64,000 nucleotides of DNA from a virus (taxonomy: Duplodnaviria; Heunggongvirae; Uroviricota; Caudoviricetes), in the IMG/VR virus record IMGVR_UViG_3300025853_000035, positions 1-64,000 of that record. One strand, given 5' to 3'. The translations under genes and the position numbers were made by a program. The notes beneath the pieces were generated by a model. That model ran no database searches. It was not told where the DNA came from and saw only the letters and a program-made list of their open reading frames with translations. Numbering within the stretch: position 1 is the first letter of the stretch; every line of letters starts with the position of its first letter. Positions 1 through 64,000 of the stretch are shown here, one piece after another.

Positions 1-128
1 GAAGGCATGGGCGGTTGACCAGCTTTTTTCGCCCGGTAAGGTTTGCGGCCATTCCACGCAAAGCGTGCCATCCACGGCGGAGCGGTAAAAGCGCGCTTTC
101 GGGCAGAATGCTAATATGAAAGCGCGGA

Positions 129-365
129 TCATGCCATTTCCTCCAACCAAGGGATCAAGGCGGGCTTATTCATACAAGAGCGCAGGCCGCCGGGGTAGCG
201 AACGGCGACGCTTTCGCCGATCGGGATGGCGCGCAGGGTTTCGATTGCGCCCGCCTTGTCGCCTTCATAGATCAGGGTGTCGTTTTCCCCGATGACGATC
301 GACGTTGCGCCGTTGCGGTCGCTGGGACCGACTTCGCGGACGGAAGAGCGATAAACCTTGAACAT
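129..365 (-). CDS. hypothetical small protein (79 aa, starts MFKVYRSS)
   Basis: ORF 129..434 trimmed to the internal ATG directly preceded by the GGAGACAGAC SD motif. Has its own upstream promoter copy. Confidence 0.45.
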   Translation of the reverse strand: MFKVYRSSVREVGPSDRNGATSIVIGENDTLIYEGDKAGAIETLRAIPIGESVAVRYPGGLRSCMNKPALIPWLEEMA

Positions 366-440
366 TGTCTGTCTCCTTGCTGTTGATTCGTTTCTAGGCG
401 AAGGGACTGATTCGGTCAAGCACTTATTCCACAAAAAGAA
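366..440 (-). promoter_or_regulatory. conserved phage promoter plus leader (family copy, minus strand)
   Basis: Reverse complement reads GTGCTTGACCGAATCAGTCCC..TAGAAACGAATCAACAGCAAGGAGACAGACAATG. TTGACC -35, 17-nt spacer, TAGAAA -10, conserved leader and SD. Confidence 0.6.
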
Positions 441-459
441 AGAGGGGGCGTTAGCCCCC

Positions 460-645
460 TCAAATCATATCCTCCGGCGGATCAATCCCATAGTCGCCCC
501 TTGGGACGCCTTGCGGGTCTTCCTCGCGCTCTATGCGGGCGATTTCCGCCTCCGCCTCCGCTATGGTTGCCCAGCGCGATAGGACGCGCTGACGCAGGAA
601 ACCGTCCGGGCAATGGACGACGGCGACGCGGTGGCGCTTACTCAC
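460..645 (-). CDS. hypothetical protein (61 aa)
   Basis: ORF only. Start overlaps the stop of the upstream ORF, suggesting translational coupling in the 1044->460 operon. Confidence 0.3.
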   Translation of the reverse strand: MSKRHRVAVVHCPDGFLRQRVLSRWATIAEAEAEIARIEREEDPQGVPRGDYGIDPPEDMI

Positions 646-844
646 CGCCAGCCGTCCGAAAGGATGCGGCGGACTCCGCTTCGCCCAGCCATTCTAGTGC
701 GGCGGCGATTTCCATATTGGAGTCGTGCAACTCCTCCTCGGAATAGTCGCCATATTGCGACCCCTGAAAGACGGCATCGCCGTGGCAGTGCAGGGCGTTA
801 ATGATGGTTGCGCGGATCGCGTCCGGCATCGCGGGCGTCGTCAT
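638..844 (-). CDS. hypothetical protein (about 68 aa, starts MTTPAMPD)
   Basis: Internal ATG of ORF 638..919 overlaps the stop of 841..1044 (ATGA coupling). Confidence 0.3.
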   Translation of the reverse strand: MTTPAMPDAIRATIINALHCHGDAVFQGSQYGDYSEEELHDSNMEIAAALEWLGEAESAASFRTAGGE

Positions 845-1044
845 GCCTTCGCGTCCTCCGCCACCGTGCCGGTGATCTCGACATAATCGATCTCGTATTT
901 CATCGAGTCGATCTGCCACGATTCGGACAGGTCCACCTCATATTCATACATGAGTTCGAGGGCCTGTTCCGCCGTCTCCGCTTCCACGACGACGCGCTGG
1001 TGCGTGAATTCCGTCACCGTATAATCAACGAAAAACTTGGGCAT
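841..1044 (-). CDS. small acidic protein (67 aa)
   Basis: ORF with SD GGAGACAGAC plus ATG and an upstream promoter copy. Acidic composition. Confidence 0.5.
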   Translation of the reverse strand: MPKFFVDYTVTEFTHQRVVVEAETAEQALELMYEYEVDLSESWQIDSMKYEIDYVEITGTVAEDAKA

Positions 1045-1118
1045 GTCTGTCTCCTTGTTGGTGATTCGTTTCTAGTATGCTCCGCCGATTCGGTCAAGCA
1101 CTTTTTCCATATTATCCG
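1045..1118 (-). promoter_or_regulatory. conserved phage promoter plus leader (family copy)
   Basis: Reverse complement: GTGCTTGACCGAATCGGCGGAGCATACTAGAAACGAATCACCAACAAGGAGACAGACATG. Confidence 0.6.
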
Positions 1119-1183
1119 GGCTGGGCGTTAACCTTAACGGATGGTAACGGATGACAGGAAAGGGAGGCTTTCGCCTCCCTCCC

Positions 1184-1597
1184 TTAGTTCAGGCCGTATT
1201 CTTCCCGAAGGGCTTCCGCCTCCTCCTCGGTCTCGACCAGCAAGGCGCGGCGGATCATGCTTGTCATGTCGGCGCAGCCGTCCGCCTCGCCTTTCTCGTT
1301 CAGTTCTTCGATCAGGCCCAGCCGGGCTTGTTCGGACAGGCGGGGAGGGGCGTCGGCGACGGAAATGTAGGTTTCGCCGATCCGGGTCAGATATTCCGAA
1401 TGATGATCCTCGAAATATTCCGCAATGGCGTCAGCCTTATCCTCCGGCATCGCCTTGTCAGGATATTCGGTTTCCCACCAGTCGGCGACAAACGCATAAA
1501 TTTCCTCTTCCAGCACTTTCGGCGATTCCGCCACATAGACGTTATTGCCGTTGCCGTGCTCGATGACGGCGACATAGACGGTCGGGCCTTTCTTCAT
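1184..1597 (-). CDS. acidic hypothetical protein (137 aa)
   Basis: ORF, strongly acidic (many D/E). Co-transcribed behind 1594..1875. Confidence 0.5.
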   Translation of the reverse strand: MKKGPTVYVAVIEHGNGNNVYVAESPKVLEEEIYAFVADWWETEYPDKAMPEDKADAIAEYFEDHHSEYLTRIGETYISVADAPPRLSEQARLGLIEELNEKGEADGCADMTSMIRRALLVETEEEAEALREEYGLN

Positions 1598-1875
1598 GCG
1601 GCGATCTCCTTTTGCTTCGTGGCGTTGATGATGGCCTCTTCGATTTGCTCAAAGCACGCCGTTGTTTCGATCCGCAGGCCGGACGCGAGAATAATCGTGC
1701 AATGGTCCCAGATTTCGCGGTCAGCGTCGTTCCAGACGTTCAGGACCGCAGCGACGTGAGGGACGGCGATCATGGCGAAGCCCGGTCCGCAATCATCGCG
1801 GCGCGCTTGCTTTTCCCATATGTCCACTTCGATGAAGCCCGGCATGGGACTGCGTGCGAAAAAATGATCCGACAA
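1594..1875 (-). CDS. hypothetical protein (93 aa, non-ATG start)
   Basis: ORF preceded by a GGGAGACACG SD-like motif and a promoter copy. Confidence 0.45.
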   Translation of the reverse strand: MSDHFFARSPMPGFIEVDIWEKQARRDDCGPGFAMIAVPHVAAVLNVWNDADREIWDHCTIILASGLRIETTACFEQIEEAIINATKQKEIAA

Positions 1876-1950
1876 ATCGTGTCTCCCTATTTGATGATTC
1901 GTTTCTAGGTGAGGGGACCGATTCGGTCAAGCACTTTTTCCACCGATCAA
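1876..1950 (-). promoter_or_regulatory. conserved phage promoter plus leader (family copy)
   Basis: Reverse complement: GTGCTTGACCGAATCGGTCCCCTCACCTAGAAACGAATCATCAAATAGGGAGACACG. Contains the palindrome TGACCGAATCGGTCA. Confidence 0.6.
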
Positions 1951-2081
1951 TGGTTAACGGGCTGGACCGCCGCGTTAACCTTAACGAATGGTTAGGACCG
2001 GCAAGCCAAAGCGGCCGGACTCAAGAGAGTCCAGCCGCCAAGATGATAAGGATGATGCCGCCTATTAGGCGCGTGATGGCT

Positions 2082-2483
2082 TCAATTATCGGCGATCTCC
2101 CATGTAAGGACGAACCACGCTTGGCAGCTTTCCGCGCCGTCGTCGTCCGCATCCTCGTCCGGCACCTCCAGCGAAGCATCGAAAATCCGGGCAGGATCGA
2201 CGCCATCGAATGTCGCGTCGATAGCGGCGGCGATTGCCTCGTCTGTCACCTCGTCCGGCACGCGGTCGCCCGTCTGGCGCACCTCGTCGATGAGTCCTTT
2301 CCGAACGTCGTCAACGGTCGAATTGCCATCGACATAGACGCCGAAAAGGCATTCGCCATCGCGATTGTGATGATCCTGCAAATAGCAGCCGATGCAGGTA
2401 TCGACATGAACCATAGCGACGCCAGAGTCCGCGTCTTCGCGGAATGTGGCCAGTTGCTCTTGGGTCGAGAGAGGGAAGGGCAT
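2082..2483 (-). CDS. acidic hypothetical protein (about 133 aa, starts MPFPLSTQEQ)
   Basis: Internal ATG of ORF 2082..2546 is preceded by GGAGACAGAC. The C-terminus is very acidic. Confidence 0.45.
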   Translation of the reverse strand: MPFPLSTQEQLATFREDADSGVAMVHVDTCIGCYLQDHHNRDGECLFGVYVDGNSTVDDVRKGLIDEVRQTGDRVPDEVTDEAIAAAIDATFDGVDPARIFDASLEVPDEDADDDGAESCQAWFVLTWEIADN

Positions 2484-2562
2484 TGCGTCTGTCTCCTGTG
2501 CGACATTGCACGCCATCTTGCTAGGGGAGGAGAGTGATTCGGTCAAGCACTAATTCCACCGC
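2484..2562 (-). promoter_or_regulatory. conserved phage promoter plus leader (family copy)
   Basis: GATTCGGTCAAGCAC element on the plus strand at 2536-2552, the same family as the other copies. Confidence 0.5.
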
Positions 2563-2571
2563 GCAAATGGT

Positions 2572-2812
2572 TAACGGGCTGGGGCTGGGCGTTAACCTTA
2601 ACAGATGGAGGAAGTCGTTAACCTTAACGCCGCGTTAACCTTAACGGCTCCGGCGTTAACCTTAACGAAGTGGTGGATTTTGTTAACCTTAACGAACCGT
2701 TAACACTAACTAAGTCGTTAACCTTAACGGATCGGTCGATTTCGTTAACCTTACCCGGCCGGCGCGGTTTCGCGCGCGTTAACCATCGGCTGGGCGCGCG
2801 GCGACGATCGCG
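2572..2812. repeat. direct-repeat array of GTTAACCTTAAC (about 8-10 copies, spacers 4-14 nt)
   Basis: Seen directly: CGTTAACCTTAACG units recur between 2572 and 2812, with variants GTTAACACTAAC and GTTAACCTTACC. Confidence 0.9.
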
Positions 2813-2835
2813 GGCGCGGTTTTCAAAATCAGATG

Positions 2836-3026
2836 CAAAATGACCTTCGTCCATAACTCCCGGCGCAAAATGGCCTCGGTCCATAGAATCGCAAAATGAC
2901 CTCGATCCATAATAGCAGATGCAAAATGGCCTCGGTCCATAATTTTGCAAAATGACTTCGATCCATGACTTCGGAGCGGTCGCGGGCGATCACCCAGCAA
3001 AATGACCTCGATCCATGACATGGGAA
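2836..3026. repeat. direct-repeat array of CAAAATGACCTCGATCCATAA (about 7 copies)
   Basis: Repeated aaaatgaccttcgtccataa, aaaatggcctcggtccatag and aaaatgacctcgatccataa units. Confidence 0.9.
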
Positions 3027-3829
3027 GGCCCGTGGGAGGCTCAGGGAGCGCCACAGGGCGTCAGGAGGCCCCAGAAGGCACCGGGAGGACCTGTTGAGGC
3101 TCCACGGCGCTTAGAACGGCTCTGAGGGGCCTCCAGACGGGCACTGTAAAGCCAGAATGGCGGTCGAAGCACCAGAAAACGGGTCAAATCCGCCATTTTA
3201 CCCTCTGAGGGGTCAATTTCCCGGCCTTATGTCGCCAAATGTCCGTTTTTCGACATTACACCGACAGTTTCACTTGACATTGGTGGTGGAGCCGACCCGG
3301 CCGGGGTCCGATTTGACGAACCATCTTTTACAACATTAGGCTGTAAAATCACAAAATCTTTTTTCGACTTTGCCCCTTCAAACCCGCAGAAAACTGCCAT
3401 TTTCCCTTCTAATATTCCAATCTACAGATTGTGTGACTTTAGTCGGTGCAACATTACCGGCGCGGCGCGGCCTCAAGGGGACGATCCGGGACGCCGGACA
3501 TGGGTCGTCGATCGCTTCCCGAGGCTTCTCAGGGCGATTTGTGGAGGCGGCTGGAGGATGTGATGGAGGTGGGAGGGGGGCGTGCTGCCCGGAAATGGTG
3601 GAGATATGGGTGGAAGGAGTGATGGAAAATCGAAATCCAACACCCCGGCCTATGTCCTGACGGGGAGGGTCCCAGAGGTCTGGAGAAAAGGGGTCCCCGG
3701 CCCTTGCTCTGAGGGGGAGGGTCCCCTAGTCTGTGTCGTGGGGACCGTCGGCCGGATGTCGTTCGTCGGGGTCCCCCTGATCGGCGGGACGGTGCGGATG
3801 CAGGCTGGCGGACGAGAGCATGGCGGGCC

Positions 3830-3957
3830 TTTTGTTAAGGTTAACGCGGGGAGGGGATTTGTTAAGGTTAACGGATTGGAAGGTTTCGTTAAGGTTAACG
3901 CGGCCGGCATTTCTGTTAAGGTTAACGCCGGGAGCGATTTCGTTAAGGTTAACGACC
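3830..3957. repeat. array of GTTAAGGTTAAC (6 copies), the inverse orientation of the 2572-2812 array
   Basis: tgttaaggttaacg repeated with 12-20-nt spacers. It is the reverse complement of the GTTAACCTTAAC unit. Confidence 0.9.
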
Positions 3958-4027
3958 GCCCGAATGTTCCCGAACGGGGTCATTTCGGTCAGATTCGGGC
4001 GGTTTTTACGCTAATGTTCCCGAACGG

Positions 4028-4088
4028 GAGCATCAAAATGACCTCGATCCATAATAACCGCAAGGCAAAATGGCCTCGATCCATAATT
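4028..4088. repeat. two further copies of the AAAATGACCTCGATCCATAA repeat
   Basis: caaaatgacctcgatccataa and caaaatggcctcgatccataa. Confidence 0.85.
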
Positions 4089-4106
4089 TTTGATTGGATG
4101 ACCGGC

Positions 4107-5870
4107 TCAGCGGTGGCCAGCGCCGGTCATCTTCTTCGTCCCGCGACGGGCCTTCTGCTTGGCCCATTTCAGATATTGCGAGGTGGCGTCCACTTGGTCG
4201 TCATTCTTGCCGTTAGGGAAGGCCACGAGTTCCTTCTCATAATCGGCAAGCCACTTGGCGCTTTCCGGCAGGTAGACCTGCCCGGCCTCGAACATCGGCG
4301 TCACTTCGTCGAAACGGAACGACTTGCTCGCGGTGCCCACCTCGATTGGGATCAGCGCGGTAGGAGCACCACCATTCGCCTTCAACTGGCAATAGGCCAG
4401 ACCGTTGCCCTTGGCTTCGACCAGCAGGGCGTCGGCGTCGTAGCGCTTCACCACGCGGGCGATCTCGGACGACAGTTCGACCAGTTCCATTCGCTTGCGG
4501 ATCACGTCCACCAGATAATGGTTCCGTTTGAGGTCTTCGATCCAGACCGTGATGACGGTGTAGTCGCTTCGCTCCTTGTCCGTGTTCGCGGCGTCAACCG
4601 AAACCACGGTGCGACGAATCTGGTTCTGCGTTCCCTTCTCAGGATCGGCCTTGGCCGGCGGATGGGTGTAGCGCTGGAACCATTCAGCATCGACCGCGCC
4701 GCCGCTCACGTCCATAGGCGTGCCCTGATACAGCGAGTTCCACGACGCGGAAGTCATATCGCTTCTGAGATTTTCCAATGCGTCGAGGTCGTAAACCTCT
4801 GGCCACAATGCTTCGCCGGACGCCCGGCCTAGAATATCGTTGTCTTCTTCGGCGATGGCGGGGAGATTAATAATTTCAAAGCGGTATTTTTTGCGTTTTC
4901 CCTCTTTTTCCTCAAGAGAATCAATGAGTTGGTCCGCAAAATCTTTTTCTATTTTTTCTTGCTCTTCTCTTTTTTCCCGTTCTTCGCGATCTGAGATGCG
5001 TCCGCAGAGGTCGTCAGAGTGCCAGCGGGTCATAATAATGCCCAGCGGGGAACCCGGCAGAAGGCGCGTGGAGAAGTCGTCTGAATACCATTTGAACGCG
5101 GTGTCGCGGATCGTCGGGCTTTCAGCGTCCTTGCGGCTCTTGTAGGGATCGTCCACCATACCGTAGTGACCACGGAAGCCGGAGATACCCTGTCCGACAC
5201 CCTTGCCGACATATTTGCCCTTACCATTGGTCAGTGCCCAATAGTCCATGGCGCGCATGTCGTGCTTGATCTTGATGTCGGGGAAGACGCGCTGGTAATC
5301 CTCAGACGCGATGATCTGGCGAACGGTTGCACCGATTTCCTTGGCGACGAAGTCCTGACTGTGCCCGGCTTGCAGGAACTTCTGCTTCGATCCGAACTTG
5401 CCGAACCACCACGCAGGGAAGTGGTGCGACGAGTGGGTCGATTTACAGTGCCCCGGAGGCATGGACAGCATGAAGCGCATGGTCTCCTTGGAAGCGGAGG
5501 ACATGAGCAAGTCTCCGATGAGTTTCTGGTGCGGCGACATGGTGTAACCATTCTCGCGCTGCATGAACTCATAGAAATCGTGGTAGCTCTCGCGCGCCAG
5601 TTCGATCCAGACTTCGTCCAGTTCGGCCTCGGCGAAGTCGATCGTCTTATCGAGCGTGGTTAGCTGCGTGTCGAGATCGTCGGACTGACTAAGCGTCCGA
5701 AGTGCTTGGTAGTCGTGGGGCGAGAGGGTTGTCTGCTTGCGGACTGCTTCCTCCACTCGCGTCTGCAAGGACTTGAGTGACTTGACCGATGAGTGCAAGC
5801 GTGTTTTGCGGTCCCGCTTGCTTTCCGCTAGTTGCATCTGCTTGTGCTTTCTCGAACATTTTGAGGGCAT
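4107..5870 (-). CDS. terL: terminase large subunit
   Basis: 587-aa ORF. ATPase region plus the MTRWHSDDL motif and a C-terminal nuclease region (VSVDAANTDKERSDYTV, GKNDDQVDA). The start is uncertain: the listed start overlaps terS by about 180 nt, and later Met codons exist. Confidence 0.8.
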   Translation of the reverse strand: MPSKCSRKHKQMQLAESKRDRKTRLHSSVKSLKSLQTRVEEAVRKQTTLSPHDYQALRTLSQSDDLDTQLTTLDKTIDFAEAELDEVWIELARESYHDFYEFMQRENGYTMSPHQKLIGDLLMSSASKETMRFMLSMPPGHCKSTHSSHHFPAWWFGKFGSKQKFLQAGHSQDFVAKEIGATVRQIIASEDYQRVFPDIKIKHDMRAMDYWALTNGKGKYVGKGVGQGISGFRGHYGMVDDPYKSRKDAESPTIRDTAFKWYSDDFSTRLLPGSPLGIIMTRWHSDDLCGRISDREEREKREEQEKIEKDFADQLIDSLEEKEGKRKKYRFEIINLPAIAEEDNDILGRASGEALWPEVYDLDALENLRSDMTSASWNSLYQGTPMDVSGGAVDAEWFQRYTHPPAKADPEKGTQNQIRRTVVSVDAANTDKERSDYTVITVWIEDLKRNHYLVDVIRKRMELVELSSEIARVVKRYDADALLVEAKGNGLAYCQLKANGGAPTALIPIEVGTASKSFRFDEVTPMFEAGQVYLPESAKWLADYEKELVAFPNGKNDDQVDATSQYLKWAKQKARRGTKKMTGAGHR

Positions 5871-6228
5871 CGCCCATCATCTTGAGGCATTCATTGGCGG
5901 CCTTGTATTCGCCGGCCGCCTGAGCGAACTTCACATTGGAAGCCATCATGTCCATGACACGTTGGAAGGTCCAAGCAGCCACTTCGACAGCGCTTTCGGG
6001 ACTGCCTGCGGCTTGCTTTCGGAGAATGTCGAACTCCACGCTTTTGCGCTCGATCTCCGCACGCAATTCTTCCACCCGTTGTTTCACGAGCGGCTGGCTG
6101 GCGAGGGTGCTGGCGTTCGAGCTTGATGGCTCGTATCCAGCGTTGGTGTAGGCATCTAGCTGCGTGCAGCCTTCGGCGAGGAACTTGGCGAAAAGCTCCT
6201 GCTTCTTGTTCAGGTAGGTTTGGGCCAT
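5689..6228 (-). CDS. terS: terminase small subunit
   Basis: MAQTYLNKKQELFAKFLAEGCTQLDAYTNAGYEPSSSNASTLASQ resembles P27-family terminase small subunits. The start sits at the stop of the RuvC-like gene. Confidence 0.65.
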   Translation of the reverse strand: MAQTYLNKKQELFAKFLAEGCTQLDAYTNAGYEPSSSNASTLASQPLVKQRVEELRAEIERKSVEFDILRKQAAGSPESAVEVAAWTFQRVMDMMASNVKFAQAAGEYKAANECLKMMGDALKMFEKAQADATSGKQAGPQNTLALIGQVTQVLADASGGSSPQADNPLAPRLPSTSDA

Positions 6229-6776
6229 TACTTGGGTGCCCCTTTTCTCTTGGGGAGGGTCCCGTTGATGAGACCGAGGTGGAAGGGTTGGGTGGGCTGG
6301 TGGCCCAACAGGATCGCGGAATAGAGGGCGATCAGAGCGGACTCGGCCCGGCCATGATCCATCTTGCGGGACCAGCCGGCGGTGCAATTCGGGAAGAGGA
6401 GCGAAGCGCGGTGCTTGGTCTGCTCCTTGTCGGCCGGGCACTGCATGTGCATCTTCCACTTGGCCGGGGCGACCGAAGCCATGGGGATGTCGAGGCCGGC
6501 GGCGATGCCGAGGGCGATGCCAGTAACCTTACCGAAGGTGAACGCGCCGACATGACCATCGTTCGGCGTCGATTGCACGTTTTCGATCGTGCAGTAGTCG
6601 AGCGGGAAATGCGAAAACGCCGCGACGTAGCCATCCACGTCGCAGCGCTTGCGTTCTTTGTCCCCGACCTTGACGATCAGAGTGGGGGTGTCCCAGAGGT
6701 GAAGCTGGAAATCTTGGAGATCGAGGACCGCGAGTGCCCCGGTCAGGCCGGGGTCGATCCCACCGATGAAGCGCAT
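6228..6776 (-). CDS. RuvC-like Holliday junction resolvase
   Basis: N-terminus MRFIGGIDPGLTGALAVLD matches the RuvC/YqgF fold signature. Confidence 0.7.
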   Translation of the reverse strand: MRFIGGIDPGLTGALAVLDLQDFQLHLWDTPTLIVKVGDKERKRCDVDGYVAAFSHFPLDYCTIENVQSTPNDGHVGAFTFGKVTGIALGIAAGLDIPMASVAPAKWKMHMQCPADKEQTKHRASLLFPNCTAGWSRKMDHGRAESALIALYSAILLGHQPTQPFHLGLINGTLPKRKGAPK

Positions 6777-7171
6777 GGGGAGACTTTGAACAGAGGGATG
6801 ACATTCCCCTCTCTGGTCTCCAGCACCGGCGGGCCGCCGGTGAAGAAGAGATCAAGTTCTCGGTAGGCGTCGAGGTAGCGGAGGATTTCTTCCACCGGTT
6901 CGACCACCGGGAGCTTCCTGCCATCGTCCAGAAGGATTTCGGTTGCAGGTAGAAGGGAGCAGAAGTCGGACTCTACACCACTTTCCTCCACTTTGTCAAG
7001 CAATGACTTGACAACAGCGATTTTGTCAATGTCAATCGAGACTGTCAGTGTTTCGATCGAGTCGGGCCGCCGGATCGGGACGGTGACCGGGAAGCTAAAC
7101 ACGGCGGCACTCCTCCGGGGTGGTCGGCCATGGCTCACCTTCCTCCGGGTAGAGAAACGGCGCAACGACAA
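6743..7171 (-). CDS. hypothetical protein (142 aa)
   Basis: ORF in the compact minus-strand operon. Confidence 0.4.
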   Translation of the reverse strand: MSLRRFSTRRKVSHGRPPRRSAAVFSFPVTVPIRRPDSIETLTVSIDIDKIAVVKSLLDKVEESGVESDFCSLLPATEILLDDGRKLPVVEPVEEILRYLDAYRELDLFFTGGPPVLETREGNVIPLFKVSPCASSVGSTPA

Positions 7172-7430
7172 GCATCCCGTTCGAGCCGACGGCGACCCAC
7201 TCCTCGTTCCCGTAGGTGAAGACCTCGACCGAGAAGCGGATTTCGTGCTGTGGGGTCAGTGCGTGCAGATCGTCATATTCGGCCGGTGGTGGGATCAGCT
7301 TCATGGGAGGCACCCACGACAGCCGCATCGTCGGACCGAAGCCGCGATGGTAGCGACTGAAACCCAGATGCTGCCAGAAGATTGCCGCCAGTGCTTCGCG
7401 GCTGGTCGGCGGTAGCTCAGCGGTAAACAA
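7095..7430 (-). CDS. hypothetical protein (111 aa)
   Basis: ORF only. Confidence 0.3.
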   Translation of the reverse strand: MFTAELPPTSREALAAIFWQHLGFSRYHRGFGPTMRLSWVPPMKLIPPPAEYDDLHALTPQHEIRFSVEVFTYGNEEWVAVGSNGMLVVAPFLYPEEGEPWPTTPEECRRV

Positions 7431-7803
7431 GATAGTCCTCCAGCTTGATGTCCGCGAGTTGGTGGAAGCCTTCCCATGGGAAGGGGTGAATGATGACGCG
7501 ATGACCGCAGACGAGTGATGCGAACACCGTGCCGCCGAGCATCGCGTCTTCCAACGTGAAGGTCAGCGTGACCGGTCGGATTGGGAAGGGGTCGATCCCG
7601 TCCTCGTCGTCAGGCTCGCGGGGATAGGAGATCGCGCTGCGGGCGGGGAAATAATCGACCACCACCTTGCGGCGCTTGGTCGCAGCCATGATCTGAGGGA
7701 CGCCAGCCAGCGCAGCCGCCTCCACCAATTCGGCGAAGGGTAGCTCCCGGCTCATGTGTTGGAACCCAGCGCGCGGATCATCGCGGCAGTGACCGGGTCG
7801 CAA
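7417..7803 (-). CDS. hypothetical protein (128 aa)
   Basis: ORF only. Confidence 0.4.
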   Translation of the reverse strand: MRPGHCRDDPRAGFQHMSRELPFAELVEAAALAGVPQIMAATKRRKVVVDYFPARSAISYPREPDDEDGIDPFPIRPVTLTFTLEDAMLGGTVFASLVCGHRVIIHPFPWEGFHQLADIKLEDYLVYR

Positions 7804-8093
7804 TCTGCGTCGTCGAGCAGGGCGACCAGTTCCGAGTAGGGAACATAGTAGCTCAGCGCGCCTGCCTTGATACCAACGATCGGATCGCGGGTGAGGGAAG
7901 GTGTGCTGTCATAGCTGACCCAGCGCGAATAGCTGATCGAGGTGATCGTGTGCTTGGGAAGCTCGACGCTCTCGAAATAGAGGTCTTTGGCGTTCGGACC
8001 GAGTTGATGTTCGTCGATCGCGATGAGAGAGGGGATGTAGTCGGTCGGGGCGGTCTTCGCGTTGTAGACCAGCCGATACCCGTGGGTGAGCAT
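7752..8093 (-). CDS. hypothetical protein (113 aa)
   Basis: ORF only. Confidence 0.4.
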   Translation of the reverse strand: MLTHGYRLVYNAKTAPTDYIPSLIAIDEHQLGPNAKDLYFESVELPKHTITSISYSRWVSYDSTPSLTRDPIVGIKAGALSYYVPYSELVALLDDADCDPVTAAMIRALGSNT

Positions 8094-8254
8094 TGATAGG
8101 GAACTCCGTGGCTTGAGGGCCTATGGTCAGCCAGAAGATACCCAATGTCAAGGGAAAATGGCGGTCAGGGAGGTTTGTAAAAATTACTGAAAAATCTAAT
8201 AAAACTGGTTGGACCGCTAACCCACGGTAATCCGCCGTCGTTTACGGAAGGTTC

Positions 8255-8298
8255 CCTACTATATTATATATTTATATATTTTTAATAATAAAGTATAT
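8255..8298. repeat. AT-rich tract (tatattatatatttatatatttttaataataaagtatata) in a 63%-GC genome
   Basis: Seen directly. Candidate DNA-unwinding element. Confidence 0.85.
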
Positions 8299-8499
8299 AA
8301 CCAAGAACCTTCGCATAGGGCCTCACCGGTCAGAACGGGGCGATCAGGGCAGACCTAATTCGTGGCTGGGCTGAATAAAAACGAAACGTAAAAGTTGGTG
8401 GCGGCTCAAAAAAGCCCGGTAAAATCGCTGTAACCCGCAGAAAACAGCCATTTCTACACCATCACTCGTCCCTTATCACCTCCTCTAATTACCTCTCCA

Positions 8500-8640
8500 T
8501 CACGCCCAAATCGCAAAAACCCACCCCGCCATCACGCCCATCACGCCATCTCGATCCCCTCCATCACGCCTCCTCGGCATCACGATCATCACGCCATCAC
8601 GATCATCACGCCATCATGGCCGTCACGTCAAAATGACACC
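8500..8640. repeat. iteron-like direct repeats of CATCACGCC and ATCACGATCATCACGCC
   Basis: ccatcacgcccatcacgccatc...catcacgcctcctcggcatcacgatcatcacgccatcacgatcatcacgcc. Confidence 0.85.
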
Positions 8641-8788
8641 CGAATATCCCGACAAAATGTCCAATAAAAAATAAAAAGACACCCGGCGGCCCCTGAAACC
8701 CTTGGAAATCCGTCGCTTTCACCTTCCACCACTTTTTCTAACATTTTGGATCGTTGACAATTATCGCGTGATGCACCATCATGTGAGA

Positions 8789-10138
8789 ATGACCACACCA
8801 ACCAGCCATACTGACGCTGCCGACTCGCAGACGCCCGCCGCCGTCCCTGATGTGCCCTTCACCAGCCGCTCCGGTGCGCTACCCAACGAGCGCGTGATGA
8901 TCACCACGGGCATCTTCTATGTGATGGAGCACGACGGCCCCATCCGCTTCTGGATTCACGCGCGCACCTACAACAAGCGCCCGGTCGCTGGTGGTCCCAA
9001 GCGCGTTCGCGGCTTCAACGAGTATGACAAGGCCGTGCGCTTCATGCGCCGGGCGACCAAGGACGCGATCGCCGCTGATCCTGCCGTCCGCAAATGGTTG
9101 GCCAGCTATGAAGGTGTTGAGGCCAACAATGCCGCCGGCATCCAGAACTTAGACCCTGTGCCCCCTCGCAAGCGTGGCCGGCCGGTGGGCAGCAAGAATG
9201 CACCCAAGCCGCAGAAGCCGGGACCGAAGCCCAAACCGCCCGAACCGAAGAAGCGCGGACCCAAGCCGAAACCCCAGCCGCCCGCGCCGATCGAGCATCC
9301 GCCCGTGTCCTTGACCGCGCTGGTTGATCGCTTCCGCATCGAGCCGGAGCTTTCCAACCCGATCGCACAGGTCTGGCGCTGCGTCTCGAACACGGCTCCT
9401 GCTCGTGGCCGCCGGGCGCGCACCGGGAACAACCAGACCGGCGACCTTCCGCACCTGATGGGGAGCTACCTCATCACGCACTATGACCGGGGCGTCTATT
9501 CGGCCGCCTCGGATGAAGACGGCGTGGCCTATATCTATCCGACGTGGATCGACGCGGAACGGGAGGCCAAGTTCTTTTACGAGCAAGCGCCGGAACCCAA
9601 GCTGCCGATGGAAGGGATCACCCACTACCGGGTCGATCATGTTGAGGTTCACCTGACGCCCGCCATCCACGACGGCCGGCCCTATTCGCTGTTCGACACG
9701 CGGGTCTGTGCATATGTGCGCGACGGGCGCGGATACAAGTCCTACACCCGACTCGACAGTGCAAAAGAAGCGGCAAACGAATATGCCGACCTCGCGCCCT
9801 TCTCGGTGCGGCTGGCCCGCGCGCTGGTGGAGACGCCGGAAGAGAAGGCGAACCGCGAGCGCCGCGAGGAACTGGAAGCGATCGAAGCCGCCCGCGCCCA
9901 AGAGGAACGCGACCGCCTCTATGAAGAGGAGATGGCTGACCTCGCGCGCCGCCGGGCGAACGCGCCAGAGCGCCGGTTCCTGACACCGGAGGAGATCGCG
10001 ATCGAGAAGGCCAAGCGCGTGCAGATCATCAACCCGACGCCGGAGCAGAAGCTCGCCGCCCGCCGGGCCAAATATGTGCGCCGGTCCTATTCGGATCGGG
10101 AAGCGCGCGCCCACCGGCAGGCGGCGTCTGATTCGTAG
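8789..10138 (+). CDS. AT-hook-containing DNA-binding protein (candidate origin-binding protein)
   Basis: Pro/Lys-rich segment with AT-hook cores (PRKRGRPVGSKN, KKRGPKPKP) and a charged C-terminal coiled region. A TTGACA promoter lies inside the listed ORF, so the start was moved to the ATG at 8789. Confidence 0.55.
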   Translation: MTTPTSHTDAADSQTPAAVPDVPFTSRSGALPNERVMITTGIFYVMEHDGPIRFWIHARTYNKRPVAGGPKRVRGFNEYDKAVRFMRRATKDAIAADPAVRKWLASYEGVEANNAAGIQNLDPVPPRKRGRPVGSKNAPKPQKPGPKPKPPEPKKRGPKPKPQPPAPIEHPPVSLTALVDRFRIEPELSNPIAQVWRCVSNTAPARGRRARTGNNQTGDLPHLMGSYLITHYDRGVYSAASDEDGVAYIYPTWIDAEREAKFFYEQAPEPKLPMEGITHYRVDHVEVHLTPAIHDGRPYSLFDTRVCAYVRDGRGYKSYTRLDSAKEAANEYADLAPFSVRLARALVETPEEKANRERREELEAIEAARAQEERDRLYEEEMADLARRRANAPERRFLTPEEIAIEKAKRVQIINPTPEQKLAARRAKYVRRSYSDREARAHRQAASDS

Positions 10139-10203
10139 AATAAGTGGTTGATCGAATCACATCACGCGGTTATGTCCGTCTCAACGAAACAACAGGAGGA
10201 CAC

Positions 10204-10575
10204 ATGAAATCCGAAGATATGGACCGCGATCAGTTGCTCGAACTGGTTGCCCGCCTGCGCGATCGCGTTGGTCTGCTGACGGCCGAGAAGAACGGCCAGC
10301 GGAAGGAATATGAAACCCGGATGGCTAATCTCCGGTCGGCCAAGCGTCTCGCAAACAAGCGCGCCGACGCGGCCGAGGAAGCTATGCGTGGCATGGCCGC
10401 CCAGATGCAGAACCTGATCGCATACAAGACGCCGGCCGGTGCCGTCGTCTGGGAACTGCTGCGCCGCTGGGTCAAGCGCTATGAGGCTGTGCCCGCATGG
10501 TCGGCCGAGCGCGACATGCAGATTCTCCTCGACTCCCGCGCCGTCCTTGCTGAGCACGAGAAGGCGGCGGCCTGA
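10204..10575 (+). CDS. hypothetical protein (starts MKSEDMDRDQ)
   Basis: Internal ATG preceded by the SD AGGAGGACAC and a TTGATCGAATCACATCACGCGGTTATGTCC-type promoter. Confidence 0.45.
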   Translation: MKSEDMDRDQLLELVARLRDRVGLLTAEKNGQRKEYETRMANLRSAKRLANKRADAAEEAMRGMAAQMQNLIAYKTPAGAVVWELLRRWVKRYEAVPAWSAERDMQILLDSRAVLAEHEKAAA

Positions 10576-10868
10576 TGTTCGGCTTCTTCAATCGCAAGCG
10601 GCCGGCCGCGCCGGTGACGCAGGTCCTCGTCGGCCTGACGCCGGAAGCGACCTCAGTTGCCATGAACGCGATCCGCCAGTCCATGGACAACATGGCGGAG
10701 CAGGAGGAGCAACTGCGGCGCGACGCCAAGGAACACCACGAGCGGGCCACGCAAGCGGAAAACAACGCACGCGATATGCGGCGCTATGGTCGCCGCTGCA
10801 CGGATGAAGCCGATGCCCTTGCCCAGAAGCGCGCCGCGCTCGCTGAAACGCTCAAGATCGGGGGATAG
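10575..10868 (+). CDS. hypothetical protein (97 aa)
   Basis: ORF. ATGA overlap with the upstream stop. Confidence 0.4.
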   Translation: MFGFFNRKRPAAPVTQVLVGLTPEATSVAMNAIRQSMDNMAEQEEQLRRDAKEHHERATQAENNARDMRRYGRRCTDEADALAQKRAALAETLKIGG

Positions 10869-10869
10869 C

Positions 10870-11133
10870 ATGAACGACAAGGAATTCCTCACCATGGTCG
10901 CTTCCCACTGGCCATACACCCGCGACTGGATGACGCCGGGAGACCTCGAAGCCGAGCGCCAGCGTATCCGTGACATCGCCGATCGCCTCACGCCGGCCGA
11001 CCAGACGCCCGAAGACATCTTCCATGCCGGATACGAGGCGGCTCTGCGCCACACAAGCGGAGGCACGCGCCCCATGGACCTGACCGCTCAGAAGGCGTGG
11101 GCGCAATACCAGCGGATGCAACAGGCGAAATAA
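10870..11133 (+). CDS. hypothetical protein (starts MNDKEFLTMV)
   Basis: Internal ATG of ORF 10786..11133. Confidence 0.4.
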   Translation: MNDKEFLTMVASHWPYTRDWMTPGDLEAERQRIRDIADRLTPADQTPEDIFHAGYEAALRHTSGGTRPMDLTAQKAWAQYQRMQQAK

Positions 11134-11193
11134 TTCACCGCCATTTGCACAAACCCTATAGACAGTCTCACATGACATAGGTATCAGAATCAC

Positions 11194-11817
11194 ATGACGA
11201 ACGAATCGCAAGCCACCCGGTCCTTCTTCGCGGAGATCGACCAGATACTCACCGAAGGAAAAGGAGCCTCCATGCAGACCACCACCGACCGCACGATCGA
11301 CTCCAGCGCAGCATTCGGCGCGCTGCTCGACGAAATCTTCGGCGCTGCCAAGCCCACGGCCCAGCCGGAACCGACCGCTGCCGACAAGGAAGACATCGAG
11401 AACGCGCTCGCCTTCATCGACCTGATGTCCGCTCTGCTGGGCGTGCCGCCGGTGGCTCCGACTGCCGCGCCGTTCGCGATGGTGCCCTTCGCCAAGCTGT
11501 TCAGCACCCGCCACGGCCAGTTGCTGGTCACGCTCAACAACCCGACGCCGGAGCACGACGGACCGCACATCGTCATTCGCGGTGCCGGTCCGCGCGAATA
11601 CACGCCCGAGTTCGTCATGGCCTACACGGGCACCGACGAGGGCTGGCTGTCGGCCGCGCGCGCGTTCGATGCCTTCTCGCAGGAAGTCGCCGAAGGTGCA
11701 GCAGCCGATCTGTCGGCGCGTGGTCAGGCGGCGTTCTCCGAGCAGTTGATGGCCGCCATGGCTGCGTCCGCCGAAGCGGGCATGACCGACACCACCAAGC
11801 ACCGCGACGCGGTCTGA
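11194..11817 (+). CDS. hypothetical protein (207 aa); its C-terminal half is paralogous to the next gene
   Basis: Shares the FAKLFxTxHGQLLxT...DGPxIxxRG motif with 11830..12129. Confidence 0.5.
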   Translation: MTNESQATRSFFAEIDQILTEGKGASMQTTTDRTIDSSAAFGALLDEIFGAAKPTAQPEPTAADKEDIENALAFIDLMSALLGVPPVAPTAAPFAMVPFAKLFSTRHGQLLVTLNNPTPEHDGPHIVIRGAGPREYTPEFVMAYTGTDEGWLSAARAFDAFSQEVAEGAAADLSARGQAAFSEQLMAAMAASAEAGMTDTTKHRDAV

Positions 11818-11829
11818 TCGGAGGGACCG

Positions 11830-12129
11830 ATGGCAAAGTTCGCAAAGCTGTTCGAGACCGAACACGGTCAGTTGCTCGCAACGATCGAAGGCGTCGGTGA
11901 CGACTTCGACGGCCCGACGATCTGCCTGCGCGGCGAAACCGCCGAAGGCGTCGAGCCGGCGTTCCGCGCCGGCCCGTTCACCGACACCCCGCAGGGCTGG
12001 GCCGAGGCCGAGGATTTCCTCGCTCGGATCGATCAGGAAGATGCCGAGAACATCGCCCGCAATCTGTCCGCGACCCTGAGCAACTTCATGCGCTCGGTCG
12101 AAGACGAGGCGGCCGAGCAGGTTGGCTGA
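11830..12129 (+). CDS. hypothetical protein (99 aa), paralog of the 11194..11817 C-terminal domain
   Basis: MAKFAKLFETEHGQLLATIEG versus MVPFAKLFSTRHGQLLVTLNN. Confidence 0.5.
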   Translation: MAKFAKLFETEHGQLLATIEGVGDDFDGPTICLRGETAEGVEPAFRAGPFTDTPQGWAEAEDFLARIDQEDAENIARNLSATLSNFMRSVEDEAAEQVG

Positions 12130-12376
12130 CGCCTTCTGCAACAAGTGCGGCTACTTCGGCCCTGAAACGACGGGTGGCGCTCATCGTCGCCCGTCGGACG
12201 GGGAGGTGTGCAACTATATGTGCGCCCCAGCCGCGCCGGTCTCCCCGGAGATCGCCGCCGAACGCGCCCGCATCCTCGCCGCTCTGGACGGGGAGGCGGA
12301 GCAATATCCCGGAACCGATTGGGAGCTTCACCTCCGAGCGGTCCAGTTCTTCCTCGAAACGGAGGTCTTCCCGTGA
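12122..12376 (+). CDS. small Cys-containing protein (CNKCGY..CNYMC)
   Basis: ORF with paired Cys residues. Confidence 0.35.
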   Translation: MADAFCNKCGYFGPETTGGAHRRPSDGEVCNYMCAPAAPVSPEIAAERARILAALDGEAEQYPGTDWELHLRAVQFFLETEVFP

Positions 12377-12699
12377 GCTACCACAACCCGCGCACCGAGA
12401 TCGCTGCGTCCATCGCTTCTGGTATGCTGGCGCGCGGCCGGGTATGGAACCCGAAGGAGGTTTGGTCTTTGGCCGATGAGCTTCTGGCGGCTGACCCGGA
12501 GGCGAACCCAGCCGAACCGACCGCCTATGAGAAGGCGCTGGAAGAGCAGAACGCCGAGTTGGTGGAAGCGCTCGAACGAATCCTGCGGATCAGCCGCGAC
12601 CGGTTGGACACTACGGACCCTATGTCCTCCTCCATCGTGGGGGATTTCCAGTGCATCGGTTACACGGCGCACCGGATACTGGCGAAGTTCCGGCCGTGA
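12373..12699 (+). CDS. hypothetical protein (GTG start, VSYHNPRTEI)
   Basis: In-frame GTG overlapping the upstream stop. Coding-like composition. Confidence 0.35.
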   Translation: MSYHNPRTEIAASIASGMLARGRVWNPKEVWSLADELLAADPEANPAEPTAYEKALEEQNAELVEALERILRISRDRLDTTDPMSSSIVGDFQCIGYTAHRILAKFRP

Positions 12700-13025
12700 G
12701 CGTCTTCGAGATCATCGGCTATGTCGTGGTGATCCTCGCAGGGATCGCGGCGGGCCTGTTCGTCCTCGTCTGCCTCTATGCGAACCTGATCCACCAGCGG
12801 TTCGAGGCGATCCTGTTCCGCAAGACGCAGCGCCGTCTTTCGCTGGCGGCGTGGCATCACACGGCCCTTAGCCAGACGCCGAAAGACGAATGGCCGGCGA
12901 GCGACTGGCCGATCAACGAGCGCCCTTTCTACCTGTCCTATCAGGCGTTCGGGCGACGCTTCTTCATCATGGCCGGCTCGCTGGGCGACCACCGGTTCAA
13001 CGCCATCAAAGGGGAGCACCCATGA
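12696..13025 (+). CDS. small membrane protein
   Basis: Hydrophobic helix VFEIIGYVVVILAGIAAGLFVLVCLYANLI. Confidence 0.4.
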   Translation: MSVFEIIGYVVVILAGIAAGLFVLVCLYANLIHQRFEAILFRKTQRRLSLAAWHHTALSQTPKDEWPASDWPINERPFYLSYQAFGRRFFIMAGSLGDHRFNAIKGEHP

Positions 13026-13300
13026 AGTTCACGGTTGAGGTGACGCAGATCGTCACCGTCACGCTCGACGAGACCAAGTTCACGTCGGAGTTCATGGATG
13101 AATTCCGCCAGTCGTTCTTCCAATTCGATACGCTCGAAGAGCACGCGGAACACCTCGCCCAGCTTGCGGCGCGCGGTATCGCGGAACCGTCGAAACACTG
13201 CGGCGAGTTCATCGAAGGCTATGGCCCGTCGGTGGATATGGGCATCACGACCAACGTGGACCTCCTCGAAACCTTCGTCATCGACAAGGCATCGGCATGA
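13022..13300 (+). CDS. hypothetical protein (starts MKFTVEVTQI)
   Basis: Internal ATG of ORF 12890..13300, ATGA-coupled to the upstream gene. Confidence 0.4.
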   Translation: MKFTVEVTQIVTVTLDETKFTSEFMDEFRQSFFQFDTLEEHAEHLAQLAARGIAEPSKHCGEFIEGYGPSVDMGITTNVDLLETFVIDKASA

Positions 13301-13521
13301 GTTGGTTCCAGAAACAGCGGCAGGACTTCATCCGCGCCACGCTGATGACTTACGGCATGATCCGCCGCAAGCAGATCGTCGAGAAGTTCGACGTGACGCT
13401 GGCGATCGCATCGTCGGACATCCAGACGTTCATGGACGCCCACCCGGACCTGATCGATTACGACCGCTACGCCAAGTGCTATGCGTTCGACGGCACCGAC
13501 CTGCTGGAGGAGAAGCCATGA
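13297..13521 (+). CDS. hypothetical protein (74 aa)
   Basis: ORF only. Confidence 0.4.
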   Translation: MSWFQKQRQDFIRATLMTYGMIRRKQIVEKFDVTLAIASSDIQTFMDAHPDLIDYDRYAKCYAFDGTDLLEEKP

Positions 13522-13877
13522 CCATCCCCAACACGAAGGAATCGCAGCGCGTCCTCGCCGAGGAGATCGCGAAGCAGGTGGCGGATAACTCCGGCTGGAA
13601 GTCCATCACGTCCAACTACGCCCGTATCTATCAGGCCGCCTTCCTTGGCGTCGTGAAGACCTGCGAGCGGCTGGCCGCGTCGGCGGCGTCGGATGCCGAG
13701 TTCCAGATCGACAACATGGAGACCATCCGCCCCGGCGGCGGTCCCATCACGAATCTCTGCCGCGAGGTCGAGTTCGAGACGCGCTATGCCAATCCGCCGG
13801 GGAGCAATCCCTGCAACGAGATCATCGGCGGATCGCAGGACGACGTGCTGGTCGAGATCGACGAGAGCCGGCCATGA
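13518..13877 (+). CDS. hypothetical protein (starts MTIPNTKESQ)
   Basis: Internal ATG of ORF 13098..13877. Confidence 0.4.
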   Translation: MTIPNTKESQRVLAEEIAKQVADNSGWKSITSNYARIYQAAFLGVVKTCERLAASAASDAEFQIDNMETIRPGGGPITNLCREVEFETRYANPPGSNPCNEIIGGSQDDVLVEIDESRP

Positions 13878-14143
13878 CGGACTTCTCAATCGGGGACCGC
13901 GTTAAGTTGGCCGACCCGGAAAACTGGAAGCAGCCCTACCGCAAATTGGGAAACGATGGTCGCCTTGCGACCGTGACTTCCATCGTCGAGAGCAACTTTC
14001 GTGATCCGATCAAGATCGAGTTCGACGTGAAGCGGAAGGGCGCTACCCACCACACGATCTGGCTCAAGGCGCGTGACATCACACTTACGGACGAGGACCG
14101 GCCGCTGGCCGGCATTCATCTGCATCAAGGAGGAGACCTATGA
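13874..14143 (+). CDS. hypothetical protein (89 aa)
   Basis: ORF only. Confidence 0.4.
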   Translation: MTDFSIGDRVKLADPENWKQPYRKLGNDGRLATVTSIVESNFRDPIKIEFDVKRKGATHHTIWLKARDITLTDEDRPLAGIHLHQGGDL

Positions 14144-14586
14144 CTTCCGCAACGGGCTGGGTCACAATGAGCTTATCTCCAATTCAGCAGCCACCCTCTG
14201 ACATGGAATCATCTGTGACCGCGATCATCGAAAACGAAAACTGGTTCGACGACCTCAGCTTCGACGCCAAGGGCGTAGCCGGCGCATGGTTCGGCATGAT
14301 GGTGCCGGGCAAGGGCGAAGTCACCTTCCAGTTGCAGAAGGCCAAGCCTTCCCCGCGCGCTCAGGCGGCGCTTGACGAACTGGTGACCAAGGGTCTGGCC
14401 AGCGTCGAAGCCTTCAACCGCTACGGCGGCCTCGTCTACCGGCCGCTGGTGCGGTTCGACATGGCGATGGAATGGCTGGGCAGCAACCTTGACCACCCGG
14501 ACATCAAGTTCGCCCTGACGGAAGAGGTCAAGGACGAGAAGGACGCGCGCAAGCACCAGAAGAAGGCGCTGGCCGTTGGCGGATAG
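14140..14586 (+). CDS. hypothetical protein (148 aa)
   Basis: ORF only. Confidence 0.4.
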   Translation: MTSATGWVTMSLSPIQQPPSDMESSVTAIIENENWFDDLSFDAKGVAGAWFGMMVPGKGEVTFQLQKAKPSPRAQAALDELVTKGLASVEAFNRYGGLVYRPLVRFDMAMEWLGSNLDHPDIKFALTEEVKDEKDARKHQKKALAVGG

Positions 14587-14772
14587 CTCACTCCATTACA
14601 TGGGCGACGACTACACCCGGTCGGTCGCCATGAAGATCGCCAGCGCAGCGGCGCAGGGCATCATCGAAGCGCCGTCGCTGGACGGCTTCCTGATGGCCGT
14701 CACCCGCGTGCTCAACACCGTAACGATCGACCACGCCGATCTGGGCGAGTTCGAGATCATCGTGAGGAAGAA

Positions 14773-15057
14773 ATGAACCACCGCCCCACACAGCCTGTCC
14801 CTTACGCGCCGTTCCGCCGTCTCCTCGCATGGGTTCTCCGCCGCCGGCTGGTGGCGCTGGTTGACCATGACAACGAGGTGAATGTCCGGGTCGAGTGCTA
14901 CGACAAGGATGGTAACCCGTTCGCATGGCGCTATAAGGGCATCAAGCGCGGCGTCCACCTCCGCGAAGGCGGCCTGACCGTCGGTATGTCCTTCGTCGAA
15001 TACTGGTATCCGCTGGCGGACTTCCGCAAGCGTAGCCGGGCGAAGGGCTGGGCGTGA
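14773..15057 (+). CDS. hypothetical protein (94 aa)
   Basis: ORF only. Confidence 0.35.
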   Translation: MNHRPTQPVPYAPFRRLLAWVLRRRLVALVDHDNEVNVRVECYDKDGNPFAWRYKGIKRGVHLREGGLTVGMSFVEYWYPLADFRKRSRAKGWA

Positions 15058-15214
15058 CCGACGATCGGATCGAGGTCGTCATGCTCAAGCGCCGGATCGA
15101 GGAGCTTGAGCACCAGATCAACCACATCAAATCTCACATGGTGAACTCGGCCGGCCGTATCCAGATCATGCTGGATGAGGACGATTACGAGGGCATCTGC
15201 GAAGAACTGGAAGC

Positions 15215-15502
15215 ATGGAAATGACGCGGAGCTACCCTGTCCCGACCGAGCGCTGGTATCACAGCTACATCCCGTGCGTGGTCATCACGACCATCTTGGG
15301 CTTCGCCATGGCGGCATGGACCGACGGGACCACCACCGCTGTCATCCTGAGCTTCGGCATCATGGGCGTCCTGAGCTTCGCCGTCACGGCTGCTGCGTGG
15401 ATGGTCGATGGCTTCACGGCGAAAAGCTGCGGTGCCTTCTGGACGATGATGACCTGCGGCGCGGTGTGCGCTTTCGTGCCTGTTGGGGTGGACCTGTTTT
15501 GA
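15215..15502 (+). CDS. membrane protein (95 aa, 2-3 TM helices)
   Basis: Hydrophobic segments. Confidence 0.4.
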   Translation: MEMTRSYPVPTERWYHSYIPCVVITTILGFAMAAWTDGTTTAVILSFGIMGVLSFAVTAAAWMVDGFTAKSCGAFWTMMTCGAVCAFVPVGVDLF

Positions 15503-15744
15503 GAACCATCCGGGACATCCTGAGCGAAATGATCGTGCTGGAGGGCGAACTGAACCTTTGCAATTATGACCACGACGACGTGGTCTGCTTGCAAGATGGC
15601 TTCATCGCTTCCTACCATCTCGCGGTGGAGGCGCTGGAGCTTCTGGACGCCGAAGCCCGCCGGGCGAGCGATGAAGCCGACGCCGAGGAAATGAACCGAT
15701 TGGCCGGAGCTACCTACCGCCAGTCGCTTGGGGACTGACACACC

Positions 15745-15975
15745 ATGCGTAACTGCCTGACCTGCAAGTGGCGGGGACCGGCACGGACTCCGCAGTGCTC
15801 CAAGGAACCGGAGCATTCGGCGACCTGTGAATACCCGCTCCCGACCATCACCATGATCGGCTTCAACGTGACGGACGTGCGCCGCCACATCAATCTGGCG
15901 ACGATGTTGCCGGACAGTCCCTATTACCATGAGGCGCACGCTGCACAGGAATGCGCCACATGGGTTGACGCATAG
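15745..15975 (+). CDS. small Cys-rich protein (76 aa)
   Basis: CLTCKW..C..C pattern. Confidence 0.35.
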   Translation: MRNCLTCKWRGPARTPQCSKEPEHSATCEYPLPTITMIGFNVTDVRRHINLATMLPDSPYYHEAHAAQECATWVDA

Positions 15976-16038
15976 GACGAATCATCCTACGACAGTCTCA
16001 CACGACACTGAGTCGATTAGAAATAAAAGGAGACTGAC

Positions 16039-16356
16039 GTGGGCAAGGCCCTCACACATAATATCCGCTTCGAGGCCGAGGTCGGCACGCGCATCCTGCG
16101 ATCGCATTTCTGGGGCATCTGCGCGTCGGACGCCGACGGTCATGCCCTGTGGTGGTCGGACAAGGCGAAGCGCTGGTTGACGTGGGAAGAGTCCCGCGAA
16201 CTGCGGTCGGGATACAGCACCCACTATCACGGTCCGCGCACCTACAAGGCATTCCTGAGTCATCTGCGCGACCACCCGGAACTGGCCGGCGCGACCGTCA
16301 CGCTGGTAAGCCGCTTCCACGATCACAGCATCGTGGCCGAACCGACCATGCACTGA
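16039..16356 (+). CDS. hypothetical protein (105 aa)
   Basis: ORF preceded by the promoter-like GACAGTCTCACACGACACTGAGTCGATTAG and the SD AAAAGGAGA. Confidence 0.4.
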   Translation: MGKALTHNIRFEAEVGTRILRSHFWGICASDADGHALWWSDKAKRWLTWEESRELRSGYSTHYHGPRTYKAFLSHLRDHPELAGATVTLVSRFHDHSIVAEPTMH

Positions 16357-16369
16357 GGAGACCGCTGCC

Positions 16370-16744
16370 ATGATGACCATGAACCAAGTGATCGCCGCCC
16401 TCAAGGAACTGGCACCGGAACGCCCGGTCGTGTTCAGCTTTGCTGACATCGCGCCGACGACCGTGGCCAGCTATCGCGGATATTATGACCAGCCAGCGCT
16501 GGGCTGGGAACCGACCGGATACGACGGCGACGCCCGCCCGCCGGAGGCTGAGGCACTGATCGAACAGCTTGAAGGTGCGATCGGCACGATCTTCACCGGC
16601 TGGAAGGGCGGGGACTATCGCTACAACGGCGACGAGACGCTATGGGTTGCGAACCCCGGCAGCAGCACCGGTAACTTCATCACGGGCCTCGACCTCAGCG
16701 GCTATTTCGCCGTGCTGATCGTCGGCCGGGAGGAAGGATATTGA
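16370..16744 (+). CDS. hypothetical protein (124 aa)
   Basis: ORF only. Confidence 0.4.
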   Translation: MMTMNQVIAALKELAPERPVVFSFADIAPTTVASYRGYYDQPALGWEPTGYDGDARPPEAEALIEQLEGAIGTIFTGWKGGDYRYNGDETLWVANPGSSTGNFITGLDLSGYFAVLIVGREEGY

Positions 16745-17283
16745 GCGCCGACCAGATGCTGATCCTTGAGGCCGCTGCGTTCGCCGCCAGCCGCCATCAC
16801 GGGCAGGTCCGCAAATGGACCGGTGAGCCTTACGTCACGCACACCTTGGAGGTCGCCTCCATCGTCGCGCAAGTGACCGACGACACCGACATGATCATCG
16901 CCGCGATCCTGCACGACGTGGTGGAGGACACCAACACGCAAATCGGCGAGGTGTGGAACCGCTTCGGCTACGAGGTGGCGAACCATGTCCAATGGCTGAC
17001 TGACGTGAGCAAGCCGTCGGACGGCAACCGGGCGATCCGCAAGGCGATGGACCGTGAGCATATCGCGAAGGCTCCGCCCCGGACGAAGACGATCAAGCTG
17101 GCCGACCTGATCTCGAACTCCCGGTCGATCCTCGCGCTGGACGAAGGCTTCGCCCGCATCTACCTACCGGAGAAAATCCGGCTGCTCGGGGTGCTGATCG
17201 AGGGGAATGAATCCCTGTGGCAAGAGGCACACGAGATCGTCCAGCAGGGCCTCGCCAAGCTGGCGGAGAAGCGCGACGCATGA
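16741..17283 (+). CDS. small alarmone hydrolase, HD-domain (p)ppGpp hydrolase of the SpoT/Mesh1 family
   Basis: HHGQVRKWTGEPYVTHTLEVASI...IIAAILHDVVEDT and IKLADLISNSRSI match the RelA/SpoT hydrolase (HD) motifs. Confidence 0.8.
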   Translation: MSADQMLILEAAAFAASRHHGQVRKWTGEPYVTHTLEVASIVAQVTDDTDMIIAAILHDVVEDTNTQIGEVWNRFGYEVANHVQWLTDVSKPSDGNRAIRKAMDREHIAKAPPRTKTIKLADLISNSRSILALDEGFARIYLPEKIRLLGVLIEGNESLWQEAHEIVQQGLAKLAEKRDA

Positions 17284-17552
17284 GCGACTTCTACAAGCTG
17301 CATTTCTGGCGGCCGGCCGCCGGCTTCAATAGCATCACGCCCTGCGATCGCACGGACGAGCGCCTGAACCGCTGCGAGATCGAGTGCTTCGGTCCCGGCC
17401 GCGACACCCATGTCTTCCTCCGCGATGAAGGCGAGACGCTGCTGCGGTTCATCTATCGCATCCAAGGCGTCGAGACGCTGATGAAGGCCGCCCACTGGCA
17501 GGGCCGCCGGTTCCAAGCCGGCGTCATGAGAGAGGCGCTGGAAGTCCGATGA
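17280..17552 (+). CDS. hypothetical protein (starts MSDFYKLHFW)
   Basis: Internal ATG of ORF 17217..17552. Confidence 0.4.
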   Translation: MSDFYKLHFWRPAAGFNSITPCDRTDERLNRCEIECFGPGRDTHVFLRDEGETLLRFIYRIQGVETLMKAAHWQGRRFQAGVMREALEVR

Positions 17553-17968
17553 CATTCGCCGACGAGGTAAAGCGCGAGCGGGACGGGGAGGGCGTCTCGA
17601 TATTCGAAGCCTTCCACCGCGTCATGCAGCGACAGATGCTCCGCGACGTGGATGCGGCCGAAACGGTGGATGACCTCAAGCACATCCTCCGCGAATTGAT
17701 CCTCGAAACCCGGTTCGATCGCCGCGTTGCTGGTTGACATCACGACTCACTTCGCATAGTCATTTTAACATGACATCGAGTCGTTCAAGAATAACAGGGG
17801 ACACCACTTGAACAATCGCTACCTCTTCTTCTTCGCCATTATCGCCTTCATTCTGGTGACCGGCGTCCTCGCCCAACTCGGCCTCTCGTCCGCTGCGATC
17901 AGCGCGGGCATCGCCGCCGTCGTGATCGCTATCGGCCTGATGGCTGAGATCGATGGCACCTTCGCGAA

Positions 17969-18163
17969 ATGAGCAAGCGCCATTTCTATGGCGCGGCGAG
18001 CATCGCCTGCGTCATCACCGCCGGCTGGATGGCCGATCAGGGTCACTATTGCAGCACCATCTCGCTCATCATCGGCGGGATCATGTGCTTCTACGCTGCG
18101 ATCGTCTGCGATGCCGATCGCATGGAATCCATGCTGGACGAAATTCTGGATAGCACCCCATGA
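17969..18163 (+). CDS. small membrane protein (64 aa)
   Basis: Two hydrophobic helices. Confidence 0.35.
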   Translation: MSKRHFYGAASIACVITAGWMADQGHYCSTISLIIGGIMCFYAAIVCDADRMESMLDEILDSTP

Positions 18164-18567
18164 TCAACACCGACGAGGCGCGCGGGACGGCAGTATGGCC
18201 GATGTCGATCGCCGACGAACTTGCAGACACGCTGACGCCCCGGCAGATCGAAAAGCTCTACGAGGCGCACAATCTGATCCACGACATGGCGGACGAGATC
18301 GAACTCCTCCGCAACTCCGGCGCTTTCCTGCTCGACGAGAAGCATAAGGAAGCGACCGAGGCGATGCTGTGGTTCGACCGTGCCCAGCAGTGGAAAGCCG
18401 ATTTCTCTCGTTTGAATGGGGAATATGATGTGGCGCTGAGGGCGCTTCGCCCCTTCGCGGACTGTTGCGAGTTCATCGACGCCACCGAAGATGACGAAGA
18501 ATGGGCGAAGTTCCGTCTTCTCATCAAACACTATCGAGCCGCAAAGCGCGCTGTAGGACCTGAATAA
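18160..18567 (+). CDS. hypothetical protein (135 aa)
   Basis: ORF only. Confidence 0.4.
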   Translation: MINTDEARGTAVWPMSIADELADTLTPRQIEKLYEAHNLIHDMADEIELLRNSGAFLLDEKHKEATEAMLWFDRAQQWKADFSRLNGEYDVALRALRPFADCCEFIDATEDDEEWAKFRLLIKHYRAAKRAVGPE

Positions 18568-18899
18568 TGGGCTTGAAGCAGAAGACGATGAAGACCGTCG
18601 AGGATGTTCTTCTCTGGATTCACACCAACGAGCACCACATCGTCGGCGGTGATTACAGGCCCGGAGCGCCTTTCGAGGAAGGTCCGACCCACCATTATTA
18701 CCAGAACCACTTCGAGAAGATGCGCGTCCCGGCCAAGCTGTTCGAGGAATTGAAGGGCTTGCTCCAGCCGAACAAGCGCGCCTTCGACACCCGCATGTTC
18801 GCGCTCACCAAGGAAGGCAAGCGTCGCCTCTATCGGTGGGCCTACAGCAACAACCCCATCATCCCGGCGAACCGGGAGAAAGCAGCAGCATGTTCCTGA
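18567..18899 (+). CDS. hypothetical protein (110 aa)
   Basis: ORF only. Confidence 0.4.
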   Translation: MGLKQKTMKTVEDVLLWIHTNEHHIVGGDYRPGAPFEEGPTHHYYQNHFEKMRVPAKLFEELKGLLQPNKRAFDTRMFALTKEGKRRLYRWAYSNNPIIPANREKAAACS

Positions 18900-19198
18900 C
18901 ACCGATCGACGACATCCTTGGGGTGCTGGAAGCCAACGCGGTCGCCTATCGCAAGGCGCAGGAGACCGGTAAGCGTGCCGACATCAAGGCATGGAAAGAC
19001 GCGGCAGGCGTCGCCGAAGTCACATGCGTCGGGCACATGCGGGCAGCGCTTACCGAGATCGCTGCGCTGCGACAGGCGCTCGACGACATGACGGACCTCT
19101 ACACCGCCCTGATCAATTCCGGTGACTGCGGTCATTGGGACCCGGAGACGGACTGGCAGGTCATTGCCGCCCGCGCCGCCCGGAGTGACGACGCATGA
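18890..19198 (+). CDS. hypothetical protein (starts MFLTPIDDIL)
   Basis: Internal ATG of ORF 18836..19198. Confidence 0.4.
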   Translation: MFLTPIDDILGVLEANAVAYRKAQETGKRADIKAWKDAAGVAEVTCVGHMRAALTEIAALRQALDDMTDLYTALINSGDCGHWDPETDWQVIAARAARSDDA

Positions 19199-19434
19199 GC
19201 GAACCGACACCGTGGCGCTGGTATGCCGGCCTCTACCCTGACGACGTGTTCGATCTGTCCGGCCCGTGCCTTACCCGCGAGGGCGCGATCAACGAGGCGC
19301 ATGGGACGTGCTGGGAGGATGGCGACACCTTCTATGTGATCGAGGCGCGAAGCGACGGCGACCCGGCCGACGAGGATGGCCTCTACTGGTTCGTGGAGAC
19401 GCGGAACCTCGAATGCGTGGAGTTCAAGGAATGA
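19195..19434 (+). CDS. hypothetical protein (79 aa)
   Basis: ORF only. Confidence 0.4.
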   Translation: MSEPTPWRWYAGLYPDDVFDLSGPCLTREGAINEAHGTCWEDGDTFYVIEARSDGDPADEDGLYWFVETRNLECVEFKE

Positions 19435-19631
19435 TGGTGTTCCTCGCTTGGTGCGGCATCGCATACATAACATGGTGCGTCGTAGGCTTTACCGTGGCCG
19501 GACTGCGGGACCGCTATGCACTCTACAGCCGCTTCGAGAAGGTTCTGGTCGCGGGACTCATCCCCTTGGTCGGCCTCTTCTATGTGGTGGCAACAGGCTG
19601 GCGCTGGTTTTTCTGGAGGCCCATCGAATGA
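19431..19631 (+). CDS. small membrane protein (starts MMVFLAWCGI)
   Basis: Internal ATG of ORF 19266..19631. Two TM helices. Confidence 0.4.
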   Translation: MMVFLAWCGIAYITWCVVGFTVAGLRDRYALYSRFEKVLVAGLIPLVGLFYVVATGWRWFFWRPIE

Positions 19632-20023
19632 GCTTGATCTACGTCGCCGCGCCTTACAGCCATGCCGATCCGGCCGTCGTCGCATCACGCGTCAACGCCT
19701 TCACGCACACCATGCGGGAACTCATCGCCTTGGGACATCACCCGGTGTCCCCGCTGATGAACCATCTCCTCGCCGAGACGGGCAACGAGTTCCCGCTGAC
19801 GTGGGACTATTGGGCCGACTTCTCCAAGAAGCTGCTCACCCGATGCGATCGCTTGTGCGTCCTCATTCTGCCCGGCTGGGAAGAATCGACCGGCGTTCAG
19901 GCCGAGATCACGATCGCCAAAGATCACGGCATCCCGGTAGGCTTCTGGATACCGCCGGAGAAGCTGATCACCGAAGACCTCTACGACGAACTGGCGGCCC
20001 GCATGAACTGGAGGACCAGATGA
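19628..20023 (+). CDS. DUF1937 / nucleoside 2-deoxyribosyltransferase-like protein
   Basis: MSLIYVAAPYS...CVLILPGWEESTGVQAEITIAKDHGIPV matches the DUF1937 pattern (IYxAxPYS ... GWExSxGxxxE). Confidence 0.5.
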   Translation: MSLIYVAAPYSHADPAVVASRVNAFTHTMRELIALGHHPVSPLMNHLLAETGNEFPLTWDYWADFSKKLLTRCDRLCVLILPGWEESTGVQAEITIAKDHGIPVGFWIPPEKLITEDLYDELAARMNWRTR

Positions 20024-20295
20024 AGCGCGCGGAACTGGAAGAGCGAATCACCGAAATGGTGGAGGACACGCTGTATGAGAACGGCGTGGACATCGGCGAG
20101 TTTCGCCACACCAGAGATGCCACCGTGGCGATCATCGAAATGGTGCTCGAATATGCGGCACAGATCGCGATGAGCGATAAGCTGATCCTCAGCGAACATC
20201 GCAGTCGCGGGAGCTTTGGCGGCGCTCGCAAGAACCACGGCGAACTGATCGCACTGATGCTGCGCCAGCCGGAAGAATTTGAAAAATTGCCTTGA
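20020..20295 (+). CDS. hypothetical protein (starts MKRAELEERI)
   Basis: Internal ATG of ORF 19516..20295. Confidence 0.4.
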   Translation: MKRAELEERITEMVEDTLYENGVDIGEFRHTRDATVAIIEMVLEYAAQIAMSDKLILSEHRSRGSFGGARKNHGELIALMLRQPEEFEKLP

Positions 20296-20352
20296 CGGCA
20301 CCGACAGTCTCACTTAACAGGCAGTCATCCCAAACAAAACAGGAGGTAACTT

Positions 20353-21144
20353 TTGAAGAAAATCGCTCTCGCATTTGCCATGGTTCTGGGCCTGAGCGCC
20401 TGCGGCGTCGCTTCGCCCGATCCGGGTCAGGAAGCCGTCCTCGTGCAGAAGCCCATGTTCTTCGGCCACGGCGGCGTCGTTGATACCCCGGTGAAGACCG
20501 GCAAGGCATACACGGCGTTCACGACCGACGCGATCTATGTCGATATGTTCCCCAAGGAATATAAGGTCTCGTTCGACGACCTCATGACCAAGGACGGCGT
20601 GCCGATGCACTTCGACGCGACGCTGGTCCTGACCATCACGGACTCGGTCAAGCTGGTCGAGAAGTTCGGCCCCAAGTGGTTCGAGAACAACATCCAGAGC
20701 GTCTACGGAAGCCTGATCCGTCAGGAAGTCCGCAAGCACCCGATGACCGAGGTCGCGATCGACACCACGGCGATCGACAACATCGACCGGGTGATCAACG
20801 CCGAACTCAAGAAATATATCGCCGAGAAGGGCCTGCCGCTGGCCGTCGGCCGCAGCACCGTCGGCAAGGCCAATCCGCCCCCGTCGGTCAAGGACCAGCG
20901 CGTGAAGACGGCGCAGGAGCAGCAGCGCGCCGAGACCGAGGCCGCCGGCCAGAAGGCCGAAGTGACCCGCAAGGCCCGCGAGTTGGCCCGCGCCGAGGCG
21001 GACAACGCCTACCGCACCCAGATGAACCTCAGCCCGGACCAGTTCGTCGAACTGGAGCGGGTCAAGGCCATCAAGGAAAGCTGCGCCGACGGTGGCAAAT
21101 GCACCCTGATCGTCGGCGGACAGGCGCTCTACACCGCCAAGTAA
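20353..21144 (+). CDS. SPFH/band-7-like lipoprotein
   Basis: Lipoprotein signal MKKIALAFAMVLGLSAC, an SPFH-like core, and an Ala/Glu/Gln-rich coiled tail. Confidence 0.55.
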   Translation: MKKIALAFAMVLGLSACGVASPDPGQEAVLVQKPMFFGHGGVVDTPVKTGKAYTAFTTDAIYVDMFPKEYKVSFDDLMTKDGVPMHFDATLVLTITDSVKLVEKFGPKWFENNIQSVYGSLIRQEVRKHPMTEVAIDTTAIDNIDRVINAELKKYIAEKGLPLAVGRSTVGKANPPPSVKDQRVKTAQEQQRAETEAAGQKAEVTRKARELARAEADNAYRTQMNLSPDQFVELERVKAIKESCADGGKCTLIVGGQALYTAK

Positions 21145-21196
21145 GGGCCGAAGCGGCGAGGTGCCCGACGCCTCGCCGCTTCCTCGGGAGCACATC

Positions 21197-21658
21197 ATGA
21201 CCGACATATATTGCAAGGGTTCGATCGCCCTCGGCACCGGGTGCATGAAGTGCTCTCGCTGCAAGGAAGAGATCGCGGCCGGCGTCACGCCCATCGCTGA
21301 GAAGCCCCGGAAGATGAAACCCATCCCGATCTCGGCGGCCGAACGGATCGCCAAGGACTATGGCTACGATCAGGTCGTCATCATGGCGCGTCGGATCGCC
21401 AATCCCGACGACGAAATCAACGGCGAACACATCACGACCTACGGAGGCAACAAGACGCATTGCGCCGTCGCCGCGATGATGGGGGATACCCTCAAGGACA
21501 TCGCCGGCTGGCCTGAGCGCGCGGACTTCGACCTCGTCCGGGAAATGTATCACGAACTGCTCGACGGGCAGATCATCCATTCCGATTACGACCGCGCCTG
21601 CGAAATGCTCGGCGCTCTCCGCCGCATCCTCTATCCGCGCGAACGGGACAAGAAATGA
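21197..21658 (+). CDS. hypothetical protein with an N-terminal Cys cluster (starts MTDIYCKGSI)
   Basis: Internal ATG of ORF 21161..21658. C..C..C pattern near the N-terminus. Confidence 0.4.
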   Translation: MTDIYCKGSIALGTGCMKCSRCKEEIAAGVTPIAEKPRKMKPIPISAAERIAKDYGYDQVVIMARRIANPDDEINGEHITTYGGNKTHCAVAAMMGDTLKDIAGWPERADFDLVREMYHELLDGQIIHSDYDRACEMLGALRRILYPRERDKK

Positions 21659-22116
21659 CCCTCCCATATTACGACATATTTGGCGTCGGCGCGGCTGTCC
21701 GCTCCTTCATGCGGACCCTCGAAAACACCAACCGCAAAACCGGCCGGACCACCCGGACCGTGGAGCAGGTCCAGCCGGGCGATGTCGTCGTCTGCGGTGG
21801 TAACAAGACGCGGATGATCTACGCCTATGAACTCAAGAGGCGTGGTCTGGAAGTCGTTGGTTCGCCCAATCATCACTCCTACCGGAACGTCCTTCTGATC
21901 GTCGATCGCCCGGACCCCGACCGCGATCTGCTCCGCGCCTACCCGCAGACAGACGGCACCATCCACTTCACCCACGACTATGTGGAGCGGGTCTATGGCG
22001 ACGCCGTCGAGACCGCATCCAAGCGCCTCGCCAACATCCGGGATCGCTGGGGCAAGGAACCGGACCGGACCCGTGAACCCGCCATCAACCACATCGACCG
22101 TGAAGGATTCAACTGA
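21655..22116 (+). CDS. hypothetical protein (153 aa)
   Basis: ORF only. Confidence 0.4.
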   Translation: MTLPYYDIFGVGAAVRSFMRTLENTNRKTGRTTRTVEQVQPGDVVVCGGNKTRMIYAYELKRRGLEVVGSPNHHSYRNVLLIVDRPDPDRDLLRAYPQTDGTIHFTHDYVERVYGDAVETASKRLANIRDRWGKEPDRTREPAINHIDREGFN

Positions 22117-22745
22117 TGCGCCAGCCGACCATCTATCTCGACTGCGACGGCGTGCTCGCGGATTTCGATCGCGGCTTCGAGGAGCATTGGGGAATGCTCA
22201 GCGCCGACTATGAGAAGCGCTATGGCTCCACCCGTTTCTGGGAAGAGATCGAAGGCCATCCCGACTTCTTCGGCACCCTTCCGCTGATGCGGGACGCGCT
22301 GACGCTGTATGAAGGCGTCAAGCACCTGCGGCCGATCATCCTGACCGGTATGCCCAAGGGCGGCTGGGCGGACATCCAGAAGCGCCGATGGGCCGCCGCC
22401 CATTTCCCCAACGTCAAGGTCATCACCTGCCTGTCGGCCAAGAAGGCGCAATATTGCCAGCCGGGCGACATCCTGATCGACGACACGCCCAAGCACCGCT
22501 CGAAGTGGATCGCGGCCGGCGGCGTCTGGATCGACCACGCGGATGCGGCCACCTCGCTCGAAGCTTTGTGGGCACACCGTCCTGACCTCCGTCCGGGGAC
22601 AGCGGACATCACCTTGGCCAAGGCCGCGCTGATCGACCGGATCATCGACGCCTACCACACCACCCGCGTCTCCGGCACGTCGGCTTCCGCGCACATCCTG
22701 TCGAAGCCTTATGTGAAGCAGGCTTTCGCGGCCCTCGGTCTCTGA
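22116..22745 (+). CDS. 5'(3')-deoxyribonucleotidase (HAD, NT5C family)
   Basis: N-terminal IYLDCDGVLADF DxDxV HAD motif typical of NT5C-family deoxynucleotidases. Confidence 0.65.
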   Translation: MRQPTIYLDCDGVLADFDRGFEEHWGMLSADYEKRYGSTRFWEEIEGHPDFFGTLPLMRDALTLYEGVKHLRPIILTGMPKGGWADIQKRRWAAAHFPNVKVITCLSAKKAQYCQPGDILIDDTPKHRSKWIAAGGVWIDHADAATSLEALWAHRPDLRPGTADITLAKAALIDRIIDAYHTTRVSGTSASAHILSKPYVKQAFAALGL

Positions 22746-22901
22746 TGCTCAAGGGGTTGGCTTTGCTCGCCACTGCTTTCCTGTTGGCCATCTATGTCGG
22801 CGAGTCCATCGGCGTGGCTCTCATCGCCGTCTGTATCACCCTGATCCTGCTCCCGCCCTCGTGGGACCCGGCCATCATCATCAAAGAAAGACAACTGAAC
22901 A

Positions 22902-23198
22902 ATGCGTCCCGATGAAGCCCTGAACCTGATCTTCTTCGATCAGGACAACTACGAAGAAACCTCGATCGCCGACTATTTCAAGCTGCAACTGGCGACGCTG
23001 TGGGAGGAAGGCGAAAGCTTCTCCGGCAAGCGCCCGTTCGGCAACAGCGGCTGGGAAATGTGCCTCGACTTCGTGCTGGTGAAGAACGGCTGCATCAAAG
23101 GCACGATCGACGAGGAAGACCCGGACTATCCCGAAGTCTACGACGTGGACAGCAAGGAGCGCGACGCCTTCATCCAGCAGATGATAGAAGCGCTCTGA
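22902..23198 (+). CDS. hypothetical protein (98 aa)
   Basis: ORF only. Confidence 0.4.
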   Translation: MRPDEALNLIFFDQDNYEETSIADYFKLQLATLWEEGESFSGKRPFGNSGWEMCLDFVLVKNGCIKGTIDEEDPDYPEVYDVDSKERDAFIQQMIEAL

Positions 23199-23440
23199 TG
23201 GGATGCCCGACCGGCAAGGTAATGCACCGGGGAAAGCGGAGCGCTCATAAGGCGCTCCTCAACGTCCAGAGCAGGACCGGCCGGTTGGTGCCTTACTTCT
23301 GTCCCAAGTGCCGGCATTGGCATCTGGGGAACACGCCGCAGACCCGGTTGGAGCGGATGAACAATCTGTTCGACCGGGTCGCCCAGCTTGACGCTGCCCG
23401 GATGGTGGATGAATCGGTGAACGGTGTGAATCACCGTTGA
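23198..23440 (+). CDS. zinc-ribbon protein (starts MGCPTGKVMH)
   Basis: CPTG..CPKCRHWH; ATG overlaps the upstream stop. Confidence 0.4.
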   Translation: MGCPTGKVMHRGKRSAHKALLNVQSRTGRLVPYFCPKCRHWHLGNTPQTRLERMNNLFDRVAQLDAARMVDESVNGVNHR

Positions 23441-23497
23441 CGTGGAGGAAGTATTGTCCTATTCCGATTCGCGAAGCAACGAACTTGGAGACAGACA

Positions 23498-24157
23498 ATG
23501 GTATACCTCACCGAAGCAGTCCACGACGCGCCCCACAGCACCGAAGTCGAGATCGTAGAGGTCTCGCAATCGACCTACGGTGAGGTCTATCTGATCAGCC
23601 GCAAGGATGGGAAGCTCTTCACCAAGGAAGATGGGTCCATTATCATGCTGGCCTCCGTCGCGCCATTCCGGGTATCTGACACCCTTCCGCGCGCGATCAG
23701 CGTGATCACCACCGCGCAGAAGGTGATCCAAGCCCGGCAGGGTGAACTCAAGGCGGAAGCCGACCGCCGCATCGCCGCCCTGAAAGCGGAGATCGCTGCT
23801 GAGCAGAAGGCCGAACTGAACCTACTGAGCGATCAGGCGCAGGCCCTTTATCGCGAGGAGAAATGGGCGGAACAGCGCGCGATCGTGGGCCACCCGCACG
23901 AAGGTAAGAAGGTCTACAAGACGATCCGTGCCGGCCGTATGGGTAAGCGCGAGGAGGTCGTCTTCGGCCTAATCGAAACGCGCCGCGCCGACACCAACTT
24001 GCCGGCAAATCGGGGCAACTGGAGCCTACCGAACATGGGCACCTCGTTCGTCCGCCTGCTCAAGAAAGATGGCAAACCGGGTCTCAATGTCGAGACTGCC
24101 TTTGCCGGTGATCCCCTACACGAAAATACCGGCTGGAAGCTGGTGGAGGAAGCTTGA
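23498..24157 (+). CDS. hypothetical protein (219 aa)
   Basis: ORF with an upstream promoter-family copy at 23440-23497 and SD GGAGACAGACAATGG. Confidence 0.5.
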   Translation: MVYLTEAVHDAPHSTEVEIVEVSQSTYGEVYLISRKDGKLFTKEDGSIIMLASVAPFRVSDTLPRAISVITTAQKVIQARQGELKAEADRRIAALKAEIAAEQKAELNLLSDQAQALYREEKWAEQRAIVGHPHEGKKVYKTIRAGRMGKREEVVFGLIETRRADTNLPANRGNWSLPNMGTSFVRLLKKDGKPGLNVETAFAGDPLHENTGWKLVEEA

Positions 24158-24855
24158 TGGCACGCGAAATCGAAGACCCCATCACCATCGAACAGGACGG
24201 CCCGCTCGGTGGGACGAAGACCCGGCACCCGTCGTTCGCGCAGATCGTCGCATCACGCGTCAGCGGTCAGACCGTCCTCTACGGCTCGGACTTCGTCCAC
24301 CAGAATTACATCACGATCACCGTGACGGCGAGCGAGCTTAACCGCACCCTGTCGAACGACTGGCACTTCGGCCGCAAGCAGATCATCGAACTGGCGATGA
24401 GTGAAGCGCAATGGTCCTCGTTCGTCTCGTCGATGAACATCGGTAGCGGCGTGCCCTGCACGCTGACATGGCAGGAAGGGAAGGGGGTGATCCCCGGCCT
24501 GCCCATGCCCGAGGCGCGTGCCGACCAGTTCGGCAAAGAGTTTCAGGAAGACTTCGACGAAGCCATTCAGGCGCTCAAGGAAGCACTGGAAGAGGTGGGC
24601 ACGCTGGGCCTGTCGAAAGCCAAGGCTGATCGGATGAAGGCCCGGATCATCACGGCCCATCGCAAGATCAGCGACGCCGCGCCGTTCGTCGCCAACCAGT
24701 TCGGTGAGCATATGGAGAAGGAACTGGAACGGGCCAAGGTGGAAATCCATGGCTATGCAACCAGCCTCTTCCAGCGCGCCGGGATCGCTGCTTTGACCGA
24801 CGGAACCGGACATTCCCCTCCTCCAATCGCTTTACCTGACAAAGGCGACGCGTGA
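24154..24855 (+). CDS. hypothetical protein (233 aa)
   Basis: ORF only. Confidence 0.45.
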   Translation: MMAREIEDPITIEQDGPLGGTKTRHPSFAQIVASRVSGQTVLYGSDFVHQNYITITVTASELNRTLSNDWHFGRKQIIELAMSEAQWSSFVSSMNIGSGVPCTLTWQEGKGVIPGLPMPEARADQFGKEFQEDFDEAIQALKEALEEVGTLGLSKAKADRMKARIITAHRKISDAAPFVANQFGEHMEKELERAKVEIHGYATSLFQRAGIAALTDGTGHSPPPIALPDKGDA

Positions 24856-25295
24856 TCTCCTACCGCAAGAGAGGGATAGATGGTCTTGAACTTCTCGCAT
24901 GGATTGAAAGCCACTGTGAGAAGGATGATGATGGGTGCTGGATATGGCCGGGTTCCGCCTCTGACCGAGGATATGGGACTATAAAATACAAGGGCAAGAC
25001 GTGGCGCGTCCATCGTCTGACAGCCTTCCTTGCCGGGAAGGGAACACCTCCAGAGTGGGATCACAATTGTGAGAAAACTCTGTGCTGTCGTCCAGCCTGT
25101 TTAGAAGATGTGACACACCAAGAGAATGTCACCAGAGGCAATCTCGATAAAGTCTCAGCGATCCGGTATTCGACCGTAACTCACTGCCCCGCTGGTCATG
25201 AGTATGCAGGAAGCAACCTGCATATCGACCGCAAAGGCCATAGACGCTGCAAGACTTGCGCGCGGGATTTACAAAGAGCGCGTAGAGCCGCTTAG
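24852..25295 (+). CDS. HNH homing endonuclease
   Basis: WRVHRLTAFLAGKG..EWDHNCEKTLCCRPACLEDVTHQEN is an HNH motif. Local GC is markedly below the flanks. Confidence 0.7.
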   Translation: MISYRKRGIDGLELLAWIESHCEKDDDGCWIWPGSASDRGYGTIKYKGKTWRVHRLTAFLAGKGTPPEWDHNCEKTLCCRPACLEDVTHQENVTRGNLDKVSAIRYSTVTHCPAGHEYAGSNLHIDRKGHRRCKTCARDLQRARRAA

Positions 25296-25307
25296 TAAGG
25301 ACGACGA

Positions 25308-25595
25308 ATGATCGACTTTAGCATCACATCCTTCGCCATCGGCGCGGGCCTGATCGCGCTTGTCTGGTCCTTTTGGCCAGAGGCAGCACAGGTCAAATAT
25401 TTCCGGGGCGTGGATTCCGCCAAGGAACTGTTGCAGCATAATTGGGACAACCGGACGGCGATCGAGCATTTCTACGAGGAGAGCTTCATGTTCTCCTCCG
25501 GCGATGCCTATGACAAAGGCTATCGCGACACGCTGCTGAACCGCATCCGCGACATGGAGCGCACCGAGGAAACTACCTGCAAATGTAGGGCGTAA
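25308..25595 (+). CDS. hypothetical protein (95 aa, N-terminal TM helix)
   Basis: ORF only. Confidence 0.4.
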   Translation: MIDFSITSFAIGAGLIALVWSFWPEAAQVKYFRGVDSAKELLQHNWDNRTAIEHFYEESFMFSSGDAYDKGYRDTLLNRIRDMERTEETTCKCRA

Positions 25596-25596
25596 G

Positions 25597-25669
25597 TGGA
25601 TAAAGTGCTTGACCGAATCGGTCATCCGGCTTAATCCGATTCGTGTAACAACGGCTGAGGAGACAGGCG
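25597..25669 (+). promoter_or_regulatory. conserved phage promoter plus leader (family copy)
   Basis: GTGCTTGACCGAATCGGTCATCCGGCTTAATCCGATTCGTGTAACAACGGCTGAGGAGACAGGCGATG. Confidence 0.65.
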
Positions 25670-25852
25670 ATGACCATGATTGAACTGAACCCGGAATCGA
25701 AAGCGCCACACGCCTATGGCGTCGGCGTCTGGGACGGCAAGGACCCCAAGACGATCACGGATGTGCTGGTCCGAGCGACGAACCGCGATCAGGCTGCTCG
25801 CATCGCCGAGCGCGCCGGCTACGTCGCCCGCGACGTGAACATGGTCGGCTGA
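25670..25852 (+). CDS. hypothetical protein (60 aa)
   Basis: ORF after a promoter/SD copy. Confidence 0.4.
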   Translation: MTMIELNPESKAPHAYGVGVWDGKDPKTITDVLVRATNRDQAARIAERAGYVARDVNMVG

Positions 25853-25853
25853 T

Positions 25854-26045
25854 ATGGCGCGCTACATCACCGTCTTCCGCGACCCGCAGAACGCCCTCGA
25901 TTGGGATTTCCACATCTCCGAGTTCGAGGACGATCTCAAGCACGTCCACCACAACCTCATAGAGCGGGGCGTCACGACCGGCGCTTCCTATGCGCTGGGC
26001 GATAAGGTGGCCGACCTCGCCGCTCTCGCGAAGAAGGGGACCTGA
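25854..26045 (+). CDS. hypothetical protein (63 aa)
   Basis: ORF only. Confidence 0.35.
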   Translation: MARYITVFRDPQNALDWDFHISEFEDDLKHVHHNLIERGVTTGASYALGDKVADLAALAKKGT

Positions 26046-26046
26046 C

Positions 26047-26289
26047 ATGGCGCTCTATCAGTTCGACATCTACAGCGAGAAGCTGGAACTCATCGCCTCC
26101 GAAGTCATGGGTTTCGAGGAGAAGGTCCATGCCCGCGCCAAGGCCGGCCGCTTCGCCAAGAAGCATAACGGCCCGGTCGATGTGGCGACCTACGATCCGG
26201 CCAAGGATTTCGATGAGCGTTACATCACGACCGCCTACCCCAGCGTCCACACGCGGAGCGGCTACTATTTCGAGAGGATCGAGAATTGA
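26047..26289 (+). CDS. hypothetical protein (starts MALYQFDIYS)
   Basis: Internal ATG of ORF 25990..26289. Confidence 0.4.
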   Translation: MALYQFDIYSEKLELIASEVMGFEEKVHARAKAGRFAKKHNGPVDVATYDPAKDFDERYITTAYPSVHTRSGYYFERIEN

Positions 26290-26522
26290 TCGTTCAGTCC
26301 CCCACGCCCTCCTATCCCGGTATGGTTCTCCCGTCCGTCGGTCTGCTCCACCGGCTTGGGGCGCAGTTGAAAGCGCTGCGGGAATCCCGTGCCAGCCTGC
26401 CGTGGTGGCAGCGCAAGAACAAGCACATCCTCACCGGGGCGATCGCCGCCTACGAGGTCGAGATCGAAGACCTCAAGGCGCTGATGGCGAAGACCGTGGC
26501 TGACACCGACATTATGGCTTGA
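26286..26522 (+). CDS. hypothetical protein (78 aa)
   Basis: ORF only. Confidence 0.35.
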   Translation: MIVQSPTPSYPGMVLPSVGLLHRLGAQLKALRESRASLPWWQRKNKHILTGAIAAYEVEIEDLKALMAKTVADTDIMA

Positions 26523-26581
26523 CATCGAGTCAGGTCCAAGCCTACTAACAGGCAATCAAGAATCACTCGGAGACAGCCTTA

Positions 26582-26821
26582 ATGCCTTTTGATCTCGAAG
26601 ACGACGAGCAGAACACGCCGCGCGCCCGCTACAACACCTTGGAGGCCGGTCTGCCGGTCCCGGCGGTGGCGCAGTCGAACCGTGCGCTGTCCGAAGCGCT
26701 CTACACTTACAGCGAGACGCACGAGTTTCGGATCGACCCCGAACTGGCGCTGACCATGTGGCAGATCGTCGAATGGGCACGCGCGGCGACGCCGGCCCAG
26801 ATCGAGGAGATCAGGCTTTGA
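26582..26821 (+). CDS. hypothetical protein (79 aa)
   Basis: ORF after the promoter TTGACATCGAGTCAGGTCC... and the SD GGAGACAGCC. Confidence 0.4.
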   Translation: MPFDLEDDEQNTPRARYNTLEAGLPVPAVAQSNRALSEALYTYSETHEFRIDPELALTMWQIVEWARAATPAQIEEIRL

Positions 26822-27192
26822 CCTACACCACGGCGATCATGGGTATCCCGCGCGCTGCGTGGGACATCATGGCCATGGCTTTGGAAGAGGCTGGCTACGA
26901 TCGCGAGATCATCACCATGGCCGGCGGCCTGAACATGGTCGCGCTCGACATGACGCATATCTCGGTGGTCGCCACCGATGACTCCGACATGGTCGCCAAC
27001 TCCGGCCGCCTGAGCGACTTCGCCGTCCAGTCGAACGAAGAGGCATTCCGCGCCGGGTTCGAGGCCGCCCGCATCGGCGACTTCTACGAGAGCTATCACG
27101 CCGCTTGGAGTGAATACACGCCCAGCGACGACATCATGGCGTTGCAGGACGCCATCGCCGGCCGAGACATCGGTCATTCCGAAATCGACTGA
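26818..27192 (+). CDS. hypothetical protein (TTG or ATG start; MGIPRAAWDI)
   Basis: In-frame TTG overlapping the upstream stop; alternative ATG at 26839. Confidence 0.4.
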   Translation: MTYTTAIMGIPRAAWDIMAMALEEAGYDREIITMAGGLNMVALDMTHISVVATDDSDMVANSGRLSDFAVQSNEEAFRAGFEAARIGDFYESYHAAWSEYTPSDDIMALQDAIAGRDIGHSEID

Positions 27193-27206
27193 CACAAGGA
27201 ACCACC

Positions 27207-27482
27207 ATGAAATCGACGCCCACTTATCGCCTGACTGCCATCACCGCTGAGGGCACCAGCCTGTCCTCCGGGCGGGGCACCGGCCTTGAAGCCGCCATCA
27301 ACTATCTGAACCGCTTCGCGCTTGGCGATCCGACCGTCGTCGGGAACAAGACGCCGTTCGCGGCGGTCCTGCTGGAGGTCGATCCGGTCACCAGCGTTGC
27401 CACCCCGATCCACTCGTGGTCGGCAGGCGGCGACTTCACGCCGACCGTCGCCGAGGAAGCGCCCGTCAATGAAGCTGACTGA
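27207..27482 (+). CDS. hypothetical protein (91 aa)
   Basis: ORF only. Confidence 0.4.
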   Translation: MKSTPTYRLTAITAEGTSLSSGRGTGLEAAINYLNRFALGDPTVVGNKTPFAAVLLEVDPVTSVATPIHSWSAGGDFTPTVAEEAPVNEAD

Positions 27483-27789
27483 CGACAATTTCGAGCAGGT
27501 GCTGCCGGCGACGACCCGGCCGTTCCTGCTCAACTTCCGCTCGTCTTTCTGCGGCCCGTCCAATGTCGTCGCCGGCCTTCTCGATCACCTGTTCGACGAG
27601 GGCTGGCTGGCTGATGAGGACATCATCGACATTGATGTCGAAGCTTTCCCCAAGCTCACCCGCGCGATGCAGATCAAGGGGACGCCCACGCTGCTCCTCA
27701 TGAAGGACGGCCAGCCGCTCGGCTCGCGCATCGGCACCATGCCCTATGAGGACTTGGTCGCCTTCATCTCAACCGCCCACGACAAATAG
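27469..27789 (+). CDS. thioredoxin-like protein (monothiol CGPS motif)
   Basis: FLLNFRSSFCGPSNVVAGLL...KGTPTLLLMKDG resembles a thioredoxin fold (FxxxWCGPC, cis-Pro TPT). Confidence 0.5.
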   Translation: MKLTDDNFEQVLPATTRPFLLNFRSSFCGPSNVVAGLLDHLFDEGWLADEDIIDIDVEAFPKLTRAMQIKGTPTLLLMKDGQPLGSRIGTMPYEDLVAFISTAHDK

Positions 27790-27798
27790 GAGATCGAA

Positions 27799-28194
27799 TT
27801 GAACGCCATCACTCTGGAATCGGAGACCGGCGATAGCCTGTCCCCCATCATCGGAAAGATCGTCACCGATCTGTTCTCGATCGTCGTGATCTTCATCGTC
27901 GGGCTGGGCGTCGCCGCCTACGGGGCCTTCGTCCTGACCACGATCTGGGACTGGTTTCTCGTGCCGGCCGGCTATGCTACCCTGTCGTTCAAGACGGCGA
28001 TCGGCGCGGCGCTCATCGTGAGCCTGCTGACCGCGAAGGACGCCAAGGTCGCCGGGGCGATGCGGGAGATGCCTGAGAACAAGCCGGACCCCGCGATTTT
28101 CAGCGACGCGGCCAAGCGGTTCACCATCGTCTGCGTGTTCATGACCATGGTCCTCGCGTCCGCCTTCGCGTGGACCCTGATCCTGCCGAACTGA
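27799..28194 (+). CDS. membrane protein (131 aa, multiple TM helices)
   Basis: Hydrophobic segments. Confidence 0.45.
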   Translation: MNAITLESETGDSLSPIIGKIVTDLFSIVVIFIVGLGVAAYGAFVLTTIWDWFLVPAGYATLSFKTAIGAALIVSLLTAKDAKVAGAMREMPENKPDPAIFSDAAKRFTIVCVFMTMVLASAFAWTLILPN

Positions 28195-28219
28195 CCGCAT
28201 CACTCGCCGCGTCAACGAG

Positions 28220-28252
28220 TAGCCCCGGAGAGCAATCTCCGGGGCTTTTTAT
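28220..28252 (+). terminator. rho-independent terminator
   Basis: AGCCCCGGAGAGCAATCTCCGGGGCTTTTTATT. Confidence 0.7.
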
Positions 28253-28305
28253 TCTCCGCACATCACGCGGCGATTAGCCATCACATTCACCGCAAAGGAA
28301 GCAAC

Positions 28306-28515
28306 ATGACTCACAGCGAACGTGACAAGCTCGCGATCACCACTATCCTCCAGCAGATGGGAGACGCGACCTATCCCGACATTGCCCTGCGCGGCGGGGA
28401 GGGACTGGCATCGCCCTTGATGGAGATGGTCTGCGCCGGCGAGGTGATCAAAGAACAGGACCCCAGCCGCCCGGTGTATCAGCAGACGCGGTATCGTCTC
28501 GCGAATGTCGATTGA
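28306..28515 (+). CDS. hypothetical protein (69 aa)
   Basis: ORF only. Confidence 0.35.
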   Translation: MTHSERDKLAITTILQQMGDATYPDIALRGGEGLASPLMEMVCAGEVIKEQDPSRPVYQQTRYRLANVD

Positions 28516-28572
28516 CGAAGAGGAACAATTGTCCTATTCCGATTCGTGTTACAGCGACACCGGAGACAGACA

Positions 28573-28926
28573 ATGGCGAACATCACCTACTTCTACGATG
28601 AGGACGAGAACCGCATCGAACTCCCCACCAAGTGGGTGATCTGCGGCACCTGCAACGGCGACGGCGCGCACTCGCGTCATCTGGGCGCGATGACCCAGCA
28701 GGACCTCGACGATTGGGACCCGGACGCGTGGGAGGACTACAAGGCCGGCGTCTATGATCGCCAGTGCGAGGCATGTGATGGTGCGGGTAAGGTGAAGGTC
28801 GCCGACACCGATCGGATGAACGCCGACCAACTCGCCCGGTGGCGTGAAGAGATGCAGGCCGAGGCGGAATACGAAGCCGAGGTTCGGGCCGAGCAGCGCT
28901 ATTTCTATGGATTGGAGGCTTACTGA
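28573..28926 (+). CDS. Cys-rich (zinc-binding) protein (starts MANITYFYDE)
   Basis: Promoter/SD copy at 28511-28572. CGTCNGDG...CEACDGAG. Confidence 0.45.
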   Translation: MANITYFYDEDENRIELPTKWVICGTCNGDGAHSRHLGAMTQQDLDDWDPDAWEDYKAGVYDRQCEACDGAGKVKVADTDRMNADQLARWREEMQAEAEYEAEVRAEQRYFYGLEAY

Positions 28927-29207
28927 TGCAGGAAATCCGCATGACCGCAACACTTCGCGCGCCGTGGATGCCGGCCGTCGGCTCTCGTGAAGAGATGATC
29001 CTGAACTTCATGACCGAGAACGGGCGCACCGGATACGAGAACGAAATCTTCGCGATCCACGACGACTTTTATCTCGTCCAGTCGGAGGCCGGGCCGGGCC
29101 ATTATCTGTGCCCGTTCGTGCAGGAAAAGCTCGACCGGATGAACAAGGAGATCGAGGAGATCGTGCAGGCCGCCGTTGATCGCTACGACGATTGGGCGAC
29201 CGACTGA
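28926..29207 (+). CDS. hypothetical protein (93 aa)
   Basis: ORF only. Confidence 0.4.
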   Translation: MQEIRMTATLRAPWMPAVGSREEMILNFMTENGRTGYENEIFAIHDDFYLVQSEAGPGHYLCPFVQEKLDRMNKEIEEIVQAAVDRYDDWATD

Positions 29208-29332
29208 TTCCTCCGCTGGCTGACAAACAAGTTTGATCAGCGATAGGTGGAATATCAGGATGACAAAATAGATTGACCGAATCGAACAACAAACCTACTT
29301 CGGTCAAGCTAGACTAATCGAAGGAGACAGAC

Positions 29333-29878
29333 ATGGACTTCGTCCGACAAGCCGTAGAACCCCTCCGGGCAGACGCGATCGAGCGCGCCCGGCAAGGGGC
29401 CGAGGAAGCGATCAAGAACGTCCACATCGCGCTCGCGGCGCATGAGTGGAACATCAACGCGGCGGCCCCTTATCCGCGCGACTTGGGTGGCGGCCTCCAG
29501 TTCTTCGCGGCGCGGGTCAAGCACAACCTGTTCCACGCGGTCACGCAGCAGGACCCGGCGCGTGGCTACCAGTCGAACAACGGCACCCGGCCGGTCTATG
29601 TCGTCATGGATGCCGAGCGCGGACAGCGCTACATCACGCAGCAGATGGAACAGGCGGCGGCCGAATACGACGCCTTCATCCTCAAGCTCATCAACAAGGT
29701 CGGCGACGTGACCGCTGCCGTGCTGCACGGCAACCACGTCTGGTCCTATTCGACGCTGATCGTCACTAAGCCGGACGGCTCTAAGGTCGCATGGCGGACC
29801 CAGCAGATTATGAATTACTCTAAGAACGGTAAGCCATTCCATCAATATCCTTCTAGGAAGGTGAAGATAGCTTCCTGA
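29333..29878 (+). CDS. hypothetical protein (181 aa); its C-terminal 23 codons run into an AT-rich inserted segment
   Basis: Promoter/SD copy at 29270-29332. The 3' end is encoded by low-GC DNA shared with the GIY-YIG element. Confidence 0.45.
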   Translation: MDFVRQAVEPLRADAIERARQGAEEAIKNVHIALAAHEWNINAAAPYPRDLGGGLQFFAARVKHNLFHAVTQQDPARGYQSNNGTRPVYVVMDAERGQRYITQQMEQAAAEYDAFILKLINKVGDVTAAVLHGNHVWSYSTLIVTKPDGSKVAWRTQQIMNYSKNGKPFHQYPSRKVKIAS

Positions 29879-30494
29879 CCGAGTAGCCCTTATGGTGCTT
29901 CCTTTTACCACTAGCTACGGAACTCATATGGCCCATCCCTAGGTTATTTTCGACGCAGTAAGCATTAAGGCTTCTTACTTCTACGACCTCTCCATTAGGA
30001 GTCGTTACCTCCCAGACATGGTCAAAAGTATCTAGGATAGCTGAGACTCTTTTCGCGGTTCGTTTTGGGTCCTCCTTGCCGCGCGTCTTCCCTAGTTTGG
30101 CCCGCCGGAGCTTGTCTCTCGTTTCCTCAGATATTGGGCTACGCCGGTAGGATGATTCTCTTATCCGGCTACGCCACTCAGGGGTCAGCCTAGGAGGCGT
30201 CTTAAACCGTGCGTCCCCTTCTCTTCGATATTGCTGGTTCAGGATCAACGGATTGTCAAAGTTGGCTTCAATGAGGCGCTGCTCATAATCGTAAGCCTCT
30301 AACGGTGTTTCAAATTCTCGGACGACATAGGCATGGAAACTAGCATACCCCATGTCTTTGACCTTCTTCGATGACGATTGATAGACACCCAGATCGTCGC
30401 TCGCGTTGTTTTTGTTCGACTCGCGGTAACCAAAGTAGAAATGGCGAGTGTCCCGGTGAACCAGTATGTAGACATAAGGAAGTGCTTCGGCCAT
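29853..30494 (-). CDS. GIY-YIG homing endonuclease
   Basis: YVYILVHRDTRHFYFGYRESNKN is a GIY-X10-YIG motif. Low GC and opposite strand to the neighbours. Confidence 0.7.
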   Translation of the reverse strand: MAEALPYVYILVHRDTRHFYFGYRESNKNNASDDLGVYQSSSKKVKDMGYASFHAYVVREFETPLEAYDYEQRLIEANFDNPLILNQQYRREGDARFKTPPRLTPEWRSRIRESSYRRSPISEETRDKLRRAKLGKTRGKEDPKRTAKRVSAILDTFDHVWEVTTPNGEVVEVRSLNAYCVENNLGMGHMSSVASGKRKHHKGYSVRKLSSPS

Positions 30495-30548
30495 GTAATT
30501 AGTATATCACATAGTTTCCGGTAAAGCTAGGTAATAGGGACCATTTGA

Positions 30549-30944
30549 TTGATCTACCACGGCAAGCCTCCCTTCCTCGAATGCTCAAGTGCCGGCGACC
30601 GTCGGTTCAGTGCATTCTACGCCCGTCTGAGGGGCAGGGAAGGGCAAACGATCGAGCAGCTATACCAAGGAGCCAAGGTCTTCTCCTGCGGCTCCACGGG
30701 CCTCTCCATCAAGGAGGCGAAGGGACTGCGCCCGGTCAACGGCCGGGAGGTGCGGGCGCTCTACGCCGCGCTGTGGGACGAGTATATCGCCGAGAACCCG
30801 GACCTGATACCGGTGCTTCTGGCGGCGACCGGGCTGGCCGATCGCTTCGGCCGGCGCGGCGGCGTCTGTCAGGCCACCGAGCTTTGGCGTATCCGCGACA
30901 GACATTTACACATGACTGTTGACGAACCGGAAGAATCGTCCTAG
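30549..30944 (+). CDS. hypothetical protein (131 aa)
   Basis: GC-rich ORF resuming just after the AT-rich endonuclease element. Confidence 0.35.
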   Translation: MIYHGKPPFLECSSAGDRRFSAFYARLRGREGQTIEQLYQGAKVFSCGSTGLSIKEAKGLRPVNGREVRALYAALWDEYIAENPDLIPVLLAATGLADRFGRRGGVCQATELWRIRDRHLHMTVDEPEESS

Positions 30945-30979
30945 TTCGGTGTCACCAACAACGACTCAGGAGACAGACC

Positions 30980-31342
30980 ATGGATTTCGACTCGATCGAA
31001 CGCGCTGAACGGGACTTCGCCAACAACTTCATCACGACCCTCGCGCTCACGCTGGGTGCGCTGCCGGTCAAGACGGCGGAGACCATGGCGAAGGCGGCCT
31101 ACAAGGTCTGCTGCGACACCTGCGTCGCCTACGGTCAGAACCCCGATTACGAGGTCTTCATGAAGACCCCGGAAGAATCCGGCGACTTCCTCGGCGGCCA
31201 GCCGGGCGTCTGGATCGTGTGTTGGGAGAGCGGCCCGTTCCAGTGGGCGATCCCCGCGAGCATGGAGATCGGCTCCACCACCGGCAAGCTCGTCGAACCC
31301 TATTACAGCTTCGACCTGACCTTCTATCCGAGCGAGGACTGA
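30980..31342 (+). CDS. hypothetical protein (120 aa)
   Basis: Promoter/SD copy at 30921-30982 (TTGACGAACCGGAAGAATCGTCCTAGTTC...AGGAGACAGACCATGG). Confidence 0.5.
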   Translation: MDFDSIERAERDFANNFITTLALTLGALPVKTAETMAKAAYKVCCDTCVAYGQNPDYEVFMKTPEESGDFLGGQPGVWIVCWESGPFQWAIPASMEIGSTTGKLVEPYYSFDLTFYPSED

Positions 31343-31343
31343 C

Positions 31344-31607
31344 ATGACCGAGTTCAGCTATAAGGATGACGACGACTTCCTTGCCGCTGGTGAGGGCGAA
31401 CTGTGGCACGTCCGGGTGATCAGCAGCCACGACGACTGCAACTATGTCGATTTCGAGGTCCGGGCCGAGACGGAGGAAGAGGCCGCCGAGAAGGCGGAGA
31501 CCGTCGCCCGGCGCAACCCGGACTATTATTTCGAGGCGGTCTCGCCGCCGACTTATCACGCCGAGCGGCGCAACATCGAACGCATCGAAGAGGAGGGCGA
31601 AGCATGA
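31344..31607 (+). CDS. hypothetical protein (87 aa)
   Basis: ORF only. Confidence 0.4.
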   Translation: MTEFSYKDDDDFLAAGEGELWHVRVISSHDDCNYVDFEVRAETEEEAAEKAETVARRNPDYYFEAVSPPTYHAERRNIERIEEEGEA

Positions 31608-32245
31608 AACTGATCGACGCGATCCGCAATGTCACCCGCCCGGCCGAGCCGGATCGGTGGCGTCACTCCGCGCCGCTGGAGGAAATCTGCGAGGCGCTGG
31701 GCATCGACTATGACTGGAACGAGCCGGAAGAACTCCAGACGCGCCTCCAGTCCTACCCGATCTTCAACTGGCTCTGCACCGACACGCACGTCGGCCTCAA
31801 CGCCATCTATTTCGATGGCGAACCGGTCGGCTGTTCCATGCAGACGGCGCGCAAGTCCAGCACCAACGTAGAATGGATTTCGGCGGAGGACGCCCGACGG
31901 GTCCGAGAAGCCATCCTGAGCTATCGGGAAGAGAAGCTTTTCGACCTGATCAAGCCGGACGCCGAGATCGGTGACGACGCTGGTGTCGCCTATACGAGTC
32001 AGGCGCTGACGAATGAGGGCACCTATCAGGGCCGGCCGGTAACGGCGCTGGTCTGGTATGACGGCCTGACCTCGCGTTCCACGCCGGAGGAGTATCGCAA
32101 GCCGGGCCGGGCCTACACTGAGGCGGTGCCCTACGCGGACGAGAAATCCAACTGCGTCCTCGTGCAGGACGGCGACGAGCAGCGGATCATCCCGATTGAG
32201 GATTTCCGCATCGCTTTCAACGTGAAAGGCGTGCAGGCAGCATGA
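31604..32245 (+). CDS. hypothetical protein (starts MKLIDAIRNV)
   Basis: Internal ATG of ORF 31403..32245. Confidence 0.4.
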   Translation: MKLIDAIRNVTRPAEPDRWRHSAPLEEICEALGIDYDWNEPEELQTRLQSYPIFNWLCTDTHVGLNAIYFDGEPVGCSMQTARKSSTNVEWISAEDARRVREAILSYREEKLFDLIKPDAEIGDDAGVAYTSQALTNEGTYQGRPVTALVWYDGLTSRSTPEEYRKPGRAYTEAVPYADEKSNCVLVQDGDEQRIIPIEDFRIAFNVKGVQAA

Positions 32246-32484
32246 ATAAGCGGGACAAGGAACGCCTTCAACGCCTGATTGACCGGGCGGCCGAGGCAAC
32301 CAGCGAACACTTCAAGGCGGTCTCCGCGCTGGATGCGTTCTGCCTATCCCACTTCGGAACCACCCCTTCCGATCTGGACGCTGACAGCATCATTGACTCC
32401 GTTCTCGGAGGTGGCGGCCTCGCCTCCGGTATGAAAGCCGAGGACTTCATCGCGATCATGGAAAACGAGGGCAACGAACCTTGA
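32242..32484 (+). CDS. hypothetical protein (80 aa)
   Basis: ORF only. Confidence 0.35.
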   Translation: MNKRDKERLQRLIDRAAEATSEHFKAVSALDAFCLSHFGTTPSDLDADSIIDSVLGGGGLASGMKAEDFIAIMENEGNEP

Positions 32485-32873
32485 AATTCTACCTCTGCCA
32501 GACTACCGACGGCCCGCAATACGTCCACCTCCAAGCGGACGCCAAGCGGATCGATCCGAAGTTCGAGACGGTCGAAGTTGATCTGACCAAGGAGGCGATC
32601 ATGAATCGCCTCAACGAGTTGATGCGACAGGCGCACTCAGGTGCCGTCCCTGACGCATCGCTGGAGGAGCCACAGGACATTCCCCCCGCACCTGTCGCTC
32701 CTCCGGCACCCAAACCGGTAGCCAAGCCTGACCGGGCCGCACGCAACGACGCCCAGATCGCATGGGAGGAGTTCATCTGGGACATCCCGGCCGGCGAGGC
32801 TTATCGCCTCAACACCTTGCAGAAGGTGATCGAAGAGCGCCGGTCCGAGATCGAGGAAGGCGTGAACGTATGA
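32481..32873 (+). CDS. hypothetical protein (130 aa)
   Basis: ORF only. Confidence 0.4.
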   Translation: MKFYLCQTTDGPQYVHLQADAKRIDPKFETVEVDLTKEAIMNRLNELMRQAHSGAVPDASLEEPQDIPPAPVAPPAPKPVAKPDRAARNDAQIAWEEFIWDIPAGEAYRLNTLQKVIEERRSEIEEGVNV

Positions 32874-33193
32874 AGGATATGCCCGAAGAAATCGCCTGCG
32901 TCGCGATCAAGTATCCCGACATCGGGACTCTTGCGCTGCCCGCGCCCGCCCGCCACCACCATGTCATGTGGACGCGGCTGTTCGTGGACGGGAAGAAGAC
33001 CGGCGGCGAAGCGAAGCAGGGGTTCCTCACCACCCACGGGCGCTTTGTCGATCGGGAAGAGGGCCTGCGGATCGCCAAGGCCAACGACCAGATCGTCGTG
33101 AAGCATGGCAACGCCAATGAACTCTATTCGGAGGACATGTGGGACACGCCGCCGGAGGCGCGCGACTACCGGATCGCCTACGCAGACGATTAG
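32870..33193 (+). CDS. hypothetical protein (starts MKDMPEEIAC)
   Basis: Internal ATG of ORF 32762..33193. Confidence 0.4.
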   Translation: MKDMPEEIACVAIKYPDIGTLALPAPARHHHVMWTRLFVDGKKTGGEAKQGFLTTHGRFVDREEGLRIAKANDQIVVKHGNANELYSEDMWDTPPEARDYRIAYADD

Positions 33194-33279
33194 TAGATTA
33201 AGTGGTGAACGAATCGGTTGACCGGGCAGTCGAATCATCCTAGATGAAGTCACAGACAGAATAAGGAGACAGACACAGA

Positions 33280-33639
33280 ATGCTTGCTTCATCTCAGGTT
33301 GCCGTAGACCGCGCCGCAGCGTCCGACGCCACCATCCTTCGCCCGATGCCGCGCCGGGGCCGTCAGGGCTTGCCGCCCATGAAGGAAAAGCCGACCGTGC
33401 GCTATTACAACACCGCCGGCTATCTGGTGCGGGAAGCCATGATCGAGACCGGCATCGACCACCACGATCTGATCCACGCACTGCTGGAGCGCGACCATAC
33501 GGTCGAAGACATCAAGGCGATGTCTCCTCGCAAGCGCCTGCAAGAATATCTGCACTGGAATTTCTACATGGACCGCGCGGACGTGATCCTTGCTGTTGCC
33601 GACGCTGCCGGCCTGACCGGGGAGGGCGCACACGCATGA
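33280..33639 (+). CDS. hypothetical protein (119 aa)
   Basis: Promoter/SD copy at 33196-33279 (GGTTGACCGGGCAGTCGAATCATCCTAGATG...AAGGAGACAGACACAGAATG). Confidence 0.5.
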   Translation: MLASSQVAVDRAAASDATILRPMPRRGRQGLPPMKEKPTVRYYNTAGYLVREAMIETGIDHHDLIHALLERDHTVEDIKAMSPRKRLQEYLHWNFYMDRADVILAVADAAGLTGEGAHA

Positions 33640-34205
33640 AAGACCTTCTCGCACTCCAGACCCGCATCAAGGCAGCTTGGGCTGACATCCATTGGCTCCA
33701 GAACCGCGACGCGACCGAACAGGATTTCACCGAACTCCTCGACGACACCAAATCGATCGTCAAGGCGCTCGATCAGATCGTCGCCCGGCGCACGCCACGG
33801 CAGGTTGGCGCGGAAACCGACTCACAGATGGTCGAGTTCCTTGAGGGCGTCACCGGCGCGGTGGATGCGGACGACTACGCCTACCACGCATTGTGGGAAC
33901 GCTTCGCTGAGGAAGCGACCAAGTTCTTCGACAGCGGTAAGCGCATCCGTTACTCGTGGGTAGCCAACACTGTCGGGCTTCGGACCTGCGTCGGCACCTA
34001 TGACGGACGCGAGTGCTGGGTCAGTCTGACCACCGCCGTCGTCGATGGACAGAAGCTCCTCTTCTATTATGGCACCAGCACCTTCGTCGATCACGACCTG
34101 ATCCGCACATGGCTGGACGCCAACATCCCCGCCACCGGCCGCCAATCGGATGGCCGCATCCATCACACCGATGCCACGAACTTCGTGAACATCCTCCGCC
34201 GATAA
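33636..34205 (+). CDS. hypothetical protein (189 aa)
   Basis: ORF only. Confidence 0.4.
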   Translation: MKDLLALQTRIKAAWADIHWLQNRDATEQDFTELLDDTKSIVKALDQIVARRTPRQVGAETDSQMVEFLEGVTGAVDADDYAYHALWERFAEEATKFFDSGKRIRYSWVANTVGLRTCVGTYDGRECWVSLTTAVVDGQKLLFYYGTSTFVDHDLIRTWLDANIPATGRQSDGRIHHTDATNFVNILRR

Positions 34206-34216
34206 GGAGACCCATC

Positions 34217-34741
34217 ATGAACCGCCGCGAAATTCTCGCCAGCATCGGCGTCGCCGCCGTGGGGGCCTTGCTGCCTACCGTCGCCTTCGCCCGCAGCACC
34301 GCCATCGAATGGGCACCCGGCACGCTCGACAACCCGCACGCCGCCTTGGTGGGGACATGGATCAACGAACGGATCGAGGAAGGCGTCCTCTACACCCGTG
34401 GTAGCAACGTCATCGACAACCAGATCGTCAAGCTGGTCATGCCGCACTTCCGAGTCGTGCCCGGCAAGCCGGTCTGGAGTTGGATGACCGGACCGACCGA
34501 CGAACCCGGCCTCGCGATCTTCATCACCGAGATGGGCGTCCCCATCACGGAGACCAGCATCCTCACCTCGAACGGGTATGAGGCGTATTTCGGCAAGCCC
34601 AAGCCGGAGCACATGCCTGACTATGCGGTCAAGCAGCCCTTCCTCAATTACGACCAGACGAAGTTGATCGAACCCTACCTCCCGAAGGGGCATATCGACT
34701 ACGACATGCGCTGGATCGAATCGTTGAAGGAGGCCCGCTGA
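34217..34741 (+). CDS. secreted protein with a twin-arginine signal peptide
   Basis: MNRREILASIGVAAVGALLPTVAFA is a Tat-type signal (RREIL followed by an h-region and AFA). Confidence 0.5.
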   Translation: MNRREILASIGVAAVGALLPTVAFARSTAIEWAPGTLDNPHAALVGTWINERIEEGVLYTRGSNVIDNQIVKLVMPHFRVVPGKPVWSWMTGPTDEPGLAIFITEMGVPITETSILTSNGYEAYFGKPKPEHMPDYAVKQPFLNYDQTKLIEPYLPKGHIDYDMRWIESLKEAR

Positions 34742-34985
34742 GCTTGGTCGAACGTAAAAGCCCTTGGGCATTCGAAGCCCCGTGGACTCCGTGGTATGTC
34801 TGGTATCCGCGTCTGATCCGCGACGAAGCGCTGGAGATCACCGCCATCATGTGGCTCGAAACCGTCGAGCGACGCCGCGTCGCTGGTCGTTGGGAATATA
34901 GGATCGCACGATAAGGCGATCCGGCCATTGACATTCTGACTTAACACAGTTACCAGAATCACTGAACAAAGAAATCGGAGTCGTA

Positions 34986-35201
34986 GTGACTGAAAACCAG
35001 CGTAACCTTGCAGTTCGCCTTTTGCGTGAACAGCACATCGCCCTTTCGCAGCGTAATGAAGTCATGCGAAAGAACTTCGGCGATCGCCTGACCAAAGCAC
35101 TCAATGCTGAGTGTGAGCAGCGTGATCGCGAGATCGAAGCCCTCGACCTGACGATCGACCTGCTCAACAAGGTCAAGGTCGTGGAAATTCGGAGTGCCTG
35201 A
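34986..35201 (+). CDS. hypothetical protein (71 aa)
   Basis: ORF after the promoter CCATTGACATTCTGACTTAACACAGTTACCAGAATC. Confidence 0.35.
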   Translation: MTENQRNLAVRLLREQHIALSQRNEVMRKNFGDRLTKALNAECEQRDREIEALDLTIDLLNKVKVVEIRSA

Positions 35202-35524
35202 CGCCGATCCGAACTCTCGTCTGCCGATCTACCGGTTGCCCCGGTATCGGACGGAAGGGACGGCCGGGGCATTCGGACGCTGGGTGGGCAGCAAGCCATC
35301 ACGCCCAGCGCCCGCAGCGCCACAGGCCGAAGTCCTCATCGGCCAGCCGGACCTGCCGCCCATCTGTTCGGGCGACGAATGCCGGCTCGGCCGCGAGAAC
35401 CCCTGCACGAAGTGGTGCCGCCTGTCAGCCCGTGCTGACAAGCCGGAGCCGGAACTGCCCAAACCGCCGTCACGTTAAAGCGTCACGACCGACATTTTGA
35501 CTTGACATAACGATCATTTTCAAT

Positions 35525-35881
35525 ATGGAGAATGTCATGTCCACCCGCCCGACCCTCAAGATGCTTTCTGGACATCAGCGAGCGGCGTCTTGCCAATTCC
35601 CTGTAGGCTCCCACTGGCGGCACCAGTCGTCGGGCAAGGTCTACGAGGTGACCGGCCACGTTACGCTTGAGGCGAGCGGGGAGGCGGCGGTGTGCTATCG
35701 CCCGGCCGAATGTGATGACCTTGAACTCCTGACCTTCGGCGAGGCCCCGTCCTCCGAAGTGGTCTTCGCGCGTCCTGCGCATGAGTTCACCGAAGCCGTG
35801 AGCTACCACGATGGCTCGGTCACCCGGCTGGGGCCGCGCTTCGTGCCTGTCATCCGCCAGACCCGGTGGGTCAGCCCGTGA
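35525..35881 (+). CDS. hypothetical protein (118 aa)
   Basis: ORF after the promoter TTGACTTGACATAACGATCATTTTCAATATGG. Confidence 0.4.
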   Translation: MENVMSTRPTLKMLSGHQRAASCQFPVGSHWRHQSSGKVYEVTGHVTLEASGEAAVCYRPAECDDLELLTFGEAPSSEVVFARPAHEFTEAVSYHDGSVTRLGPRFVPVIRQTRWVSP

Positions 35882-36002
35882 TCGCGTCCAAGACGATCGC
35901 TGCGCTGGCCGGCGTTACCGGCACACCGCCGCCACTTCCTGATCCCGGCTCGTTCCTCATCCTTGCGACAGCCTGTGCTTTGTTCGGTGAGACTCTGATC
36001 CG

Positions 36003-36473
36003 ATGGTTCCAATAACGAGTAATCTGCCCGGCGTTCTGTGCGTCGAAGTGAGTGAACTGGAGCCAGACCCGAACGCCTTATACCGCTGCTGCTTCACCGG
36101 CGGCCGGGATTTCACCGACAAGGATTGGGTCTGGCGCAACCTCTACGAACTGAACGGCTATGCCGAGGTAGGGGCGATCGCCGAGATCGGAATCGGCTGC
36201 GCCACCGGCGTGGATGCCTTGGTGCTGGAATGGGCGATCGCCAAGAACGTGGCGTGGACTCGCTACGTCGCCGATTGGGATCGGTTCGGCACCGCCGCCG
36301 GCTCCATCCGCAACACCGCCATGCTGGAGGACTTCCAGCCGGACTATCTGGGAGTGTTTCCCGGTGGCGTGGGCACGACCCACTGCGCACGAACAGCACG
36401 CAAGCTGGGGATCGAACGCGTGTTCCTTACCCCTGAGATCGATCCCTTCGAAGAGGCTTCCAAATGGGGATGA
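36003..36473 (+). CDS. SLOG/DprA-like Rossmann protein (DUF2493-like)
   Basis: YRCCFTGGRDFTDKDWVWRNL resembles the TGxRD motif of DUF2493/SLOG proteins. The assignment is tentative. Confidence 0.35.
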   Translation: MVPITSNLPGVLCVEVSELEPDPNALYRCCFTGGRDFTDKDWVWRNLYELNGYAEVGAIAEIGIGCATGVDALVLEWAIAKNVAWTRYVADWDRFGTAAGSIRNTAMLEDFQPDYLGVFPGGVGTTHCARTARKLGIERVFLTPEIDPFEEASKWG

Positions 36474-36712
36474 GAAACCAAGCGACCGTCAAGGTCATGT
36501 TCCCGGACGGCCTCCGCGAGGTCCCGGCCTACATGCAGCTTTTCGATCACGGCAACCCCTTCCGCTGCCGGGGTGGCCTGACGCCGGAGGACATGAGCGG
36601 ATGGGAATTCCACCGCATCATCGGCCGGGATTACGAGTGGGTGGCGCACGAATGCCGTCGCCCTGCCGACCCTGAACCCTTTCTTTTCGCCGTCGCGGCG
36701 GGCTGGGAATAA
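36464..36712 (+). CDS. hypothetical protein (82 aa)
   Basis: ORF only. Confidence 0.35.
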   Translation: MGMRNQATVKVMFPDGLREVPAYMQLFDHGNPFRCRGGLTPEDMSGWEFHRIIGRDYEWVAHECRRPADPEPFLFAVAAGWE

Positions 36713-36713
36713 C

Positions 36714-37934
36714 ATGAGCATCCGCAAGTCCATCACGCATCAACTCAAGCACAACAGCGCCCTCCACGGCGCGATCCTGTCCGGTGGCGCGGCGCTCATC
36801 ACCAAGCTCTACGAGGCATATCAGGAGCGGCAGGTGCTTCGGGTCCGGTTCAATTCGGACATGCCTGACTATGCCGCCATCACGCGCTACATCACCGATC
36901 ATCTGCTCGACACCGAGCGGAGCCGGTCCTTCACCTATTCGGCGGACAGCCGCTGGCGGGACGGCGAGGAAACCACCGAGAACCAGACGCTGGCGATCGG
37001 CTACGGCAACCACGCCGGGCGCTTCCGTGGCACCCTGATCGAAGTGGAGCGATCCCTCGACGAGAGCAACCGGGCGGGGACGTTCAAGGAAACGCTGGTC
37101 GTGACCTTCATCACTCGCGACAAGGCCGTCGTCCGGGATTTCATCGACGAACTGGTCAAGATCACCAGCGCCGGGTCGGCCGTGTTCAAGCACGTCCCAA
37201 TCTACACCAACACTTCGTCCTATTGGGATCGCACCGGCAAGCTGCCCCTGCGTTCGATCGAGAGCGTGTTCACGGCGGACGACGCCGGGCAGCATGTGGT
37301 GGACGCCGTCCGCGCCTTCGAGGCCAAGAAGGATGAGCATCACCGCCTCGGCCTGCCCCATCACATCGGCATCCTCCTGCATGGCGAACCGGGCTGTGGT
37401 AAGTCGAGCCTGATCCATGCCGTCGCCTCCGAACTCCAGCGGTCGATCTATTATCTCAATCTGGGGTCGGTCACCGACGACTCCTGCCTCACGAGCCTGC
37501 TGGCCGGGACGCGTGATTGGTCGAAGGCGCTACTGGTGCTGGAGGACATCGACGCAACCGGCGTGATGGTCAACAGGGCCGAGGGAGGCGCTGAGAAGGG
37601 CAAGAAGAAGAAAGACAAGGCGAAGGAGCAGGACGCGGCGGTAACCGCCTCCAGCAGCCCTGTGAGCCTGTCTGTGCTGTTGAACTCGCTGGACGGCATC
37701 CTGTGCCCGGACGGTCTCGTCGTCATCGCCACCACCAACCACCTCGACCGGCTGGACCCGGCCCTGCGCCGCCCCGGCCGCTTCGATCACCTGATCGAGC
37801 TTGGCAAGCTGGGCTATGACGATTTCGTCCGCATGGCCCGCCTGTTCGGCAAGGACCCTAACCAGTTCCTCGTCGCAAATGACGTGGAGATGACCGGGGC
37901 ACAGATGCGCGCGATCCTGCTGGATGTCGCATAG
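36714..37934 (+). CDS. BCS1-like AAA+ ATPase
   Basis: Walker A GILLHGEPGCGKSS, Walker B ALLVLEDIDA, and SLLNSLDGI...VVIATTNHLDRLDPALRRPGRFD (sensor/arginine finger typical of BCS1-type AAA). Confidence 0.75.
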   Translation: MSIRKSITHQLKHNSALHGAILSGGAALITKLYEAYQERQVLRVRFNSDMPDYAAITRYITDHLLDTERSRSFTYSADSRWRDGEETTENQTLAIGYGNHAGRFRGTLIEVERSLDESNRAGTFKETLVVTFITRDKAVVRDFIDELVKITSAGSAVFKHVPIYTNTSSYWDRTGKLPLRSIESVFTADDAGQHVVDAVRAFEAKKDEHHRLGLPHHIGILLHGEPGCGKSSLIHAVASELQRSIYYLNLGSVTDDSCLTSLLAGTRDWSKALLVLEDIDATGVMVNRAEGGAEKGKKKKDKAKEQDAAVTASSSPVSLSVLLNSLDGILCPDGLVVIATTNHLDRLDPALRRPGRFDHLIELGKLGYDDFVRMARLFGKDPNQFLVANDVEMTGAQMRAILLDVA

Positions 37935-38160
37935 CCCCGTCGTCCGGGACGAATATGGACTCCGTGTGGTCCGCTTGTCCCCGCTCCGCACCCGGCGGCT
38001 CCTCCAGATGGCTGAGCACCCCGGTTTTCACCACAAGGCATTCTACAGCCAATACTGCCGCCTCATAGAAGAGGGCTGGGTAGGGTGGGTGATTGGGATG
38101 GCTTACCTCAAACCCGACGGCCAGCAGCATCTGGCCGCCATGCTACAGGAAGGAATCTAA
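37924..38160 (+). CDS. hypothetical protein (78 aa)
   Basis: ORF only. Confidence 0.35.
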   Translation: MSHSPVVRDEYGLRVVRLSPLRTRRLLQMAEHPGFHHKAFYSQYCRLIEEGWVGWVIGMAYLKPDGQQHLAAMLQEGI

Positions 38161-38768
38161 TGGCGAAGAACGCGATGGTCGATCTGGAGACGTGGGACCT
38201 GATCCCCGGTTCCGATCTCCGCAGCATCGGCGCGGTCATCTTCGACATCGAGACGGGCGAGTTCATCGACGAGTTCTATGTCGCGATCAAGACGCCTTGG
38301 TATCTCATAAAGCGGTGGTGGTGGCCGTTCGGCAAGCTGACCCGCTCTGCTGACACCATCAAGTGGTGGTCGCAGCAGTCGGAGGAAGCACAGAACGCTT
38401 TCACCAACCCGGTTAGCATAGGCGAAGCGCTGGGGATGCTGGATGACTGGTGGCGCAAGCACGAGAGCTTCGACTACACCCGCTTCTGGGCGCACGGGCC
38501 TCACTTCGACGAGCAGCTTCTGGCCGCCGCCTACCGCCTCGTGAAAGCGGAGAAGCAGTGGGGCAAGTCCTACCTCAAGGCACCATGGCTCTACCGGGCA
38601 CCGCGCGACCTGCGGACCTTTCTCGAAGCGGCCGGTATGGACCCCAAGACGGGCATCCCCAGCTTCGGCACCGCCCACAACGCCCTCGACGACGCCAAGG
38701 CTCAGGCGCTGGCCGTGGTCGAAGCTCGCCGCCGCCTGACAGCGCCCCGGCTGGCAGAAGCCGCGTGA
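38160..38768 (+). CDS. DEDDh 3'-5' exonuclease (DnaQ/DexA-like)
   Basis: Exo I VDLETWDL, Exo II HGPHFDEQLL and Exo III HNALDDA motifs. Confidence 0.7.
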   Translation: MAKNAMVDLETWDLIPGSDLRSIGAVIFDIETGEFIDEFYVAIKTPWYLIKRWWWPFGKLTRSADTIKWWSQQSEEAQNAFTNPVSIGEALGMLDDWWRKHESFDYTRFWAHGPHFDEQLLAAAYRLVKAEKQWGKSYLKAPWLYRAPRDLRTFLEAAGMDPKTGIPSFGTAHNALDDAKAQALAVVEARRRLTAPRLAEAA

Positions 38769-39004
38769 GCGCCAAGATGACCCGCATCCTCCTCCCCGGT
38801 CTGCCGTCCGGGGAGGGCTATCTGGATTGGGACGAGCGCTCGATCGAGGATATGGTCTCCATCATGCGCCGCCGGGCGGCCCACTACCGGATGGTGGCTG
38901 ACGCCATCGACCGGGCGGCCGACGAGGACTTCAAGATCGACATCGTCCGGGGATCGATCGTCCAGCACCACATCCGCAACCTCCAGCCGGGACGCGACGC
39001 ATGA
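38765..39004 (+). CDS. hypothetical protein (GTG start)
   Basis: In-frame GTG overlapping the upstream stop. Confidence 0.35.
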   Translation: MSAKMTRILLPGLPSGEGYLDWDERSIEDMVSIMRRRAAHYRMVADAIDRAADEDFKIDIVRGSIVQHHIRNLQPGRDA

Positions 39005-39294
39005 GCTTCGAATTGCTCTCACCCGGCCCGCTAGGTGCCATCCTCCACGTCAACCGCCAGTTCATCGCCATGAACGCCAAGGACGGAGGCAACCGCCCCG
39101 TCTACACCCTCAAGCCCAACGGCCCGAACTCGACACCGATCTATGCCCGCGAGGTCTCCGTCGATGGTCCCTCGCGCTGCGTGTTCAGCGCCGACCGGCT
39201 CGCCTGCGGTGCCCATGCTTGGATTGCTATCCCGCCCGGCACCACCCTCGGCCTTCACGATCCGATGACCTTCGAGGAGGCCAAGGCCGCCTGA
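39001..39294 (+). CDS. hypothetical protein (97 aa)
   Basis: ORF only. Confidence 0.4.
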   Translation: MSFELLSPGPLGAILHVNRQFIAMNAKDGGNRPVYTLKPNGPNSTPIYAREVSVDGPSRCVFSADRLACGAHAWIAIPPGTTLGLHDPMTFEEAKAA

Positions 39295-39312
39295 CCTACC
39301 GCTGACCTACCG
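39293..39312. repeat. integrase arm-type repeats (2 copies of TGACCTAC, inverted)
   Basis: ctgacctaccgctgacctacc; reverse complement of the GTAGGTCAG repeats further right. Confidence 0.6.
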
Positions 39313-39437
39313 TTGTCTCCACCTCACCCGTCGTCCGAAAGGCCGGCGGGTGTTTTGTTTTGTGATTCGCGAGCCGCTGAATTTCCCCCATAAGACCCAT
39401 CTTGACCCATGGCGTAACACCGTGAGCCAAGGAAAAG

Positions 39438-39462
39438 TAGGTCAGAAAGTAGGTCAGCGCCA
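39438..39462. repeat. integrase arm-type repeats (2 copies of GTAGGTCAG)
   Basis: aagtaggtcagaaagtaggtcagcg. Confidence 0.6.
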
Positions 39463-39470
39463 AGAAACGA

Positions 39471-39498
39471 AAAGCCCCGCCGGTTAGGGCGGGGCTAT
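39471..39498. terminator. rho-independent terminator-like hairpin
   Basis: AAAGCCCCGCCGGTTAGGGCGGGGCTAT. Confidence 0.5.
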
Positions 39499-39524
39499 AA
39501 ACCCTTGATTTACAAGGGAGAAAA

Positions 39525-39572
39525 TGGTGGACGCACTAGGGTTCGAACCTAGGACCCGCTGATTAAGAGTGA
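39525..39572 (-). other. 3' tRNA fragment (acceptor 3' strand, T-arm and CCA): the attP core
   Basis: The minus strand reads ...GGTCCTAGGTTCGAACCCTAGTGCGTCCACCA. No matching 5' acceptor strand (GGACGCA) lies upstream, so this is a partial tRNA copy as expected of a phage att core. Confidence 0.7.
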
Positions 39573-39696
39573 CAAACTCCTGTTACACGACGAGACGCGC
39601 CGAGACAAGCTGTCTCAAGAAAACCCCGGAAATCCGCCATTTTTGGTCCTTTCTTAGTAACAACGTGGGACATCCTGTTTCATCCAGAAACGACAA

Positions 39697-39762
39697 AAAG
39701 TAGGTCAGGAGTAGGTCAGCCCTCTTGCGGCGGCGCTCCGGGTAGGTCAGAAGTAGGTCAGA
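39697..39762. repeat. integrase arm-type repeats (4 copies of GTAGGTCAG)
   Basis: agtaggtcaggagtaggtcagcc ... ggtaggtcagaagtaggtcagaaac, immediately upstream of int. Confidence 0.6.
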
Positions 39763-39792
39763 AACTCGATCTGCAAACAGGAAGATTTGTCC

Positions 39793-41148
39793 ATGAAGAA
39801 ACAGCTTACGGCGGCCTTCGTCAAGGGCCTCAAGCCCGGTCCGAAGAAACAGGTGATCACTGATTCTGTGGCGGCCAACCTCCGCCTGATCGTCCACCCG
39901 ACCGGGCGAAAGATTTGGGCATGGCAAGGCAAGGTGAACGGTGAGCCGAAGACGGTGACGCTGGGTCAGTGGTTGGAGACCGGAGGCATGGACCTGTCCG
40001 CCGCCCGCGAGCGAGCGACCGAGATCAACACCGCCAAGGTCGAGGGAAGAGCGGTGAGCTTCCTAACGCCCAGCGAGGAGTCATCCGAGCCGGCGATCGA
40101 CCCGCGCGCCTCCCTCACCTGCGACTGGATGTTCGATCAATATATGGCGGCCGAGGGCGAGACGAGGAAGACGGCCAAGGAGAAGCGGACCACCTACAAC
40201 CGGGAGATCAAACCGACGCTGGGTGAGCGGCAGATCGACACCATCACCTACGACGATCTGGCGGCGATCGTGCAGAAGAAGTTTGCGGAAGGGAAGGGGC
40301 CGGCGTCGAACCGGCTCAAGGCGCTCATCGCCCGCTGGTGGAAGTGGGGCGTCTCGCGCGGCCGGGCCGTGACCGGTCTGACCGTCAACCCGGCGATCGA
40401 TCTGGTGAGCCTCGCCGACGAGAACAAGCGTCGTCGCTACCTCACGAATTACGAGATCGGGGTGTTCTTCAAAGGAACCTATTTGGCTCGTGACACCTTC
40501 GCTGAGATGATGACCGTCATCCTCTACACCGGCCTGCGACGGAGCGAGGCGGCCGGTCTGACATGGGACGAGGTCCGCTTCCACGACAACACGATTCTGA
40601 TCAGCGGTGAGCGGATCAAGAACGGGTTGGACCTGCTGCTGTGGATGCCGGACACGGTGGTCGCGATCCTGCGCCAACGCAAGCGCCTCACCGGCAATTA
40701 CAAATACGTCTGGCCGGCCCCGTTCTCGTGGAGGCAGGGCGAGACGGTCGATGAAGACGAGGACACGTCGAAGGAGCTAATCAGCTTCACGAAGCCCATG
40801 AACGCGCTCAACGAGACCTGCCAGAAGCTGGCGGCGAAGGAGCGGAAGACCATGGAGCGGTTCACCGTCCACGATCTGCGTCGCACGCTGGCGACGGGTA
40901 TGCGGGGATTGAGGGATGCCGAGGACAAGCCTCTCATCCTGTCGGACATCGTCGAGCGGGTCATCAACCACATCATCGGCGGCGTCCGGGGCAACTACGA
41001 TCACCACGACTATTTCGCGGAGAAGAAGGCGGCGCTCCGCATTTGGGCGGAGCACCTTGATCCGATCAGGCTGACCGCTCACGCAGCCATTGAGAAAACT
41101 CACTCCGCAGCCAGCGGGTCGCCTGCACGTTCACTGGCTGAGGCATGA
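39793..41148 (+). CDS. int: tyrosine integrase (P4-type)
   Basis: N-terminal arm-binding domain (LTAAFVKGLKPGPKK...ANLRLIVHPTGRKIWAWQGKVNG, DUF4102-like) and a catalytic region with HDLRRTLATGM and a C-terminal Tyr. Adjacent to a tRNA fragment and arm repeats. Confidence 0.9.
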   Translation: MKKQLTAAFVKGLKPGPKKQVITDSVAANLRLIVHPTGRKIWAWQGKVNGEPKTVTLGQWLETGGMDLSAARERATEINTAKVEGRAVSFLTPSEESSEPAIDPRASLTCDWMFDQYMAAEGETRKTAKEKRTTYNREIKPTLGERQIDTITYDDLAAIVQKKFAEGKGPASNRLKALIARWWKWGVSRGRAVTGLTVNPAIDLVSLADENKRRRYLTNYEIGVFFKGTYLARDTFAEMMTVILYTGLRRSEAAGLTWDEVRFHDNTILISGERIKNGLDLLLWMPDTVVAILRQRKRLTGNYKYVWPAPFSWRQGETVDEDEDTSKELISFTKPMNALNETCQKLAAKERKTMERFTVHDLRRTLATGMRGLRDAEDKPLILSDIVERVINHIIGGVRGNYDHHDYFAEKKAALRIWAEHLDPIRLTAHAAIEKTHSAASGSPARSLAEA

Positions 41149-41386
41149 ACTTTCCGTCGCGCCGCCAGCGGTAAAGCGTCTGCCGGCTGATCTTGAGCTT
41201 GGCGCAGATTTCCGCGATCGTAATGATTTCGTCGGGATCAGCATCACGCGCCGGGGTGATAGTGCCGAGGAGAGTGGCCATGCTGAGGAGGCCATTCAAT
41301 TCGGCATCATCAAGGGTGATACCGAGGCCGCTGGCTTTAGCGGCCTCGATCTTCGCACACAGGGAGGTCATGTCGGTCATGCTCAT
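41066..41386 (-). CDS. AlpA-like HTH excisionase / transcriptional regulator
   Basis: ISRQTLYRWRRDGKFMPQPVNVQATRWLRSEFSQWL matches the Phage_AlpA helix-turn-helix signature. Convergent with int. Confidence 0.7.
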   Translation of the reverse strand: MSMTDMTSLCAKIEAAKASGLGITLDDAELNGLLSMATLLGTITPARDADPDEIITIAEICAKLKISRQTLYRWRRDGKFMPQPVNVQATRWLRSEFSQWLRERSA

Positions 41387-41461
41387 GGTCTACCCAGAAT
41401 GACCATCACTGTCAATTCATAATAGCTCTTGGTCGATCATCACGCGCCATCACGTCATTTT

Positions 41462-41530
41462 CCGTCTTGACCCATCGGACAAATCTTCCTATTCGCTTCT
41501 CATCAACAACGACTCGAAGGAGACAGACCG
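41462..41530 (+). promoter_or_regulatory. conserved phage promoter plus leader (family copy)
   Basis: TTGACCCATCGGACAAATCTTCCTATTCGCTTCTCATCAACAACGACTCGAAGGAGACAGACCGATGG. Confidence 0.6.
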
Positions 41531-41920
41531 ATGGCTTTCAAGATCACCAAGACCGACAACGCCCGCGTGATGAAGCTGGCCGGCGAACTCGACGATATGC
41601 GAACCGAGATCAACGACAAGCTCGACGAATGGCGGGGCGAACTGAGCGGCCTGCTCGACGCCCTCAACGAGAAGCGTGAGGAACTGCGTGGCGTGATCGA
41701 GGACATCCAAGCCGAACAGCAGAGCGCCTATGACGACATGTCGGAGCGCTGGCTCGAAGGCGACCGCGCCTCGCCCACCGAAGACTGGATCGGCGCGCTT
41801 GCGGATGCGGAGGCATTGGTCTCCGACGACTTCACGTTCGAACTGCCTGACGAAATGGAATTCGACGACGAGTTCGAAACCCTCAAGGACGAGGGTCTGC
41901 CCACCGAGCCGGAATATTGA
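41531..41920 (+). CDS. highly acidic protein (129 aa); candidate DNA-mimic or anti-restriction protein
   Basis: Strongly acidic composition (D/E-rich C-terminus DDFTFELPDEMEFDDEFETLKDEGLPTEPEY). First gene after int/xis. Confidence 0.45.
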   Translation: MAFKITKTDNARVMKLAGELDDMRTEINDKLDEWRGELSGLLDALNEKREELRGVIEDIQAEQQSAYDDMSERWLEGDRASPTEDWIGALADAEALVSDDFTFELPDEMEFDDEFETLKDEGLPTEPEY

Positions 41921-42001
41921 AACGGCAAAATGGCGGTTGACGAACCGGAAGAATCGTCCTAATTCGACCCCATCAACAACGAATCGAAGGAGACAGACCC
42001 T

Positions 42002-42352
42002 ATGGCTCAGAAGCTCATCCTTGATGACCAGATGGAGGTGCTGCGGCAGAACGGGGCGGTCGCCTCGCGCTCCGGCGACGGCAGCGATCTTCGTCCCGTG
42101 CTCAAGCTCTTCACCCCGGACGGCGCGGCGACGTGGCTTATCTCCGAGATCGATGCCGACGGCGACACGCTGTTCGGTCTGTGCGATCTGGGCCTCGGAG
42201 AACCAGAGCTTGGTTACGTCTCGCTGACCGAGATCAAGTCGATCCGGGGCGGGCTGGGTCTCCCGGTCGAACGGGACATCTCGTTCACCCCGACGATGAC
42301 CATGGCCGAATATACCACCAAGGCTCGCCGGGCCGGCCGGATCGTTCTTTGA
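42002..42352 (+). CDS. DUF2958-like protein
   Basis: LFTPDGAATWLISEIDADGDTLFGLCDLGLGEPELGYVSLTEIKSI resembles DUF2958. Promoter copy at 41922-42001. Confidence 0.4.
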   Translation: MAQKLILDDQMEVLRQNGAVASRSGDGSDLRPVLKLFTPDGAATWLISEIDADGDTLFGLCDLGLGEPELGYVSLTEIKSIRGGLGLPVERDISFTPTMTMAEYTTKARRAGRIVL

Positions 42353-42417
42353 CCGGGCCGCCGGCCACGGTCCTCCTGACCTTGAAGGAATCCGAAGCCT
42401 TGCTCTGGGGCTTCGCC

Positions 42418-42753
42418 ATGATGGGGGACTATGCTCACGAGCCGCCGGACGATGAGACTGATCCGGTCTATCTCCTGCTCAAGGCAGGGTATAGGCCGGA
42501 GCAGTTCGAGGCCGCCTGCAAGCGCCTCCGTCCGATGGCACTCGACGATTATCTGCGTGAGCCGTTCTCGGACCTCGAAAAGATGATCTTGCGGTTGGCG
42601 GTGGAGAACACATCGTGGATCACCACCTACCGCACCCACGCCCCAACCCGTGACTCGCCCATGCTGATCCGTGAAGCATTGACCGCGTTGCGAACCCTCG
42701 CCGCCAAGCTCGAAGACTTCGGCATCGAAGTCAACTACATCCCCAACGATTGA
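42418..42753 (+). CDS. hypothetical protein (starts MMGDYAHEPP)
   Basis: Internal ATG of ORF 42133..42753. Confidence 0.4.
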   Translation: MMGDYAHEPPDDETDPVYLLLKAGYRPEQFEAACKRLRPMALDDYLREPFSDLEKMILRLAVENTSWITTYRTHAPTRDSPMLIREALTALRTLAAKLEDFGIEVNYIPND

Positions 42754-42764
42754 AAAGGAGCCAC

Positions 42765-43865
42765 ATGTTCGACATCTGTGTATTCGCTGGCCGTATGCGT
42801 CCGCCGACGGCCGCTCATCTGGCCAACATCCGCGCCGGCCTCGCCGCTTCCCAATATGTCTTCGTCATCATCGGCTCGACCGGTGAAGCCCCGCACTTCA
42901 AGAACCCCTTCACGTTCGACGAAGTCCAGACCATGATCCGTGGCTCGCTGTCGGCGGCCGAGAATGATCGCGTCTTCGTCCACGGCGTCCGCGACCGCGA
43001 CAATGACCTTGCGTGGGTCCGCGACGTGCAGAAGATCGTCCACGAACAGGCGACCGCGCTGTCGATCCCCGGCGAGCCGCGTATCGCTCTGGTAGGCTGC
43101 AACAAGGACGGCTCGTCCTATTACCTCAAGCTCTTCCGCCAGTGGGGAAGCATCGGTGTCGAGCCGATCCTGAACGACGGCGAATCGATGTCGGCGACCG
43201 CCATGCGTATGGCGCTCTACGAAGCCGAGGACCCCGGCCGCGTCCTCAAGACGTGGAAGGACCTGTTCGGCGCTTCCTATCTCCCGCACGGCACCTTCTG
43301 GTTCCTGCGCCAGTGGGTGAACACCGAGCACTTCCAGCAGATGCGGGCCGAGGCGCTGTTCATGCGGGACGAACTCAAGAAGTTCCAGCCGAACCCCTAC
43401 ACCGGCCAGCCGCAGCAGCACAATTGCGCCGACTTCTATCTACAGCACGGCGGCGCTGTCCTGCTGGTCAAGCGCGATCGGATGCCCGGCGAAGGGCTGT
43501 GGGCGGTGCCCGGCGGGCACAAGCACGCCTACCAGACGTTCCGCGACGCAGCGCTCGCTGAGCTTGGTCAGGAAACCAGCATCTTCGACCTGAACGAAGC
43601 CATCACGCCCGACGTGATCAACAGCTACATCCGGGGCGACAAGCTGCTCGACAATCCGTGGCGGTCGAACCGCGAAGTGACCGTCTCGGTAGCTTACGGC
43701 GCGCTGCTGCCCGGCAGCTTCACCCGGCCGCTGATCGAAGGCGCTGACGACGCCCGCGAAGCCCGCTGGTGGAACATCGACGAGATCACCCGTGACATGA
43801 TGTTCGAAGACCACTTCAACATCATCGAGGATTTCTCGAACCGCTTCCGCGATCTGACGATCTAA
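42765..43865 (+). CDS. nadM: bifunctional NMN adenylyltransferase / Nudix ADP-ribose pyrophosphatase (NadM-Nudix)
   Basis: N-terminus ICVFAGRMRPPTAAHLANI matches the archaeal-type NMNAT motif GRFQPxH/TxGH. C-terminal Nudix box GGHKHAYQTFRDAALAELGQETS. SD AAGGAG before the ATG. Confidence 0.7.
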   Translation: MFDICVFAGRMRPPTAAHLANIRAGLAASQYVFVIIGSTGEAPHFKNPFTFDEVQTMIRGSLSAAENDRVFVHGVRDRDNDLAWVRDVQKIVHEQATALSIPGEPRIALVGCNKDGSSYYLKLFRQWGSIGVEPILNDGESMSATAMRMALYEAEDPGRVLKTWKDLFGASYLPHGTFWFLRQWVNTEHFQQMRAEALFMRDELKKFQPNPYTGQPQQHNCADFYLQHGGAVLLVKRDRMPGEGLWAVPGGHKHAYQTFRDAALAELGQETSIFDLNEAITPDVINSYIRGDKLLDNPWRSNREVTVSVAYGALLPGSFTRPLIEGADDAREARWWNIDEITRDMMFEDHFNIIEDFSNRFRDLTI

Positions 43866-43877
43866 TCAGGAGACCCC

Positions 43878-45344
43878 ATGAGCTATATCACGACCATCGG
43901 GGAACTGCTGAACCAGCCGATCCTCAACAGCGACACCTACAAGAACAGCCACTGGACGTTCGAGCACCCGCAGTTCACTTCGAGCTACGGCTACATCGAA
44001 GCCCGTAAGGGTGGCGAGTTCAGCGAGGTCATGTTCTTCGGCCTGCAATACCTGCTGCGCTATTACCTGACCCAGCGCGTCACCGACTCGGTGATCGCCC
44101 ACGCCCGCCGCTTCCTCCCGCTGCACGGCGTGCCGTTCAACGAAGAAATGTGGACGACCATCCGCGACAAGCACGATGGCCGGTGGCCGGTGCGGATCAA
44201 GGCGCTTCCAGAGGGCGTCCTCGTCCCGCAGGGCTGTGTCCTTGTCACGGTGGAATCGCTCGACGAGGAATGCGCCGGTGTCGCCGCGTTCGTCGAAACC
44301 CTGCTGCTTCGCGGCGTCTGGCTCCCCACCACGATCGCCACCCGGTCGATGCGCTGGTGGCGTCTGGTCGATCGCTACCTCACCCAGAGCGGCACGCCGG
44401 AGACGGCGGAGTTCAAGGTGGTGGACTTCTCGGCGCGCGGCGTCCGGTCGTCCGAGGACGCAGGCATCTCCGGCATGGCCCATCTCCTGAACTTTCAGGT
44501 GACCGACAATCTGCTTGGCATCCTGTTCGGCCAGAACGCCTACACGACCGAAACCATGCTGGGATATTCGATCCCGGCGACCGAGCACTCGGTCACCACG
44601 TCGTGGGGCAAGGAAAACGAGCAGGCGTTCTTCGAGCACATTCTCGAAGTCCATGGCCAGACCGTGAACCCGCTGGGCGGCCGGTCGCCGGTGTCGGTGG
44701 TGATCGACACCTACGATCAGGACAACGCCGTCCGCATGTGGCTGACGCCGGCCGAGAAGGGCGGTTGCGGCCTCCGCGAGAAGCTGGAAGCGTCGAACAT
44801 GTGCGTCGTGCTGCGGCCGGACTCGGGTGATCCGATCATCAACGTCGTCCACCTGCTCGACCTGATCGGAAGCCTGACGGGCTGGACGGTCAACGAGAAG
44901 GGCTTCCGCGTCCTCCCGGATTTCGTTCGCGTCATTCAGGGCGACGGCATCCACGAAGAATCGCTGCGCCGCATCCTCCAGCGTGTGGTCTACCACACTT
45001 GGTCGATCGACAACCTGACCTTCGGTTCGGGCGGTGGTCTGATGATGCACGACGTGGAGCGCGACACCCACCGCTTCGCCATGAAGACCTCGGAAGTGGT
45101 CATCGGCGGTATCACCAGCGCCGTCCGCAAGGAGGTCAAGACCGATCCGTCCAAGGCATCCAAGGCCGGGCGCTTCGCAGTGGTGATGGAGAACGACGTG
45201 CTGATCACCATCCCGGAAGACGAACTCAACGGTCGTCTCAACTATCTGCGGACGGTCTACGAGGACGGCGAACTGGTCGCCCCTGAGACGTTCGATCAGG
45301 TCCGGGAGCGCGCTCGCCAGTGGCGCGTCATCGGGCACGGCTAA
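43878..45344 (+). CDS. nadV: nicotinamide phosphoribosyltransferase (NadV/NAMPT)
   Basis: N-terminus LNQPILNSDTYKNSHW matches the NAMPT DT/SYKxxH signature. 488 aa. Confidence 0.8.
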   Translation: MSYITTIGELLNQPILNSDTYKNSHWTFEHPQFTSSYGYIEARKGGEFSEVMFFGLQYLLRYYLTQRVTDSVIAHARRFLPLHGVPFNEEMWTTIRDKHDGRWPVRIKALPEGVLVPQGCVLVTVESLDEECAGVAAFVETLLLRGVWLPTTIATRSMRWWRLVDRYLTQSGTPETAEFKVVDFSARGVRSSEDAGISGMAHLLNFQVTDNLLGILFGQNAYTTETMLGYSIPATEHSVTTSWGKENEQAFFEHILEVHGQTVNPLGGRSPVSVVIDTYDQDNAVRMWLTPAEKGGCGLREKLEASNMCVVLRPDSGDPIINVVHLLDLIGSLTGWTVNEKGFRVLPDFVRVIQGDGIHEESLRRILQRVVYHTWSIDNLTFGSGGGLMMHDVERDTHRFAMKTSEVVIGGITSAVRKEVKTDPSKASKAGRFAVVMENDVLITIPEDELNGRLNYLRTVYEDGELVAPETFDQVRERARQWRVIGHG

Positions 45345-45349
45345 TGGAA

Positions 45350-45377
45350 GGGCCGCCCTCCGGGGCGGCCTTTTTTA
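45350..45377 (+). terminator. rho-independent terminator
   Basis: GGGCCGCCCTCCGGGGCGGCCTTTTTTAT. Confidence 0.75.
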
Positions 45378-45402
45378 TGGAATAAGTGATTGACTGAATA
45401 TC

Positions 45403-46314
45403 TTGCTTCCCGTAAATGCTATGGCTCAACCGGAGAAGGAGACAGCCTTGAATTTCATCGACCGCATCTGTGAAGACGAACCCCTCGCGCGCGAACTGTT
45501 CGAGGGCGTCAGGGTCGTCACGGTGCATGACGATGTCTATCAGGCGGCTGTCGAACTGATGGAACGCGACGCGACCAAGATCGCCGGCATCGCCAAGTTC
45601 ACCTGCTGGCCGGACTATAACACATGGATCGAAATCCCAGCGCCCAAGGGGCAGCACACGATGGGGTTCTTGTTCTATGGCGGCCTCACGAAGAAAGAGC
45701 AGAGCGTCACGGCAGGCCATGGGCTGGTGTTCATCGGCTTCCCTGATGGTGAGATCATGGCCATCCCTGTTCGCTACGATCTGGAGAGCTACAGCCTCGT
45801 ATGGGCAGATCATCACCAGCTTGCCGCCCGCGCCGCCAAGGCCAACAACGCCAGCCCGGCTGTCCTGTCCCTGCTTGCGATCCACCAGCGGGCGACGACT
45901 GATCCCATCCTGATCCACTCGCAATATGCGGGCGTGCTCGATCACGCCAAGCCGCTGATGTTCTCGCTGCTGGCGTTCATCAATTCACCGAAGCTCGTCC
46001 GCATCCGGGAATGCGACAAGGCGCGGCTGAACGCCCGCCGACTCAAGCGTGGGAAATATCCCTTCCATCCGCATCACGAGGTGCGGCTCAACATCGACAA
46101 GCACATCCTGAGCATCACACAGGGGCAGGGGGACGGCCCTGAGCGCGAACTGCACTTCGTCCGGGCGCATCTGCGCTTCCTCGTCCACCCACGCTACAAG
46201 AACGTCTCCGTGACGCTGGTGCAGCCCCACTACCGGGGCAACCCGGAACTTGGCATCTTGAACACCAGCTATGCGATCGACCGGACGAACTCCCGGTGGA
46301 AGGATGCGGAGTAA
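45403..46314 (+). CDS. hypothetical protein (303 aa)
   Basis: ORF only. Confidence 0.45.
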   Translation: MLPVNAMAQPEKETALNFIDRICEDEPLARELFEGVRVVTVHDDVYQAAVELMERDATKIAGIAKFTCWPDYNTWIEIPAPKGQHTMGFLFYGGLTKKEQSVTAGHGLVFIGFPDGEIMAIPVRYDLESYSLVWADHHQLAARAAKANNASPAVLSLLAIHQRATTDPILIHSQYAGVLDHAKPLMFSLLAFINSPKLVRIRECDKARLNARRLKRGKYPFHPHHEVRLNIDKHILSITQGQGDGPERELHFVRAHLRFLVHPRYKNVSVTLVQPHYRGNPELGILNTSYAIDRTNSRWKDAE

Positions 46315-46416
46315 GTGAGGGACGAGTCCGCTGCGCGGACTCGTGGAGAAAGTGCTTGACCAATTCGCCGGGCTGAACTATCTGAGTCGCAGCAACAGCG
46401 AATCAGGAGACAGACG

Positions 46417-47352
46417 ATGTGCGGAACTTGTGGAAACCTTGCTCACGACGATCTCGACGATGACATCGGCGACATCTTCGGCACGGGCCAGATGAGCACC
46501 GAGGACGCCGCACGCGCTGCTGAGTTCGCCAAGGCTGTCTCGGACAACACCCGCCCGGCCGCCGGCCCGGTTCTCTATTGGGACACCTGTGGCTCGTGCC
46601 GTGGGTCGGGCAACTTCATCACCTATTCCGGCCGCGTCGGTGGGGCCTGCTTCAAGTGCAAGGGCAAGGGACAGGTTCCCTTCAAGACCTCACCGGAGAA
46701 GCGGGCGGCTGATGCCGAGCGCAAGCGCAAGAACCTCGCCACCAAGCTCGAAGCCTTCGTCACCGCCCACGCGGACGAATGGGCATGGATCGCGACGGAG
46801 GCTCCCAAGTTCGACTTCGCCAAGAGCATGTTCGACAAGCTGCTCAAGGATGGTGAACTGACGCCCGGCCAGTTGGCAGCGGTGCAGAAGCTCATCGCCC
46901 GCGAACAGGCCCGCACTGAGGCGGAGGCCGCCCAGAAGGAAGCCGCGCCGGTGATCGAGGAAGCATCACTCGCCAAGATCGAGGAGGCATTCGCCGCTGC
47001 GATCGCCCGCGACATCGCGCGTCCCAAGCTGCGCCTCGATACCTTCATGTTCTCGCCGGCCCGGTCGGGCGTGAACGCCGGGTCGATCTACGTCAAACAC
47101 CTCACGGAAACGAACCGTGATGGGGAGAAGCGCTACCTCGGCAAGATCACCGATGGGAAGTTCCTCAAGTCGTGGGGCTGCACCCCTGAGGAAGAGCAGC
47201 GGATCATTGCCGCTGCCATGGACCCGCTGGCCGCCGCCACTGCCTATGGCCGCCGTGAGGGCAGGTGTTCGTTCTGCGGGCGCAAACTCACGAAGTCGGA
47301 ATCAATCGACCGGGCGATAGGCCCGATCTGTGCAGAGAATCTAGGTTGGTAA
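46417..47352 (+). CDS. Cys-cluster (zinc-binding) protein, 311 aa
   Basis: Promoter/SD copy at 46351-46416. CGTCGN...CGSCRGSG..CFKCKGKG and C-terminal CSFCGRK...GPICA. Confidence 0.5.
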   Translation: MCGTCGNLAHDDLDDDIGDIFGTGQMSTEDAARAAEFAKAVSDNTRPAAGPVLYWDTCGSCRGSGNFITYSGRVGGACFKCKGKGQVPFKTSPEKRAADAERKRKNLATKLEAFVTAHADEWAWIATEAPKFDFAKSMFDKLLKDGELTPGQLAAVQKLIAREQARTEAEAAQKEAAPVIEEASLAKIEEAFAAAIARDIARPKLRLDTFMFSPARSGVNAGSIYVKHLTETNRDGEKRYLGKITDGKFLKSWGCTPEEEQRIIAAAMDPLAAATAYGRREGRCSFCGRKLTKSESIDRAIGPICAENLGW

Positions 47353-47411
47353 GGCTTGACCAACCGGAAGATTTGTCCTATTCCAGATTCATCAGCAACA
47401 AGGAGACAGAC

Positions 47412-47696
47412 ATGACGCAACTCGAAAAGAACCTCGCAGCGCTGCCGGCGCACTGCTACTCGATCCTCAACACGACCGGCGAACTGATCATCATCAAGCG
47501 CGGCGAGACCGGCTACTTCCCCACGGAAGGCTACACGGAGAACGAGCACTGCACGTTCGAGCAACTGGTGGTGATCCTCAACAACCGCATGGGCGTCAGC
47601 CCGGCGCAGCGCTTCGCCATGGACATGGGTTCGATGTTTGGATGGGACATCCCCGGTGCCCATCCCGATGTCCACGCCGACCGGGTGGTCGCATGA
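47412..47696 (+). CDS. hypothetical protein (starts MTQLEKNLAA)
   Basis: Promoter/SD copy at 47347-47410 (AGGAGACAGACATG). Confidence 0.5.
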   Translation: MTQLEKNLAALPAHCYSILNTTGELIIIKRGETGYFPTEGYTENEHCTFEQLVVILNNRMGVSPAQRFAMDMGSMFGWDIPGAHPDVHADRVVA

Positions 47697-47935
47697 GGGC
47701 GGTCCGCATCGCCGTGGTCATCACGGCCATCGCGCTGGCGGCCAAGGCGTCAGCGGCAGGGGGCGATCCCGATGTCCGCAAGGGCGAGGTGTATGGCACG
47801 CCATATTCCAACGACACGCAGCGGAAAATCCGCCGGGAGCAGGAGATCGCCCGACAGATCGACCGCGACCGGGAACGCCGGGAGAGCGCACGGGAGACCG
47901 AGCGCCGGGCGATCGAGAAGCTGCGGCCGAGGTGA
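47693..47935 (+). CDS. small secreted protein (signal peptide)
   Basis: MRAVRIAVVITAIALAAKASAAG signal-like N-terminus followed by a charged R/E-rich region. Confidence 0.4.
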   Translation: MRAVRIAVVITAIALAAKASAAGGDPDVRKGEVYGTPYSNDTQRKIRREQEIARQIDRDRERRESARETERRAIEKLRPR

Positions 47936-48158
47936 AAGGCGCTGTGGCTTTCGACGAACTCATCACGCGGCTGGACGCAGAGAGCAAAGTTCTGGGCGAC
48001 CGTGCCCGCACGCTCCGGGCCGAGGGGAAGACCTACGAACAGGTTGTCGAGTATTTCGACGCCTTGCGGGCGCTGGCTCGGCTTGCCCGTGCCCCTACTG
48101 TCGGTGTCGGCGCGTAGGGCAATTCTAACTTGACAGTCATGGTCATTCTTACTATGCG

Positions 48159-48698
48159 GTGAGAATGACCTTTCCCGTTTACAACGAATCGACTGGCCAT
48201 TCCCTTTTCGGGATGCCTGTCAAAGTGAGCAAATTCATTCCCGACGATGTCTTCATGGCGGTGGACCCCGCCGGAGACGCGGACAAGACCGCCATCGTGG
48301 AGATGAAGACCGGTTCCGTCCGCACGCTCAAGGAAATCTACGACGATCTCCCTGCTGATGGGGACACCCTGAGCGAAGACATCCAGCGCGCCATGGAAAA
48401 GCTCCGCGCGAATGACTACGCCACCTTCTTCGGTAGCGTCACCACCTCCAACGTCACCACCTCCAACGTCGCGGACGACACGAACGTCGCGTTCGACATG
48501 CTCAAGATGATGGACATCATCGAACAGGCCCGCATCGCGCGGTTTGAGCAGGACAAGAGCATCGTCAACGCCCTGATCAACAGCGGCTTCACCGTCACCT
48601 GCAACGAGTTCACCCACCGCCCGGTCGCCATCCTTCCTGAGGATTTCTCGGAGGCGCTGGAAGCTGTGCTGGAAGAGCGCAAGCGGAGGGTCCTGTGA
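48159..48698 (+). CDS. hypothetical protein (179 aa)
   Basis: ORF after the promoter AACTTGACAGTCATGGTCATTCTTACTATG. Confidence 0.45.
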   Translation: MRMTFPVYNESTGHSLFGMPVKVSKFIPDDVFMAVDPAGDADKTAIVEMKTGSVRTLKEIYDDLPADGDTLSEDIQRAMEKLRANDYATFFGSVTTSNVTTSNVADDTNVAFDMLKMMDIIEQARIARFEQDKSIVNALINSGFTVTCNEFTHRPVAILPEDFSEALEAVLEERKRRVL

Positions 48699-48949
48699 AG
48701 AGCACCGACCTCCAGCCCGGCCAGATCGTCCTCATGGATGGCGAACCGCACCTCGTGGAAGCGGTTGATGTCGAGGTCCACATCACGCTCCAGCGGATCG
48801 AGCCTCTTGGCGATCGGTTCACCGACATCTTGGACGGCCAGACGCCGGAGCCTTTCGCCCCGGTCTTCTGCATCCTGACCGGCAAGCGGGGCGATCCCCA
48901 GCTTTGCAGCCCGCACCTCACCCTTCTGTCACCTGAGGAAATCACATGA
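48695..48949 (+). CDS. hypothetical protein (84 aa)
   Basis: ORF only. Confidence 0.4.
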   Translation: MKSTDLQPGQIVLMDGEPHLVEAVDVEVHITLQRIEPLGDRFTDILDGQTPEPFAPVFCILTGKRGDPQLCSPHLTLLSPEEIT

Positions 48950-49275
48950 TACCTGTTGATATTGGGCCGCATCCCGACGCGCCCAACCACTACATCGTCT
49001 TCGGCAAGCCGGAAGGCTGGAAGGACGAGGACTGTTCGGTGCTGGCCACCCGCCGCGTCGGCGTCACCGGCGACGTTCTGTATGAGCCGGCAGTCCGCGT
49101 CGTGCGGAGTCCGCTGCCCTCCGGCGAGGATGTCTATCCGGCGTTCCTGTCCGAATGGGTGCCGACGGAGGAGGAGCTTCAACGGCTGAACAAGGGCGAG
49201 CCGCTGCGCCTGCTGGTATCCGGTAATGGCATCCCGCCTGTGGCGCTCTGGGTGCGCGAGGAGGACGAAGTTTGA
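48946..49275 (+). CDS. hypothetical protein (109 aa)
   Basis: ORF only. Confidence 0.4.
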   Translation: MIPVDIGPHPDAPNHYIVFGKPEGWKDEDCSVLATRRVGVTGDVLYEPAVRVVRSPLPSGEDVYPAFLSEWVPTEEELQRLNKGEPLRLLVSGNGIPPVALWVREEDEV

Positions 49276-49502
49276 CCCGCGCCTACGACAACCCCAACAG
49301 CCCCTATTACGGCCCTGCACGGCGTCTGTGGGTCACTCTCGTCGGTCTGTGCGATCTCGACCTGCTCGACCAGCAGTATAATTGGGAATGGGGTGAGCGC
49401 TGGGATACCAGCATGGCCCGGCTCCTCGCCGGTGGGGCGAGCGAGGCTGGCGTCGCCCGGCACATCCTCGGCCGGATACTGGACATCTACCAAGAGAAAT
49501 GA
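49272..49502 (+). CDS. hypothetical protein (76 aa)
   Basis: ORF only. Confidence 0.4.
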   Translation: MTRAYDNPNSPYYGPARRLWVTLVGLCDLDLLDQQYNWEWGERWDTSMARLLAGGASEAGVARHILGRILDIYQEK

Positions 49503-49530
49503 AAAACGCCCGGTAATCGCCGGGCGTTTT
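49503..49530. terminator. bidirectional rho-independent terminator
   Basis: AAAAACGCCCGGTAATCGCCGGGCGTTTTCTATT, with T/A runs on both sides. Confidence 0.75.
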
Positions 49531-49764
49531 CTATTGGGGAGCAAGCTCGCGCGCTGCCGCCAATTCCTCCATCTTCCCCAGCCCGTAGGTGTCCGCATAG
49601 GCCATGAGGACCGTCACATAGTAAGGAGCGCCCTCAGCCTCCCAGCGACGCGTCGCCCGGCCGCCGGAGGAAAACCCCATCAACCGGTCAAGCTGACTCT
49701 GGTCGATCTTGTGGCGATCCCGGAAGTCTTTGACCGACTGTGCGGGTGTGCGGGCATCAGCCAT
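49531..49764 (-). CDS. XRE-family HTH protein (Cro/CI-like or antitoxin-like), about 78 aa
   Basis: KIDQSQLDRLMGFSSGGRATRRWEAEGAPYYVTVLMAYADTYGL is an HTH_XRE-like motif. Last gene of a three-gene minus-strand operon. Confidence 0.6.
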   Translation of the reverse strand: MADARTPAQSVKDFRDRHKIDQSQLDRLMGFSSGGRATRRWEAEGAPYYVTVLMAYADTYGLGKMEELAAARELAPQ

Positions 49765-50152
49765 GACCACCGATTCCTCCCTGTTGAAGTCTCCCCGCCC
49801 CGAGAGGTTCGTTGAGGCGCACCCGCTCGCAACGAAAAACTGCTGCTGCATCCGTGACCGATTTCTTTGTGCTTTCGGCGTGCTCCTTGTCGGTGGCTAC
49901 CGCGACCAGCGTGCATTTGTCCGGGGTCAGCGCCCAAGCGAGATAGACGTATATCTCATTGGTATAAGGAGCATATTCCAGACAATTGTCATGATGGACC
50001 TTGCGAATGTCGAGCGCATCAATTAGCGTCAGCACATCCGCTGCCAGACACGCCCGGTCTTTGGGTGTGAAATTGGTGGGAAACCCCTTCGGGGTCTCCG
50101 CAGCAATCCACGTCAGCAGGCGTGAAGTGGCATCCGATACCTGATCGGTCAT
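49757..50152 (-). CDS. hypothetical protein (132 aa, starts MTDQVSDATS)
   Basis: Internal ATG abutting the stop of the upstream Zn-ribbon gene. Confidence 0.45.
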   Translation of the reverse strand: MTDQVSDATSRLLTWIAAETPKGFPTNFTPKDRACLAADVLTLIDALDIRKVHHDNCLEYAPYTNEIYVYLAWALTPDKCTLVAVATDKEHAESTKKSVTDAAAVFRCERVRLNEPLGAGRLQQGGIGGHG

Positions 50153-50460
50153 GCCGGCACCTGCGACTGGATAAGGGTCCCCGTATTTGAATCCCATGCT
50201 TGTTGACATTCTCCGCAGTGGTAGGACCGAACCCTGTCGTTCACAACCATCGCAGATGCAAGCCCCAATCGACCCTTCGATCGCGACGCACCATACAGCG
50301 CCGCTATCCGATCCGCTTCGGCCTCCGCCTCTTGTGGAGACATAGCGTCCTCGGAAAGCGCCTTCTGGTAGAAGAATTCCCAGATGCCTCCACCATCCAG
50401 CGAAACACCGCAGCTTGGGCAGTTGCCGTGCTCCAGAGGGGGAGACGGGATTGATGTCAT
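50149..50460 (-). CDS. zinc-ribbon protein (about 104 aa, starts MTSIPSPPLE)
   Basis: CPSCG...CGEC pair of CxxC motifs. Confidence 0.45.
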   Translation of the reverse strand: MTSIPSPPLEHGNCPSCGVSLDGGGIWEFFYQKALSEDAMSPQEAEAEADRIAALYGASRSKGRLGLASAMVVNDRVRSYHCGECQQAWDSNTGTLIQSQVPA

Positions 50461-50587
50461 AGACTTCCTCCACAGATTGGTTGATGAGAAGGTTTGGGTA
50501 AGTCGGACCGGAAGATTTGTCAAACGAAAAACGCCCTCGGTATTTCTACCGAAGGCGCTCAACGCTGGGGTGTGGGAAGGGGAGAGA

Positions 50588-50980
50588 TCAGCCGGCCGGC
50601 GGTGCGTCATCACGCGACGACGTGCCGAGGTTCGACGGCTTGTCAGTGCCTCGGCCGAAGGTCGGCATGACCAGACGCCAGATGTCGGCGAACACGGCGA
50701 TTGGGTTGTTCTTGAACTCGTTCGACGCCTTGAAGAGGCCGAAGATGATGTTCTCGGAGATGATCGCGGCAACGCCACAGATCGCGTAAACATAGCGGCT
50801 GTCGTGGAAGATCGAGCCGGCCAGCACAGCGGCACCGCCGCCGATGATGCACGAAAGCAGGAGACGCCACCAGACACGGCGCTCCCCAGACAGGATCGAC
50901 TGGAGAAGGACGAGCAGAGCGCCGCCAGAACCCAGCCAGACCGCCTGCTGGAGTTCGGAATCGGAGAAGTTAATCGGCAT
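50588..50980 (-). CDS. membrane protein (about 130 aa, 3 TM helices)
   Basis: Hydrophobic helices (VWLGSGGALLVLLQSIL; LLLSCIIGGGAAVLAGSIF; YVYAICGVAAIISENIIFGLF). Confidence 0.5.
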   Translation of the reverse strand: MPINFSDSELQQAVWLGSGGALLVLLQSILSGERRVWWRLLLSCIIGGGAAVLAGSIFHDSRYVYAICGVAAIISENIIFGLFKASNEFKNNPIAVFADIWRLVMPTFGRGTDKPSNLGTSSRDDAPPAG

Positions 50981-51335
50981 GACTGCGAGGACCCCAGAGG
51001 TAGATCGAGTTTGCTTGACCCTTTTGGAGGTCACCACGGATGAAGAGATGAGCGGTTGTCAGCAGGAGAGCGAGGCCGGTGTGCAGGACCAACCAAACCA
51101 CCTGATCGGGTTCATGGCAACGCCCCTGATAGGTGATGCCGTAATTGATGAATGCAGCCGTCTGCACCAGCGCGAAGATCGAAGAGAAGGTGACCCAGAC
51201 GTAGAGCAGGGCATTGCGCCGACCGCTCAGAATGTCCCGCCACTCGTATTGGAAATGTTGCCCAGACCCGACCGCCACGAGGCCAGTCAGGAAGGACACA
51301 GCGCTGCTGATCGCCGCCAGAAAGACGAGGAACAT
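50970..51335 (-). CDS. membrane protein (121 aa, 3-4 TM helices)
   Basis: Hydrophobic helices. Confidence 0.5.
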   Translation of the reverse strand: MFLVFLAAISSAVSFLTGLVAVGSGQHFQYEWRDILSGRRNALLYVWVTFSSIFALVQTAAFINYGITYQGRCHEPDQVVWLVLHTGLALLLTTAHLFIRGDLQKGQANSIYLWGPRSHAD

Positions 51336-51420
51336 AGAGACACCTTCGGTGAGATGAGACCGGTGAACCGTTCACCGAAAACGAAGGCGCTAGTATATCA
51401 CTGGTGAGGTGAAAAGGCAA

Positions 51421-51462
51421 GCACAAATGGCCGCTCGAAGAAAACACTTCGAGCGGCCATTT
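51421..51462. terminator. bidirectional rho-independent terminator
   Basis: AAATGGCCGCTCGAAGAAAACACTTCGAGCGGCCATTTG. Confidence 0.7.
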
Positions 51463-51484
51463 GTTCAATCACTTCGTCAATGAT

Positions 51485-51826
51485 TTAGTCTGGGGAAAGG
51501 GGGAGCGCCTTCTTGATGAACGTGCCGCCCATGGGACCCAGCTTGTAGGTTTTGATCACAGGACCGAAGGTGGGGAACATCTCGTGAAGGTAACGAAGCT
51601 CGACGAGATCGTTTAGCTCCTTCTCGAATTTCCCTGCCTTGAGTTTGATGAGGACTGCGATCTGGTCCACCGTGGGATAAGCCTTCTGGCCTGACATGCG
51701 GATATGCGCTTCCACTGCGATCAGCACCTTGAGATGACGGAGGGTGAGGTTCCGCTTTCCGAAGTGCATCAGGCTGCTCAGCGTCCGCAGCGCCTGATCA
51801 GCGCCCGAACCAGTTACGGATTTCAT
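51485..51826 (-). CDS. winged-helix (MarR-like) DNA-binding protein
   Basis: LTLRHLKVLIAVEAH...YPTVDQIAVLIKLKAGKFEKELNDLVELRYL resembles a MarR/wHTH fold. The start is uncertain. Confidence 0.4.
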   Translation of the reverse strand: MKSVTGSGADQALRTLSSLMHFGKRNLTLRHLKVLIAVEAHIRMSGQKAYPTVDQIAVLIKLKAGKFEKELNDLVELRYLHEMFPTFGPVIKTYKLGPMGGTFIKKALPLSPD

Positions 51827-52253
51827 CGGCGTCTTGCGCGGTGAAGCTGCCGAAGGCGTCTGCCATTTCTTCGACATGGTGGACGATCGTATTGTAGATC
51901 GAGGGGGCGCGTTCGCGGAGTTCTGCACGTTCGAGGCCAAGACTGACATCTCCCATCTTGTTGACGGGAATAATGACAGTGCCCCGCTCTTCCAGAATGT
52001 CCCATAGCCCGCCGAGACTGTTCAGGACGGCGTCCAGATCGGACTCGTTTCCCTCAACGAAAAACGACCCCGGTGTCATGGCAGGCTTCCGCTTGGTCGG
52101 CACGCCGTAGGCATTCGACGCGCCACGGATTATGGCCTGACCACCTTTACCAAATCCGAGCAGATTGTCACCAAAAACAAACGTAAAATTAGGCAGTTCG
52201 TCGCATAATCCGCGCGAATACCAGCCAGAGAAGCGTATAATCATTATATCCAC
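51798..52253 (-). CDS. conserved hypothetical protein (151 aa) immediately upstream of rtcB
   Basis: ORF with the Gly-rich motif FVFGDNLLGFGKGGQAIIRGASNAYGVPTK. Family not recognised. Confidence 0.45.
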   Translation of the reverse strand: MDIMIIRFSGWYSRGLCDELPNFTFVFGDNLLGFGKGGQAIIRGASNAYGVPTKRKPAMTPGSFFVEGNESDLDAVLNSLGGLWDILEERGTVIIPVNKMGDVSLGLERAELRERAPSIYNTIVHHVEEMADAFGSFTAQDADEIRNWFGR

Positions 52254-52322
52254 CTTGCGACCAGAGGGGTAAACGGATACCTGTCTAGGCGCGGGAAGCG
52301 TGAAACTCCCCGCGACGCTGGG

Positions 52323-53564
52323 TTAGCCCTTGACGTTCAAGACCTGCCGGAGCCGGTGCTTGATCTCGACCAGATCGTCCTGAGCGGCCATGACCGCACC
52401 GATCGGCTTGTAGGCGGCCGGACTCTCGTCCAGCACATCCGCATCAAGGCGGGCCTCGATCCCCTTCATGGCCTCGGCGTGCTGCTCCATGGTGATCAGC
52501 GCCTTGGCCTTGGTCCGGCTCATGGTCCGCCCGGCTCCGTGGCTGCACGAGTGGAACGAGTTCGGGTTGCCCTTGCCCTCCACGATGAAGCTGCCGGTGC
52601 CCATGGAGCCGGGGATGATCCCCAAGGTGCCCTCACGAGCCTGCACGGCACCCTTGCGGGTCACCCAGACATTCTCGCCGTAGTGCGACTCTCGGGTCAC
52701 ATAGTTGTGGTGGCAGTTGACCGCCATCTGCTCGGACATGAACGGGGGAAGGGTCTGACGCAGCACCCGGAGGACAGCCGCCATCATCTCCTTCCGGTTC
52801 TCCATGGCGAACTCCTGTGCCCACTCGACCGCCTCGCAGTAGTCGTCGTAGACCTCGGTGTGCTCTACCAGATAGGACAGGTCCTGATCCGGCAGATAGT
52901 CCGCGATGTGATAGCGGTGCATCTCCTCCTTCGCCTTCTCGATGAAGTAGGTGCCGATCGCGTTGCCGATACCGCGCGAGCCGGAGTGCAGCATCACCCA
53001 GACCCGGTTCTCCTCGTCGAGGCAAAGCTCGATGAAGTGGTTGCCGGTGCCGAGCGATCCCAGATGCTGGGTCGGAAGCCGACGCTGGGCGATCTTAGGG
53101 TGCTTGGCGATGATCGCGTCATAACCCTTCTCCAGATACTTCCAGCGCTCGACGACGGAGGCCGGCGGGTTGCCCCATGAGCCGGGATCACGCCCGCCAC
53201 GAATCTGATCCATGGTTCCGCGACCGTGAGGAACCGCCGCCTCGATCATCCCACGGATATGGGATAGGCTGTCCGGGAGATCGTCGGCGGTCAGGGAGAG
53301 GCGAAGCGCCATCATCCCACAGCCAATATCGACGCCGACCGCCGCCGGGACGATCGCGCCCTTGGTGGCGATCACGGTGCCTACGGTCGAACCCTTGCCG
53401 GCGTGAGCGTCAGGCATCACGGCGACGTGCTTGTGGACGAAAGGCATCCGCGCCATGTTCTCGATCTGCTGGATGGCCTCAGCCTCGAACGGATAGCCCT
53501 CCGGCTCCCACAGCTTGACCAGCTTCTTGCGGCCGAAACTGTCCTCAACCTGATGAACGCGCAT
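52323..53564 (-). CDS. rtcB: RtcB RNA ligase (3'-phosphate/2',3'-cyclic phosphate RNA-splicing ligase)
   Basis: 413 aa. MPDAHAGKGSTVGTV, HSGSRGIGN and NCHHNY motifs typical of RtcB. Confidence 0.85.
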   Translation of the reverse strand: MRVHQVEDSFGRKKLVKLWEPEGYPFEAEAIQQIENMARMPFVHKHVAVMPDAHAGKGSTVGTVIATKGAIVPAAVGVDIGCGMMALRLSLTADDLPDSLSHIRGMIEAAVPHGRGTMDQIRGGRDPGSWGNPPASVVERWKYLEKGYDAIIAKHPKIAQRRLPTQHLGSLGTGNHFIELCLDEENRVWVMLHSGSRGIGNAIGTYFIEKAKEEMHRYHIADYLPDQDLSYLVEHTEVYDDYCEAVEWAQEFAMENRKEMMAAVLRVLRQTLPPFMSEQMAVNCHHNYVTRESHYGENVWVTRKGAVQAREGTLGIIPGSMGTGSFIVEGKGNPNSFHSCSHGAGRTMSRTKAKALITMEQHAEAMKGIEARLDADVLDESPAAYKPIGAVMAAQDDLVEIKHRLRQVLNVKG

Positions 53565-53754
53565 GTCTTTGTCTCCTTCTTTTTTGGTGGGCCGACATAG
53601 CTTCCTCTACGTCGGCCCACATATTTCTGTGATGGCTCTACGCCAGTGCGATTCACTTCATGATGATCTCCTTGGTTTCGTCTACCGATTTCATCGTTCA
53701 GTGAGACTCGGTATAATGTAACGCCAAACTGTCGTCAACCGTGAAAGGGAAAAG

Positions 53755-56700
53755 TTAAAGGCCCCGGACCTTCATCGCCTTCACGTCCTCTTCGGACATG
53801 ATCTCGATGTCGAGTCCCTTGCTTTCCTTGAGGTTGGCGCGGACCTGCGAGAGCGGCGGGAAGATGAACACGCGGCTCTGGTTGGTCTGACCGTCAAGCT
53901 TCATCTTGACCTCCCGAGCGCCGAACCAGTCGCCCACCACCGTCGAGATGTCGTCGAAGCTGGTCTTGGCCTTGTCCGACGAGAACAAGAAGCGGACATA
54001 ATCCGACACCGCTGCTCGCAGGTCCTTGGCGTAGACCATCGTCTCGCGATCGTCGTTCAGTTCGATCGACGGGAAACGGTTCTCGTCGCTCGTCTCGTAA
54101 AGGCCGGACTTGACCAGTTCGAGCATGAACTTCTGCACGCCCGACAGCGTCTCGATCTGCTGCTTCTGGAGGTGGTCGGTCTTGGGCGGCGTGAACAGGC
54201 TGGCGAAGGTGCCCTTGACCGGCTTCCAGTGGAGCAGGTCGTGCAGCATGGCTTGCAGGCCACCCTTCTTGTCCATCTGCTCGCGCATCAGGCCGAAGAA
54301 CTCCAGATCGCCTTGGCGGGCATCCGAGCAGCGCAGCACGAAGAAGCGACGTTCGTCCTTGAGCGAGGCAGGGACCACCCAATCGTTGTTCGAGATCAGC
54401 GCGAGGCGCGTGTAGTTCTCGGACTGGATCGGGTCATAGCCCTTCTTTTCGATCAGCACCGACTTGTTGGTGATCATGTCCTTGAGGACACCTTCCGCCT
54501 GCGGGTCAGCGGCCCAGAAGGCTTCTTCGCAGACCATGAGCAGGGCGGTTTCAAGGTGGCCGTTGAACTGACCGACGATCTGCTTCCGCTGGCTCACGGT
54601 GATGCCGTGGAAGCCAAGCAGCTTGTTGATGAAGTCGAACAGGGTGGACTTACCCGTGCCCTTACCGCCGGTGATGACCAGCGTCGAACCCGGCTTGGCC
54701 TCCGGCTTCTGGAACAGCATCGCCAGCCACGTCATCAGCCACTCGAAATACTCGTCGTTCGACTCGCAGATGTTCTCGTAGATGTGACCACGCAGCATCG
54801 ACCAGTCACCGGCGACCGGTTCGTCCTTGTTGTCGAGGATGTTCTCCCACGTCGTCGGGACCGGCTCATACGGCCAGCCACGGAACAGGTTGTAGATGTC
54901 CTTGGCGACGCGGCGGCCGGGAGCGAACACCACCTGACGGTAGGTGCGGCGCTTGTCCCATTCCAGCCACAGGTCGAACCCGGCCAGCTTCTTCGACTGC
55001 TTGCCCTCGGCGATCCAGATCACGCGGTTCTTCTCGAACAGCTTCACGTCTCCCTGCGTTTCGAAGATCACGTCATCATCGGCGGAGCGCGGCTCCACCA
55101 GAATCTTGACGCCGCCGGACGTGCGGATCACTGCATAGCGCCGGTTGAACGCACGCAGCATGGTTTCCTCGGAATCGCCGAAGTCAAGATCGTCGTCCTC
55201 GAACTCCGGCTCCTCGGCCTCGTCGGTCGTAGGGGCGTCGGCGCGCGGCGTCGGCTTCTTCGGCTTGACCGGCTCTTCCTCCTCTTCCTCGTCCTCCTCC
55301 AGTTCGAACAGATAGTCCTTGTTGGTGAGGTCGGCCGGCGTGATCAATTCCTGCTCGATCAGTTCCTTGAGGTAGTCGAGGCGATCGCGGCCGGAGCAGG
55401 CGTTGTGGGTGCAGTTGAAGGTGAAGCCGCCTTCATAGCCGTCTTCCAGATTGTCGGAAGCGTTGACCACGAAGGTGCCGCCGCCGCCGAAGCTGGAGTG
55501 CTCGGCCTCGAACGGGCATTCGACGTGGACGCCGGCCTTGTTACCCCGGCCTTCGCGGATGAAGTCGCCACCGATCACATCCTCAAGCATCGCCTGCACA
55601 TCGAAGCGCTTGGCGTGCTTGATCGACCAGCCCTTGAGGTTGAAACCGCCGCTGGTGATGTAGCGGTTTGCGTCGTCCTCGTCGCCGTCATCCGCTCCAC
55701 CGGCCGCCGTGAAGGCGTTGCTGGCCACGGCGCTACGCTTGTTGTCGCGGCCCCGGCGCATCTTGACCCGGTCGAACTTGTCGAGGTCCAGCGGCTCGCC
55801 GCAGACCACCCACGAACCGAACGCCTTGTCCTTCGAGGCGTGGCGGGGCAGGTAGAAGAGGCGGGCAGGGTCTACGCACTTCTCATCGAAGAAGAGATCG
55901 AGCGCGGTGCAGAAGCCAGCATAGCGTTCCTTCCACTCGTCGATCGCATCCTTCTGCGAGCCGCCGCGCTTGGCGAACACGAAGGCTTCCTTGAGCGGAA
56001 ATACCGCACGGAACTTCGGCATCGGCTTATGCTGGACGAGGATGACGACGCCGTCTTCCGAGTGGTGGGCGTCATCCAGAATCGTCAGTTCCTCGACGAT
56101 CGCCGGCAGCACACCCTTCTTCTTGATCAGGTAGTCGCGGACCGCTTCCTCTTCGACCTCGGATGCCTCGGCCCACTTCATGAAGTGGTCGCGCTTGATG
56201 ACCGACGTGTTCTTGAGGTGGCTGTGGGTGGTGTAGATCACCGCCTCCAAACCATGCTGCTGGATCGTCCGCATCACGTCGTCGAGCGGCGCACCGGAGT
56301 CGAGATCGACGCCGAGGATGTGGTTGGCGATCATGGCGACGGCCTTGCGGGCACCGTTCGCGGACTGTCCTTGCAGGAAGCAGGGACCGTCCTTCTGGCC
56401 TTCCTTGTGATCCTGCAACATCGTCTCGAACTGGCCGAAGGTGCTGGACACCTCCTTCCACTTGCCCTGCGCTTCATCGCGGCGGCGGCCGGTCATGAGC
56501 GTGATGTTTGTCATGGTGCCCGGCGTCTGGATGTCGAGGTCCTGCGGGAGATACCAGTTCAGGCCGTCGAGATTGACCTTGCCCTTGCTATCGAGGAAGA
56601 CCGAGAGCGGGCACAGGTGCAGGCCGCTCTTCTGCCCGGAGACAGGATCGCCGTCGAGCATGTAGATCATACCGCCGGACACGTCGAACGAAGGCTGAGG

Positions 56701-56913
56701 CTCGACCACGTCGGGATTACCCGCGACGAAGATGCCGACAGCATCGCCGGTGTCAGTGACCAGATCGATCCACGGGTCGTTGGCATTTGACGCCCACGCG
56801 CCGACTTGCAGGAGATCATCGCTCGTGAACTCGTTCCCATCAGCATCGGAAACGGTGATCGCGCCGGTCGTGCGATCGAACAGATCGCAGATGAATTTGG
56901 TGTATAGAGCCAT
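53755..56913 (-). CDS. DNA primase/helicase (P4/D5-family NTPase C-terminal domain)
   Basis: 1052 aa. Walker A VITGGKGTGKSTL and Walker B FFVLRCSD in the C-terminal half, consistent with a phage/plasmid primase P4-type C-terminal domain. Central poly-acidic linker (EEDEEEEEEP). Confidence 0.65.
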   Translation of the reverse strand: MALYTKFICDLFDRTTGAITVSDADGNEFTSDDLLQVGAWASNANDPWIDLVTDTGDAVGIFVAGNPDVVEPQPSFDVSGGMIYMLDGDPVSGQKSGLHLCPLSVFLDSKGKVNLDGLNWYLPQDLDIQTPGTMTNITLMTGRRRDEAQGKWKEVSSTFGQFETMLQDHKEGQKDGPCFLQGQSANGARKAVAMIANHILGVDLDSGAPLDDVMRTIQQHGLEAVIYTTHSHLKNTSVIKRDHFMKWAEASEVEEEAVRDYLIKKKGVLPAIVEELTILDDAHHSEDGVVILVQHKPMPKFRAVFPLKEAFVFAKRGGSQKDAIDEWKERYAGFCTALDLFFDEKCVDPARLFYLPRHASKDKAFGSWVVCGEPLDLDKFDRVKMRRGRDNKRSAVASNAFTAAGGADDGDEDDANRYITSGGFNLKGWSIKHAKRFDVQAMLEDVIGGDFIREGRGNKAGVHVECPFEAEHSSFGGGGTFVVNASDNLEDGYEGGFTFNCTHNACSGRDRLDYLKELIEQELITPADLTNKDYLFELEEDEEEEEEPVKPKKPTPRADAPTTDEAEEPEFEDDDLDFGDSEETMLRAFNRRYAVIRTSGGVKILVEPRSADDDVIFETQGDVKLFEKNRVIWIAEGKQSKKLAGFDLWLEWDKRRTYRQVVFAPGRRVAKDIYNLFRGWPYEPVPTTWENILDNKDEPVAGDWSMLRGHIYENICESNDEYFEWLMTWLAMLFQKPEAKPGSTLVITGGKGTGKSTLFDFINKLLGFHGITVSQRKQIVGQFNGHLETALLMVCEEAFWAADPQAEGVLKDMITNKSVLIEKKGYDPIQSENYTRLALISNNDWVVPASLKDERRFFVLRCSDARQGDLEFFGLMREQMDKKGGLQAMLHDLLHWKPVKGTFASLFTPPKTDHLQKQQIETLSGVQKFMLELVKSGLYETSDENRFPSIELNDDRETMVYAKDLRAAVSDYVRFLFSSDKAKTSFDDISTVVGDWFGAREVKMKLDGQTNQSRVFIFPPLSQVRANLKESKGLDIEIMSEEDVKAMKVRGL

Positions 56914-56920
56914 GAGGACC

Positions 56921-57367
56921 TTATTTGGTGAGGTTGAGATCGTAGGTGGTCACCGGGCCACCTGTGTTCTTGTCGTGCAGCGAGGCTGCTTCGACGGCCT
57001 CTTCGGCGGTAGCCCCTGCGGCCAGCGCACCGAGGGCCAGCATCGTCCCGGAGCCGATTGCGGTGTAATCGGCATAGATCGGGACGAGGTGTCCATCATC
57101 GAATTCATAGGCGCGGCCGGAAACACGATCGACGAGCAGCGCGGAGAATTCGGAGGTGTTGTTGAGAAGGTCGGCCGGAACTTCGTCGCTATGACAACCG
57201 TCCTTGACCCACTTTTCGAGAATGCGCCGGTAACAGACAGCACCAGCCAGCGCGACGAGGTAATTGCCGCATTCGGCGATCTTGTCCCGGTGGCCATTTG
57301 TGTAGGTGTTATAGGCGATTAGGGTATCGGCAGCGAGGACGCCGTCGCGATAGCAGATGGTAGTGAT
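56921..57367 (-). CDS. HslV/proteasome-like Ntn-hydrolase protease (Thr1 directly after an unusual ATC initiator)
   Basis: TTICYRDGVLAADTL...AIGSGTMLALGALAAG aligns with HslV (TTIVSVRRNG...AIGSGGPYAQAAARAL). The listed 189-aa ORF contains a family promoter (TTGACA-N17-TATCTC) and SD GGAGACGGACC inside its N-terminal extension. The codon right after the SD is ATC, followed by ThrThr. Confidence 0.55.
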   Translation of the reverse strand: MTTICYRDGVLAADTLIAYNTYTNGHRDKIAECGNYLVALAGAVCYRRILEKWVKDGCHSDEVPADLLNNTSEFSALLVDRVSGRAYEFDDGHLVPIYADYTAIGSGTMLALGALAAGATAEEAVEAASLHDKNTGGPVTTYDLNLTK

Positions 57368-57394
57368 GGTCCGTCTCCGCCGGGTGAATGGGTG

Positions 57395-57430
57395 CGGAGA
57401 GATAATCGAAACTGTCGTTGGTGTCAAGTT
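57395..57430 (-). promoter_or_regulatory. promoter-family copy driving the HslV-like gene
   Basis: Reverse complement: AACTTGACACCAACGACAGTTTCGATTATCTC ... GGCGGAGACGGACCATC. Confidence 0.5.
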
Positions 57431-57491
57431 AGAATTGCGGTGAGTAATAACTCGGACGCCAACGGACGATGGCGGAAAGGGTGAGGACAAA

Positions 57492-57530
57492 GAAAAGGCC
57501 CGGCTCTCTTGCGAGGACCGGGCCTACCAC
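57492..57530 (-). terminator. rho-independent terminator for a minus-strand transcript
   Basis: Minus strand reads GGCCCGGTCCTCGCAAGAGAGCCGGGCCTTTTCTTTG. Confidence 0.6.
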
Positions 57531-57699
57531 CGGATTTCACCGTGTTTGGAGACAGACAATCTCCGGCGGATAACTCCTGATAGGGGGTTGCACCCTACCG
57601 GTCAAGGCACCTTTCGCTGCTGCCCGAACGAGGATAGCGGTCTATCGACTTCCGCCCTCGCCAGCACGTCTACCACTTACCCGAGGTTTATCACCGTCA

Positions 57700-58183
57700 T
57701 GCCGGCTTCTAGCCTCGGACGAGGGAGTCGAACCCTCATTTGCCCAGCTTGCCCTACCTTGGGCCTTCTCTTCCTTCATCCGTCGCGAACGGTAGGTTCG
57801 GACAGCAGCGAAAAGTGTCTTGCTCCCAGATAGGATGATTCTTCCTATCTGTCAAACACAGTTCAGAAGGAGGCCCAACACAGTCGCGCGGGGGAGTGCG
57901 ACTAGCGGTCAGGGGTGGGGTCGTGCTGGACCCCCATCTGAACTGTGTGGCCCGTTCTGTTGCTCGGTGGGCCAGCCCGCACCTTAGGAGTTGATCCCCA
58001 AGGAATTCACCGGACACAGTTTAGGCCGAAGCCCTCACATTCGTCCGGCTGAGATCACGCCGCGAGGCGCATCTCGACAACTTCGTTGTCGTTGACAGTT
58101 ACGTCGGTGATCCGCATGACGGGCGGTGTCTAAACGGGTCGCGTCCTTCTCTCAGCCTTGCCGCTCGATCCTAATTCACCCCC
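57700..58183 (-). ncRNA. ssrA: tmRNA-like (ssrA-like) gene: tRNA-like 5' end, tag reading frame, downstream T-arm-like element (3' end unresolved)
   Basis: Minus strand from 58183 reads GGGGGUGAAUUAGGAUCGAGCGG, which fits the tmRNA 5' consensus GGGGnUGAuUcuGGAUuCGAcGGG. About 95 nt downstream is an in-frame tag (V)NDNEVVEMRLAA followed by a TGA stop (plus-strand coordinates about 58046-58085), ending in the degron-like LAA. A GAGGGTTCGACTCCCTC T-arm motif sits at 57721-57737. No clean 3' acceptor plus CCA was found. Confidence 0.45.
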
Positions 58184-58997
58184 ATCAACTGCACTGACAA
58201 CCAACACCTCCATCCGCTAAGACTTTGGCGCTAGGGTCGCTAAACCCTAACCGGCGTTCCGACTGTCAGCATTACGCTTGGGCGCGCTGTCAGTGCAGAT
58301 GGTGGAGGTGGCGGGCTCTGCCCCCGCGTCACGGCTCAACCTCGATCGTCCGAATAACGACCATATTCTTTGTGGCCCAGCGCCCCGCGCTGAGAAGCGC
58401 GGTCGATAACGGCACGATGGGCCAACCTCGTTGCGATCAGATCGGTGAGGGATTCGAACCCTCGGCTGGACGGTGCGCCATAATTCTGACTACGGAGCCG
58501 TTGCCTCCGAATTCCATCCAGTCTTGCATCGATCACCCTTAAACCACTCGGGCAACCGACCTGATCAAACCTCCCCTGCACACTCGGAATAGCGGGCAGA
58601 CATTGCGGCGCTGAAAGCGCGGGAGGAAATTCTTGCCATCACTGGCAATGTGAAACCTCAAAGCTCAGCAGGCTCACTACTTCCTGCCTATAGCCGCGTC
58701 AGTGTAACGCCACACCTCTCCACGAGGAGCAAAAGGTCTCGCATTGCGAGTGATACCCGGCGGAGTAACAACAAGGAGACAAATCCGCTCCGCCGGGCAT
58801 CCGATCTGGAACTTCCCCGCATGGGCTGCTCCGTCTCGATGAACACATCTCTAAGCGATTCGTTACAGAACGTCAAGCGAAAATGTCGCTGCATTCTTTT
58901 GGCGCATCACTTTTTAGAGAGAGGTGACAAAAATCTGATTTCCTGCCAAAGAGCGGGGCGCGGCCGAGGAGGTCGAGCAATCAAAGTTAGGTGCTAA

Positions 58998-59855
58998 ATG
59001 GCTCAAGCCACCAAGAAAATCGCAGAGAAGACAGCTTGGCTGAGAGAGGCCATAGAGCGTGGCAAGAAGGAATGTTTCAGCATCGTCGCTGACATCACGC
59101 CCGAGGCGGCGGCACTCCTTCTGGACAACAACCCCGACAACCGCAGCATCAACGCGACGATCGTGCGCCAGCTAGTGGCCGACATGAAGAACAAGCGGTG
59201 GCAGTTCAATGGTGAGTCGATCATCGTCGCAGACACCGGCGAACTCAACGACGGGCAGCACCGTCTCTCGGCCGCCGTCGAGGCGGGTTTCACCTTCAAG
59301 AGCGTCCTCGTCTTCGGCGTCCCGCGCGTCAGCCGCATCACGCTCGACATGGGCCGCATCCGCAGCGTCGGGGACTATCTGCAAATCTCCTCGATCAAGA
59401 ACTCCATGACGGTGGCGGCCATCACGCGGCTGGTCATGTCTTGGGAGCGCGCCAACGGGCGCAACTTCGAAGCCGGCAAATGGCTGACGATCCCAGAGCA
59501 GATCACGCGCGCTATGACCGATGAGGCGATCCATCACGCGGCAAATTGGGCGGTCAGCCGTAACCCATACGCCCATAGACTCGCCCCCGGCTCGGCCTTT
59601 GGCTTCTGCTATGTCGTCCTGTCGCGAATCAACCCCAGCGACGCGGAGACCTATTTGGAGCAGGTCGTGATGGGAGAGGGCCTGCACCGCAAGGACGCGG
59701 CGTTCGCTGTGCGTGATGCTCTGGTGGTAAGCGAGACCCGGATCAGGGTAGAGCGGATCGCGATGATCCTGCGGGGCTGGTCACACTTCCGTAACCAGAC
59801 TGAGCCTAGCAAGCAGGCTATCAACGGACGCTTCCCGCTTCCTGAACTCAACTAG
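58998..59855 (+). CDS. ParB/Srx-like nuclease-domain protein
   Basis: IIVADTGELNDGQHRLSAAVEAG matches the ParB N-terminal box (GxxRxxA). Confidence 0.6.
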   Translation: MAQATKKIAEKTAWLREAIERGKKECFSIVADITPEAAALLLDNNPDNRSINATIVRQLVADMKNKRWQFNGESIIVADTGELNDGQHRLSAAVEAGFTFKSVLVFGVPRVSRITLDMGRIRSVGDYLQISSIKNSMTVAAITRLVMSWERANGRNFEAGKWLTIPEQITRAMTDEAIHHAANWAVSRNPYAHRLAPGSAFGFCYVVLSRINPSDAETYLEQVVMGEGLHRKDAAFAVRDALVVSETRIRVERIAMILRGWSHFRNQTEPSKQAINGRFPLPELN

Positions 59856-59866
59856 GAGGAGACCCT

Positions 59867-60274
59867 ATGGCCAGCCAAACGATGATGAACGGGTTGAAGG
59901 GCATCGCAGCCTTCGTGGCGATTGCCGGCGGTGGTGTGATGCTCTTGAAGCTCCAATATGATTCCTCACCGGCTGGGCAGGCGGTCGCGGCGAAGCTGGA
60001 GCAGCAGGAAAACGATCGGCCCCTCATCAACGTCGCGGAGACGTTGGTGAAGGGCCGATTGCGTGATCCAGATAGCGCGACATTCACAGGCACGAAGGTC
60101 GTCCGCAGCAGCGGGAAGGAAGCCGTCTGTGGTTTCGTGAACGCTCGCAACGGCGCGGGCGGTATGGCCGGCGACAGATGGTTCATCGTCGCGGACAGCG
60201 AAGCCTATTTCATGGACGACGGCGCTGACGCCGCTCAGGTGATCGAAGCGACCTGCGGAACTACTTCGACTTGA
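59867..60274 (+). CDS. membrane-anchored protein (135 aa)
   Basis: N-terminal TM/signal segment GLKGIAAFVAIAGGGVMLL. Confidence 0.4.
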   Translation: MASQTMMNGLKGIAAFVAIAGGGVMLLKLQYDSSPAGQAVAAKLEQQENDRPLINVAETLVKGRLRDPDSATFTGTKVVRSSGKEAVCGFVNARNGAGGMAGDRWFIVADSEAYFMDDGADAAQVIEATCGTTST

Positions 60275-60545
60275 TCTTCACGACCACCGTCTGATCGAGC
60301 AGACGCCCACCTTCGGTGGTGACGCGGAAGAGGATCGGACATGATTCTCCTTCGCTACCACCTGACAGCCAGACGGTCAGGCGGTTGTCTGTGAAGCCAT
60401 AGCTGTCGATGTGGACGGTGCCCTCGACCACGGACACCTCCATGATGGACGCGATGCGATCGCCGGGTTCCATGCGGCTGGAGTAATCCACCACATAGTC
60501 AAGAACCTCGTCCGGGTCCTTCGGGGTCTTCCACTTCATGCTCAT
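60261..60545 (-). CDS. hypothetical protein (94 aa), downstream of the tail fibre
   Basis: ORF only; possible tail-fibre assembly or accessory role judged from position alone. Confidence 0.4.
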   Translation of the reverse strand: MSMKWKTPKDPDEVLDYVVDYSSRMEPGDRIASIMEVSVVEGTVHIDSYGFTDNRLTVWLSGGSEGESCPILFRVTTEGGRLLDQTVVVKIKSK

Positions 60546-62167
60546 AGATATGCAATCCGGTCTTCGGCTGGGAGGAGGACTTCTCGGTCCTCGGATGGGA
60601 GAAGGACCTCACGCTCTTCGGCAGTGAGGGTAACGAGACGATCTTCGGCAGGGAGAGCCGCCACCCGATCGGCCGGCGTCGCGATGTTGCTGCTGAACGA
60701 TAGCGACACCATCCGACCAGTCATCACGCCCTCGGAGGCGATCTGGCTGGAGTAAACCGTGGCCCCGGCCCACCCCGACATGATAGACGCGCCTTGCGAC
60801 CCCATGAGGCCAACATTGATGGCGACGCCCGTCATCCGGCCGGTGCCGATCGCGCCGATCTGAGCGAAACGGCTTACCGCAAACTCCAACTCCTTGAATG
60901 CGCCGATTGACGACCCGCTACCTGAGAAGGTGGCCGGGACGGTGACATCCGTAGGAGTGAATGACCCGGTCGATGAACCCTCGGCCGCCATGCGGACAGA
61001 GACGTAACCGGTGAAGGATGCGGTGCTGGTTCCCTCGGCAAGGAAGCTACCTGCAATTGTGCGATGACCGACGAACCTGAACGAGTCGCCGTCGAATTTC
61101 GGCGACGACTCCATTTTGGCGCTGACGATCCGCTGAGCGGTAAGTGCCCCACTGGCTGAGCCGGCGGCCGAGAACTCTGCCTCGCCCGGACCGAACGCCC
61201 GTGCAAGCATCGCATCACCAGCCACGCCCGACGAGGACAAATCGCCCGACACATTAGCGCGCCCCACGAAGGCGGCTACCGAGGTGCCTGCGCTCGCCAG
61301 ATCACCGACCGAGGCGGAGAAACCGATGCTCTGAAAGTCAGGCTCAGGTGCCTGCGCCAGCGAATACATCTGGGCAGTGATGAGAGCGATCGCGTCGAAG
61401 CGAGCGTTTGACTCGCCGGCCGCGTTACGCATCTCACCGACACGGTAGGTCGCCGATTGCATGTAGGCCGTAGGCGTGGTGCCTGCCGCCGCCATGGTCC
61501 CCGACTTGGTCCAACCACCCACGAACTCAGCGGTGGAGGTGTTGGTGCTTTCCGGCGTGCCTGACACGATCGCGCCATCAACGGTGTAGGCGCTGAAATT
61601 GATGGTGCGTCCATCACCACGAATGAAGAGGCCGACCTTACCGGGCGCGGTCAAGGGGTCCGTGGCGTCCTCATACTCCCAGAGCATCGCTCCCGCTTTG
61701 AACAGCGTGAACTTGTTGCCACTGACCTGCAACTCGAAGTCGTGGAACGTGCTGGTGGGAGCCAACGGTTGCAGCCCCAACGTCTGGTTCAGAAGCGTGC
61801 GGGAGCCGTTGACCGTCTTATAGAGAGCCACATAGGACGTGGCGATCGTGATAAAATACCCGGACGTTCCGTTGATACGGAACGCCACGCCGGGAAAACC
61901 GGTCGAACCGAAGTTGCCGGTCGTGAAGGCGATATTATAGTCGGCTTCCGGTGCGTCATCGGATAGATACGCGATAACGCCCGGCGACGTGGTCGATGTG
62001 GTGCGTGCGCCTTGGTTGGCGATGACCGACATAGTGCCGGACGTGCCACCCAAGCTGGAACTGGTGCCAGACACAGAAACCCACGACCCGCCCAATGGCG
62101 CGACGCGGCCATTGAGCGCAACCGTGGTGGTTTCAGTTAGTGCGTCTTGGGCAAAGATTGTTGCCAC
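60542..62167 (-). CDS. tail fibre / receptor-binding-like protein
   Basis: 541 aa, Gly/Ser/Thr/Ala-rich beta-rich composition. C-terminal tandem LPxEDREVLL repeats. Confidence 0.5.
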   Translation of the reverse strand: MATIFAQDALTETTTVALNGRVAPLGGSWVSVSGTSSSLGGTSGTMSVIANQGARTTSTTSPGVIAYLSDDAPEADYNIAFTTGNFGSTGFPGVAFRINGTSGYFITIATSYVALYKTVNGSRTLLNQTLGLQPLAPTSTFHDFELQVSGNKFTLFKAGAMLWEYEDATDPLTAPGKVGLFIRGDGRTINFSAYTVDGAIVSGTPESTNTSTAEFVGGWTKSGTMAAAGTTPTAYMQSATYRVGEMRNAAGESNARFDAIALITAQMYSLAQAPEPDFQSIGFSASVGDLASAGTSVAAFVGRANVSGDLSSSGVAGDAMLARAFGPGEAEFSAAGSASGALTAQRIVSAKMESSPKFDGDSFRFVGHRTIAGSFLAEGTSTASFTGYVSVRMAAEGSSTGSFTPTDVTVPATFSGSGSSIGAFKELEFAVSRFAQIGAIGTGRMTGVAINVGLMGSQGASIMSGWAGATVYSSQIASEGVMTGRMVSLSFSSNIATPADRVAALPAEDRLVTLTAEEREVLLPSEDREVLLPAEDRIAYL

Positions 62168-62193
62168 GGATTACCTCCCGTTAGAGAGGCGCA

Positions 62194-62622
62194 TCAGTCC
62201 TCGGTGATGGTGCCCGTGGTGGACAGGCGCGGCGTGATGCCGTTACCGCAGACGATGTTCGGGGTGATGGTGCCCGAGTAGAGGAGGATGCCCGCGCCGT
62301 TCTGGGACAGGCCGATACCGAAGTGCGAGGCCGTGCCCGTGCCGCCGCTGCCGGTGGGGAAGTCGATGTTCTGAGCCGGGGAGACGGCATTGCCAGTCAC
62401 CTGCCAGCCGGCCGCAGTGCGGGCGACGGCGACGCGGGCATAGTTGGTGTAGGCGATCTCGTTGGTCGCCTGCGTGCCTGCTTCACCCGGATCGCTGGTG
62501 TGCAGCGAAACATAGAGGGTGGTCAGGGGAGCGACTTCTGCGTCGTCCGCGAGGTTGGCGATACCGGTGCCGTTGAAGAGGAGCGCCAGAATGGCGTTCT
62601 CAAGAAAATTGCTCTTGGACAT
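62194..62622 (-). CDS. tail fibre-associated protein (142 aa)
   Basis: Gly/Thr-rich. Directly upstream of the tail-fibre gene on the same strand. Confidence 0.4.
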   Translation of the reverse strand: MSKSNFLENAILALLFNGTGIANLADDAEVAPLTTLYVSLHTSDPGEAGTQATNEIAYTNYARVAVARTAAGWQVTGNAVSPAQNIDFPTGSGGTGTASHFGIGLSQNGAGILLYSGTITPNIVCGNGITPRLSTTGTITED

Positions 62623-62757
62623 GGGTTCTCAAATCTGGCTGGGGAGGGGCGGCACCTAAGCGGATGCCATCTTGTTAACCATAGCAGGTTATGCCCCAAA
62701 TGTCAATTCATAATGACCGTCAGTAAGACGTGACACTGGTTTTCGCTGGGGATGATC

Positions 62758-62833
62758 TGGCACGGGTGGTGGGACTCGAACCCACGTTGCACGGTTTTGG
62801 AGACCGGCCGAATAGCCGCTATCTTACACCCAT
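62758..62833 (-). tRNA. tRNA-Trp (CCA)
   Basis: Manual cloverleaf: acceptor ATGGGTG/CACCCGT, T-arm GTGGGTTCGAGTCCCAC, anticodon loop CTCCAAA, encoded CCA. Confidence 0.6.
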
Positions 62834-62842
62834 GTGAAACGC

Positions 62843-62926
62843 TGGAGCCGCCCACAGGGATCGAACCTGCGTCCTTTCGGAACCTCCGGGTTGCAACCGG
62901 GTGCCTTACCTCTCGGCCAAGGCGGC
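62843..62926 (-). tRNA. class II (Ser-like body) tRNA with apparent GCA anticodon
   Basis: Acceptor GCCGCCT/GGGCGGC, Ser-like D-arm GGCCGAGAGGTAAGGC, 14-nt variable arm, T-arm GCAGGTTCGATCCCTGT, CCA. The anticodon region CCGGTTGCAACCGG is palindromic; the most plausible loop TTGCAAC gives GCA. Confidence 0.5.
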
Positions 62927-62933
62927 TCATATC

Positions 62934-63020
62934 TGGAGGAGAGTGAGGGGATCGAACCCTCCCAGCCTTTCGGCTACCTTCGCTTAGCAAGCGAGTGCGT
63001 TACCACTCCGCCAACTCTCC
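62934..63020 (-). tRNA. tRNA-Ser (GCT)
   Basis: Acceptor GGAGAGT/ACTCTCC, D-arm GGCGGAGTGGTAACGC, loop TTGCTAA, long variable arm, T-arm GGGTTCGATCCCC, CCA. Confidence 0.65.
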
Positions 63021-63027
63021 ATTAAAC

Positions 63028-63100
63028 TGGATGCCCGGCCACGGATCGAACGTGGGTTTCATGCTTCAAAGGCACGGGTCTTACCATTAGACGAACGGGC
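63028..63100 (-). tRNA. tRNA-Gln (TTG)
   Basis: Anticodon stem CGTGC/GCATG, loop CTTTGAA, T-arm CCACGTTCGATCCGTGG, CCA. Confidence 0.55.
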
Positions 63101-63102
63101 AT

Positions 63103-63180
63103 TGGTTCTCCGCCGAGGACTCGAACCTCTATCTTTCCGCATTCAGAGTGCGGCGGCCGGACCTGCCAGCTAAGCGGAGA
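63103..63180 (-). tRNA. tRNA-Gln (CTG)
   Basis: Acceptor TCTCCGC/GCGGAGA, anticodon stem CCGCA/TGCGG, loop CTCTGAA, T-loop GGTTCGAGTCC, CCA. Confidence 0.55.
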
Positions 63181-63198
63181 ACAGGATCAGGACTTAGG

Positions 63199-63272
63199 GG
63201 TGACCTGTGGGTTTCGAACCCACCATCTCCGGCACCACAAGCCGGCGCATCAACCTACTCTGCCTAGGCCAC
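63199..63272 (-). tRNA. tRNA-His (GTG), no encoded G-1
   Basis: Acceptor GTGGCCT/AGGTCAC, anticodon stem CCGGC/GCCGG, loop TTGTGGT, T-arm GTGGGTTCGAAACCCAC. Position -1 is U and no CCA is encoded. Confidence 0.6.
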
Positions 63273-63369
63273 ACCTAAATCCTGAACTGCATCCCATCGT
63301 CCTCATGTGACCAGATATGACCGATAGGGCGGTCATATTGCCCATATATGGACGATAGAACGGTCAAAC

Positions 63370-63446
63370 TGGAGCCGACGGTGGGATTTCAACCCACGAT
63401 CTGCCGTTTACGAGACGGCTGCTTTGAGGCTCTAAGCTACGTCGGC
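63370..63446 (-). tRNA. tRNA-Thr (CGT)
   Basis: Acceptor GCCGACG/CGTCGGC, anticodon stem GCCGT/ACGGC, loop CTCGTAA, T-arm GTGGGTTGAAATCCCAC, CCA. Confidence 0.65.
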
Positions 63447-63453
63447 ATAACTC

Positions 63454-63540
63454 TGGTGCGGTTCCCCGGACTTGAACCGGGACGGCCTTTCGGCCACTGA
63501 GGTTTGAATCCAGCGCGTCTACCAATTCCGCCAGAACCGC
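63454..63540 (-). tRNA. tRNA-Leu (CAA)
   Basis: Leu-type D-arm GGCGGAATTGGTAGACGC, loop TTCAAAC, long variable arm, T-arm CCCGGTTCAAGTCCGGG, CCA. Confidence 0.65.
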
Positions 63541-63548
63541 ATTGATCT

Positions 63549-63634
63549 TGGTGCCCTAGGCAGGACTTGAACCTGCACGACCTTTCGGCCCACGGCCTCT
63601 CATGCCGCTATGTCTACCGTTCCATCACAAGGGC
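63549..63634 (-). tRNA. tRNA-Leu (GAG)
   Basis: Leu-type D-arm GATGGAACGGTAGAC, anticodon stem GCGGC/GCCGT, loop ATGAGAG, long variable arm, T-arm GCAGGTTCAAGTCCTGC, CCA. Confidence 0.6.
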
Positions 63635-63646
63635 GTGATTGTAATC

Positions 63647-63730
63647 TGGTGCGCCTCCCCGGACTTGAACCGGGACGAGTTTCCCCCACGGCTTCTGAGG
63701 CCGCTACGTCTGCCATTCCGCCAGAGGCGC
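63647..63730 (-). tRNA. tRNA-Leu (CAG)
   Basis: Acceptor GCGCCTC/GAGGCGC, D-arm GGCGGAATGGCAGACG, loop CTCAGAA, T-arm CCCGGTTCAAGTCCGGG, CCA. Confidence 0.65.
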
Positions 63731-63736
63731 GTTAAC

Positions 63737-63823
63737 TGGTGGGTAGGTGAGGTATCGATCCTCCCCCTCTTGCGAGGCGCGGTGTTACAGACCGCCTGCC
63801 GGAGCCACCGGCTTTACCTACCC
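63737..63823 (-). tRNA. tRNA-Tyr (GTA), class II
   Basis: Acceptor GGGTAGG/CCTACCC, anticodon stem GCGGT/ACCGC, loop CTGTAAC, long variable arm, unusual T-loop ATCGATA, CCA. Confidence 0.55.
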
Positions 63824-63891
63824 GTGAAAATTGAAAACAAAAAAGCGCCAAGAGCCAGTGGCTCATGACGCTGTGAAAAATCGCGATGGGG

Positions 63892-63978
63892 TGGAGGAGG
63901 GTAGAGGAATCGAACCCCTAGGTCTCTCAACACTAGCCCGGTTTTCGAGACCGGTTTGCACCCTGTGCGCTACCCTCC
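63892..63978 (-). tRNA. tRNA-Ser (CGA), class II
   Basis: Acceptor GGAGGGT/ACCCTCC, anticodon stem CCGGT/ACCGG, loop CTCGAAA, long variable arm, T-arm AGGGGTTCGATTCCTCT, CCA. Confidence 0.55.
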
Positions 63979-64000
63979 GTATCCGGGGAGCGGCGCGTCA

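Follow-up and report, generated by a model that had tools for sequence, protein, structure and literature searches.

Do the similar sequences that recur upstream of genes on both strands of phage record IMGVR_UViG_3300025853_000035 form a single promoter family, and what reads them? The window analyzed here is the whole stretch of 64,000 nt (positions 1–64,000 of the record). The first-pass annotation listed 15 sites and described at least 14 near-identical promoters on both strands. Fourteen of the 15 sites are real; however they are not near-identical and fall into two subfamilies, termed class A and class B. The other site, 57395–57430 (−), is not a family member: its TTGAC promoter is looser and of a different type, with GGAGACGGAC. 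Copies at 15965(+), 45390(+), 26519(+), 57855(−) and 57605(−) were absent from the list. Judged from the sequence, the copies probably constitute (roughly three chances in four) one family of strong early promoters for the primary (RpoD-type) host RNA polymerase, each fused to a standardised translation-initiation unit. Their anatomy, orientation, fixed distances and conservation across the phage clade are established observations.

Two classes of promoter-leader cassette

The window contains at least 17 class A and class B cassettes (8 and 9 copies, respectively) plus generic sites (Table 1). Scanning with the pattern TTGAC-N16–18-YTA gives 27 sites, which are nearly all intergenic or at gene ends and usually have a co-oriented start codon 53–65 nt downstream. 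Class A has the layout GTGGAAAAAGTGC-TTGACCGAATC-N-CCTAGAAACGAATCA and class B the layout TTGACG-N4-GGAAGAATCGTCCTAnTTC; in both, a short leader that is A/C-rich and unstructured follows, and then the box GGAGACAGAC. The order of elements is an upstream element or conserved spacer, a −35 (C)TTGAC, a 17-nt spacer, a −10 CTAnnn and a leader of 20–30 nt whose 3′ end, (A)AGGAGACAGAC, is situated 0–5 nt ahead of the start codon. The −35 of class A is GCTTGACC and its promoter reads CTTGAC-N17-CTAGAA, while class B displays TTGACG or TTGACC at −35 and CTATTC at −10. Transcription would initiate about 7 nt past the −10. Among 177 unique class A copies, the upstream GTGGAAAAAGTGC carries 1.2–1.9 bits per position, and at the −10 the A of CTA reaches 1.9 bits; paralogous copies do not count as independent observations.

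Class A heads small one-gene units beside the terminase gene, plus a few other genes; the terminase-side region is the counterpart of the terminal-repeat region of relatives. Class B heads operons within a long plus-strand block of small genes.

Table 1. Cassettes and associated elements in the window.
Feature	Position	Strand	Remarks
Class A cassette	363–432	−	GGAATAAGTGC-TTGACCGAATC...CCTAGAAACGAATCA...GGAGACAGACAATG; core 419; terminator hairpin just upstream, 442–461
Class A cassette	1042–1110	−	core 1097; GTTAAGGTTAAC box ~36–46 nt upstream of −35
Class A cassette	1873–1943	−	core 1930; SD variant GGGAGACACG, TTG start; upstream boxes GTTAACCAT and GTTAAGGTTAAC
Class A cassette	2481–2559	−	core 2546; −10 and leader divergent; first copy past CGTTAACCTTAACG repeat array
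Class A cassette	25596–25672	+	core 25609; sole copy with perfect TGACCGAATCGGTCA palindrome
Class A-like cassette	29260–29335	+	core 29273; has TTGACCGAATC; −10 divergent
Class A-like cassette	45377–45450	+	core 45390; AAGTGATTGACTGAATA; box GGAGACAGCC; terminator directly upstream
Class A cassette	46343–46419	+	core 46356; AAGTGCTTGACCAATTC
Class B cassette	15965–16041	+	TTGACG..GGACGAATCATCCTA; longer leader; GGAGACTGAC; GTG start
Class B cassette	23437–23500	+	spacer GGAAGTATTGTCC without GANTC; GATTC after −10
Class B cassette	28512–28575	+	
Class B cassette	30919–30982	+	GAATC in spacer (~−20); GACTC just ahead of SD
Class B cassette	33218–33282	+	
Class B cassette	41467–41533	+	
Class B cassette	41937–42004	+	core identical to 30919 copy and XM05 copies
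Class B cassette	47356–47414	+	
Class B promoter core	57828–57855	−	no ORF behind; reads into RNA-gene region
Generic TTGACA promoter-like site	26519–26584	+	leader box GGAGACAGCC
Third-type TTGACA promoter	57367–57427	−	upstream CACCGCAATTCT; GGAGACGGAC; precedes HslV-like gene
CGTTAACCTTAACG repeats (TTAACC boxes), seven copies	2590–2756	+	upstream of terminal class A array
Inverted set of five CGTTAACCTTAACG	3833–3954		
Single CGTTAACCTTAACG copies	1126–1139 and 1973–1986		
Candidate anti-leader small RNA unit	57487–57605	−	promoter TTGACC(57605–57600)-N16-CTATCA

Promoters of Caulobacter have the form TTGACgS-N10–14-GCTANAWC. An alphaproteobacterial (rhizobia) sigma-70 consensus, CTTGAC-N17-CTATAT, is quoted in PMC3384568. 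The cassettes match the latter, and not the E. coli consensus, at the −35, the spacer length and the CTA of the −10. In common with alphaproteobacterial RpoD (sigma-70/sigma-73) promoters they have the exact (C)TTGAC, a 17-nt spacer, a CTA-initial −10 and the invariant A. They differ in the 3′ half of the −10, which is GAA (class A) or TTC (class B) and not TAT, in strong conservation of the spacer and upstream element, and in having GANTC sites built in. A scan with the E. coli-type sigma-70 consensus recovers none of the cassette copies. This is due to the lack of a T at the last position of the −10, and thus recognition by the host holoenzyme alone is an assumption. Published genome papers of PhiCbK-/Lacusarx-like phages have used promoter prediction with E. 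coli-trained predictors only.

The original description of sigma-70-type promoter, leader and SD units is nevertheless upheld by the exact −35, the 17-nt spacing and the invariant T-A that opens the −10, and also by gene co-orientation, fixed distance and conservation in relatives without DNA similarity. The window belongs to a large Lacusarx/XM05-like phage of Sphingomonadales. Its primase-like protein is 76% identical to that of Erythrobacter phage XM05, 66% to that of L02 and 64% to that of Sphingobium phage Lacusarx; a megablast search with the window DNA gives no match. Class A and class B sequences are present in XM05 (~20 and ~12 copies, respectively) and are also found in Lacusarx and L02. 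The class A core occurs in many IMG/VR contigs, in arrays of up to 19 copies. The three phages and the many contigs in which the classes recur display no detectable DNA similarity. Both classes are thus kept in phages whose DNA no longer aligns and are therefore under selection.

The box GGAGACAGAC is found as an exact sequence 13 times in the window, 12 of these being 0–5 nt before a start codon; with up to one mismatch there are 24 copies, compared with 5.3 ± 2.3 in shuffled sequences. The conserved leader reported earlier, CGATTCG / CGAATCA ... CAACAAC ... GGAGACAGAC, is recovered across copies. GGAGAC makes up only 19 of the 53 GGAG-type SDs in the window and all 19 are at promoter-proximal genes; the box is a companion of the promoter rather than the SD that the phage uses in general.

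This coupling of box and promoter, together with the placement of cassettes before unrelated small ORFs and often directly after terminators (442–461, ~45340–45375, ~46310–46340), could also be explained by descent. The likeness would then come from a mobile promoter-leader cassette, in the manner of morons or the T4 PeSL, having no shared regulator beyond RNA polymerase and the ribosome. This appears unlikely, as the same sequences are found in phages that otherwise do not align, and there are 177 distinct copies with position-specific conservation. Such retention requires purifying selection on the sequence itself. In addition, a stem-loop of the PeSL type is not present and neither cassettes nor leaders show excess structure. 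The T7 A1–A3, T5 and T4 early promoters are early promoter families of virulent phages, and the T4-type PeSL is a promoter joined to a stem-loop. The family described here resembles these in its many near-identical strong host-type promoters for early genes and in a cassette organisation repeated before unrelated small ORFs. Unlike these, it has no stem-loop, the leader and SD are inside the conserved unit, and the family is common to a clade of alphaproteobacterial phages.

Folding also bears on two other proposals. A leader RNA with a conserved structure of its own had been suggested, however the leaders have a mean folding z of +0.39, i.e. they are less structured than shuffled controls. 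Whole cassettes have a mean z of −0.29 (minimum −2.2), which agrees with promoters rather than REP-like or hairpin elements. A view of the elements as terminators or as structured repeats of the REP type has only their repetitiveness in its favor; it is contradicted by the sequence and very improbable, given the lack of excess folding and the fixed orientation and distance to the start codon.

For environmental phages of the whole clade, the family offers a ready model of promoter, leader and SD. It marks the early genes, of which it would drive about 20 in this phage. The cassettes are also compact strong expression parts for sphingomonads.

GANTC sites and CtrA-box-like repeats

A palindrome TGACCG-N3-CGGTCA was earlier thought to be an operator present in many copies and to recur between tRNA genes at about 63322. 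The window has one exact match (25610) and one single-mismatch match (1915). Among TGACCG/CGGTCA half-sites with spacers of 2–8 nt, only 25610 and 63318 match in the window. At 63318 the spacer is 6 nt, and the site lies within a hairpin-like palindrome of 24 nt between tRNA genes; it is not the same element. The family consensus keeps only ACCGAATCGGT, which is centred on a GANTC site. A shared regulator is plausible, but the sequence indicates host factors rather than a protein whose recognition helix matches TGACCG. Candidates are the CcrM/GcrA pair, acting via GANTC, and the CtrA-box-like repeats upstream of the terminal-array copies.

GANTC occurs 151 times in the window, where 381 ± 22 are expected, and its density is 4.7/kb in intergenic and 1.75/kb in coding sequence. 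Genomes of hosts that encode CcrM are likewise depleted of GANTC overall and enriched between genes (PMC3973325). In the 55 nt from the −35 on, GANTC is enriched 7.5-fold, compared with 2.8-fold for the next-best gapped palindrome, and its offsets from the first T of TTGAC are fixed (+6, +14, +28–30 and +44). At least one GANTC is found in 20 of the 27 promoter sites of the window and in 37 of 52 sites of XM05. About 90% of cassette GANTC sites are of the GcrA-preferred form YGAKTCK, as TGATTCG or CGATTCG. The share of this form among promoter-window GANTC sites of the four phages is 27/30, 61/68, 21/21 and 18/31; elsewhere it is 23%–42%.

GcrA-activated promoters of Caulobacter have YGAKTCK around −20 and at +2 to +30 (Haakonsen et al. 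2015, PMC4647560). The cassettes are similar in that their GANTC sites are at most 40 bp from the presumed start, and the class B sites, +14 and +44 from the −35 (about −20 and +10 relative to the presumed start), are within both reported zones. They differ in that class A sites (about −27 and −3) are outside both zones and in that the genes are phage genes, not the cell-cycle gene set. The host genus is inferred. A GcrA regulon has been described in Sphingomonadales (PMC7987155). A published GcrA-matrix scan of phage genomes gave no skewed site distribution. Genes for GcrA, a CcrM-type methyltransferase or a sigma factor were not found in the window. In the methyltransferase that XM05 and Lacusarx encode, motif I precedes the NPPY motif, an order that sets the enzyme apart from the CcrM class.

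The class B spacer GGAAGAATCGTCC and the upstream element of class A are conserved far more strongly than an ordinary sigma-70 promoter requires, which hints at an extra factor. A phage protein (sigma-like or an activator, an alpha-CTD mimic, or a repressor) might define both classes, with the GANTC sites incidental; its site would be the class B spacer, which is an imperfect dyad GGAc-N5-gTCC, or the class A GTGGAAAAAGTGC. Spacer and upstream element are conserved in four phages and many IMG/VR contigs. In L02 all class B copies lack the −20 GANTC, and the spacer motif is retained in the absence of any GANTC. An HTH protein of 256 aa in Lacusarx, annotated as SigA, has a sigma region-4-like C-terminus; of this protein the window retains only a 77-aa HTH homologue (49531–49764), and the L02 annotation includes an RNA polymerase alpha-CTD-like protein. 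However the earliest genes are read before any phage protein exists, unless it is injected, and the −35, spacing and −10 agree with a host-type consensus. A search of the window's 114 predicted proteins found no sigma-family domain. A single protein site would also not explain the YGAKTCK flank preference at several positions in both classes. A phage factor is thus a possible explanation, but a rather doubtful one.

With the host polymerase as reader, host CcrM would methylate the GANTC sites at about −27, −20, −3 and +10, and GcrA would recognise them. As GcrA is a sigma-70 cofactor, early transcription would then depend on methylation state or on the host cell cycle. If so, the phage would exploit the epigenetic cell-cycle system of the host at its own promoters, which would complement the reported use of CtrA.

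A second host input may act at the terminal-array copies through the TTAACC CtrA-box-like repeats. CtrA-regulated phage promoters carry boxes of the form TTAA-N7-TTAA or, as a half-site, TTAACCAT. Of 176 class A copies in the wider family, 154 carry a TTAACC in the 60 nt upstream, and its positions peak at −25, −36 and −48. In the window such a box is near only three of the eight class A copies and none of class B; the main repeat is TTAA-N2-TTAA. Mascolo et al. 2022 (PMC9437464) put CtrA-dependent promoters from the terminal repeats of PhiCbK-like phages to experimental test and also flagged Lacusarx. The phage studied here is of a related lineage, and its TTAACC-type boxes similarly cluster in the gene-poor terminase-side region, upstream of small early genes. 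In contrast to these "lytic deferment" promoters, the dominant repeat here is an inverted CGTTAA-CC-TTAACG and not TTAA-N7-TTAA.

A candidate small RNA complementary to the leader box

Downstream of the promoter at 57605 (−), the sequence predicts a transcript of about 85 nt (~57571 to 57487) with no open reading frame. Its P1 stem, CCGCCGGA/UCCGGUGG, closes a loop that presents UUGUCUGUCUCC (57559–57548), which is the exact complement of the box GGAGACAGAC and represents the sole opposite-orientation copy of it (57548–57557). The predicted terminator (57523–57496 and U-run) consists of the hairpin GGCCCGGUCCUC/GAGAGCCGGGCC followed by UUUUCUUU. In all relatives the RNA has the phage tmRNA gene on one side and the HslV-like gene on the other. 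Its stem of 7–10 bp is kept in ten homologues despite different sequences, e.g. GTGTCCCGGA/TCCGGGACAC in L02 and GCGTCTCGGA/TCCGAGACGC in L249; these apparent compensatory changes come from few independent lineages. The CUCC of the loop has an unpaired probability of 0.8–0.97 in four of the five homologues tested, and in Lacusarx its first position is at 0.51.

Complementarity to the SD box spans 10–14 nt, and the box is common to 12–26 phage mRNAs per genome. Of the ten best duplexes, seven are with promoter-proximal leaders (−22 to −27.5 kcal/mol, compared with a median of −15.3). Riboregulation of the leaders is plausible in trans only, via this separate phage RNA, and the invariance of GGAGACAGAC may in part be due to pairing with it.

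The box might instead be a double-stranded DNA operator, a roadblock just past the start site, with the inverted copy at 57548–57557 as another operator. This would account for a 10-mer that is invariant while its flanks vary, and for the one copy in opposite orientation. However all other copies have one orientation and are 0–5 nt from the start codon, as an SD would be. The inverted copy is in a hairpin with compensatory stem substitutions, and a terminator follows on that strand only. An operator is accordingly a quite improbable reading of the box.

A tentative extension of the host-read promoter model is that the early regulon is under dual control, by promoters with high-affinity GcrA/CcrM sites and by a small RNA of about 85 nt that would switch translation of the early mRNAs jointly. 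At the epigenetic level, transcription would be set by GANTC methylation of the phage DNA (incoming or newly replicated) or by the stage of the host cell cycle. At the post-transcriptional level, the loop UUGUCUGUCUCC would pair with GGAGACAGAC(AA) of at least a dozen early mRNAs, and their translation would be switched together. The small RNA would then be an RNA counterpart of the T4 RegA protein. Such pairing, if it takes place, would exemplify with unusual clarity how one phage RNA can control a whole regulon through a standardised leader.

RF02278 is a toxic sRNA of Betaproteobacteria with an anti-SD loop, and CcsR/"cuckoo" RNAs are alphaproteobacterial RNAs with anti-SD loops. Phage antisense RNAs such as P1 c4 and P22 sar act by blocking a ribosome-binding site. 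Membership of the small RNA in Rfam RF02278 was rejected (23.1 bits, gathering score 50). The small RNA is similar to these RNAs in displaying a hairpin with a pyrimidine-rich CUCC loop that complements ribosome-binding sites, with a terminator after it. It differs in that its complement of 10–14 nt fits the box of many mRNAs and not one target.

Two classes of promoter cassette

On sequence grounds the cassettes form a real, clade-wide family of predicted early promoter-leader-SD units of host sigma-70 type. In outline, a cassette has a TTGAC-type -35 element, a 17-nt spacer, a CTAnnn -10 element, a short leader and a shared 10-mer Shine-Dalgarno (SD) box, GGAGACAGAC, followed by the start codon. 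The box is present in 13 exact copies in the window, and with up to one mismatch there are 24 matches, compared with 5.3 ± 2.3 in shuffled sequences. The pattern TTGAC-N16-18-YTA is found at 27 sites, nearly all of which are intergenic or at gene ends; these are co-oriented with a start codon located mostly 53-65 nt downstream.

The copies split into class A, (G)GAAWAAGTGC-TTGACCGAATC-N11-CCTAGAAACGAATCA-CAACAA-GGAGACAGAC, and class B, TTGACG-AACC-GGAAGAATCGTCCTAnTTC...CAACAACGAATCGAA-GGAGACAGAC. The first-pass annotation had described one set of near-identical promoters, a description that the two classes do not allow. Of the 15 sites it listed, 14 are true members, and it missed five (15965, 26519, 45390, 57605(-) and 57855(-)).

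Positions of promoter cassettes and other features (window coordinates unless another phage is named)
Feature	Positions	Strand	Remarks
Class A cassettes	419, 1097, 1930, 2546	-	
Class A cassettes	25609, 29273, 45390, 46356	+	
Class B cassettes	15965, 23437, 28512, 30919, 33218, 41467, 41937, 47356	+	
Class B cassette	57855	-	
Third promoter type, XM05 (L001-L003), examples	9743, 14992, 17774		
Third promoter type, XM05 (L001-L003), examples	49226, 53613	-	
Third promoter type, looser examples	48130, 20292	+	
Third promoter type, looser example	57427	-	
Promoter-like TTGACG-N17-TTAGGC	3313-3345	+	faces gene-free, repeat-flanked stretch; no ORF behind
CGTTAACCTTAACG copies	2590-2756	+	
CGTTAACCTTAACG copies	3833-3954	-	
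CGTTAACCTTAACG copies	1126-1139, 1973-1986		
Integrase-family ORF	39793-41148	+	451 aa; Phage_integrase and Phage_int_M domains; 498-nt gap before ORF
HTH protein	49531-49764	-	77 aa
HslV/proteasome-like gene	56921-57367	-	aligns from residue 1 with relatives (MTTIAYR...)
Putative small-RNA unit	57487-57605	-	promoter-like TTGACC-N16-CTATCA, structured RNA of ~85 nt, terminator
Exact box copy not ahead of a gene	57548-57557	+	the only such copy
T-arm-like match to tmRNA	57721-57737	-	lone match; no ARAGORN call
Two-piece (permuted) alphaproteobacterial tmRNA	57946-58400	-	68.8 bits RF01849, 79.6 bits RF04321; no ARAGORN call
tRNA-like piece	58439-58562	-	weak tRNA-Sec-like match, 19 bits; no ARAGORN call
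Palindrome ATATGACCGCCCTATCGGTCATAT	63315-63338		24 nt; in 97-nt tRNA-Thr/tRNA-His gap, just downstream of a TTGACC
Stem loop, RXM (L008)	~2930-3030		11-bp stem upstream of proteasome-like gene

The window (60.5% G+C) carries terminase, numerous small ORFs, NAMPT and NMNAT enzymes, RtcB and a block of 11 tRNA genes. A 1052 amino acid primase-like protein has 76% identity to its counterpart in Erythrobacter phage XM05, 66% in vB_EliS-L02 (L02), 64% in Sphingobium phage Lacusarx and 56% in Citromicrobium phage RXM, and megablast of the window gives no DNA-level match to any phage record. These results make the source a new addition to the Lacusarx-like siphophages related to PhiCbK, with a sphingomonad (Alphaproteobacteria) as its very probable host. 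A tyrosine-integrase-family ORF is present; the relatives of this phage are described as virulent.

Evidence for promoter function and timing

Four lines of sequence evidence identify the cassettes as promoters, i.e. position and orientation, consensus, conservation, and the information content of class A. The alphaproteobacterial primary-sigma consensus is CTTGAC-N17-CTATAT (quoted in PMC3384568), and the cassettes fit it in the -35 element, in spacer length and in the first three bases of the -10 element. Since the E. coli -10 element ends in a T that is absent here, an E. coli-type scan of the window recovers none of the cassette copies; the same absence probably explains why the BPROM-based annotation of Lacusarx does not report these promoters. 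The cassettes are kept where nothing else is at the DNA level: XM05 has about 20 class A and about 12 class B copies, Lacusarx and L02 display recognisable versions of both classes, and many IMG/VR contigs carry the 15-mer GTGCTTGACCGAATC in arrays that reach 19 copies. In class A, 177 distinct copies give 1.2-1.9 bits for each position of the upstream element GTGGAAAAAGTGC and 1.9 bits for the A of CTAGAA, the base flipped out by the sigma-70 factor.

A reading of the cassettes as terminators or REP-like elements is excluded, since they do not fold (mean z -0.29 for 17 whole cassettes). The leaders, measured from presumed start to start codon, are 19-40 nt long (mostly 19-31 nt), A/C-rich and U-poor, and folding 16 of them shows marginally less structure than in shuffled sequences (mean z +0.39). 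The conserved leader hairpin that had been suggested is thus found neither in leaders nor in whole cassettes.

Judged by its distribution, the SD box travels with the promoter. GGAGAC makes up 19 of the 53 GGAG-type SDs in the window, all at promoter-proximal genes, and the box is the dominant 10-mer with 12 copies in the window, 20 in XM05, 26 in L02 and 4-25 in each IMG/VR array. Lacusarx is the exception among the related genomes and contigs examined and has no dominant leader 10-mer.

A third promoter type in XM05, CACCGACATTCT-N3-TTGACA-..CACCGCCATTYT.GCTWWAC, precedes replication genes and structural genes, lacks GANTC sites and probably represents a middle or late class. Classes A and B are therefore most likely early, a timing suggested by gene content and by the location of class A, copies of which adjoin the terminase in the region corresponding to the terminal repeat of relatives.

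No description of the family turned up in the papers on Lacusarx, L02, PhiCbK and CtrA. It is a variant of the well-known phage early promoter families; what is new are two testable leads, the built-in GcrA-type methylation sites and a complementary small RNA.

Candidate regulators of the cassettes

A single regulator had been proposed, with an operator, TGACCG-N3-CGGTCA, in many of the copies. This palindrome is present in one exact copy (25610) and one with a single mismatch, and a search with spacers of 2-8 nt recovers only 25610 and an unrelated hairpin at 63318. The supposed recurrence between tRNA genes is this 63318 sequence, which has a 6-nt spacer and sits inside a separate 24-nt palindrome unrelated to the promoter family. 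The palindrome is rejected as a general trait of the cassettes. All that remains of the proposed operator is the family consensus ACCGAATCGGT, centred on one GANTC site.

The sequences GAATC and GATTC appear again and again in the cassettes; both are forms of GANTC, the target of the alphaproteobacterial methyltransferase CcrM. A first-order model predicts 381 ± 22 GANTC sites for the window, and 151 are present, with a density of 4.7 per kb in intergenic DNA and 1.75 per kb within genes; hosts that encode CcrM are reported to have the same bias (PMC3973325). Across 114 regex-defined promoters from three phages, GANTC is enriched 7.5-fold in the 55 nt that begin at the -35 element; the next-best gapped palindrome reaches 2.8-fold and is an artefact of TTGACA. 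Counted from the first T of TTGAC, the sites have constant offsets, +6, +14, +28-30 and +44 (about -27, -20, -3 and +10 from the presumed start), and copies missing one site tend to carry another. The form YGAKTCK, mostly TGATTCG or CGATTCG, accounts for 27/30, 61/68, 21/21 and 18/31 of the promoter-window GANTC sites in four phages, versus 23-42% elsewhere.

GcrA is a sigma-70 cofactor that prefers YGAKTCK and activates methylated promoters with sites at about -20 and at +2 to +30 (PMC4647560); for Sphingomonadales, bioinformatic work has inferred a GcrA regulon (PMC7987155). Class B fits these positions well, class A only approximately, and L02 lacks the -20 site. From site form and placement, involvement of GcrA/CcrM at the cassettes may be given slightly less than an even chance.

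Pfam scans of the 114 predicted window proteins, concatenated, detect no sigma factor, GcrA or DNA methyltransferase. A tblastn search of the window, XM05 and Lacusarx with a GcrA query gives no match, which is weak evidence. The XM05/Lacusarx methyltransferase, whose gene is outside the window, is rejected as a CcrM-class enzyme since its motif I precedes NPPY. The Lacusarx protein annotated SigA is matched in the window by its N-terminal HTH repeat alone, in the 77-aa HTH protein; the sigma region-4-like C-terminus of SigA is absent from the window and from XM05.

Among the candidates for a shared regulator, CtrA is the best documented, but it would concern only some of the copies. The terminal-repeat promoters of related phages bind CtrA and depend on it, and Lacusarx is listed with the same signature (Mascolo et al., PMC9437464). 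In the window, 17 of the 19 TTAACC/GGTTAA hexamers are between 1128 and 3947, and 14 copies of CGTTAACCTTAACG (inverted repeat CGTTAA-CC-TTAACG) hold most of them. Two opposed arrays of this repeat flank a gene-free stretch that adjoins the terminase, and three class A copies lie downstream of the repeats. Across the wider family, a TTAACC-type box is found within 60 nt upstream of 88% of class A copies, phased at -25, -36 and -48, and the repeat core GTTAACCTTAAC occurs 39 times in XM05, 40 in L02 and 8 in Lacusarx. The repeats may represent CtrA-box-like or iteron-like sites at the terminal-repeat boundary.

A putative small RNA complementary to the SD box

The one exact box copy that does not precede a gene reads UUGUCUGUCUCC on the minus strand and lies within a putative small-RNA unit. 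The predicted RNA has no ORF and consists of an 8-bp stem enclosing a 27-nt loop, then a strong terminator with a U-run; the loop sequence UUGUCUGUCUCC is the exact complement of the shared box. XM05, L02, Lacusarx and six IMG/VR contigs each have a homologue, and in all of them it is flanked by the phage tmRNA gene (Rfam) and the HslV-like gene. The stem is kept by compensatory changes, UGUCUCC is invariant, and CUCC is predicted unpaired with a probability of 0.8-0.97 in four of five homologues tested (0.51 at the first position in Lacusarx). Rfam gives only a sub-threshold resemblance to the sRNA family RF02278.

Regulon-wide pairing of this RNA with the leader boxes is a speculative hypothesis, and the odds appear to be against it. 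Where the leaders of a genome share the full 10-mer, the loop carries all of its complement; in Lacusarx, GGAGAC(A) is all that the leaders share and CAUGUCUCC all that the loop has. Seven of the ten best duplexes with the loop involve promoter-proximal leaders. Variant loops are present in IMG/VR 3300008005_000408 (UUUGUCUCC) and 3300045450_000055 (GCUGUCUCC), for which the matching leader boxes would be GGAGACAAA and GGAGACAGC; among the few leaders covered, the four of the UUUGUCUCC phage lack the matching box, which is at most slight evidence against the pairing. The nucleotide beside the box is complementary to the RNA in the window (A/U) and likewise in the IMG/VR group (C/G); XM05 gives a mixed picture and L02 a mismatch. 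Such pairing, if true, would explain why the ACAGAC part of the box is conserved despite having no pairing with 16S rRNA. Pairing in cis with the SD of the HslV-like gene is rejected, as one homologue record (L249) has no GGAGA there.

Where relatives have ATG, the HslV-like gene has ATC, owing either to use of a non-canonical start codon or to an error in the sequence. In RXM, the stem ahead of the proteasome-like gene presents the sense box, GGAGACTGAC, in its loop, 24 nt upstream of the ATG, an arrangement that differs from the antisense RNA of the other phages.

Follow-up and report, generated by a model that had tools for sequence, protein, structure and literature searches.

Arrays of putative CtrA-type sites in an untranslated region beside terL, predicted to head the long direct terminal repeat of a Lacusarx/phiCbK-cluster siphophage

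Within the 64,000-nucleotide stretch of viral DNA analysed here (the window), positions 2484 to 4106 form a non-coding gap of 1,623 bp. Its left edge directly adjoins the ATG at 2483 of a minus-strand gene for an acidic 133-aa protein that has no family match, and its right edge directly adjoins the stop codon of terL at 4107 (Table 1). The coding status of the gap was evaluated by comparing its 20 open frames of at least 40 aa with relatives by tblastn, and it was found that the matches were limited to the repeated DNA and were spread over many frames of either strand, in agreement with a preliminary description of this DNA in which the open reading frames listed here were judged to look spurious. 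An Rfam search of positions 2300-4300 (E up to 1) returned only a chance match to an miRNA. We also uphold the view that this is a dense putative protein-binding stretch adjoining the terminase genes. Three repeat families had been proposed; the repeats are present in non-coding DNA, but the three reduce to two, since the "third" is family A on the opposite strand.

Table 1. Features of the gap and its surroundings (window coordinates; similar elements in relatives are described in the text).
Feature	Position	Strand	Description
Third early-promoter module	1087-1139	-	-35 at 1097-1092; A unit at 1126-1139
Second early-promoter module	1920-1995	-	-35 at 1930-1925; TTAACCAT half-site at 1950-1957; A unit at 1973-1986
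P_E1 (putative early promoter)	2517-2546	-	-35 TTGACC at 2546-2541, followed by GAATC (GANTC site); -10-like CTAGCAAG at 2524-2517
Left A array	2567-2789		10 GTTAAC-type sites: 6 exact, 2 degenerate, 2 half-sites
B iterons	about 2835-3018	+	6 direct copies of GCAAAATGRCCTCGRTCCATA
GC-rich tract	3020-3140		RGG/AGG motifs about every 10-11 bp, read from the sequence
AT-richer centre	3140-3460		GC minimum 0.37-0.42 at about 3320-3460
G-skewed tract	3520-3640	+	GTGATGG motifs; skew +0.5 to +0.7
C repeats	3643-3790	+	CCCCGGCC-N-CTGA-N-AGGGTCCC units
Right A' array	about 3833-3954		5 copies of (T/C)GTTAAGGTTAACG; strict 27-bp period
Hairpin	3954-4008	+	CCGCCCGAAT...ATTCGGGCGG, then TTTTT; delta-G -30.2 kcal/mol, z -3.3
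B' pair	about 4033-4090	+	2 more B iterons, oriented as the main B array, 17-74 bp from the terL stop
terL	4107-5870	-	phrog_38 match, E 1e-107
Predicted terminal-repeat boundary / packaging-start terminus	4824-4826	-	terL codon 349 (D-I-L-G-R|A-S-G-E), by homology
terS	within 5689-6459	-	

The family A unit is a 14-bp near-palindrome, CGTTAA-SS-TTAACG, the orientation of which lies solely in the central CC or GG, and a TTAA-N2-TTAA spacing is found in 13 units. The gap holds 15 GTTAAC-type sites, 10 in the left array and five in the right. Exact copies of GTTAACCTTAAC in the left array lie at 2591, 2617, 2634, 2655, 2682 and 2717, degenerate copies at 2699 and 2744, and GTTAAC half-sites at 2570 and 2778; expressed by unit type, the array is made up of six exact CGTTAACCTTAACG-type units and two TTAACCAT half-sites. 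The earlier estimate of 8-10 copies at 2572-2812 holds for the number of sites but not for the span. Similarly, an array is present where six reverse-complement copies had been placed (3830-3957), but it contains five copies of GTTAAGGTTAAC, at 3834-3953. The same array with its 27-bp period is also present in Brevundimonas phage Gurke. When the whole window was searched for the 14-mer with up to two mismatches, 22 strand-hits (14 sites) were obtained compared to an expectation of 0.10, and GTTAAC occurred 20 times compared to 3.9 expected, with 18 of the 20 within 1127-3953 and 15 within the gap. Half of the TTAA sequences of the window (26 of 52) fall within these 1.6 kb. Shuffling gave about 0.1 (GTTAAC-type) and 0.01 (20-mer) matches expected over the whole window.

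The family B iterons are 20-22 bp in length and irregularly spaced, at 21-50 bp, with distances of 26-50 bp among the six copies of the main array. About seven copies had been reported at 2836-3026; the array exists, but with six copies, at 2836-3017. The two further units placed at 4028-4088 were recovered at 4034-4085, in the same orientation as the main array. The preliminary description took the two outer arrays for inverted arms, an interpretation that we do not retain: A alone flips from one side to the other, the B copies are direct repeats on either side, and single arrays of relatives contain CC as well as GG units. With up to three mismatches allowed, B gave eight matches in the whole window (0.01 expected). 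The motif is confined to the gap within the window, occurs in the whole genome of the relative RXM solely at 9424-9551, and in IMG/VR is restricted to this phage clade. In 596 Gb of bacterial genomes the B 20-mer gave six single matches in unrelated phyla, which is about the chance number, and the idea that B is a full-length host chromosomal element was accordingly rejected. One or two B' copies lie next to the terL stop in L007, XM05, L014 and L015; none were found there in L008, L009, L013, L018, L019 or RXM. The B iterons are the sole element unique to the gap, which suggests a phage-encoded binder, and a secondary origin, a TerS loading site or an operator are candidate roles for them.

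Between and beside these arrays lie several elements that the preliminary description did not mention, namely the GGGTCCC repeats, the G-skewed tract, the AT-rich minimum, the hairpin with its T-run and the early promoter at 2517-2546. The GC-rich tract was not detected by Tandem Repeats Finder; the equivalent tract in relatives has similar periodic CTnAGG/GCTGGAG motifs. The AT-richer centre contains inverted elements resembling the B core (CCAGAATGGCGG at 3153, CCGCCATTTT at 3188 and CTGCCATTTT at 3397). The sequence of the centre is itself poorly conserved among relatives, and 9 of 11 lineages have an AT minimum (GC 0.29-0.43) at the corresponding place, the exceptions being L008 and L009, whose 100-nt GC minimum is in the distal TTAAC array. 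As minus-strand RNA the G-skewed tract is C-rich and G-poor, and it might act as a Rho-utilisation site for terL read-through transcripts. Every lineage has a maximum of G-skew (0.38-0.73) somewhere, and in about 7 of 11 it lies beside the C repeats. The C repeats are kept in all relatives and carry GGGTCCC at 3667, 3691, 3719 and 3769, four of the six plus-strand copies in the window; in RXM the C-repeat octamer is found again solely in front of the PhoH operon, where the terminal repeat has its other boundary. When viral contigs were scanned for GGGTCCC in three spaced copies, the search proved too unspecific to be of use (more than 119 unrelated matches). The hairpin looks like a plus-strand intrinsic terminator and is missing from other lineages in the alignment, hence it is lineage-specific.

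Equivalent arrays were looked for in related phages, as had been advised, and it was found that the broad order of elements recurs in about 11 lineages with terL identities of 67-100%, with a variant of the layout in phiCbK and Colossus. The motifs and their broad order are thus kept at terL identities down to 67%, with diverged spacers, which argues against functionless decaying repeats. A partition-centromere function, in which the arrays would be bound by the ParB-like protein encoded at 58998, had also been put forward, and tandem arrays of short dyads do resemble some plasmid centromeres. However, this protein showed no ParBc or other ParB signature in Pfam (E up to 5), NCBIfam or PDB sequences, and neither ParA, ParB nor ParR was seen among 25 of the 31 Pfam families matched by the 79 window proteins (64 kb of genome). 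We regard a centromere or decaying repeats as extremely improbable.

By its sequence, P_E1 would drive the 133-aa first early gene. Four near-identical TTGACCGAATC promoters are present on the minus strand of the window, at 419, 1097, 1930 and 2546, and XM05 has 20 more. Promoter function was assigned by consensus and repetition; a generic sigma-70 scan found no promoter, and the promoters were recovered through their own repeated consensus. The module common to the 24 is GGTAAC-N-TTAAssTTAAC-N12-TTAACCAT-N13-GTGGAAAAAGTGC-TTGACC-GAATC...CTAGAAAC. TTAA sites occur at a fixed distance upstream of 21 of the 24 early promoters (three of the four in the window). Therefore, the A unit is best read as a transcription-factor site. 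The preliminary description overlooked the GTTAAC unit as an upstream element of early promoters, of the CtrA-binding type.

The position of the gap relative to the ends of the packaged genome was evaluated by homology. The direct terminal repeat (DTR) of RXM spans record positions 1-10,992 according to the RXM paper and ends inside terL (a coverage boundary), the left terminus of phiCbK was mapped experimentally to terL codon 652 (the Ccr2/phiCbK repeat start), and in Lacusarx terS and terL lie immediately upstream of the DTR. In the alignment, the RXM and Ccr2/phiCbK boundaries share a column, no more than 1 nt apart, which is equivalent to terL codon 349 of the window, and gp001 of Ccr2 is a truncated C-terminus of terL. 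Two contigs that end inside terL (L020 and L021) do so at about aa 261-266, not at the predicted terminus, and lend it no support. Because the packaging terminus maps inside terL, the gap is predicted by this homology to be the first untranslated stretch of a DTR of roughly 10 kb.

This placement bears on the earlier proposal that the gap is a pac or cos site. By homology, not read data, the terminus lies in terL codon 349, at about nucleotide 4825 and 720 bp outside the gap, so that the gap neither contains nor abuts the cut site; the same codon is used in phiCbK (experimental) and RXM (coverage). A pac-type site could still act from a distance if TerS oligomers loaded on B, B' or C and TerL then cut at the fixed site in terL. 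Consistent with this, the gap is the first non-coding DNA past the packaging-start terminus in every relative, in Colossus the equivalent untranslated region begins right at the terminus, the cis element B is unique, B' abuts terL, and both DTR boundaries of RXM have GGGTCCCC clusters nearby. However, 720 bp separate the predicted cut from the nearest array and 1.8-2.0 kb separate it from the main B array, and the use of one codon in phiCbK and RXM despite differing array distances argues for local recognition. Moreover, A and C recur at promoters elsewhere and so are not packaging-specific, and B' is lacking in half of the lineages. A pac-type function is in our estimation quite unlikely. The GGGTCCCC clusters had been considered as marks of the repeat boundaries, an idea that was dropped: they also occur upstream of several adjacent PhoH-operon genes, and a regulatory role fits equally well.

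The interpretation that we favour, with a probability of about 0.6, is that the gap is an untranslated control region heading the long DTR of a Lacusarx/phiCbK-cluster siphophage, and that its GTTAAC units bind a TTAAC-recognising factor, most likely phosphorylated CtrA (CtrA~P). Such a region has already been described in related phages, and the gap is a further case. Mascolo et al. (2022; PMC9437464) found a concentration of CtrA sites in the DTRs of phiCbK-like phages and Lacusarx and CtrA-dependent expression from phiCbK DTR promoters, in a set of phages that comprises the phiCbK-like phages, Lacusarx, Cp1R7A-A1, vB_BsubS-Delta and MMDA13. The window resembles those clusters in that TTAA-type sites are packed in the DTR or large intergenic gap and are intergenic and promoter-proximal, in the phage clade (Lacusarx being named there), and in that the MMDA13 repeat TGCGTTAACCAT is the half-site used in the window. 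In RXM, 38 of 55 TTAA sequences are inside the DTR. Comparison with individual sites gave a closer match: window positions 2618-2643 are identical at 25 of 26 positions to the core of a phage Delta EMSA probe that was shifted by CtrA~P, and the arrays hold GTTAACGGTTCGTTAA, which is similar to the validated phiCbK box GTTAACGGTTTGTTAAC. The A unit is common to phages of Caulobacter, Brevundimonas, Erythrobacter, Citromicrobium and Sphingomonas and therefore fits a conserved host factor; the closest isolates of the window phage infect Erythrobacter and Citromicrobium.

There are also differences from the clusters of PMC9437464. The dominant unit in the window is the 14-bp near-palindrome with TTAA-N2-TTAA spacing, and canonical TTAA-N7-TTAA dyads are rare: the repeat part has two perfect ones (2624 and 2689) and one with a single mismatch (1981), the window-wide number (4 compared to 2.3 expected) is not an enrichment, and relatives have 0-5 per region and often carry TTAACCAT-N5-TTAA, which is an N9 spacing. 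Furthermore, arrays of 10 and five sites bracketing about 1 kb with iterons, GGGTCCC repeats and an AT-rich centre are undescribed in that paper. At the validated phiCbK promoters (gp005 and gp018) the CtrA box overlaps and replaces the -35, whereas the window sites are upstream of a good, intact -35.

Because the N2 spacing is dominant, the canonical N7 dyads are few and relatives often have N9, another TTAAC-binding protein is possible, such as a phage regulator of the Ros/MucR type encoded by RXM or a different host protein, for which the arrays would be operators switching the early promoters. A 14-bp dyad with a 6-bp half-site spacing suits a small dimer better than the 11-bp tandem CtrA dyad, and RXM encodes Ros/MucR, HTH and LexA-type regulators. 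On the other hand, early promoters must fire before phage proteins exist, phages that differ widely in gene content and host have the A unit in common, and in vitro CtrA~P binds a nearly identical sequence. The 64-kb window encodes no such regulator, and homologues of the RXM regulators (Ros/MucR, HTH, LexA-like and A1-like) were absent from it. We consider a factor other than CtrA conceivable but unlikely.

If the units and TTAACCAT half-sites are indeed sites for the phosphorylated form of the host response regulator CtrA, the following mechanism may be proposed. The packaging-start end would lie about 720 bp to the right of the gap, inside terL, and the leftward early genes of the repeat would begin at the left edge of the gap, from P_E1. 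Most other early promoters have an A unit about 60-90 bp upstream, and in the gap this unit is amplified to a 10-site array upstream of P_E1 and a five-site array beside terL. Early transcription would then depend on the CtrA state of the infected cell, a control of the "lytic deferment" type that is on record for phiCbK, Delta and Cp1R7A-A1. From where the sites are placed, activation would be expected. Between the arrays, the six plus two B iterons, the GGGTCCC repeats and the G-skewed tract would be elements for other factors, and the G-skewed tract could halt late terL read-through. The right A' array has no adjoining early-type promoter and is therefore not directly explained by transcription control.

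The preliminary description also proposed a replication origin. In its most specific form, the B iterons would be the sites of a phage initiator, such as the P4-family primase-helicase encoded at 53755-56913, the AT-rich centre would melt, and CtrA would silence or time initiation through the flanking arrays, as it does at Cori, the chromosomal origin of Caulobacter crescentus. There, an AT-rich region and further initiator sites are bordered by CtrA sites, which ties DNA transactions to the cell cycle; DnaA boxes are present at Cori, as are five canonical TTAA-N7-TTAA sites. The gap is like Cori in that CtrA-type sites flank an AT-rich part, and unlike it in having no DnaA boxes. It likewise shares with iteron origins, P4 ori/crr, the pac sites of SPP1, P22 and P1 and lambda cosB the clustering of short direct repeats, which in those systems bind an initiator or small terminase, and with P4 the presence of two repeat clusters about 1 kb or more apart; it departs from iteron origins, pac and cosB in the irregular spacing, the distance of 0.7-2 kb between predicted cut site and repeats and the lack of an adjacent initiator gene. 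An origin would be consistent with the direct 20-22-bp iterons (6+2) and inverted B-core elements beside an AT minimum (GC 0.37) about 300 bp from the iterons, with the placement of such a minimum between iterons and C repeats, seen in 9 of 11 lineages, with the uniqueness of B in the genome, with the P4-type primase-helicase in the window and with the G-skewed tract beside the AT-rich part. In opposition, no TTATCCACA DnaA box was found in the gap with up to one mismatch, the flanking genes are terL and that of the 133-aa acidic protein, and a far stronger candidate is present at 8094-8701. That segment has a 45-bp tract of almost pure A+T (about 8255-8300) and about 10 CATCACGCC repeats, is located at the turning point of cumulative GC skew and is conserved in XM05 and RXM. 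An origin in the gap is therefore doubtful, and among the gap elements an origin or packaging role may be left to the B iterons alone.

A further parallel is the iss region in the left terminal repeat of T5 (Davison, bioRxiv 10.1101/866236), which is a large conserved untranslated region inside a DTR of roughly 10 kb, with direct and inverted repeats, palindromes and ordered host-factor boxes. The gap is likewise a large untranslated multi-repeat region inside a long DTR, and it might serve as an injection-stop or DNA-entry signal at which host-factor-bound repeats pause or anchor the entering DNA. The clade of the window encodes a T5 A1-like protein, and in the right-hand copy of the repeat the region would be the last to enter, at about 8-10 kb. 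However, the T5 boxes are DnaA boxes (eight in its untranslated region), of which the gap has none, the T5 function is tied to a two-step injection that is not known in the window clade, and the A1 homologue is in the replication module and not in the repeat. Such a function is very improbable.

Returning to CtrA as the likely binder, we tentatively raise a broader possibility, which we think has little chance of being correct: the two TTAAC arrays and the elements between them may form one nucleoprotein switch, in which CtrA~P on both flanks would control the first early promoter and also access to the B-iteron/AT-rich core as an origin or terminase-loading site. If so, a single cell-cycle signal of the host would set the timing of phage transcription together with that of a DNA transaction, and the region would have its counterparts in the Caulobacter origin and the T5 iss.

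Taken together, these results extend the set of phages with terminal repeats loaded with CtrA-type sites by a marine lineage of the Lacusarx type and about 10 uncultured relatives, and define a conserved multi-part layout of arrays, unique iterons, GGGTCCC repeats and an AT-rich centre. In the lineage of the window, about 20 near-identical early promoters carry the A site at a fixed place upstream, and the terL-internal terminus proven for phiCbK is common, within 1 nt, to the distant relative RXM. The unique B iterons offer a specific starting point in the search for a new phage DNA-binding protein, and, should CtrA bind both flanks, the region would be well suited as a model of host cell-cycle sensing by virulent phages.

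The non-coding gap between the first early gene and terL was found to span 1,623 bp (2484-4106), from the minus-strand ATG at 2483 of a 133-amino acid (aa) protein to the terL stop at 4107. None of its open frames is conserved as protein: the only tblastn matches to relatives were on DNA repeats, spread over several frames of both strands, which bears out the preliminary description of these frames as spurious. An Rfam search of the gap found nothing. The place and charge of the 133-aa early protein would suit a DNA-mimic or anti-restriction protein; ArdA is present in the terminal repeat of Citromicrobium phage vB_CbaS-RXM (RXM).

Features of the gap and its flanks, with the element order counted from the terL stop in about 11 lineages
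Feature	Position	Strand	Order	Details
First early gene	2082-2483	-		Very acidic 133-aa product; no match in Pfam, PHROGs or NCBIfam
P_E1, predicted first early promoter	2517-2546	-	7	Downstream of left A array
Left A array	2567-2789		6	6 exact units, 2 degenerate units, 2 GTTAAC half-sites
B iterons (GCAAAATGRCCTCGRTCCATA)	2836-3017		5	6 copies, single orientation
GC-rich tract	3020-3140			RGG motifs phased ~10-11 bp
AT-rich minimum	3320-3460		4 (9/11 lineages)	GC 0.37-0.42; inverted B-core-like elements
G-skewed tract	3520-3640		3 (adjoins GGGTCCC repeats in ~7/11)	Strong skew; GTGATGG motifs
GGGTCCC-containing repeats	3643-3790		2	4 copies
Right A' array	3833-3954		1	5 units, strict 27-bp period
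Stable hairpin and T-run	3954-4008	+		delta-G -30 kcal/mol, z -3.3
B' pair (GCAAAATGRCCTCGRTCCATA)	4034-4085			2 copies, orientation as B
terL	4107-5870	-		phrog_38, E 1e-107; Pfam Terminase_6C
Predicted genome end/repeat boundary	4824-4826			terL codon 349, ~nt 4825; homology with RXM and phiCbK/Ccr2
terS	within 5689-6459	-		Upstream of terL

Repeats of the kind first described do exist beside the terminase genes, with A and B counts far above the ~0.1 and 0.01 matches, respectively, expected from whole-window shuffles (3.9 for GTTAAC). Family A is best given as a 14-bp near-palindrome, CGTTAA-CC-TTAACG, and its "orientations" are distinguished by the central CC or GG alone. The two A arrays differ in this respect, but the mirrored arms proposed earlier are not conserved, relatives having CC and GG mixed. 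The gap holds 26 of the 52 TTAA tetramers in the window. Outside the repeat part, GTTAAC occurs at only two sites (62674-62682 and 63731-63736), both at a cluster of 11 minus-strand tRNA genes (62758-63978); one of them, GTTAACCAT, overlaps a sequence resembling a TTGACA-type promoter, upstream of the gene whose end is at 62622.

Among isolated phages, the nearest are Erythrobacter phage XM05 (terL 77% identical at the nucleotide level) and RXM; both are prolate siphophages of the Lacusarxvirus type and relatives of the phiCbK group of Caulobacter. The direct terminal repeat (DTR) of RXM covers record positions 1-10,992, on the basis of two-fold read coverage (RXM paper), and because RXM terL lies at 10,296-11,981, the boundary is inside terL. 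In phiCbK, experimental mapping placed the left physical terminus, which was taken to be where packaging initiates, at terL codon 652; the annotated Ccr2 repeat begins 779 bp ahead of the terL stop, and the left end of that phage carries gp001, a truncated terL C terminus. When the terL sequences were aligned, the boundaries of RXM and Ccr2 fell in one column, within one nucleotide, at the Arg codon of D-(I/V)-L-G-R. Use of the same codon indicates that this unusual terL-internal terminus is shared across genera; in Lacusarx, likewise, terS and terL lie directly upstream of the repeat. By homology, window positions 1 to ~4825 would thus be terminal repeat, the small leftward genes its early genes, and the gap the first part of it that is untranslated, at 0.7-2.3 kb from the end where packaging starts.

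A pac or cos site in the gap, as proposed, is not supported as such, as the terminus predicted by homology is outside it, although terminase loading there is possible: the gap is the first non-coding DNA past the terminus, and the Colossus repeat begins exactly at the start of the equivalent 1.9-kb untranslated stretch. However, 0.7-2 kb separates the cut site from the repeats, and the site is fixed at one codon regardless of its distance to the arrays. A role like that of the T5 injection-stop region offers an interesting analogy but lacks specific support. Low-GC DNA immediately upstream of the codon of the predicted terminus (4860-4990, codons ~293-337) encodes a Lys/Glu-rich linker that XM05 shares, RXM has in longer form, and Ccr2 lacks. 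The Ccr2 terL (L005, gp323) has an insertion of ~340 aa, an intein known from earlier work on phiCbK-like phages, which terL of the window, XM05, and RXM do not have. Two independent metagenomic IMG/VR contigs (L020 and L021) stop inside terL at ~aa 261-266, directly ahead of the variable Lys/Glu-rich segment rather than at the predicted terminus; the ends are probably assembly breaks.

Equivalent arrays were sought in relatives and found in the same broad order in ~11 lineages (terL identity 67-100%), with a variant form in phiCbK (1700-2380) and Colossus. Motifs are conserved and spacers divergent, and this conservation excludes decaying repeats. Five elements add to those first listed: the GGGTCCC repeats, G-skewed tract, AT minimum, RGG tract, and hairpin. 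In RXM, GGGTCCCC occurs elsewhere only upstream of PhoH-operon genes, at the other repeat boundary, which suggests the site of a different regulator. Flanking that far boundary (103,990-104,206 and 1-100; L046/L045) are four GGGTCCCC octamers and one GTGATGATGGTGG tract, both types matching window 3520-3790; the Ccr2 far boundary has GGGACCC-AAGGCCCCC on each side. As minus-strand RNA the G-skewed tract is C-rich and G-poor, and we infer that it could allow Rho to load onto terL read-through transcripts.

The minus strand of the window has four predicted promoters that are almost identical (TTGACC-GAATC...CTAGAAAC), with the -35 at 419, 1097, 1930, and 2546, and XM05 has 20 further copies of the module. 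An A unit lies upstream at a fixed distance in three of the four, with or without a TTAACCAT half-site, and TTAA sites are present in 21 of the 24 promoters. The full module is GGTAAC-N-TTAAssTTAAC-N12-TTAACCAT-N13-GTGGAAAAAGTGC-TTGACC. The left A array appears to be an amplified copy of this element, which is found ~60-90 bp upstream of most early promoters, and for this reason A is read as a transcription-factor site. Because early promoters fire first, the binder is most likely a host factor. Promoters of this family, which has at least 20 copies in XM05, also occur with the -35 at 25609 and 29273 (plus strand) and 20651 (minus strand); the consensus including a second GANTC site is TTGACC-GAATC-N11-CTAGAAAC-GAATC, and the GANTC (CcrM methylation) sites directly after the -35 and -10 recall GcrA- and methylation-sensitive promoters.

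The host cell-cycle regulator CtrA is the best candidate, and we put the probability that it binds the A sites at about 0.6-0.65. The A unit has a TTAAC core, TTAACCAT half-sites belong to the promoter module, and neighboring A units form two perfect TTAA-N7-TTAA dyads (2624 and 2689). The unit also occurs in phages of Caulobacter (Ccr2, phiCbK, and Colossus), Brevundimonas (Gurke and Delta), Erythrobacter, Citromicrobium, and Sphingomonas (MMDA13, repeat TGCGTTAACCAT), and TTAA is almost confined to the terminal repeat (38 of 55 sites in RXM). Phosphorylated CtrA (CtrA~P) binds the phiCbK repeat promoters, expression of which is CtrA-dependent, and a phage Delta probe (Mascolo et al. 2022, PMC9437464); the probe core, TTAACCTTAATGCCGCGTTAACCTTA, shares 25 of 26 positions with window 2618-2643, and the same study reported this TTAA signature in phiCbK-like phages and Lacusarx. 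On the other hand, A units are mainly spaced N2 rather than the canonical N7, N9 is frequent in relatives, the canonical dyad has no window-wide enrichment, and no promoter adjoins the right array. Furthermore, the validated phiCbK CtrA box replaces the -35, whereas the window sites are upstream of an intact, good -35. Judged solely from site position, activation is the more likely sign of regulation.

The B iterons are the sole element unique to the locus: they were absent from the rest of the window and the whole RXM genome, were confined to this phage clade in IMG/VR, and had chance-level matches only in bacterial genomes. This points to a phage-encoded protein acting on a unique cis site. 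With the AT-rich centre, and a P4-family primase-helicase encoded at 53755-56913, they make a replication origin possible, as had been suggested, but the gap has no DnaA boxes or adjoining initiator gene, and a better candidate, for an origin or a major promoter hub, is the divergent intergenic region 8094-8701. That region has the lowest GC of any kilobase in the window, lies at the cumulative GC-skew maximum, and contains a 45-bp near-pure A+T tract (8255-8300), ~10 copies of CATCACGCC/CATCACGAT (8489-8640), and B-core-like GAAAATGGCGG (8155) and GTCAAAATGACA (8627), a layout also present in XM05 and RXM. A partition centromere is unsupported: the supposed ParB-like protein (58998-59855) has no ParB domain in searches of Pfam, NCBIfam, and PDB sequences and its sole match is phrog_5931 (unknown function); no Par protein was among the 25 families listed, of 31 matched, in a Pfam screen of 79 window proteins. 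Non-coding DNA at 57600-58320 contains repeats resembling tRNA T arms (GAGGGAGTCGAACCCTC at 57721 and 58447) together with three long-range inverted repeats whose arms are 23-27 nt, and could represent degenerate tRNA genes or a structured RNA.

Taken together, the gap is a real and well-structured feature, and its main component is of a described kind, the CtrA-site-rich terminal repeats of phiCbK-cluster phages. New here are the unique B iterons, the 14-bp dyad form of the TTAAC site, its fixed position within a large early-promoter family, and the conserved layout of multiple elements.

Follow-up and report, generated by a model that had tools for sequence, protein, structure and literature searches.

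The intergenic spacer at positions 8094-8788 of the DNA analysed here (a stretch of 64,000 nucleotides, referred to as the window) is best explained as a conserved nucleoprotein-assembly locus of Lacusarx-like (phiCbK-related) phages. The spacer is divergent, with the packaging operon on the minus strand on one side and a long plus-strand block on the other, so that gene orientations bear out its earlier placement, in a reading made without database searches, between two divergent transcription blocks. From left to right the locus consists of the leftward promoter, an AT tract, about 200 nt of intervening DNA, a direct array of CATCAC repeats, inverted copies of the same core, and the homologue of the linked open reading frame (ORF) (Table 1). 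An AT tract, a direct array, inverted copies and a linked gene kept together as a module are the expected look of a functional protein-binding and DNA-melting locus. Judged from its sequence, the locus is a credible candidate for a replication origin, which could instead be a gene-control region only.

No origin, early operator or initiator is defined for the phiCbK/Lacusarx large terminal-repeat siphophages of Alphaproteobacteria, and the genome papers on Lacusarx (PMC5648845), vB_EliS-L02 and phiCbK (PMC3556154) do not mention the locus. The module is sharply defined and conserved, combining a unique tract of easily melted DNA with an 11-bp consensus site (CATCACGCCCA) and an orphan protein family, and therefore offers a testable handle on the start of replication or on a transcription switch in these phages.

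Table 1. Features of the locus and the distant primase-helicase gene (window coordinates)
Feature	Position	Strand	Description
Leftward promoter of the packaging operon (predicted from consensus)	8124..8151	-	sigma-70/alpha-proteobacterial type; TTGACA-N14-GCTGACCA; ends 30 nt before start codon 8093
CCGCCATTTT element	8155..8164	-	abuts the -35 box of the leftward promoter on its upstream side
8-bp inverted repeat	8247-8254 / 8305-8312		GAAGGTTC / GAACCTTC, flanking the A/T tract
70-nt block holding the A/T tract	8250..8319	strandless	identical in the window and two close relatives
A/T tract	8257-8300		44 nt; two non-A/T bases only (C8259, G8293)
GTAACCCGCAGAAAACAGCCATTTCT motif	8430..8455	+	just upstream of the array; variant of GAAAAC..AAATCCGCCATTTT at 3165-3200 and 39610-39645
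Direct-repeat array	8460..8627	+	8 exact CATCACG, 1 CATCACT, 3 degenerate units
A-rich stretch with second small repeat	8628..8685	+	CAAAATGACACCC / CAAAATGTCC / AAAAAGACACCCG; repeat families D4 and D7; partly kept in close relatives
Candidate rightward promoter	8739..8782	+	AACATTTTGG upstream element, TTGACA 8754-8759, 17-nt spacer, CATCAT 8777-8782
Inverted core copies (GTGATG)	8768, 8894, 8921 (8768..8926)	-	downstream of the direct array; one at the candidate rightward promoter, two in the 5' part of the ORF
Orphan protein, 449 aa	8789..10138	+	gene next to the spacer in 11 of 12 phages
SF3 primase-helicase, DUF5906 domain	53755-56913		about 45 kb from the locus

Anatomy and conservation of the locus

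Twelve related phages were examined, comprising Lacusarx, XM05, L02 and metagenomic relatives; they were reached via TerL, while blastn searches for DNA similarity to known phages and tblastn searches with the ORF found nothing. The layout given above recurs in all 12 of them. The group represents large phages that infect sphingomonads, Lacusarx having Sphingobium sp. IP1 as its host, and descriptions of the phage family call it virulent. The phage RXM has no AT tract and no array, and only a marginal match to the ORF (E 0.02).

The A/T tract had originally been placed at 8255-8298; it is real, and its true position is shifted by 2 nt. It is the only stretch of the 64-kb window in which at least 27 of 30 nucleotides are A or T, and its counterpart is the sole such tract in 128 kb of Lacusarx. 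The overall G+C content of the window is about 60%, not 63% as previously given. The tract also coincides with the least stable 50-bp duplex of the window (dG -46.0; mean -76.9 +/- 4.7; z=6.6), the segment next in rank having a dG of -59.5. In the alignment of the window with two close relatives (A1), columns 157-226 are invariant, whereas the whole spacer is 89% identical. An AT tract occupies the equivalent relative position in all 12 phages, and the distance of about 195 bp to the first full repeat is kept across relatives. Since A/T richness and position are maintained in 12 of 12 phages while the sequence of the tract drifts, selection appears to act on a physical property. An apparent inversion of the tract relative to XM05 and Lacusarx was dropped, because the tract is of low complexity and quasi-palindromic; the two orientations score alike (29-35 vs 27-34). 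No DnaA box (TTATCCACA, up to two mismatches), IHF consensus or CtrA box was found within 8094-8788; such sites are not obligatory for phage origins.

The repeat unit of the direct array is 8-9 bp long (17 bp for a double unit), with an invariant 6-bp core, CATCAC, and the extended consensus CCATCACGCC(CA). The sequence-only reading had counted at least eight iterons, which is borne out by exact CATCACG copies at 8498, 8530, 8539, 8562, 8578, 8587, 8595 and 8604 (span 8498-8610), accompanied by degenerate units at 8460 (CATCACT), 8547 (CATCTCG), 8612 (CATCATG) and 8621 (GTCACG). The longer word CATCACGCC is present in six exact copies at 8498-8612 and in 13 copies in the whole window, compared with 1.04 expected, a number reached in none of 100 shuffles. 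The core is invariant in 12 of 12 phages, and in every case the array is found on the right-hand side of the AT tract; the copy number and order of the repeats vary between phages that are 82-99% related, a turnover like that of iteron arrays. Two of the inverted copies fall within the first 135 nt of the ORF and the third at its candidate promoter. Downstream of the direct array, 11 of the 12 related loci have two to four inverted copies. Searching viral contigs for three CATCACG words close together lacked specificity and brought up coding tandem repeats and contigs of giant viruses.

In Lacusarx and XM05 a second CATCAC array, likewise followed by two to four inverted copies but lacking a long AT tract, is located upstream of phoH at the junction of the terminal repeat and the unique region. 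The CATCAC repeats are therefore not origin-specific. The 64-kb window contains one array only, and an apparent second array in a 164-kb relative proved to be a coding AITAH repeat.

Both flanks of the spacer carry predicted promoters. The CTTGAC -35 box of the leftward promoter is found at the equivalent position in nearly all relatives, in 6 of 12 by a strict pattern and in the others by eye. Exact copies of the CCGCCATTTT element occur at 3190 (+), 8155 (-), 39634 (+) and 41927 (-), four against 0.14 expected, and the same element, as CCGACATTCTGG/CCGCCATTCTGG, abuts TTGACA/TTTACA in XM05, L132 and L135 and at position 3162 of the window. The recurrence of this motif had been noticed earlier, and copies near 8155, 3186, 39624 and 41930 stand; the one at 8438 is the variant CAGCCATTTC (8446-8455), that at 3165 is CCGCCATTCT on the minus strand, and none was found at 3395. 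Going by its context directly upstream of TTGACA -35 boxes, the element is promoter-proximal and not an origin motif. The GTAACCCGCAGAAAACAGCCATTTCT motif, kept in the window, L003 and L004, with a related motif in the Lacusarx element that is repeated in L137, is possibly a promoter element as well.

The candidate rightward promoter has 10 of 12 matches in the promoter scan, and an imperfect core palindrome, GTGATG-CAC-CATCAT (8768-8782), overlaps its spacer and -10 box. Use of this promoter would give an mRNA without a leader at ATG 8789, or one whose translation begins further downstream; gene callers on relatives begin six codons earlier, at ATG 8771. The locus lies outside the transcripts predicted from the two consensus promoters. 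A further promoter candidate, reading leftward from the array's right edge (TTGACG-N18-GATGAT) and with a possible R-loop, was discarded, being conserved in neither XM05 nor Lacusarx.

The linked orphan protein

The ORF at 8789-10138 heads a block of small non-structural genes. Its family comprises 48 representative clusters at 50% identity and is syntenic with the locus in all cases; family members diverge to about 20% identity, with the layout of the locus persisting. An AF2 model built from a 46-sequence alignment has a mean pLDDT of 79 (39.6 with a five-sequence input) and predicts an N-terminal beta/alpha domain (residues ~31-108), a disordered basic Pro/Lys linker, a central alpha/beta domain (~175-345) and long C-terminal helices (350-448). 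The central domain contains the near-invariant motif NPxAQVWxC..GRR..H (alignment A5), and N190, Q194 and W196 are among the near-invariant residues.

Two canonical AT hooks had been ascribed to the protein. RKRGRPVGSK is indeed canonical, and KKRGPKPKP lacks the GRP core. The former, within PRKRGRPVGSK (residues 126-135), has its GRP core in a disordered segment with pLDDT below 50. The linker of about a third of the family (~14 of 46 members) carries such a hook; Lacusarx gp112 has none, yet the AT tract is conserved in Lacusarx.

Searches of the family against Pfam, PHROG, NCBIfam and PDB, together with a fold search, gave no match and no fold relative. The proposed role of the protein as an initiator accordingly gained no backing from sequence-profile or fold similarity to the Rep, DnaA or lambda-O types, and profile comparison with the primase-helicase revealed no relation. 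The alternative that it is a structural protein, for example a tape measure, likewise found no structural family or fold match, the sole structural row in the Foldseek viral list being a minor tail protein at an insignificant E of 0.13. The CATCAC core does not co-vary with the ORF family across 20-99% identity, which is equally compatible with another, more conserved binder. If the orphan protein is the binder, it would represent a new DNA-binding fold; if it is not, the locus would be an ordinary regulatory spacer in a little-studied phage group.

Replication origin, operator or DNA-end signal

The anatomy proposed for an iteron-type origin is real, non-random and conserved, and fits the general grammar of such origins; the parts of the proposal concerning the protein, the hooks, the skew, the second array and the spacing of the repeats did not hold up as well. 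The extreme of cumulative GC skew coincides with the locus, but coding strands have C>G and A>T in most blocks, which yields a maximum, not a minimum, at the divergent point. As gene orientation explains the extreme, it gives no evidence for an origin. The fit to an iteron origin is also weakened by the distance of the array from the AT tract, which it does not abut, and by the short repeats. A 1.5-kb switch of gene orientation at 57.5-59 kb was considered as an alternative origin and rejected, since a tmRNA gene occupies it. The replication genes, an SF3 primase-helicase in the window and PolA in Lacusarx, make up a T7/P4-style replisome without an annotated initiator.

With these points taken together, the locus may be a phage replication origin that doubles as the operator of the adjacent operon, a reading drawn from sequence features that we hold tentatively, at somewhat less than an even chance. 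A phage-encoded sequence-specific protein would bind the 8-9-bp CATCAC(GCC) units side by side and then oligomerise. The best candidate for this binder would be the orphan family, acting through its conserved central domain; alternatively, the SF3 primase-helicase may fill the role, as in phage P4. In some family members the AT hook of the disordered basic linker could anchor the complex in the minor groove of the A/T tract. Torsional stress would then open the tract, as the weakest duplex, and the phage primase-helicase would load. The inverted copies, which cover the candidate rightward promoter and the start of the ORF, might let the same protein act as repressor of its own operon, perhaps through a loop to the array. 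What is established directly is the elements, their statistics, their order and their conservation, from which we infer every step of this mechanism. A bolder version, which we consider unlikely, is that the AT tract and array are the origin of an unrecognised phage replication system, whose initiator would be a fold-orphan family of two novel globular domains with a basic, sometimes AT-hook linker; the second array would then be a cis partner, comparable to crr of P4 or incA of P1, that links the control of replication with the ends of the genome.

The main rival, purely transcriptional control, is possible, if rather unlikely. The CATCAC arrays would then act in the manner of operators or enhancers, as platforms for a phage regulator, which might be the adjacent ORF. 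Via looping between direct and inverted copies, this regulator would time the early 'miscellaneous' block in the window and the phoH-portal-structural block at the second array, and the AT tract would be a bend, an insulator or the target of an AT-binding silencer. In Lacusarx and XM05 two different operons indeed have a sense-oriented array ahead of them, with inverted copies after each array that lie at the first gene or within it. In the window the inverted core palindrome coincides in part with the candidate rightward promoter, and the CCGCCATT element close by is associated with promoters. Proteins with AT hooks are, as a rule, architectural transcription factors, and Lacusarx has a sigma factor of its own, so that programmed promoter switching exists in the group. 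However, such control does not require a unique 44-nt near-pure A/T tract, whose A/T richness is maintained in 12 of 12 phages and which lies 100-150 bp away from either promoter, and the array, 130-300 bp upstream of the rightward promoter, is far away for simple repression. Because a dual role is possible, this explanation overlaps with that of an origin doubling as an operator. It is much less probable that the repeats are functionless simple sequence generated by slippage, or that they encode something or function as RNA, in the form of leader CAUCAC repeats. Copy number does vary among close relatives, in one relative a 44-aa ORF was called across the array, and the second array of XM05 may be transcribed, as a sigma-70-like promoter lies upstream of its repeats. 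This very improbable explanation is opposed by the retention of core, orientation and position in all 12 phages, with inverted copies in 11 of them, despite unalignable flanks, by the lack of an Rfam match, and by the position of the candidate rightward promoter of the window downstream of the array.

The position of the arrays in the genome suggests another explanation, which we regard as improbable, namely a signal for transactions at DNA ends. This could be a T5-like injection-stop or packaging signal, or a polar sequence of Chi type, reading 5'-GGCGTGATG-3' on the other strand, that would halt host AddAB/RecBCD coming in from the genome ends and promote recombination of the terminal repeats. 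Short-repeat arrays stand beside the terminal repeats of T7 and T5, and the two arrays of Lacusarx, in divergent orientation, flank the packaging genes and a 10.5-kb terminal repeat, the second lying at the inner repeat boundary. By RecBCD/Chi polarity, each array would present GGCGTGATG on the strand read by a nuclease arriving from the nearer end. CATCAC(G) is, moreover, over-represented and strand-biased genome-wide (59 copies vs 14 expected; 28 vs 7.7 on the sense strand of coding sequences after codon shuffling), but the polarity follows gene orientation about as well as position, and most copies share one codon frame, xxC-ATC-ACG. The terminal repeat begins at or just after the 3' end of TerL in Lacusarx (PMC5648845) and phiCbK (PMC3556154). 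The array of the window is more than 4 kb from this boundary, so the location of a pac or cos site is not matched, and the packaging genes would be lost to a nuclease before it came to the array. An end signal accounts for neither the AT tract nor the linked ORF, and no Chi sequence is known for these hosts.

Comparison with known systems

The protein resembles AT-hook architectural proteins of the HMGA type in its single canonical R-G-R-P core with basic flanks, set in a disordered Pro/Lys linker and encoded beside the only long A/T tract of the genome. It differs from them in that about two thirds of the family, including Lacusarx gp112, are hookless, the conserved parts being the two globular domains without a fold match. 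The array can also be compared with those bound by ribbon-helix-helix proteins, such as omega of pSM19035, which binds WATCACW heptads, and the ParR/parC centromere-operators. Head-to-tail and head-to-head units of 7-9 bp upstream of operons are common to both; the ATCAC core shared with omega may be due to chance, and by analogy cooperative, filament-like binding would be expected. In contrast to those systems, no ribbon-helix-helix protein was identified and no partition genes are present.

At the primary origin of T7, promoters are followed by an AT-rich region and initiation is primed by transcription. The phages studied here are similar in that relatives have a PolA-type polymerase and a primase-helicase, that AT-rich DNA lies close to promoters, and that the linear genome carries direct terminal repeats. 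Their two recognisable promoters, however, point away from the AT tract, which is thus not obviously transcribed, and we know of no iteron array at the T7 origin. Phage P4, in which ori and crr act with the alpha primase-helicase, reportedly has octamer repeats, direct and inverted, at two loci. Octamer-sized repeats in both orientations, their presence at two loci in Lacusarx and XM05, and a large SF3 primase-helicase as candidate origin recogniser are features in common. The repeats of the two systems are unrelated in sequence, the primase-helicase gene lies 45 kb from the locus and its binding is predicted by analogy; to our knowledge, P4 has neither a 44-nt pure A/T tract nor a linked orphan protein.

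The remaining comparison is with iteron-type theta origins, including the lambda ori with its O protein, P1, F, RK2 and pPS10, and the RepA_N replicons pSK41 and PLE. Their repeats usually measure 17-22 bp, compared with 8-9 bp and a 6-bp core here, although the iterons of RepA_N plasmids can be as short as 8-9 bp (PMC7145576). The present locus further departs from them in the AT tract being about 195 bp away, on the side of the array that faces away from the gene, in the lack of DnaA and IHF boxes and of a match to a Rep family or fold, and in the second array found elsewhere in relatives. Shared with these origins are the noncoding direct repeats and the linked gene; the nearby tract, meltable by prediction, and the inverted repeat copies at the candidate promoter of that gene would correspond to their unwinding element and to the classical layout of autoregulation.

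Phage affiliation and genome layout

The large terminase (TerL) shares 66-76% identity with its counterparts in Erythrobacter phage XM05, Sphingobium phage Lacusarx and Erythrobacter phage vB_EliS-L02 (L02). These are phiCbK-like siphophages whose genomes measure 130-150 kb and whose terminal repeats, about 10 kb long, start at, or just past, the TerL 3' end (PMC5648845; PMC3556154). Two full CtrA-type boxes (TTAA-N7-TTAA) lie in the terminal-repeat region, in agreement with a report that phages of this group have terminal repeats enriched in CtrA sites (PMC9437464). Under a maximal-order Markov model, TAACCTT, AACCTTA and GGTTAACG rank with the most over-represented words of the window.

The 1052-aa protein of the last minus-strand block is likely the replicative primase-helicase; in Lacusarx the homologue, gp191, carries no annotation beyond 'hypothetical'. 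Lacusarx also carries an annotated tmRNA at the syntenic place, and a 'site-specific tyrosine recombinase XerS' is annotated in its syntenic block. The window carries a full-length tyrosine integrase-like gene; the phages of this group are described as virulent.

Features of the window (positions in nt)
Feature	Position	Strand	Remarks
CtrA-type boxes	2624, 2689		
CCGCCATT(T/C)T element	3153-3200, 8155-8164, 8446-8455, 39634-39643, 41927-41936		
Terminal-repeat region	left of ~4100		window orientation
TerL	4107-5870	-	
Packaging operon	up to 8093	-	
Spacer	8094-8788		between packaging operon and plus-strand block
A/T tract	8257-8300		44 nt, two non-A/T bases
Degenerate repeat units	8460-8627		
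CTTATCACCTCCTCTAA	8470-8490		
CATCACG, exact copies	8498-8610		8 copies, 6 being CATCACGCC
Rightward candidate promoter	8754-8782		TTGACA-N17-CATCAT
ORF	8789-10138	+	449 aa
Long block, mainly small genes	8789 to ~49500	+	includes integrase-like and NAD-salvage genes
BCS1-like AAA+ ATPase	36714-37934	+	'miscellaneous' block
Tyrosine integrase-like gene	39787-41148	+	Arm-DNA-bind_3, Phage_int_M, Phage_integrase domains
NAD-salvage pair	42750-45344	+	'miscellaneous' block; cytidyltransferase-family protein with NUDIX match, nicotinamide phosphoribosyltransferase
Minus-strand block	after ~49500	-	RtcB and primase-helicase, then tmRNA and tRNAs
Likely primase-helicase	53755-56913	-	1052 aa; SF3 helicase DUF5906 domain, PHROG primase matches
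tmRNA	57946-58400	-	permuted (two-piece) alphaproteobacterial type; Rfam RF01849 68.8 bits, RF04321 79.6 bits
11-gene tRNA cluster	62758-63978	-	Trp, Cys, Ser x2, Gln x2, His, Thr, Leu x3

The A/T tract and repeat array among relatives

The anatomy described by the sequence-only reading, an A/T tract followed by iterons and an adjoining gene, proved correct, with coordinates off by 2-3 nt. The tract has no equal in the 64 kb, and no other 50-bp duplex comes close to it in instability (dG -46 vs -76.9 +/- 4.7, z=6.6). The window contains 13 copies of the 9-mer CATCACGCC, where 1.04 are expected. DnaA, IHF and CtrA boxes were not found in the spacer. The resemblance of CTTATCACCTCCTCTAA to the anti-Shine-Dalgarno 3' end of 16S rRNA (GATCACCTCCTTA) is probably due to chance, since this stretch is not kept in the two close relatives (L003 and L004).

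Of the new results, the conservation of the locus is the strongest. In XM05 and Lacusarx the same spacer lies between the same genes: an A/T tract some 45 nt long is followed, about 150-200 nt further on, by CATCACG repeats and next by the ORF's positional homologue (BLASTP 8e-9 and 3e-13 across the central domain). Searching 1.84 billion representatives with an HMMER profile yielded 48 members of the ORF family, and the order of packaging block, 630-945 bp spacer and ORF was found in all contigs compared, namely six diverse members (20-45% identity), two near relatives (82-90%), Lacusarx and XM05. CATCAC is the top 6-mer of the spacer, or among the top ones, in 12/12 phages, all with 4-9 direct copies lying rightward of the best A/T tract; 11 of these phages have 2-4 inverted copies after them, near or inside the ORF start, and most share the extended site CATCACGCCCA. 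Within the close clade, where the whole spacer is 89% identical, the tract together with its flanking sequence makes up an invariant block of 70 nt; repeat number and order vary from phage to phage. In L02 the spacer and the ORF homologue are separated by other genes, and the more distant RXM has neither tract nor array and only a marginal ORF match.

CATCAC(G) is over-represented throughout the window (59 vs 14 expected), with 40 plus-strand vs 11 minus-strand copies outside the array. On the sense strand of coding sequences it occurs 28 times against 7.7 +/- 2.8 after codon shuffling, ranking second among over-represented 7-mers, mostly in the frame xxC-ATC-ACG. Gene orientation and position relative to the locus match the strand bias about equally well. 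Candidate explanations of the excess are codon-pair bias, scattered binding sites and a polar signal.

The adjoining protein and predicted promoters

Neither the ORF protein nor the 46 aligned family members matched Pfam, PHROG, NCBIfam or PDB sequences. A confident AF2 model (mean pLDDT 79, 46-sequence alignment) predicts an N-terminal beta/alpha domain, a disordered basic linker, a central alpha/beta domain with the near-invariant motif NPxAQVWxC..GRR..H, and long C-terminal helices, this extension being confined to the longer members nearest the window protein. Of the two AT hooks proposed earlier, RKRGRPVGSK is canonical and KKRGPKPKP is not; the RGRP hook of the linker is present in about 14 of 46 members and absent from Lacusarx gp112. 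Being basic and hook-bearing, with a possible oligomerisation helix, the protein is plausibly DNA-associated, and from the strict synteny it is a reasonable candidate for the CATCAC- and AT-binding protein. It is not identifiable as an initiator, an identity that no homology supports.

By consensus, a putative promoter of the type CTTGAC(A/C)-N14-16-GCT(A/G)AC, kept across relatives, precedes the packaging-side gene by 30-40 nt, and a candidate rightward promoter lies ahead of the ORF, its spacer and -10 region overlapped by the repeat-core palindrome GTGATG-CAC-CATCAT. The tract and array would therefore lie between divergent promoters. The CCGCCATTTT motif abuts the -35 box of the packaging-side promoter, and related copies elsewhere abut TTGACA/TTTACA boxes, which makes it a promoter-proximal element.

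CCGCCATT(T/C)T is part of a larger recurring element, GAAAAC-N5-AAATCCGCCATTTT, often directly upstream of a TTGACA/TTTACA -35 box, likewise in XM05 and two further related sequences (L132, L135); it is probably a phage promoter class or activator site. One CCGCCATTTT copy of promoter type (39634) lies about 150 nt upstream of the integrase-like gene. Two copies at 3153-3200 are oriented towards one another; they lie downstream of TerL in about 1 kb of non-coding DNA, close to where the boundary of the terminal repeat is expected.

A possible replication origin, operator or both

The most likely function, though at less than even odds, is a phage replication origin doubling as an operator, at which a phage protein would bind the CATCAC units and the unique A/T tract would melt; the primase-helicase is an alternative candidate for recognising the origin. 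A simple single iteron origin is weakened by the GC skew, a second array, the missing host boxes and the lack of co-variation between repeat core and ORF family. By bacterial convention the origin lies at the minimum of cumulative GC skew. Cumulative skew, suggested earlier as a check, peaks at the locus in both the window and Lacusarx, a maximum that divergent genes alone produce because, in most blocks of both, C exceeds G and A exceeds T on the coding strands.

The second array of Lacusarx, at the junction of terminal repeat and unique region (record L127, 1-350), consists of six (GGGAC)CCATCACGCC units and three inverted copies upstream of phoH, the units GGGACCCATCACGCC being spaced 24-41 bp. 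A like array in XM05 (L131, 800-1100, minus strand; ~76.8-77.1 kb) contains a 16-nt A/T stretch. Upstream of the phoH-like gene, both have 4-6 direct copies, then three inverted, so that arrays precede two operons in sense orientation; the counterpart in the window's phage falls outside the window. The main rival, an array serving transcriptional control purely, is somewhat unlikely, and roles tied to DNA ends or of a Chi-like kind are quite improbable. The locus constitutes a genuine and conserved cis-acting module, to which an orphan protein is linked; within the literature searched it is undescribed.
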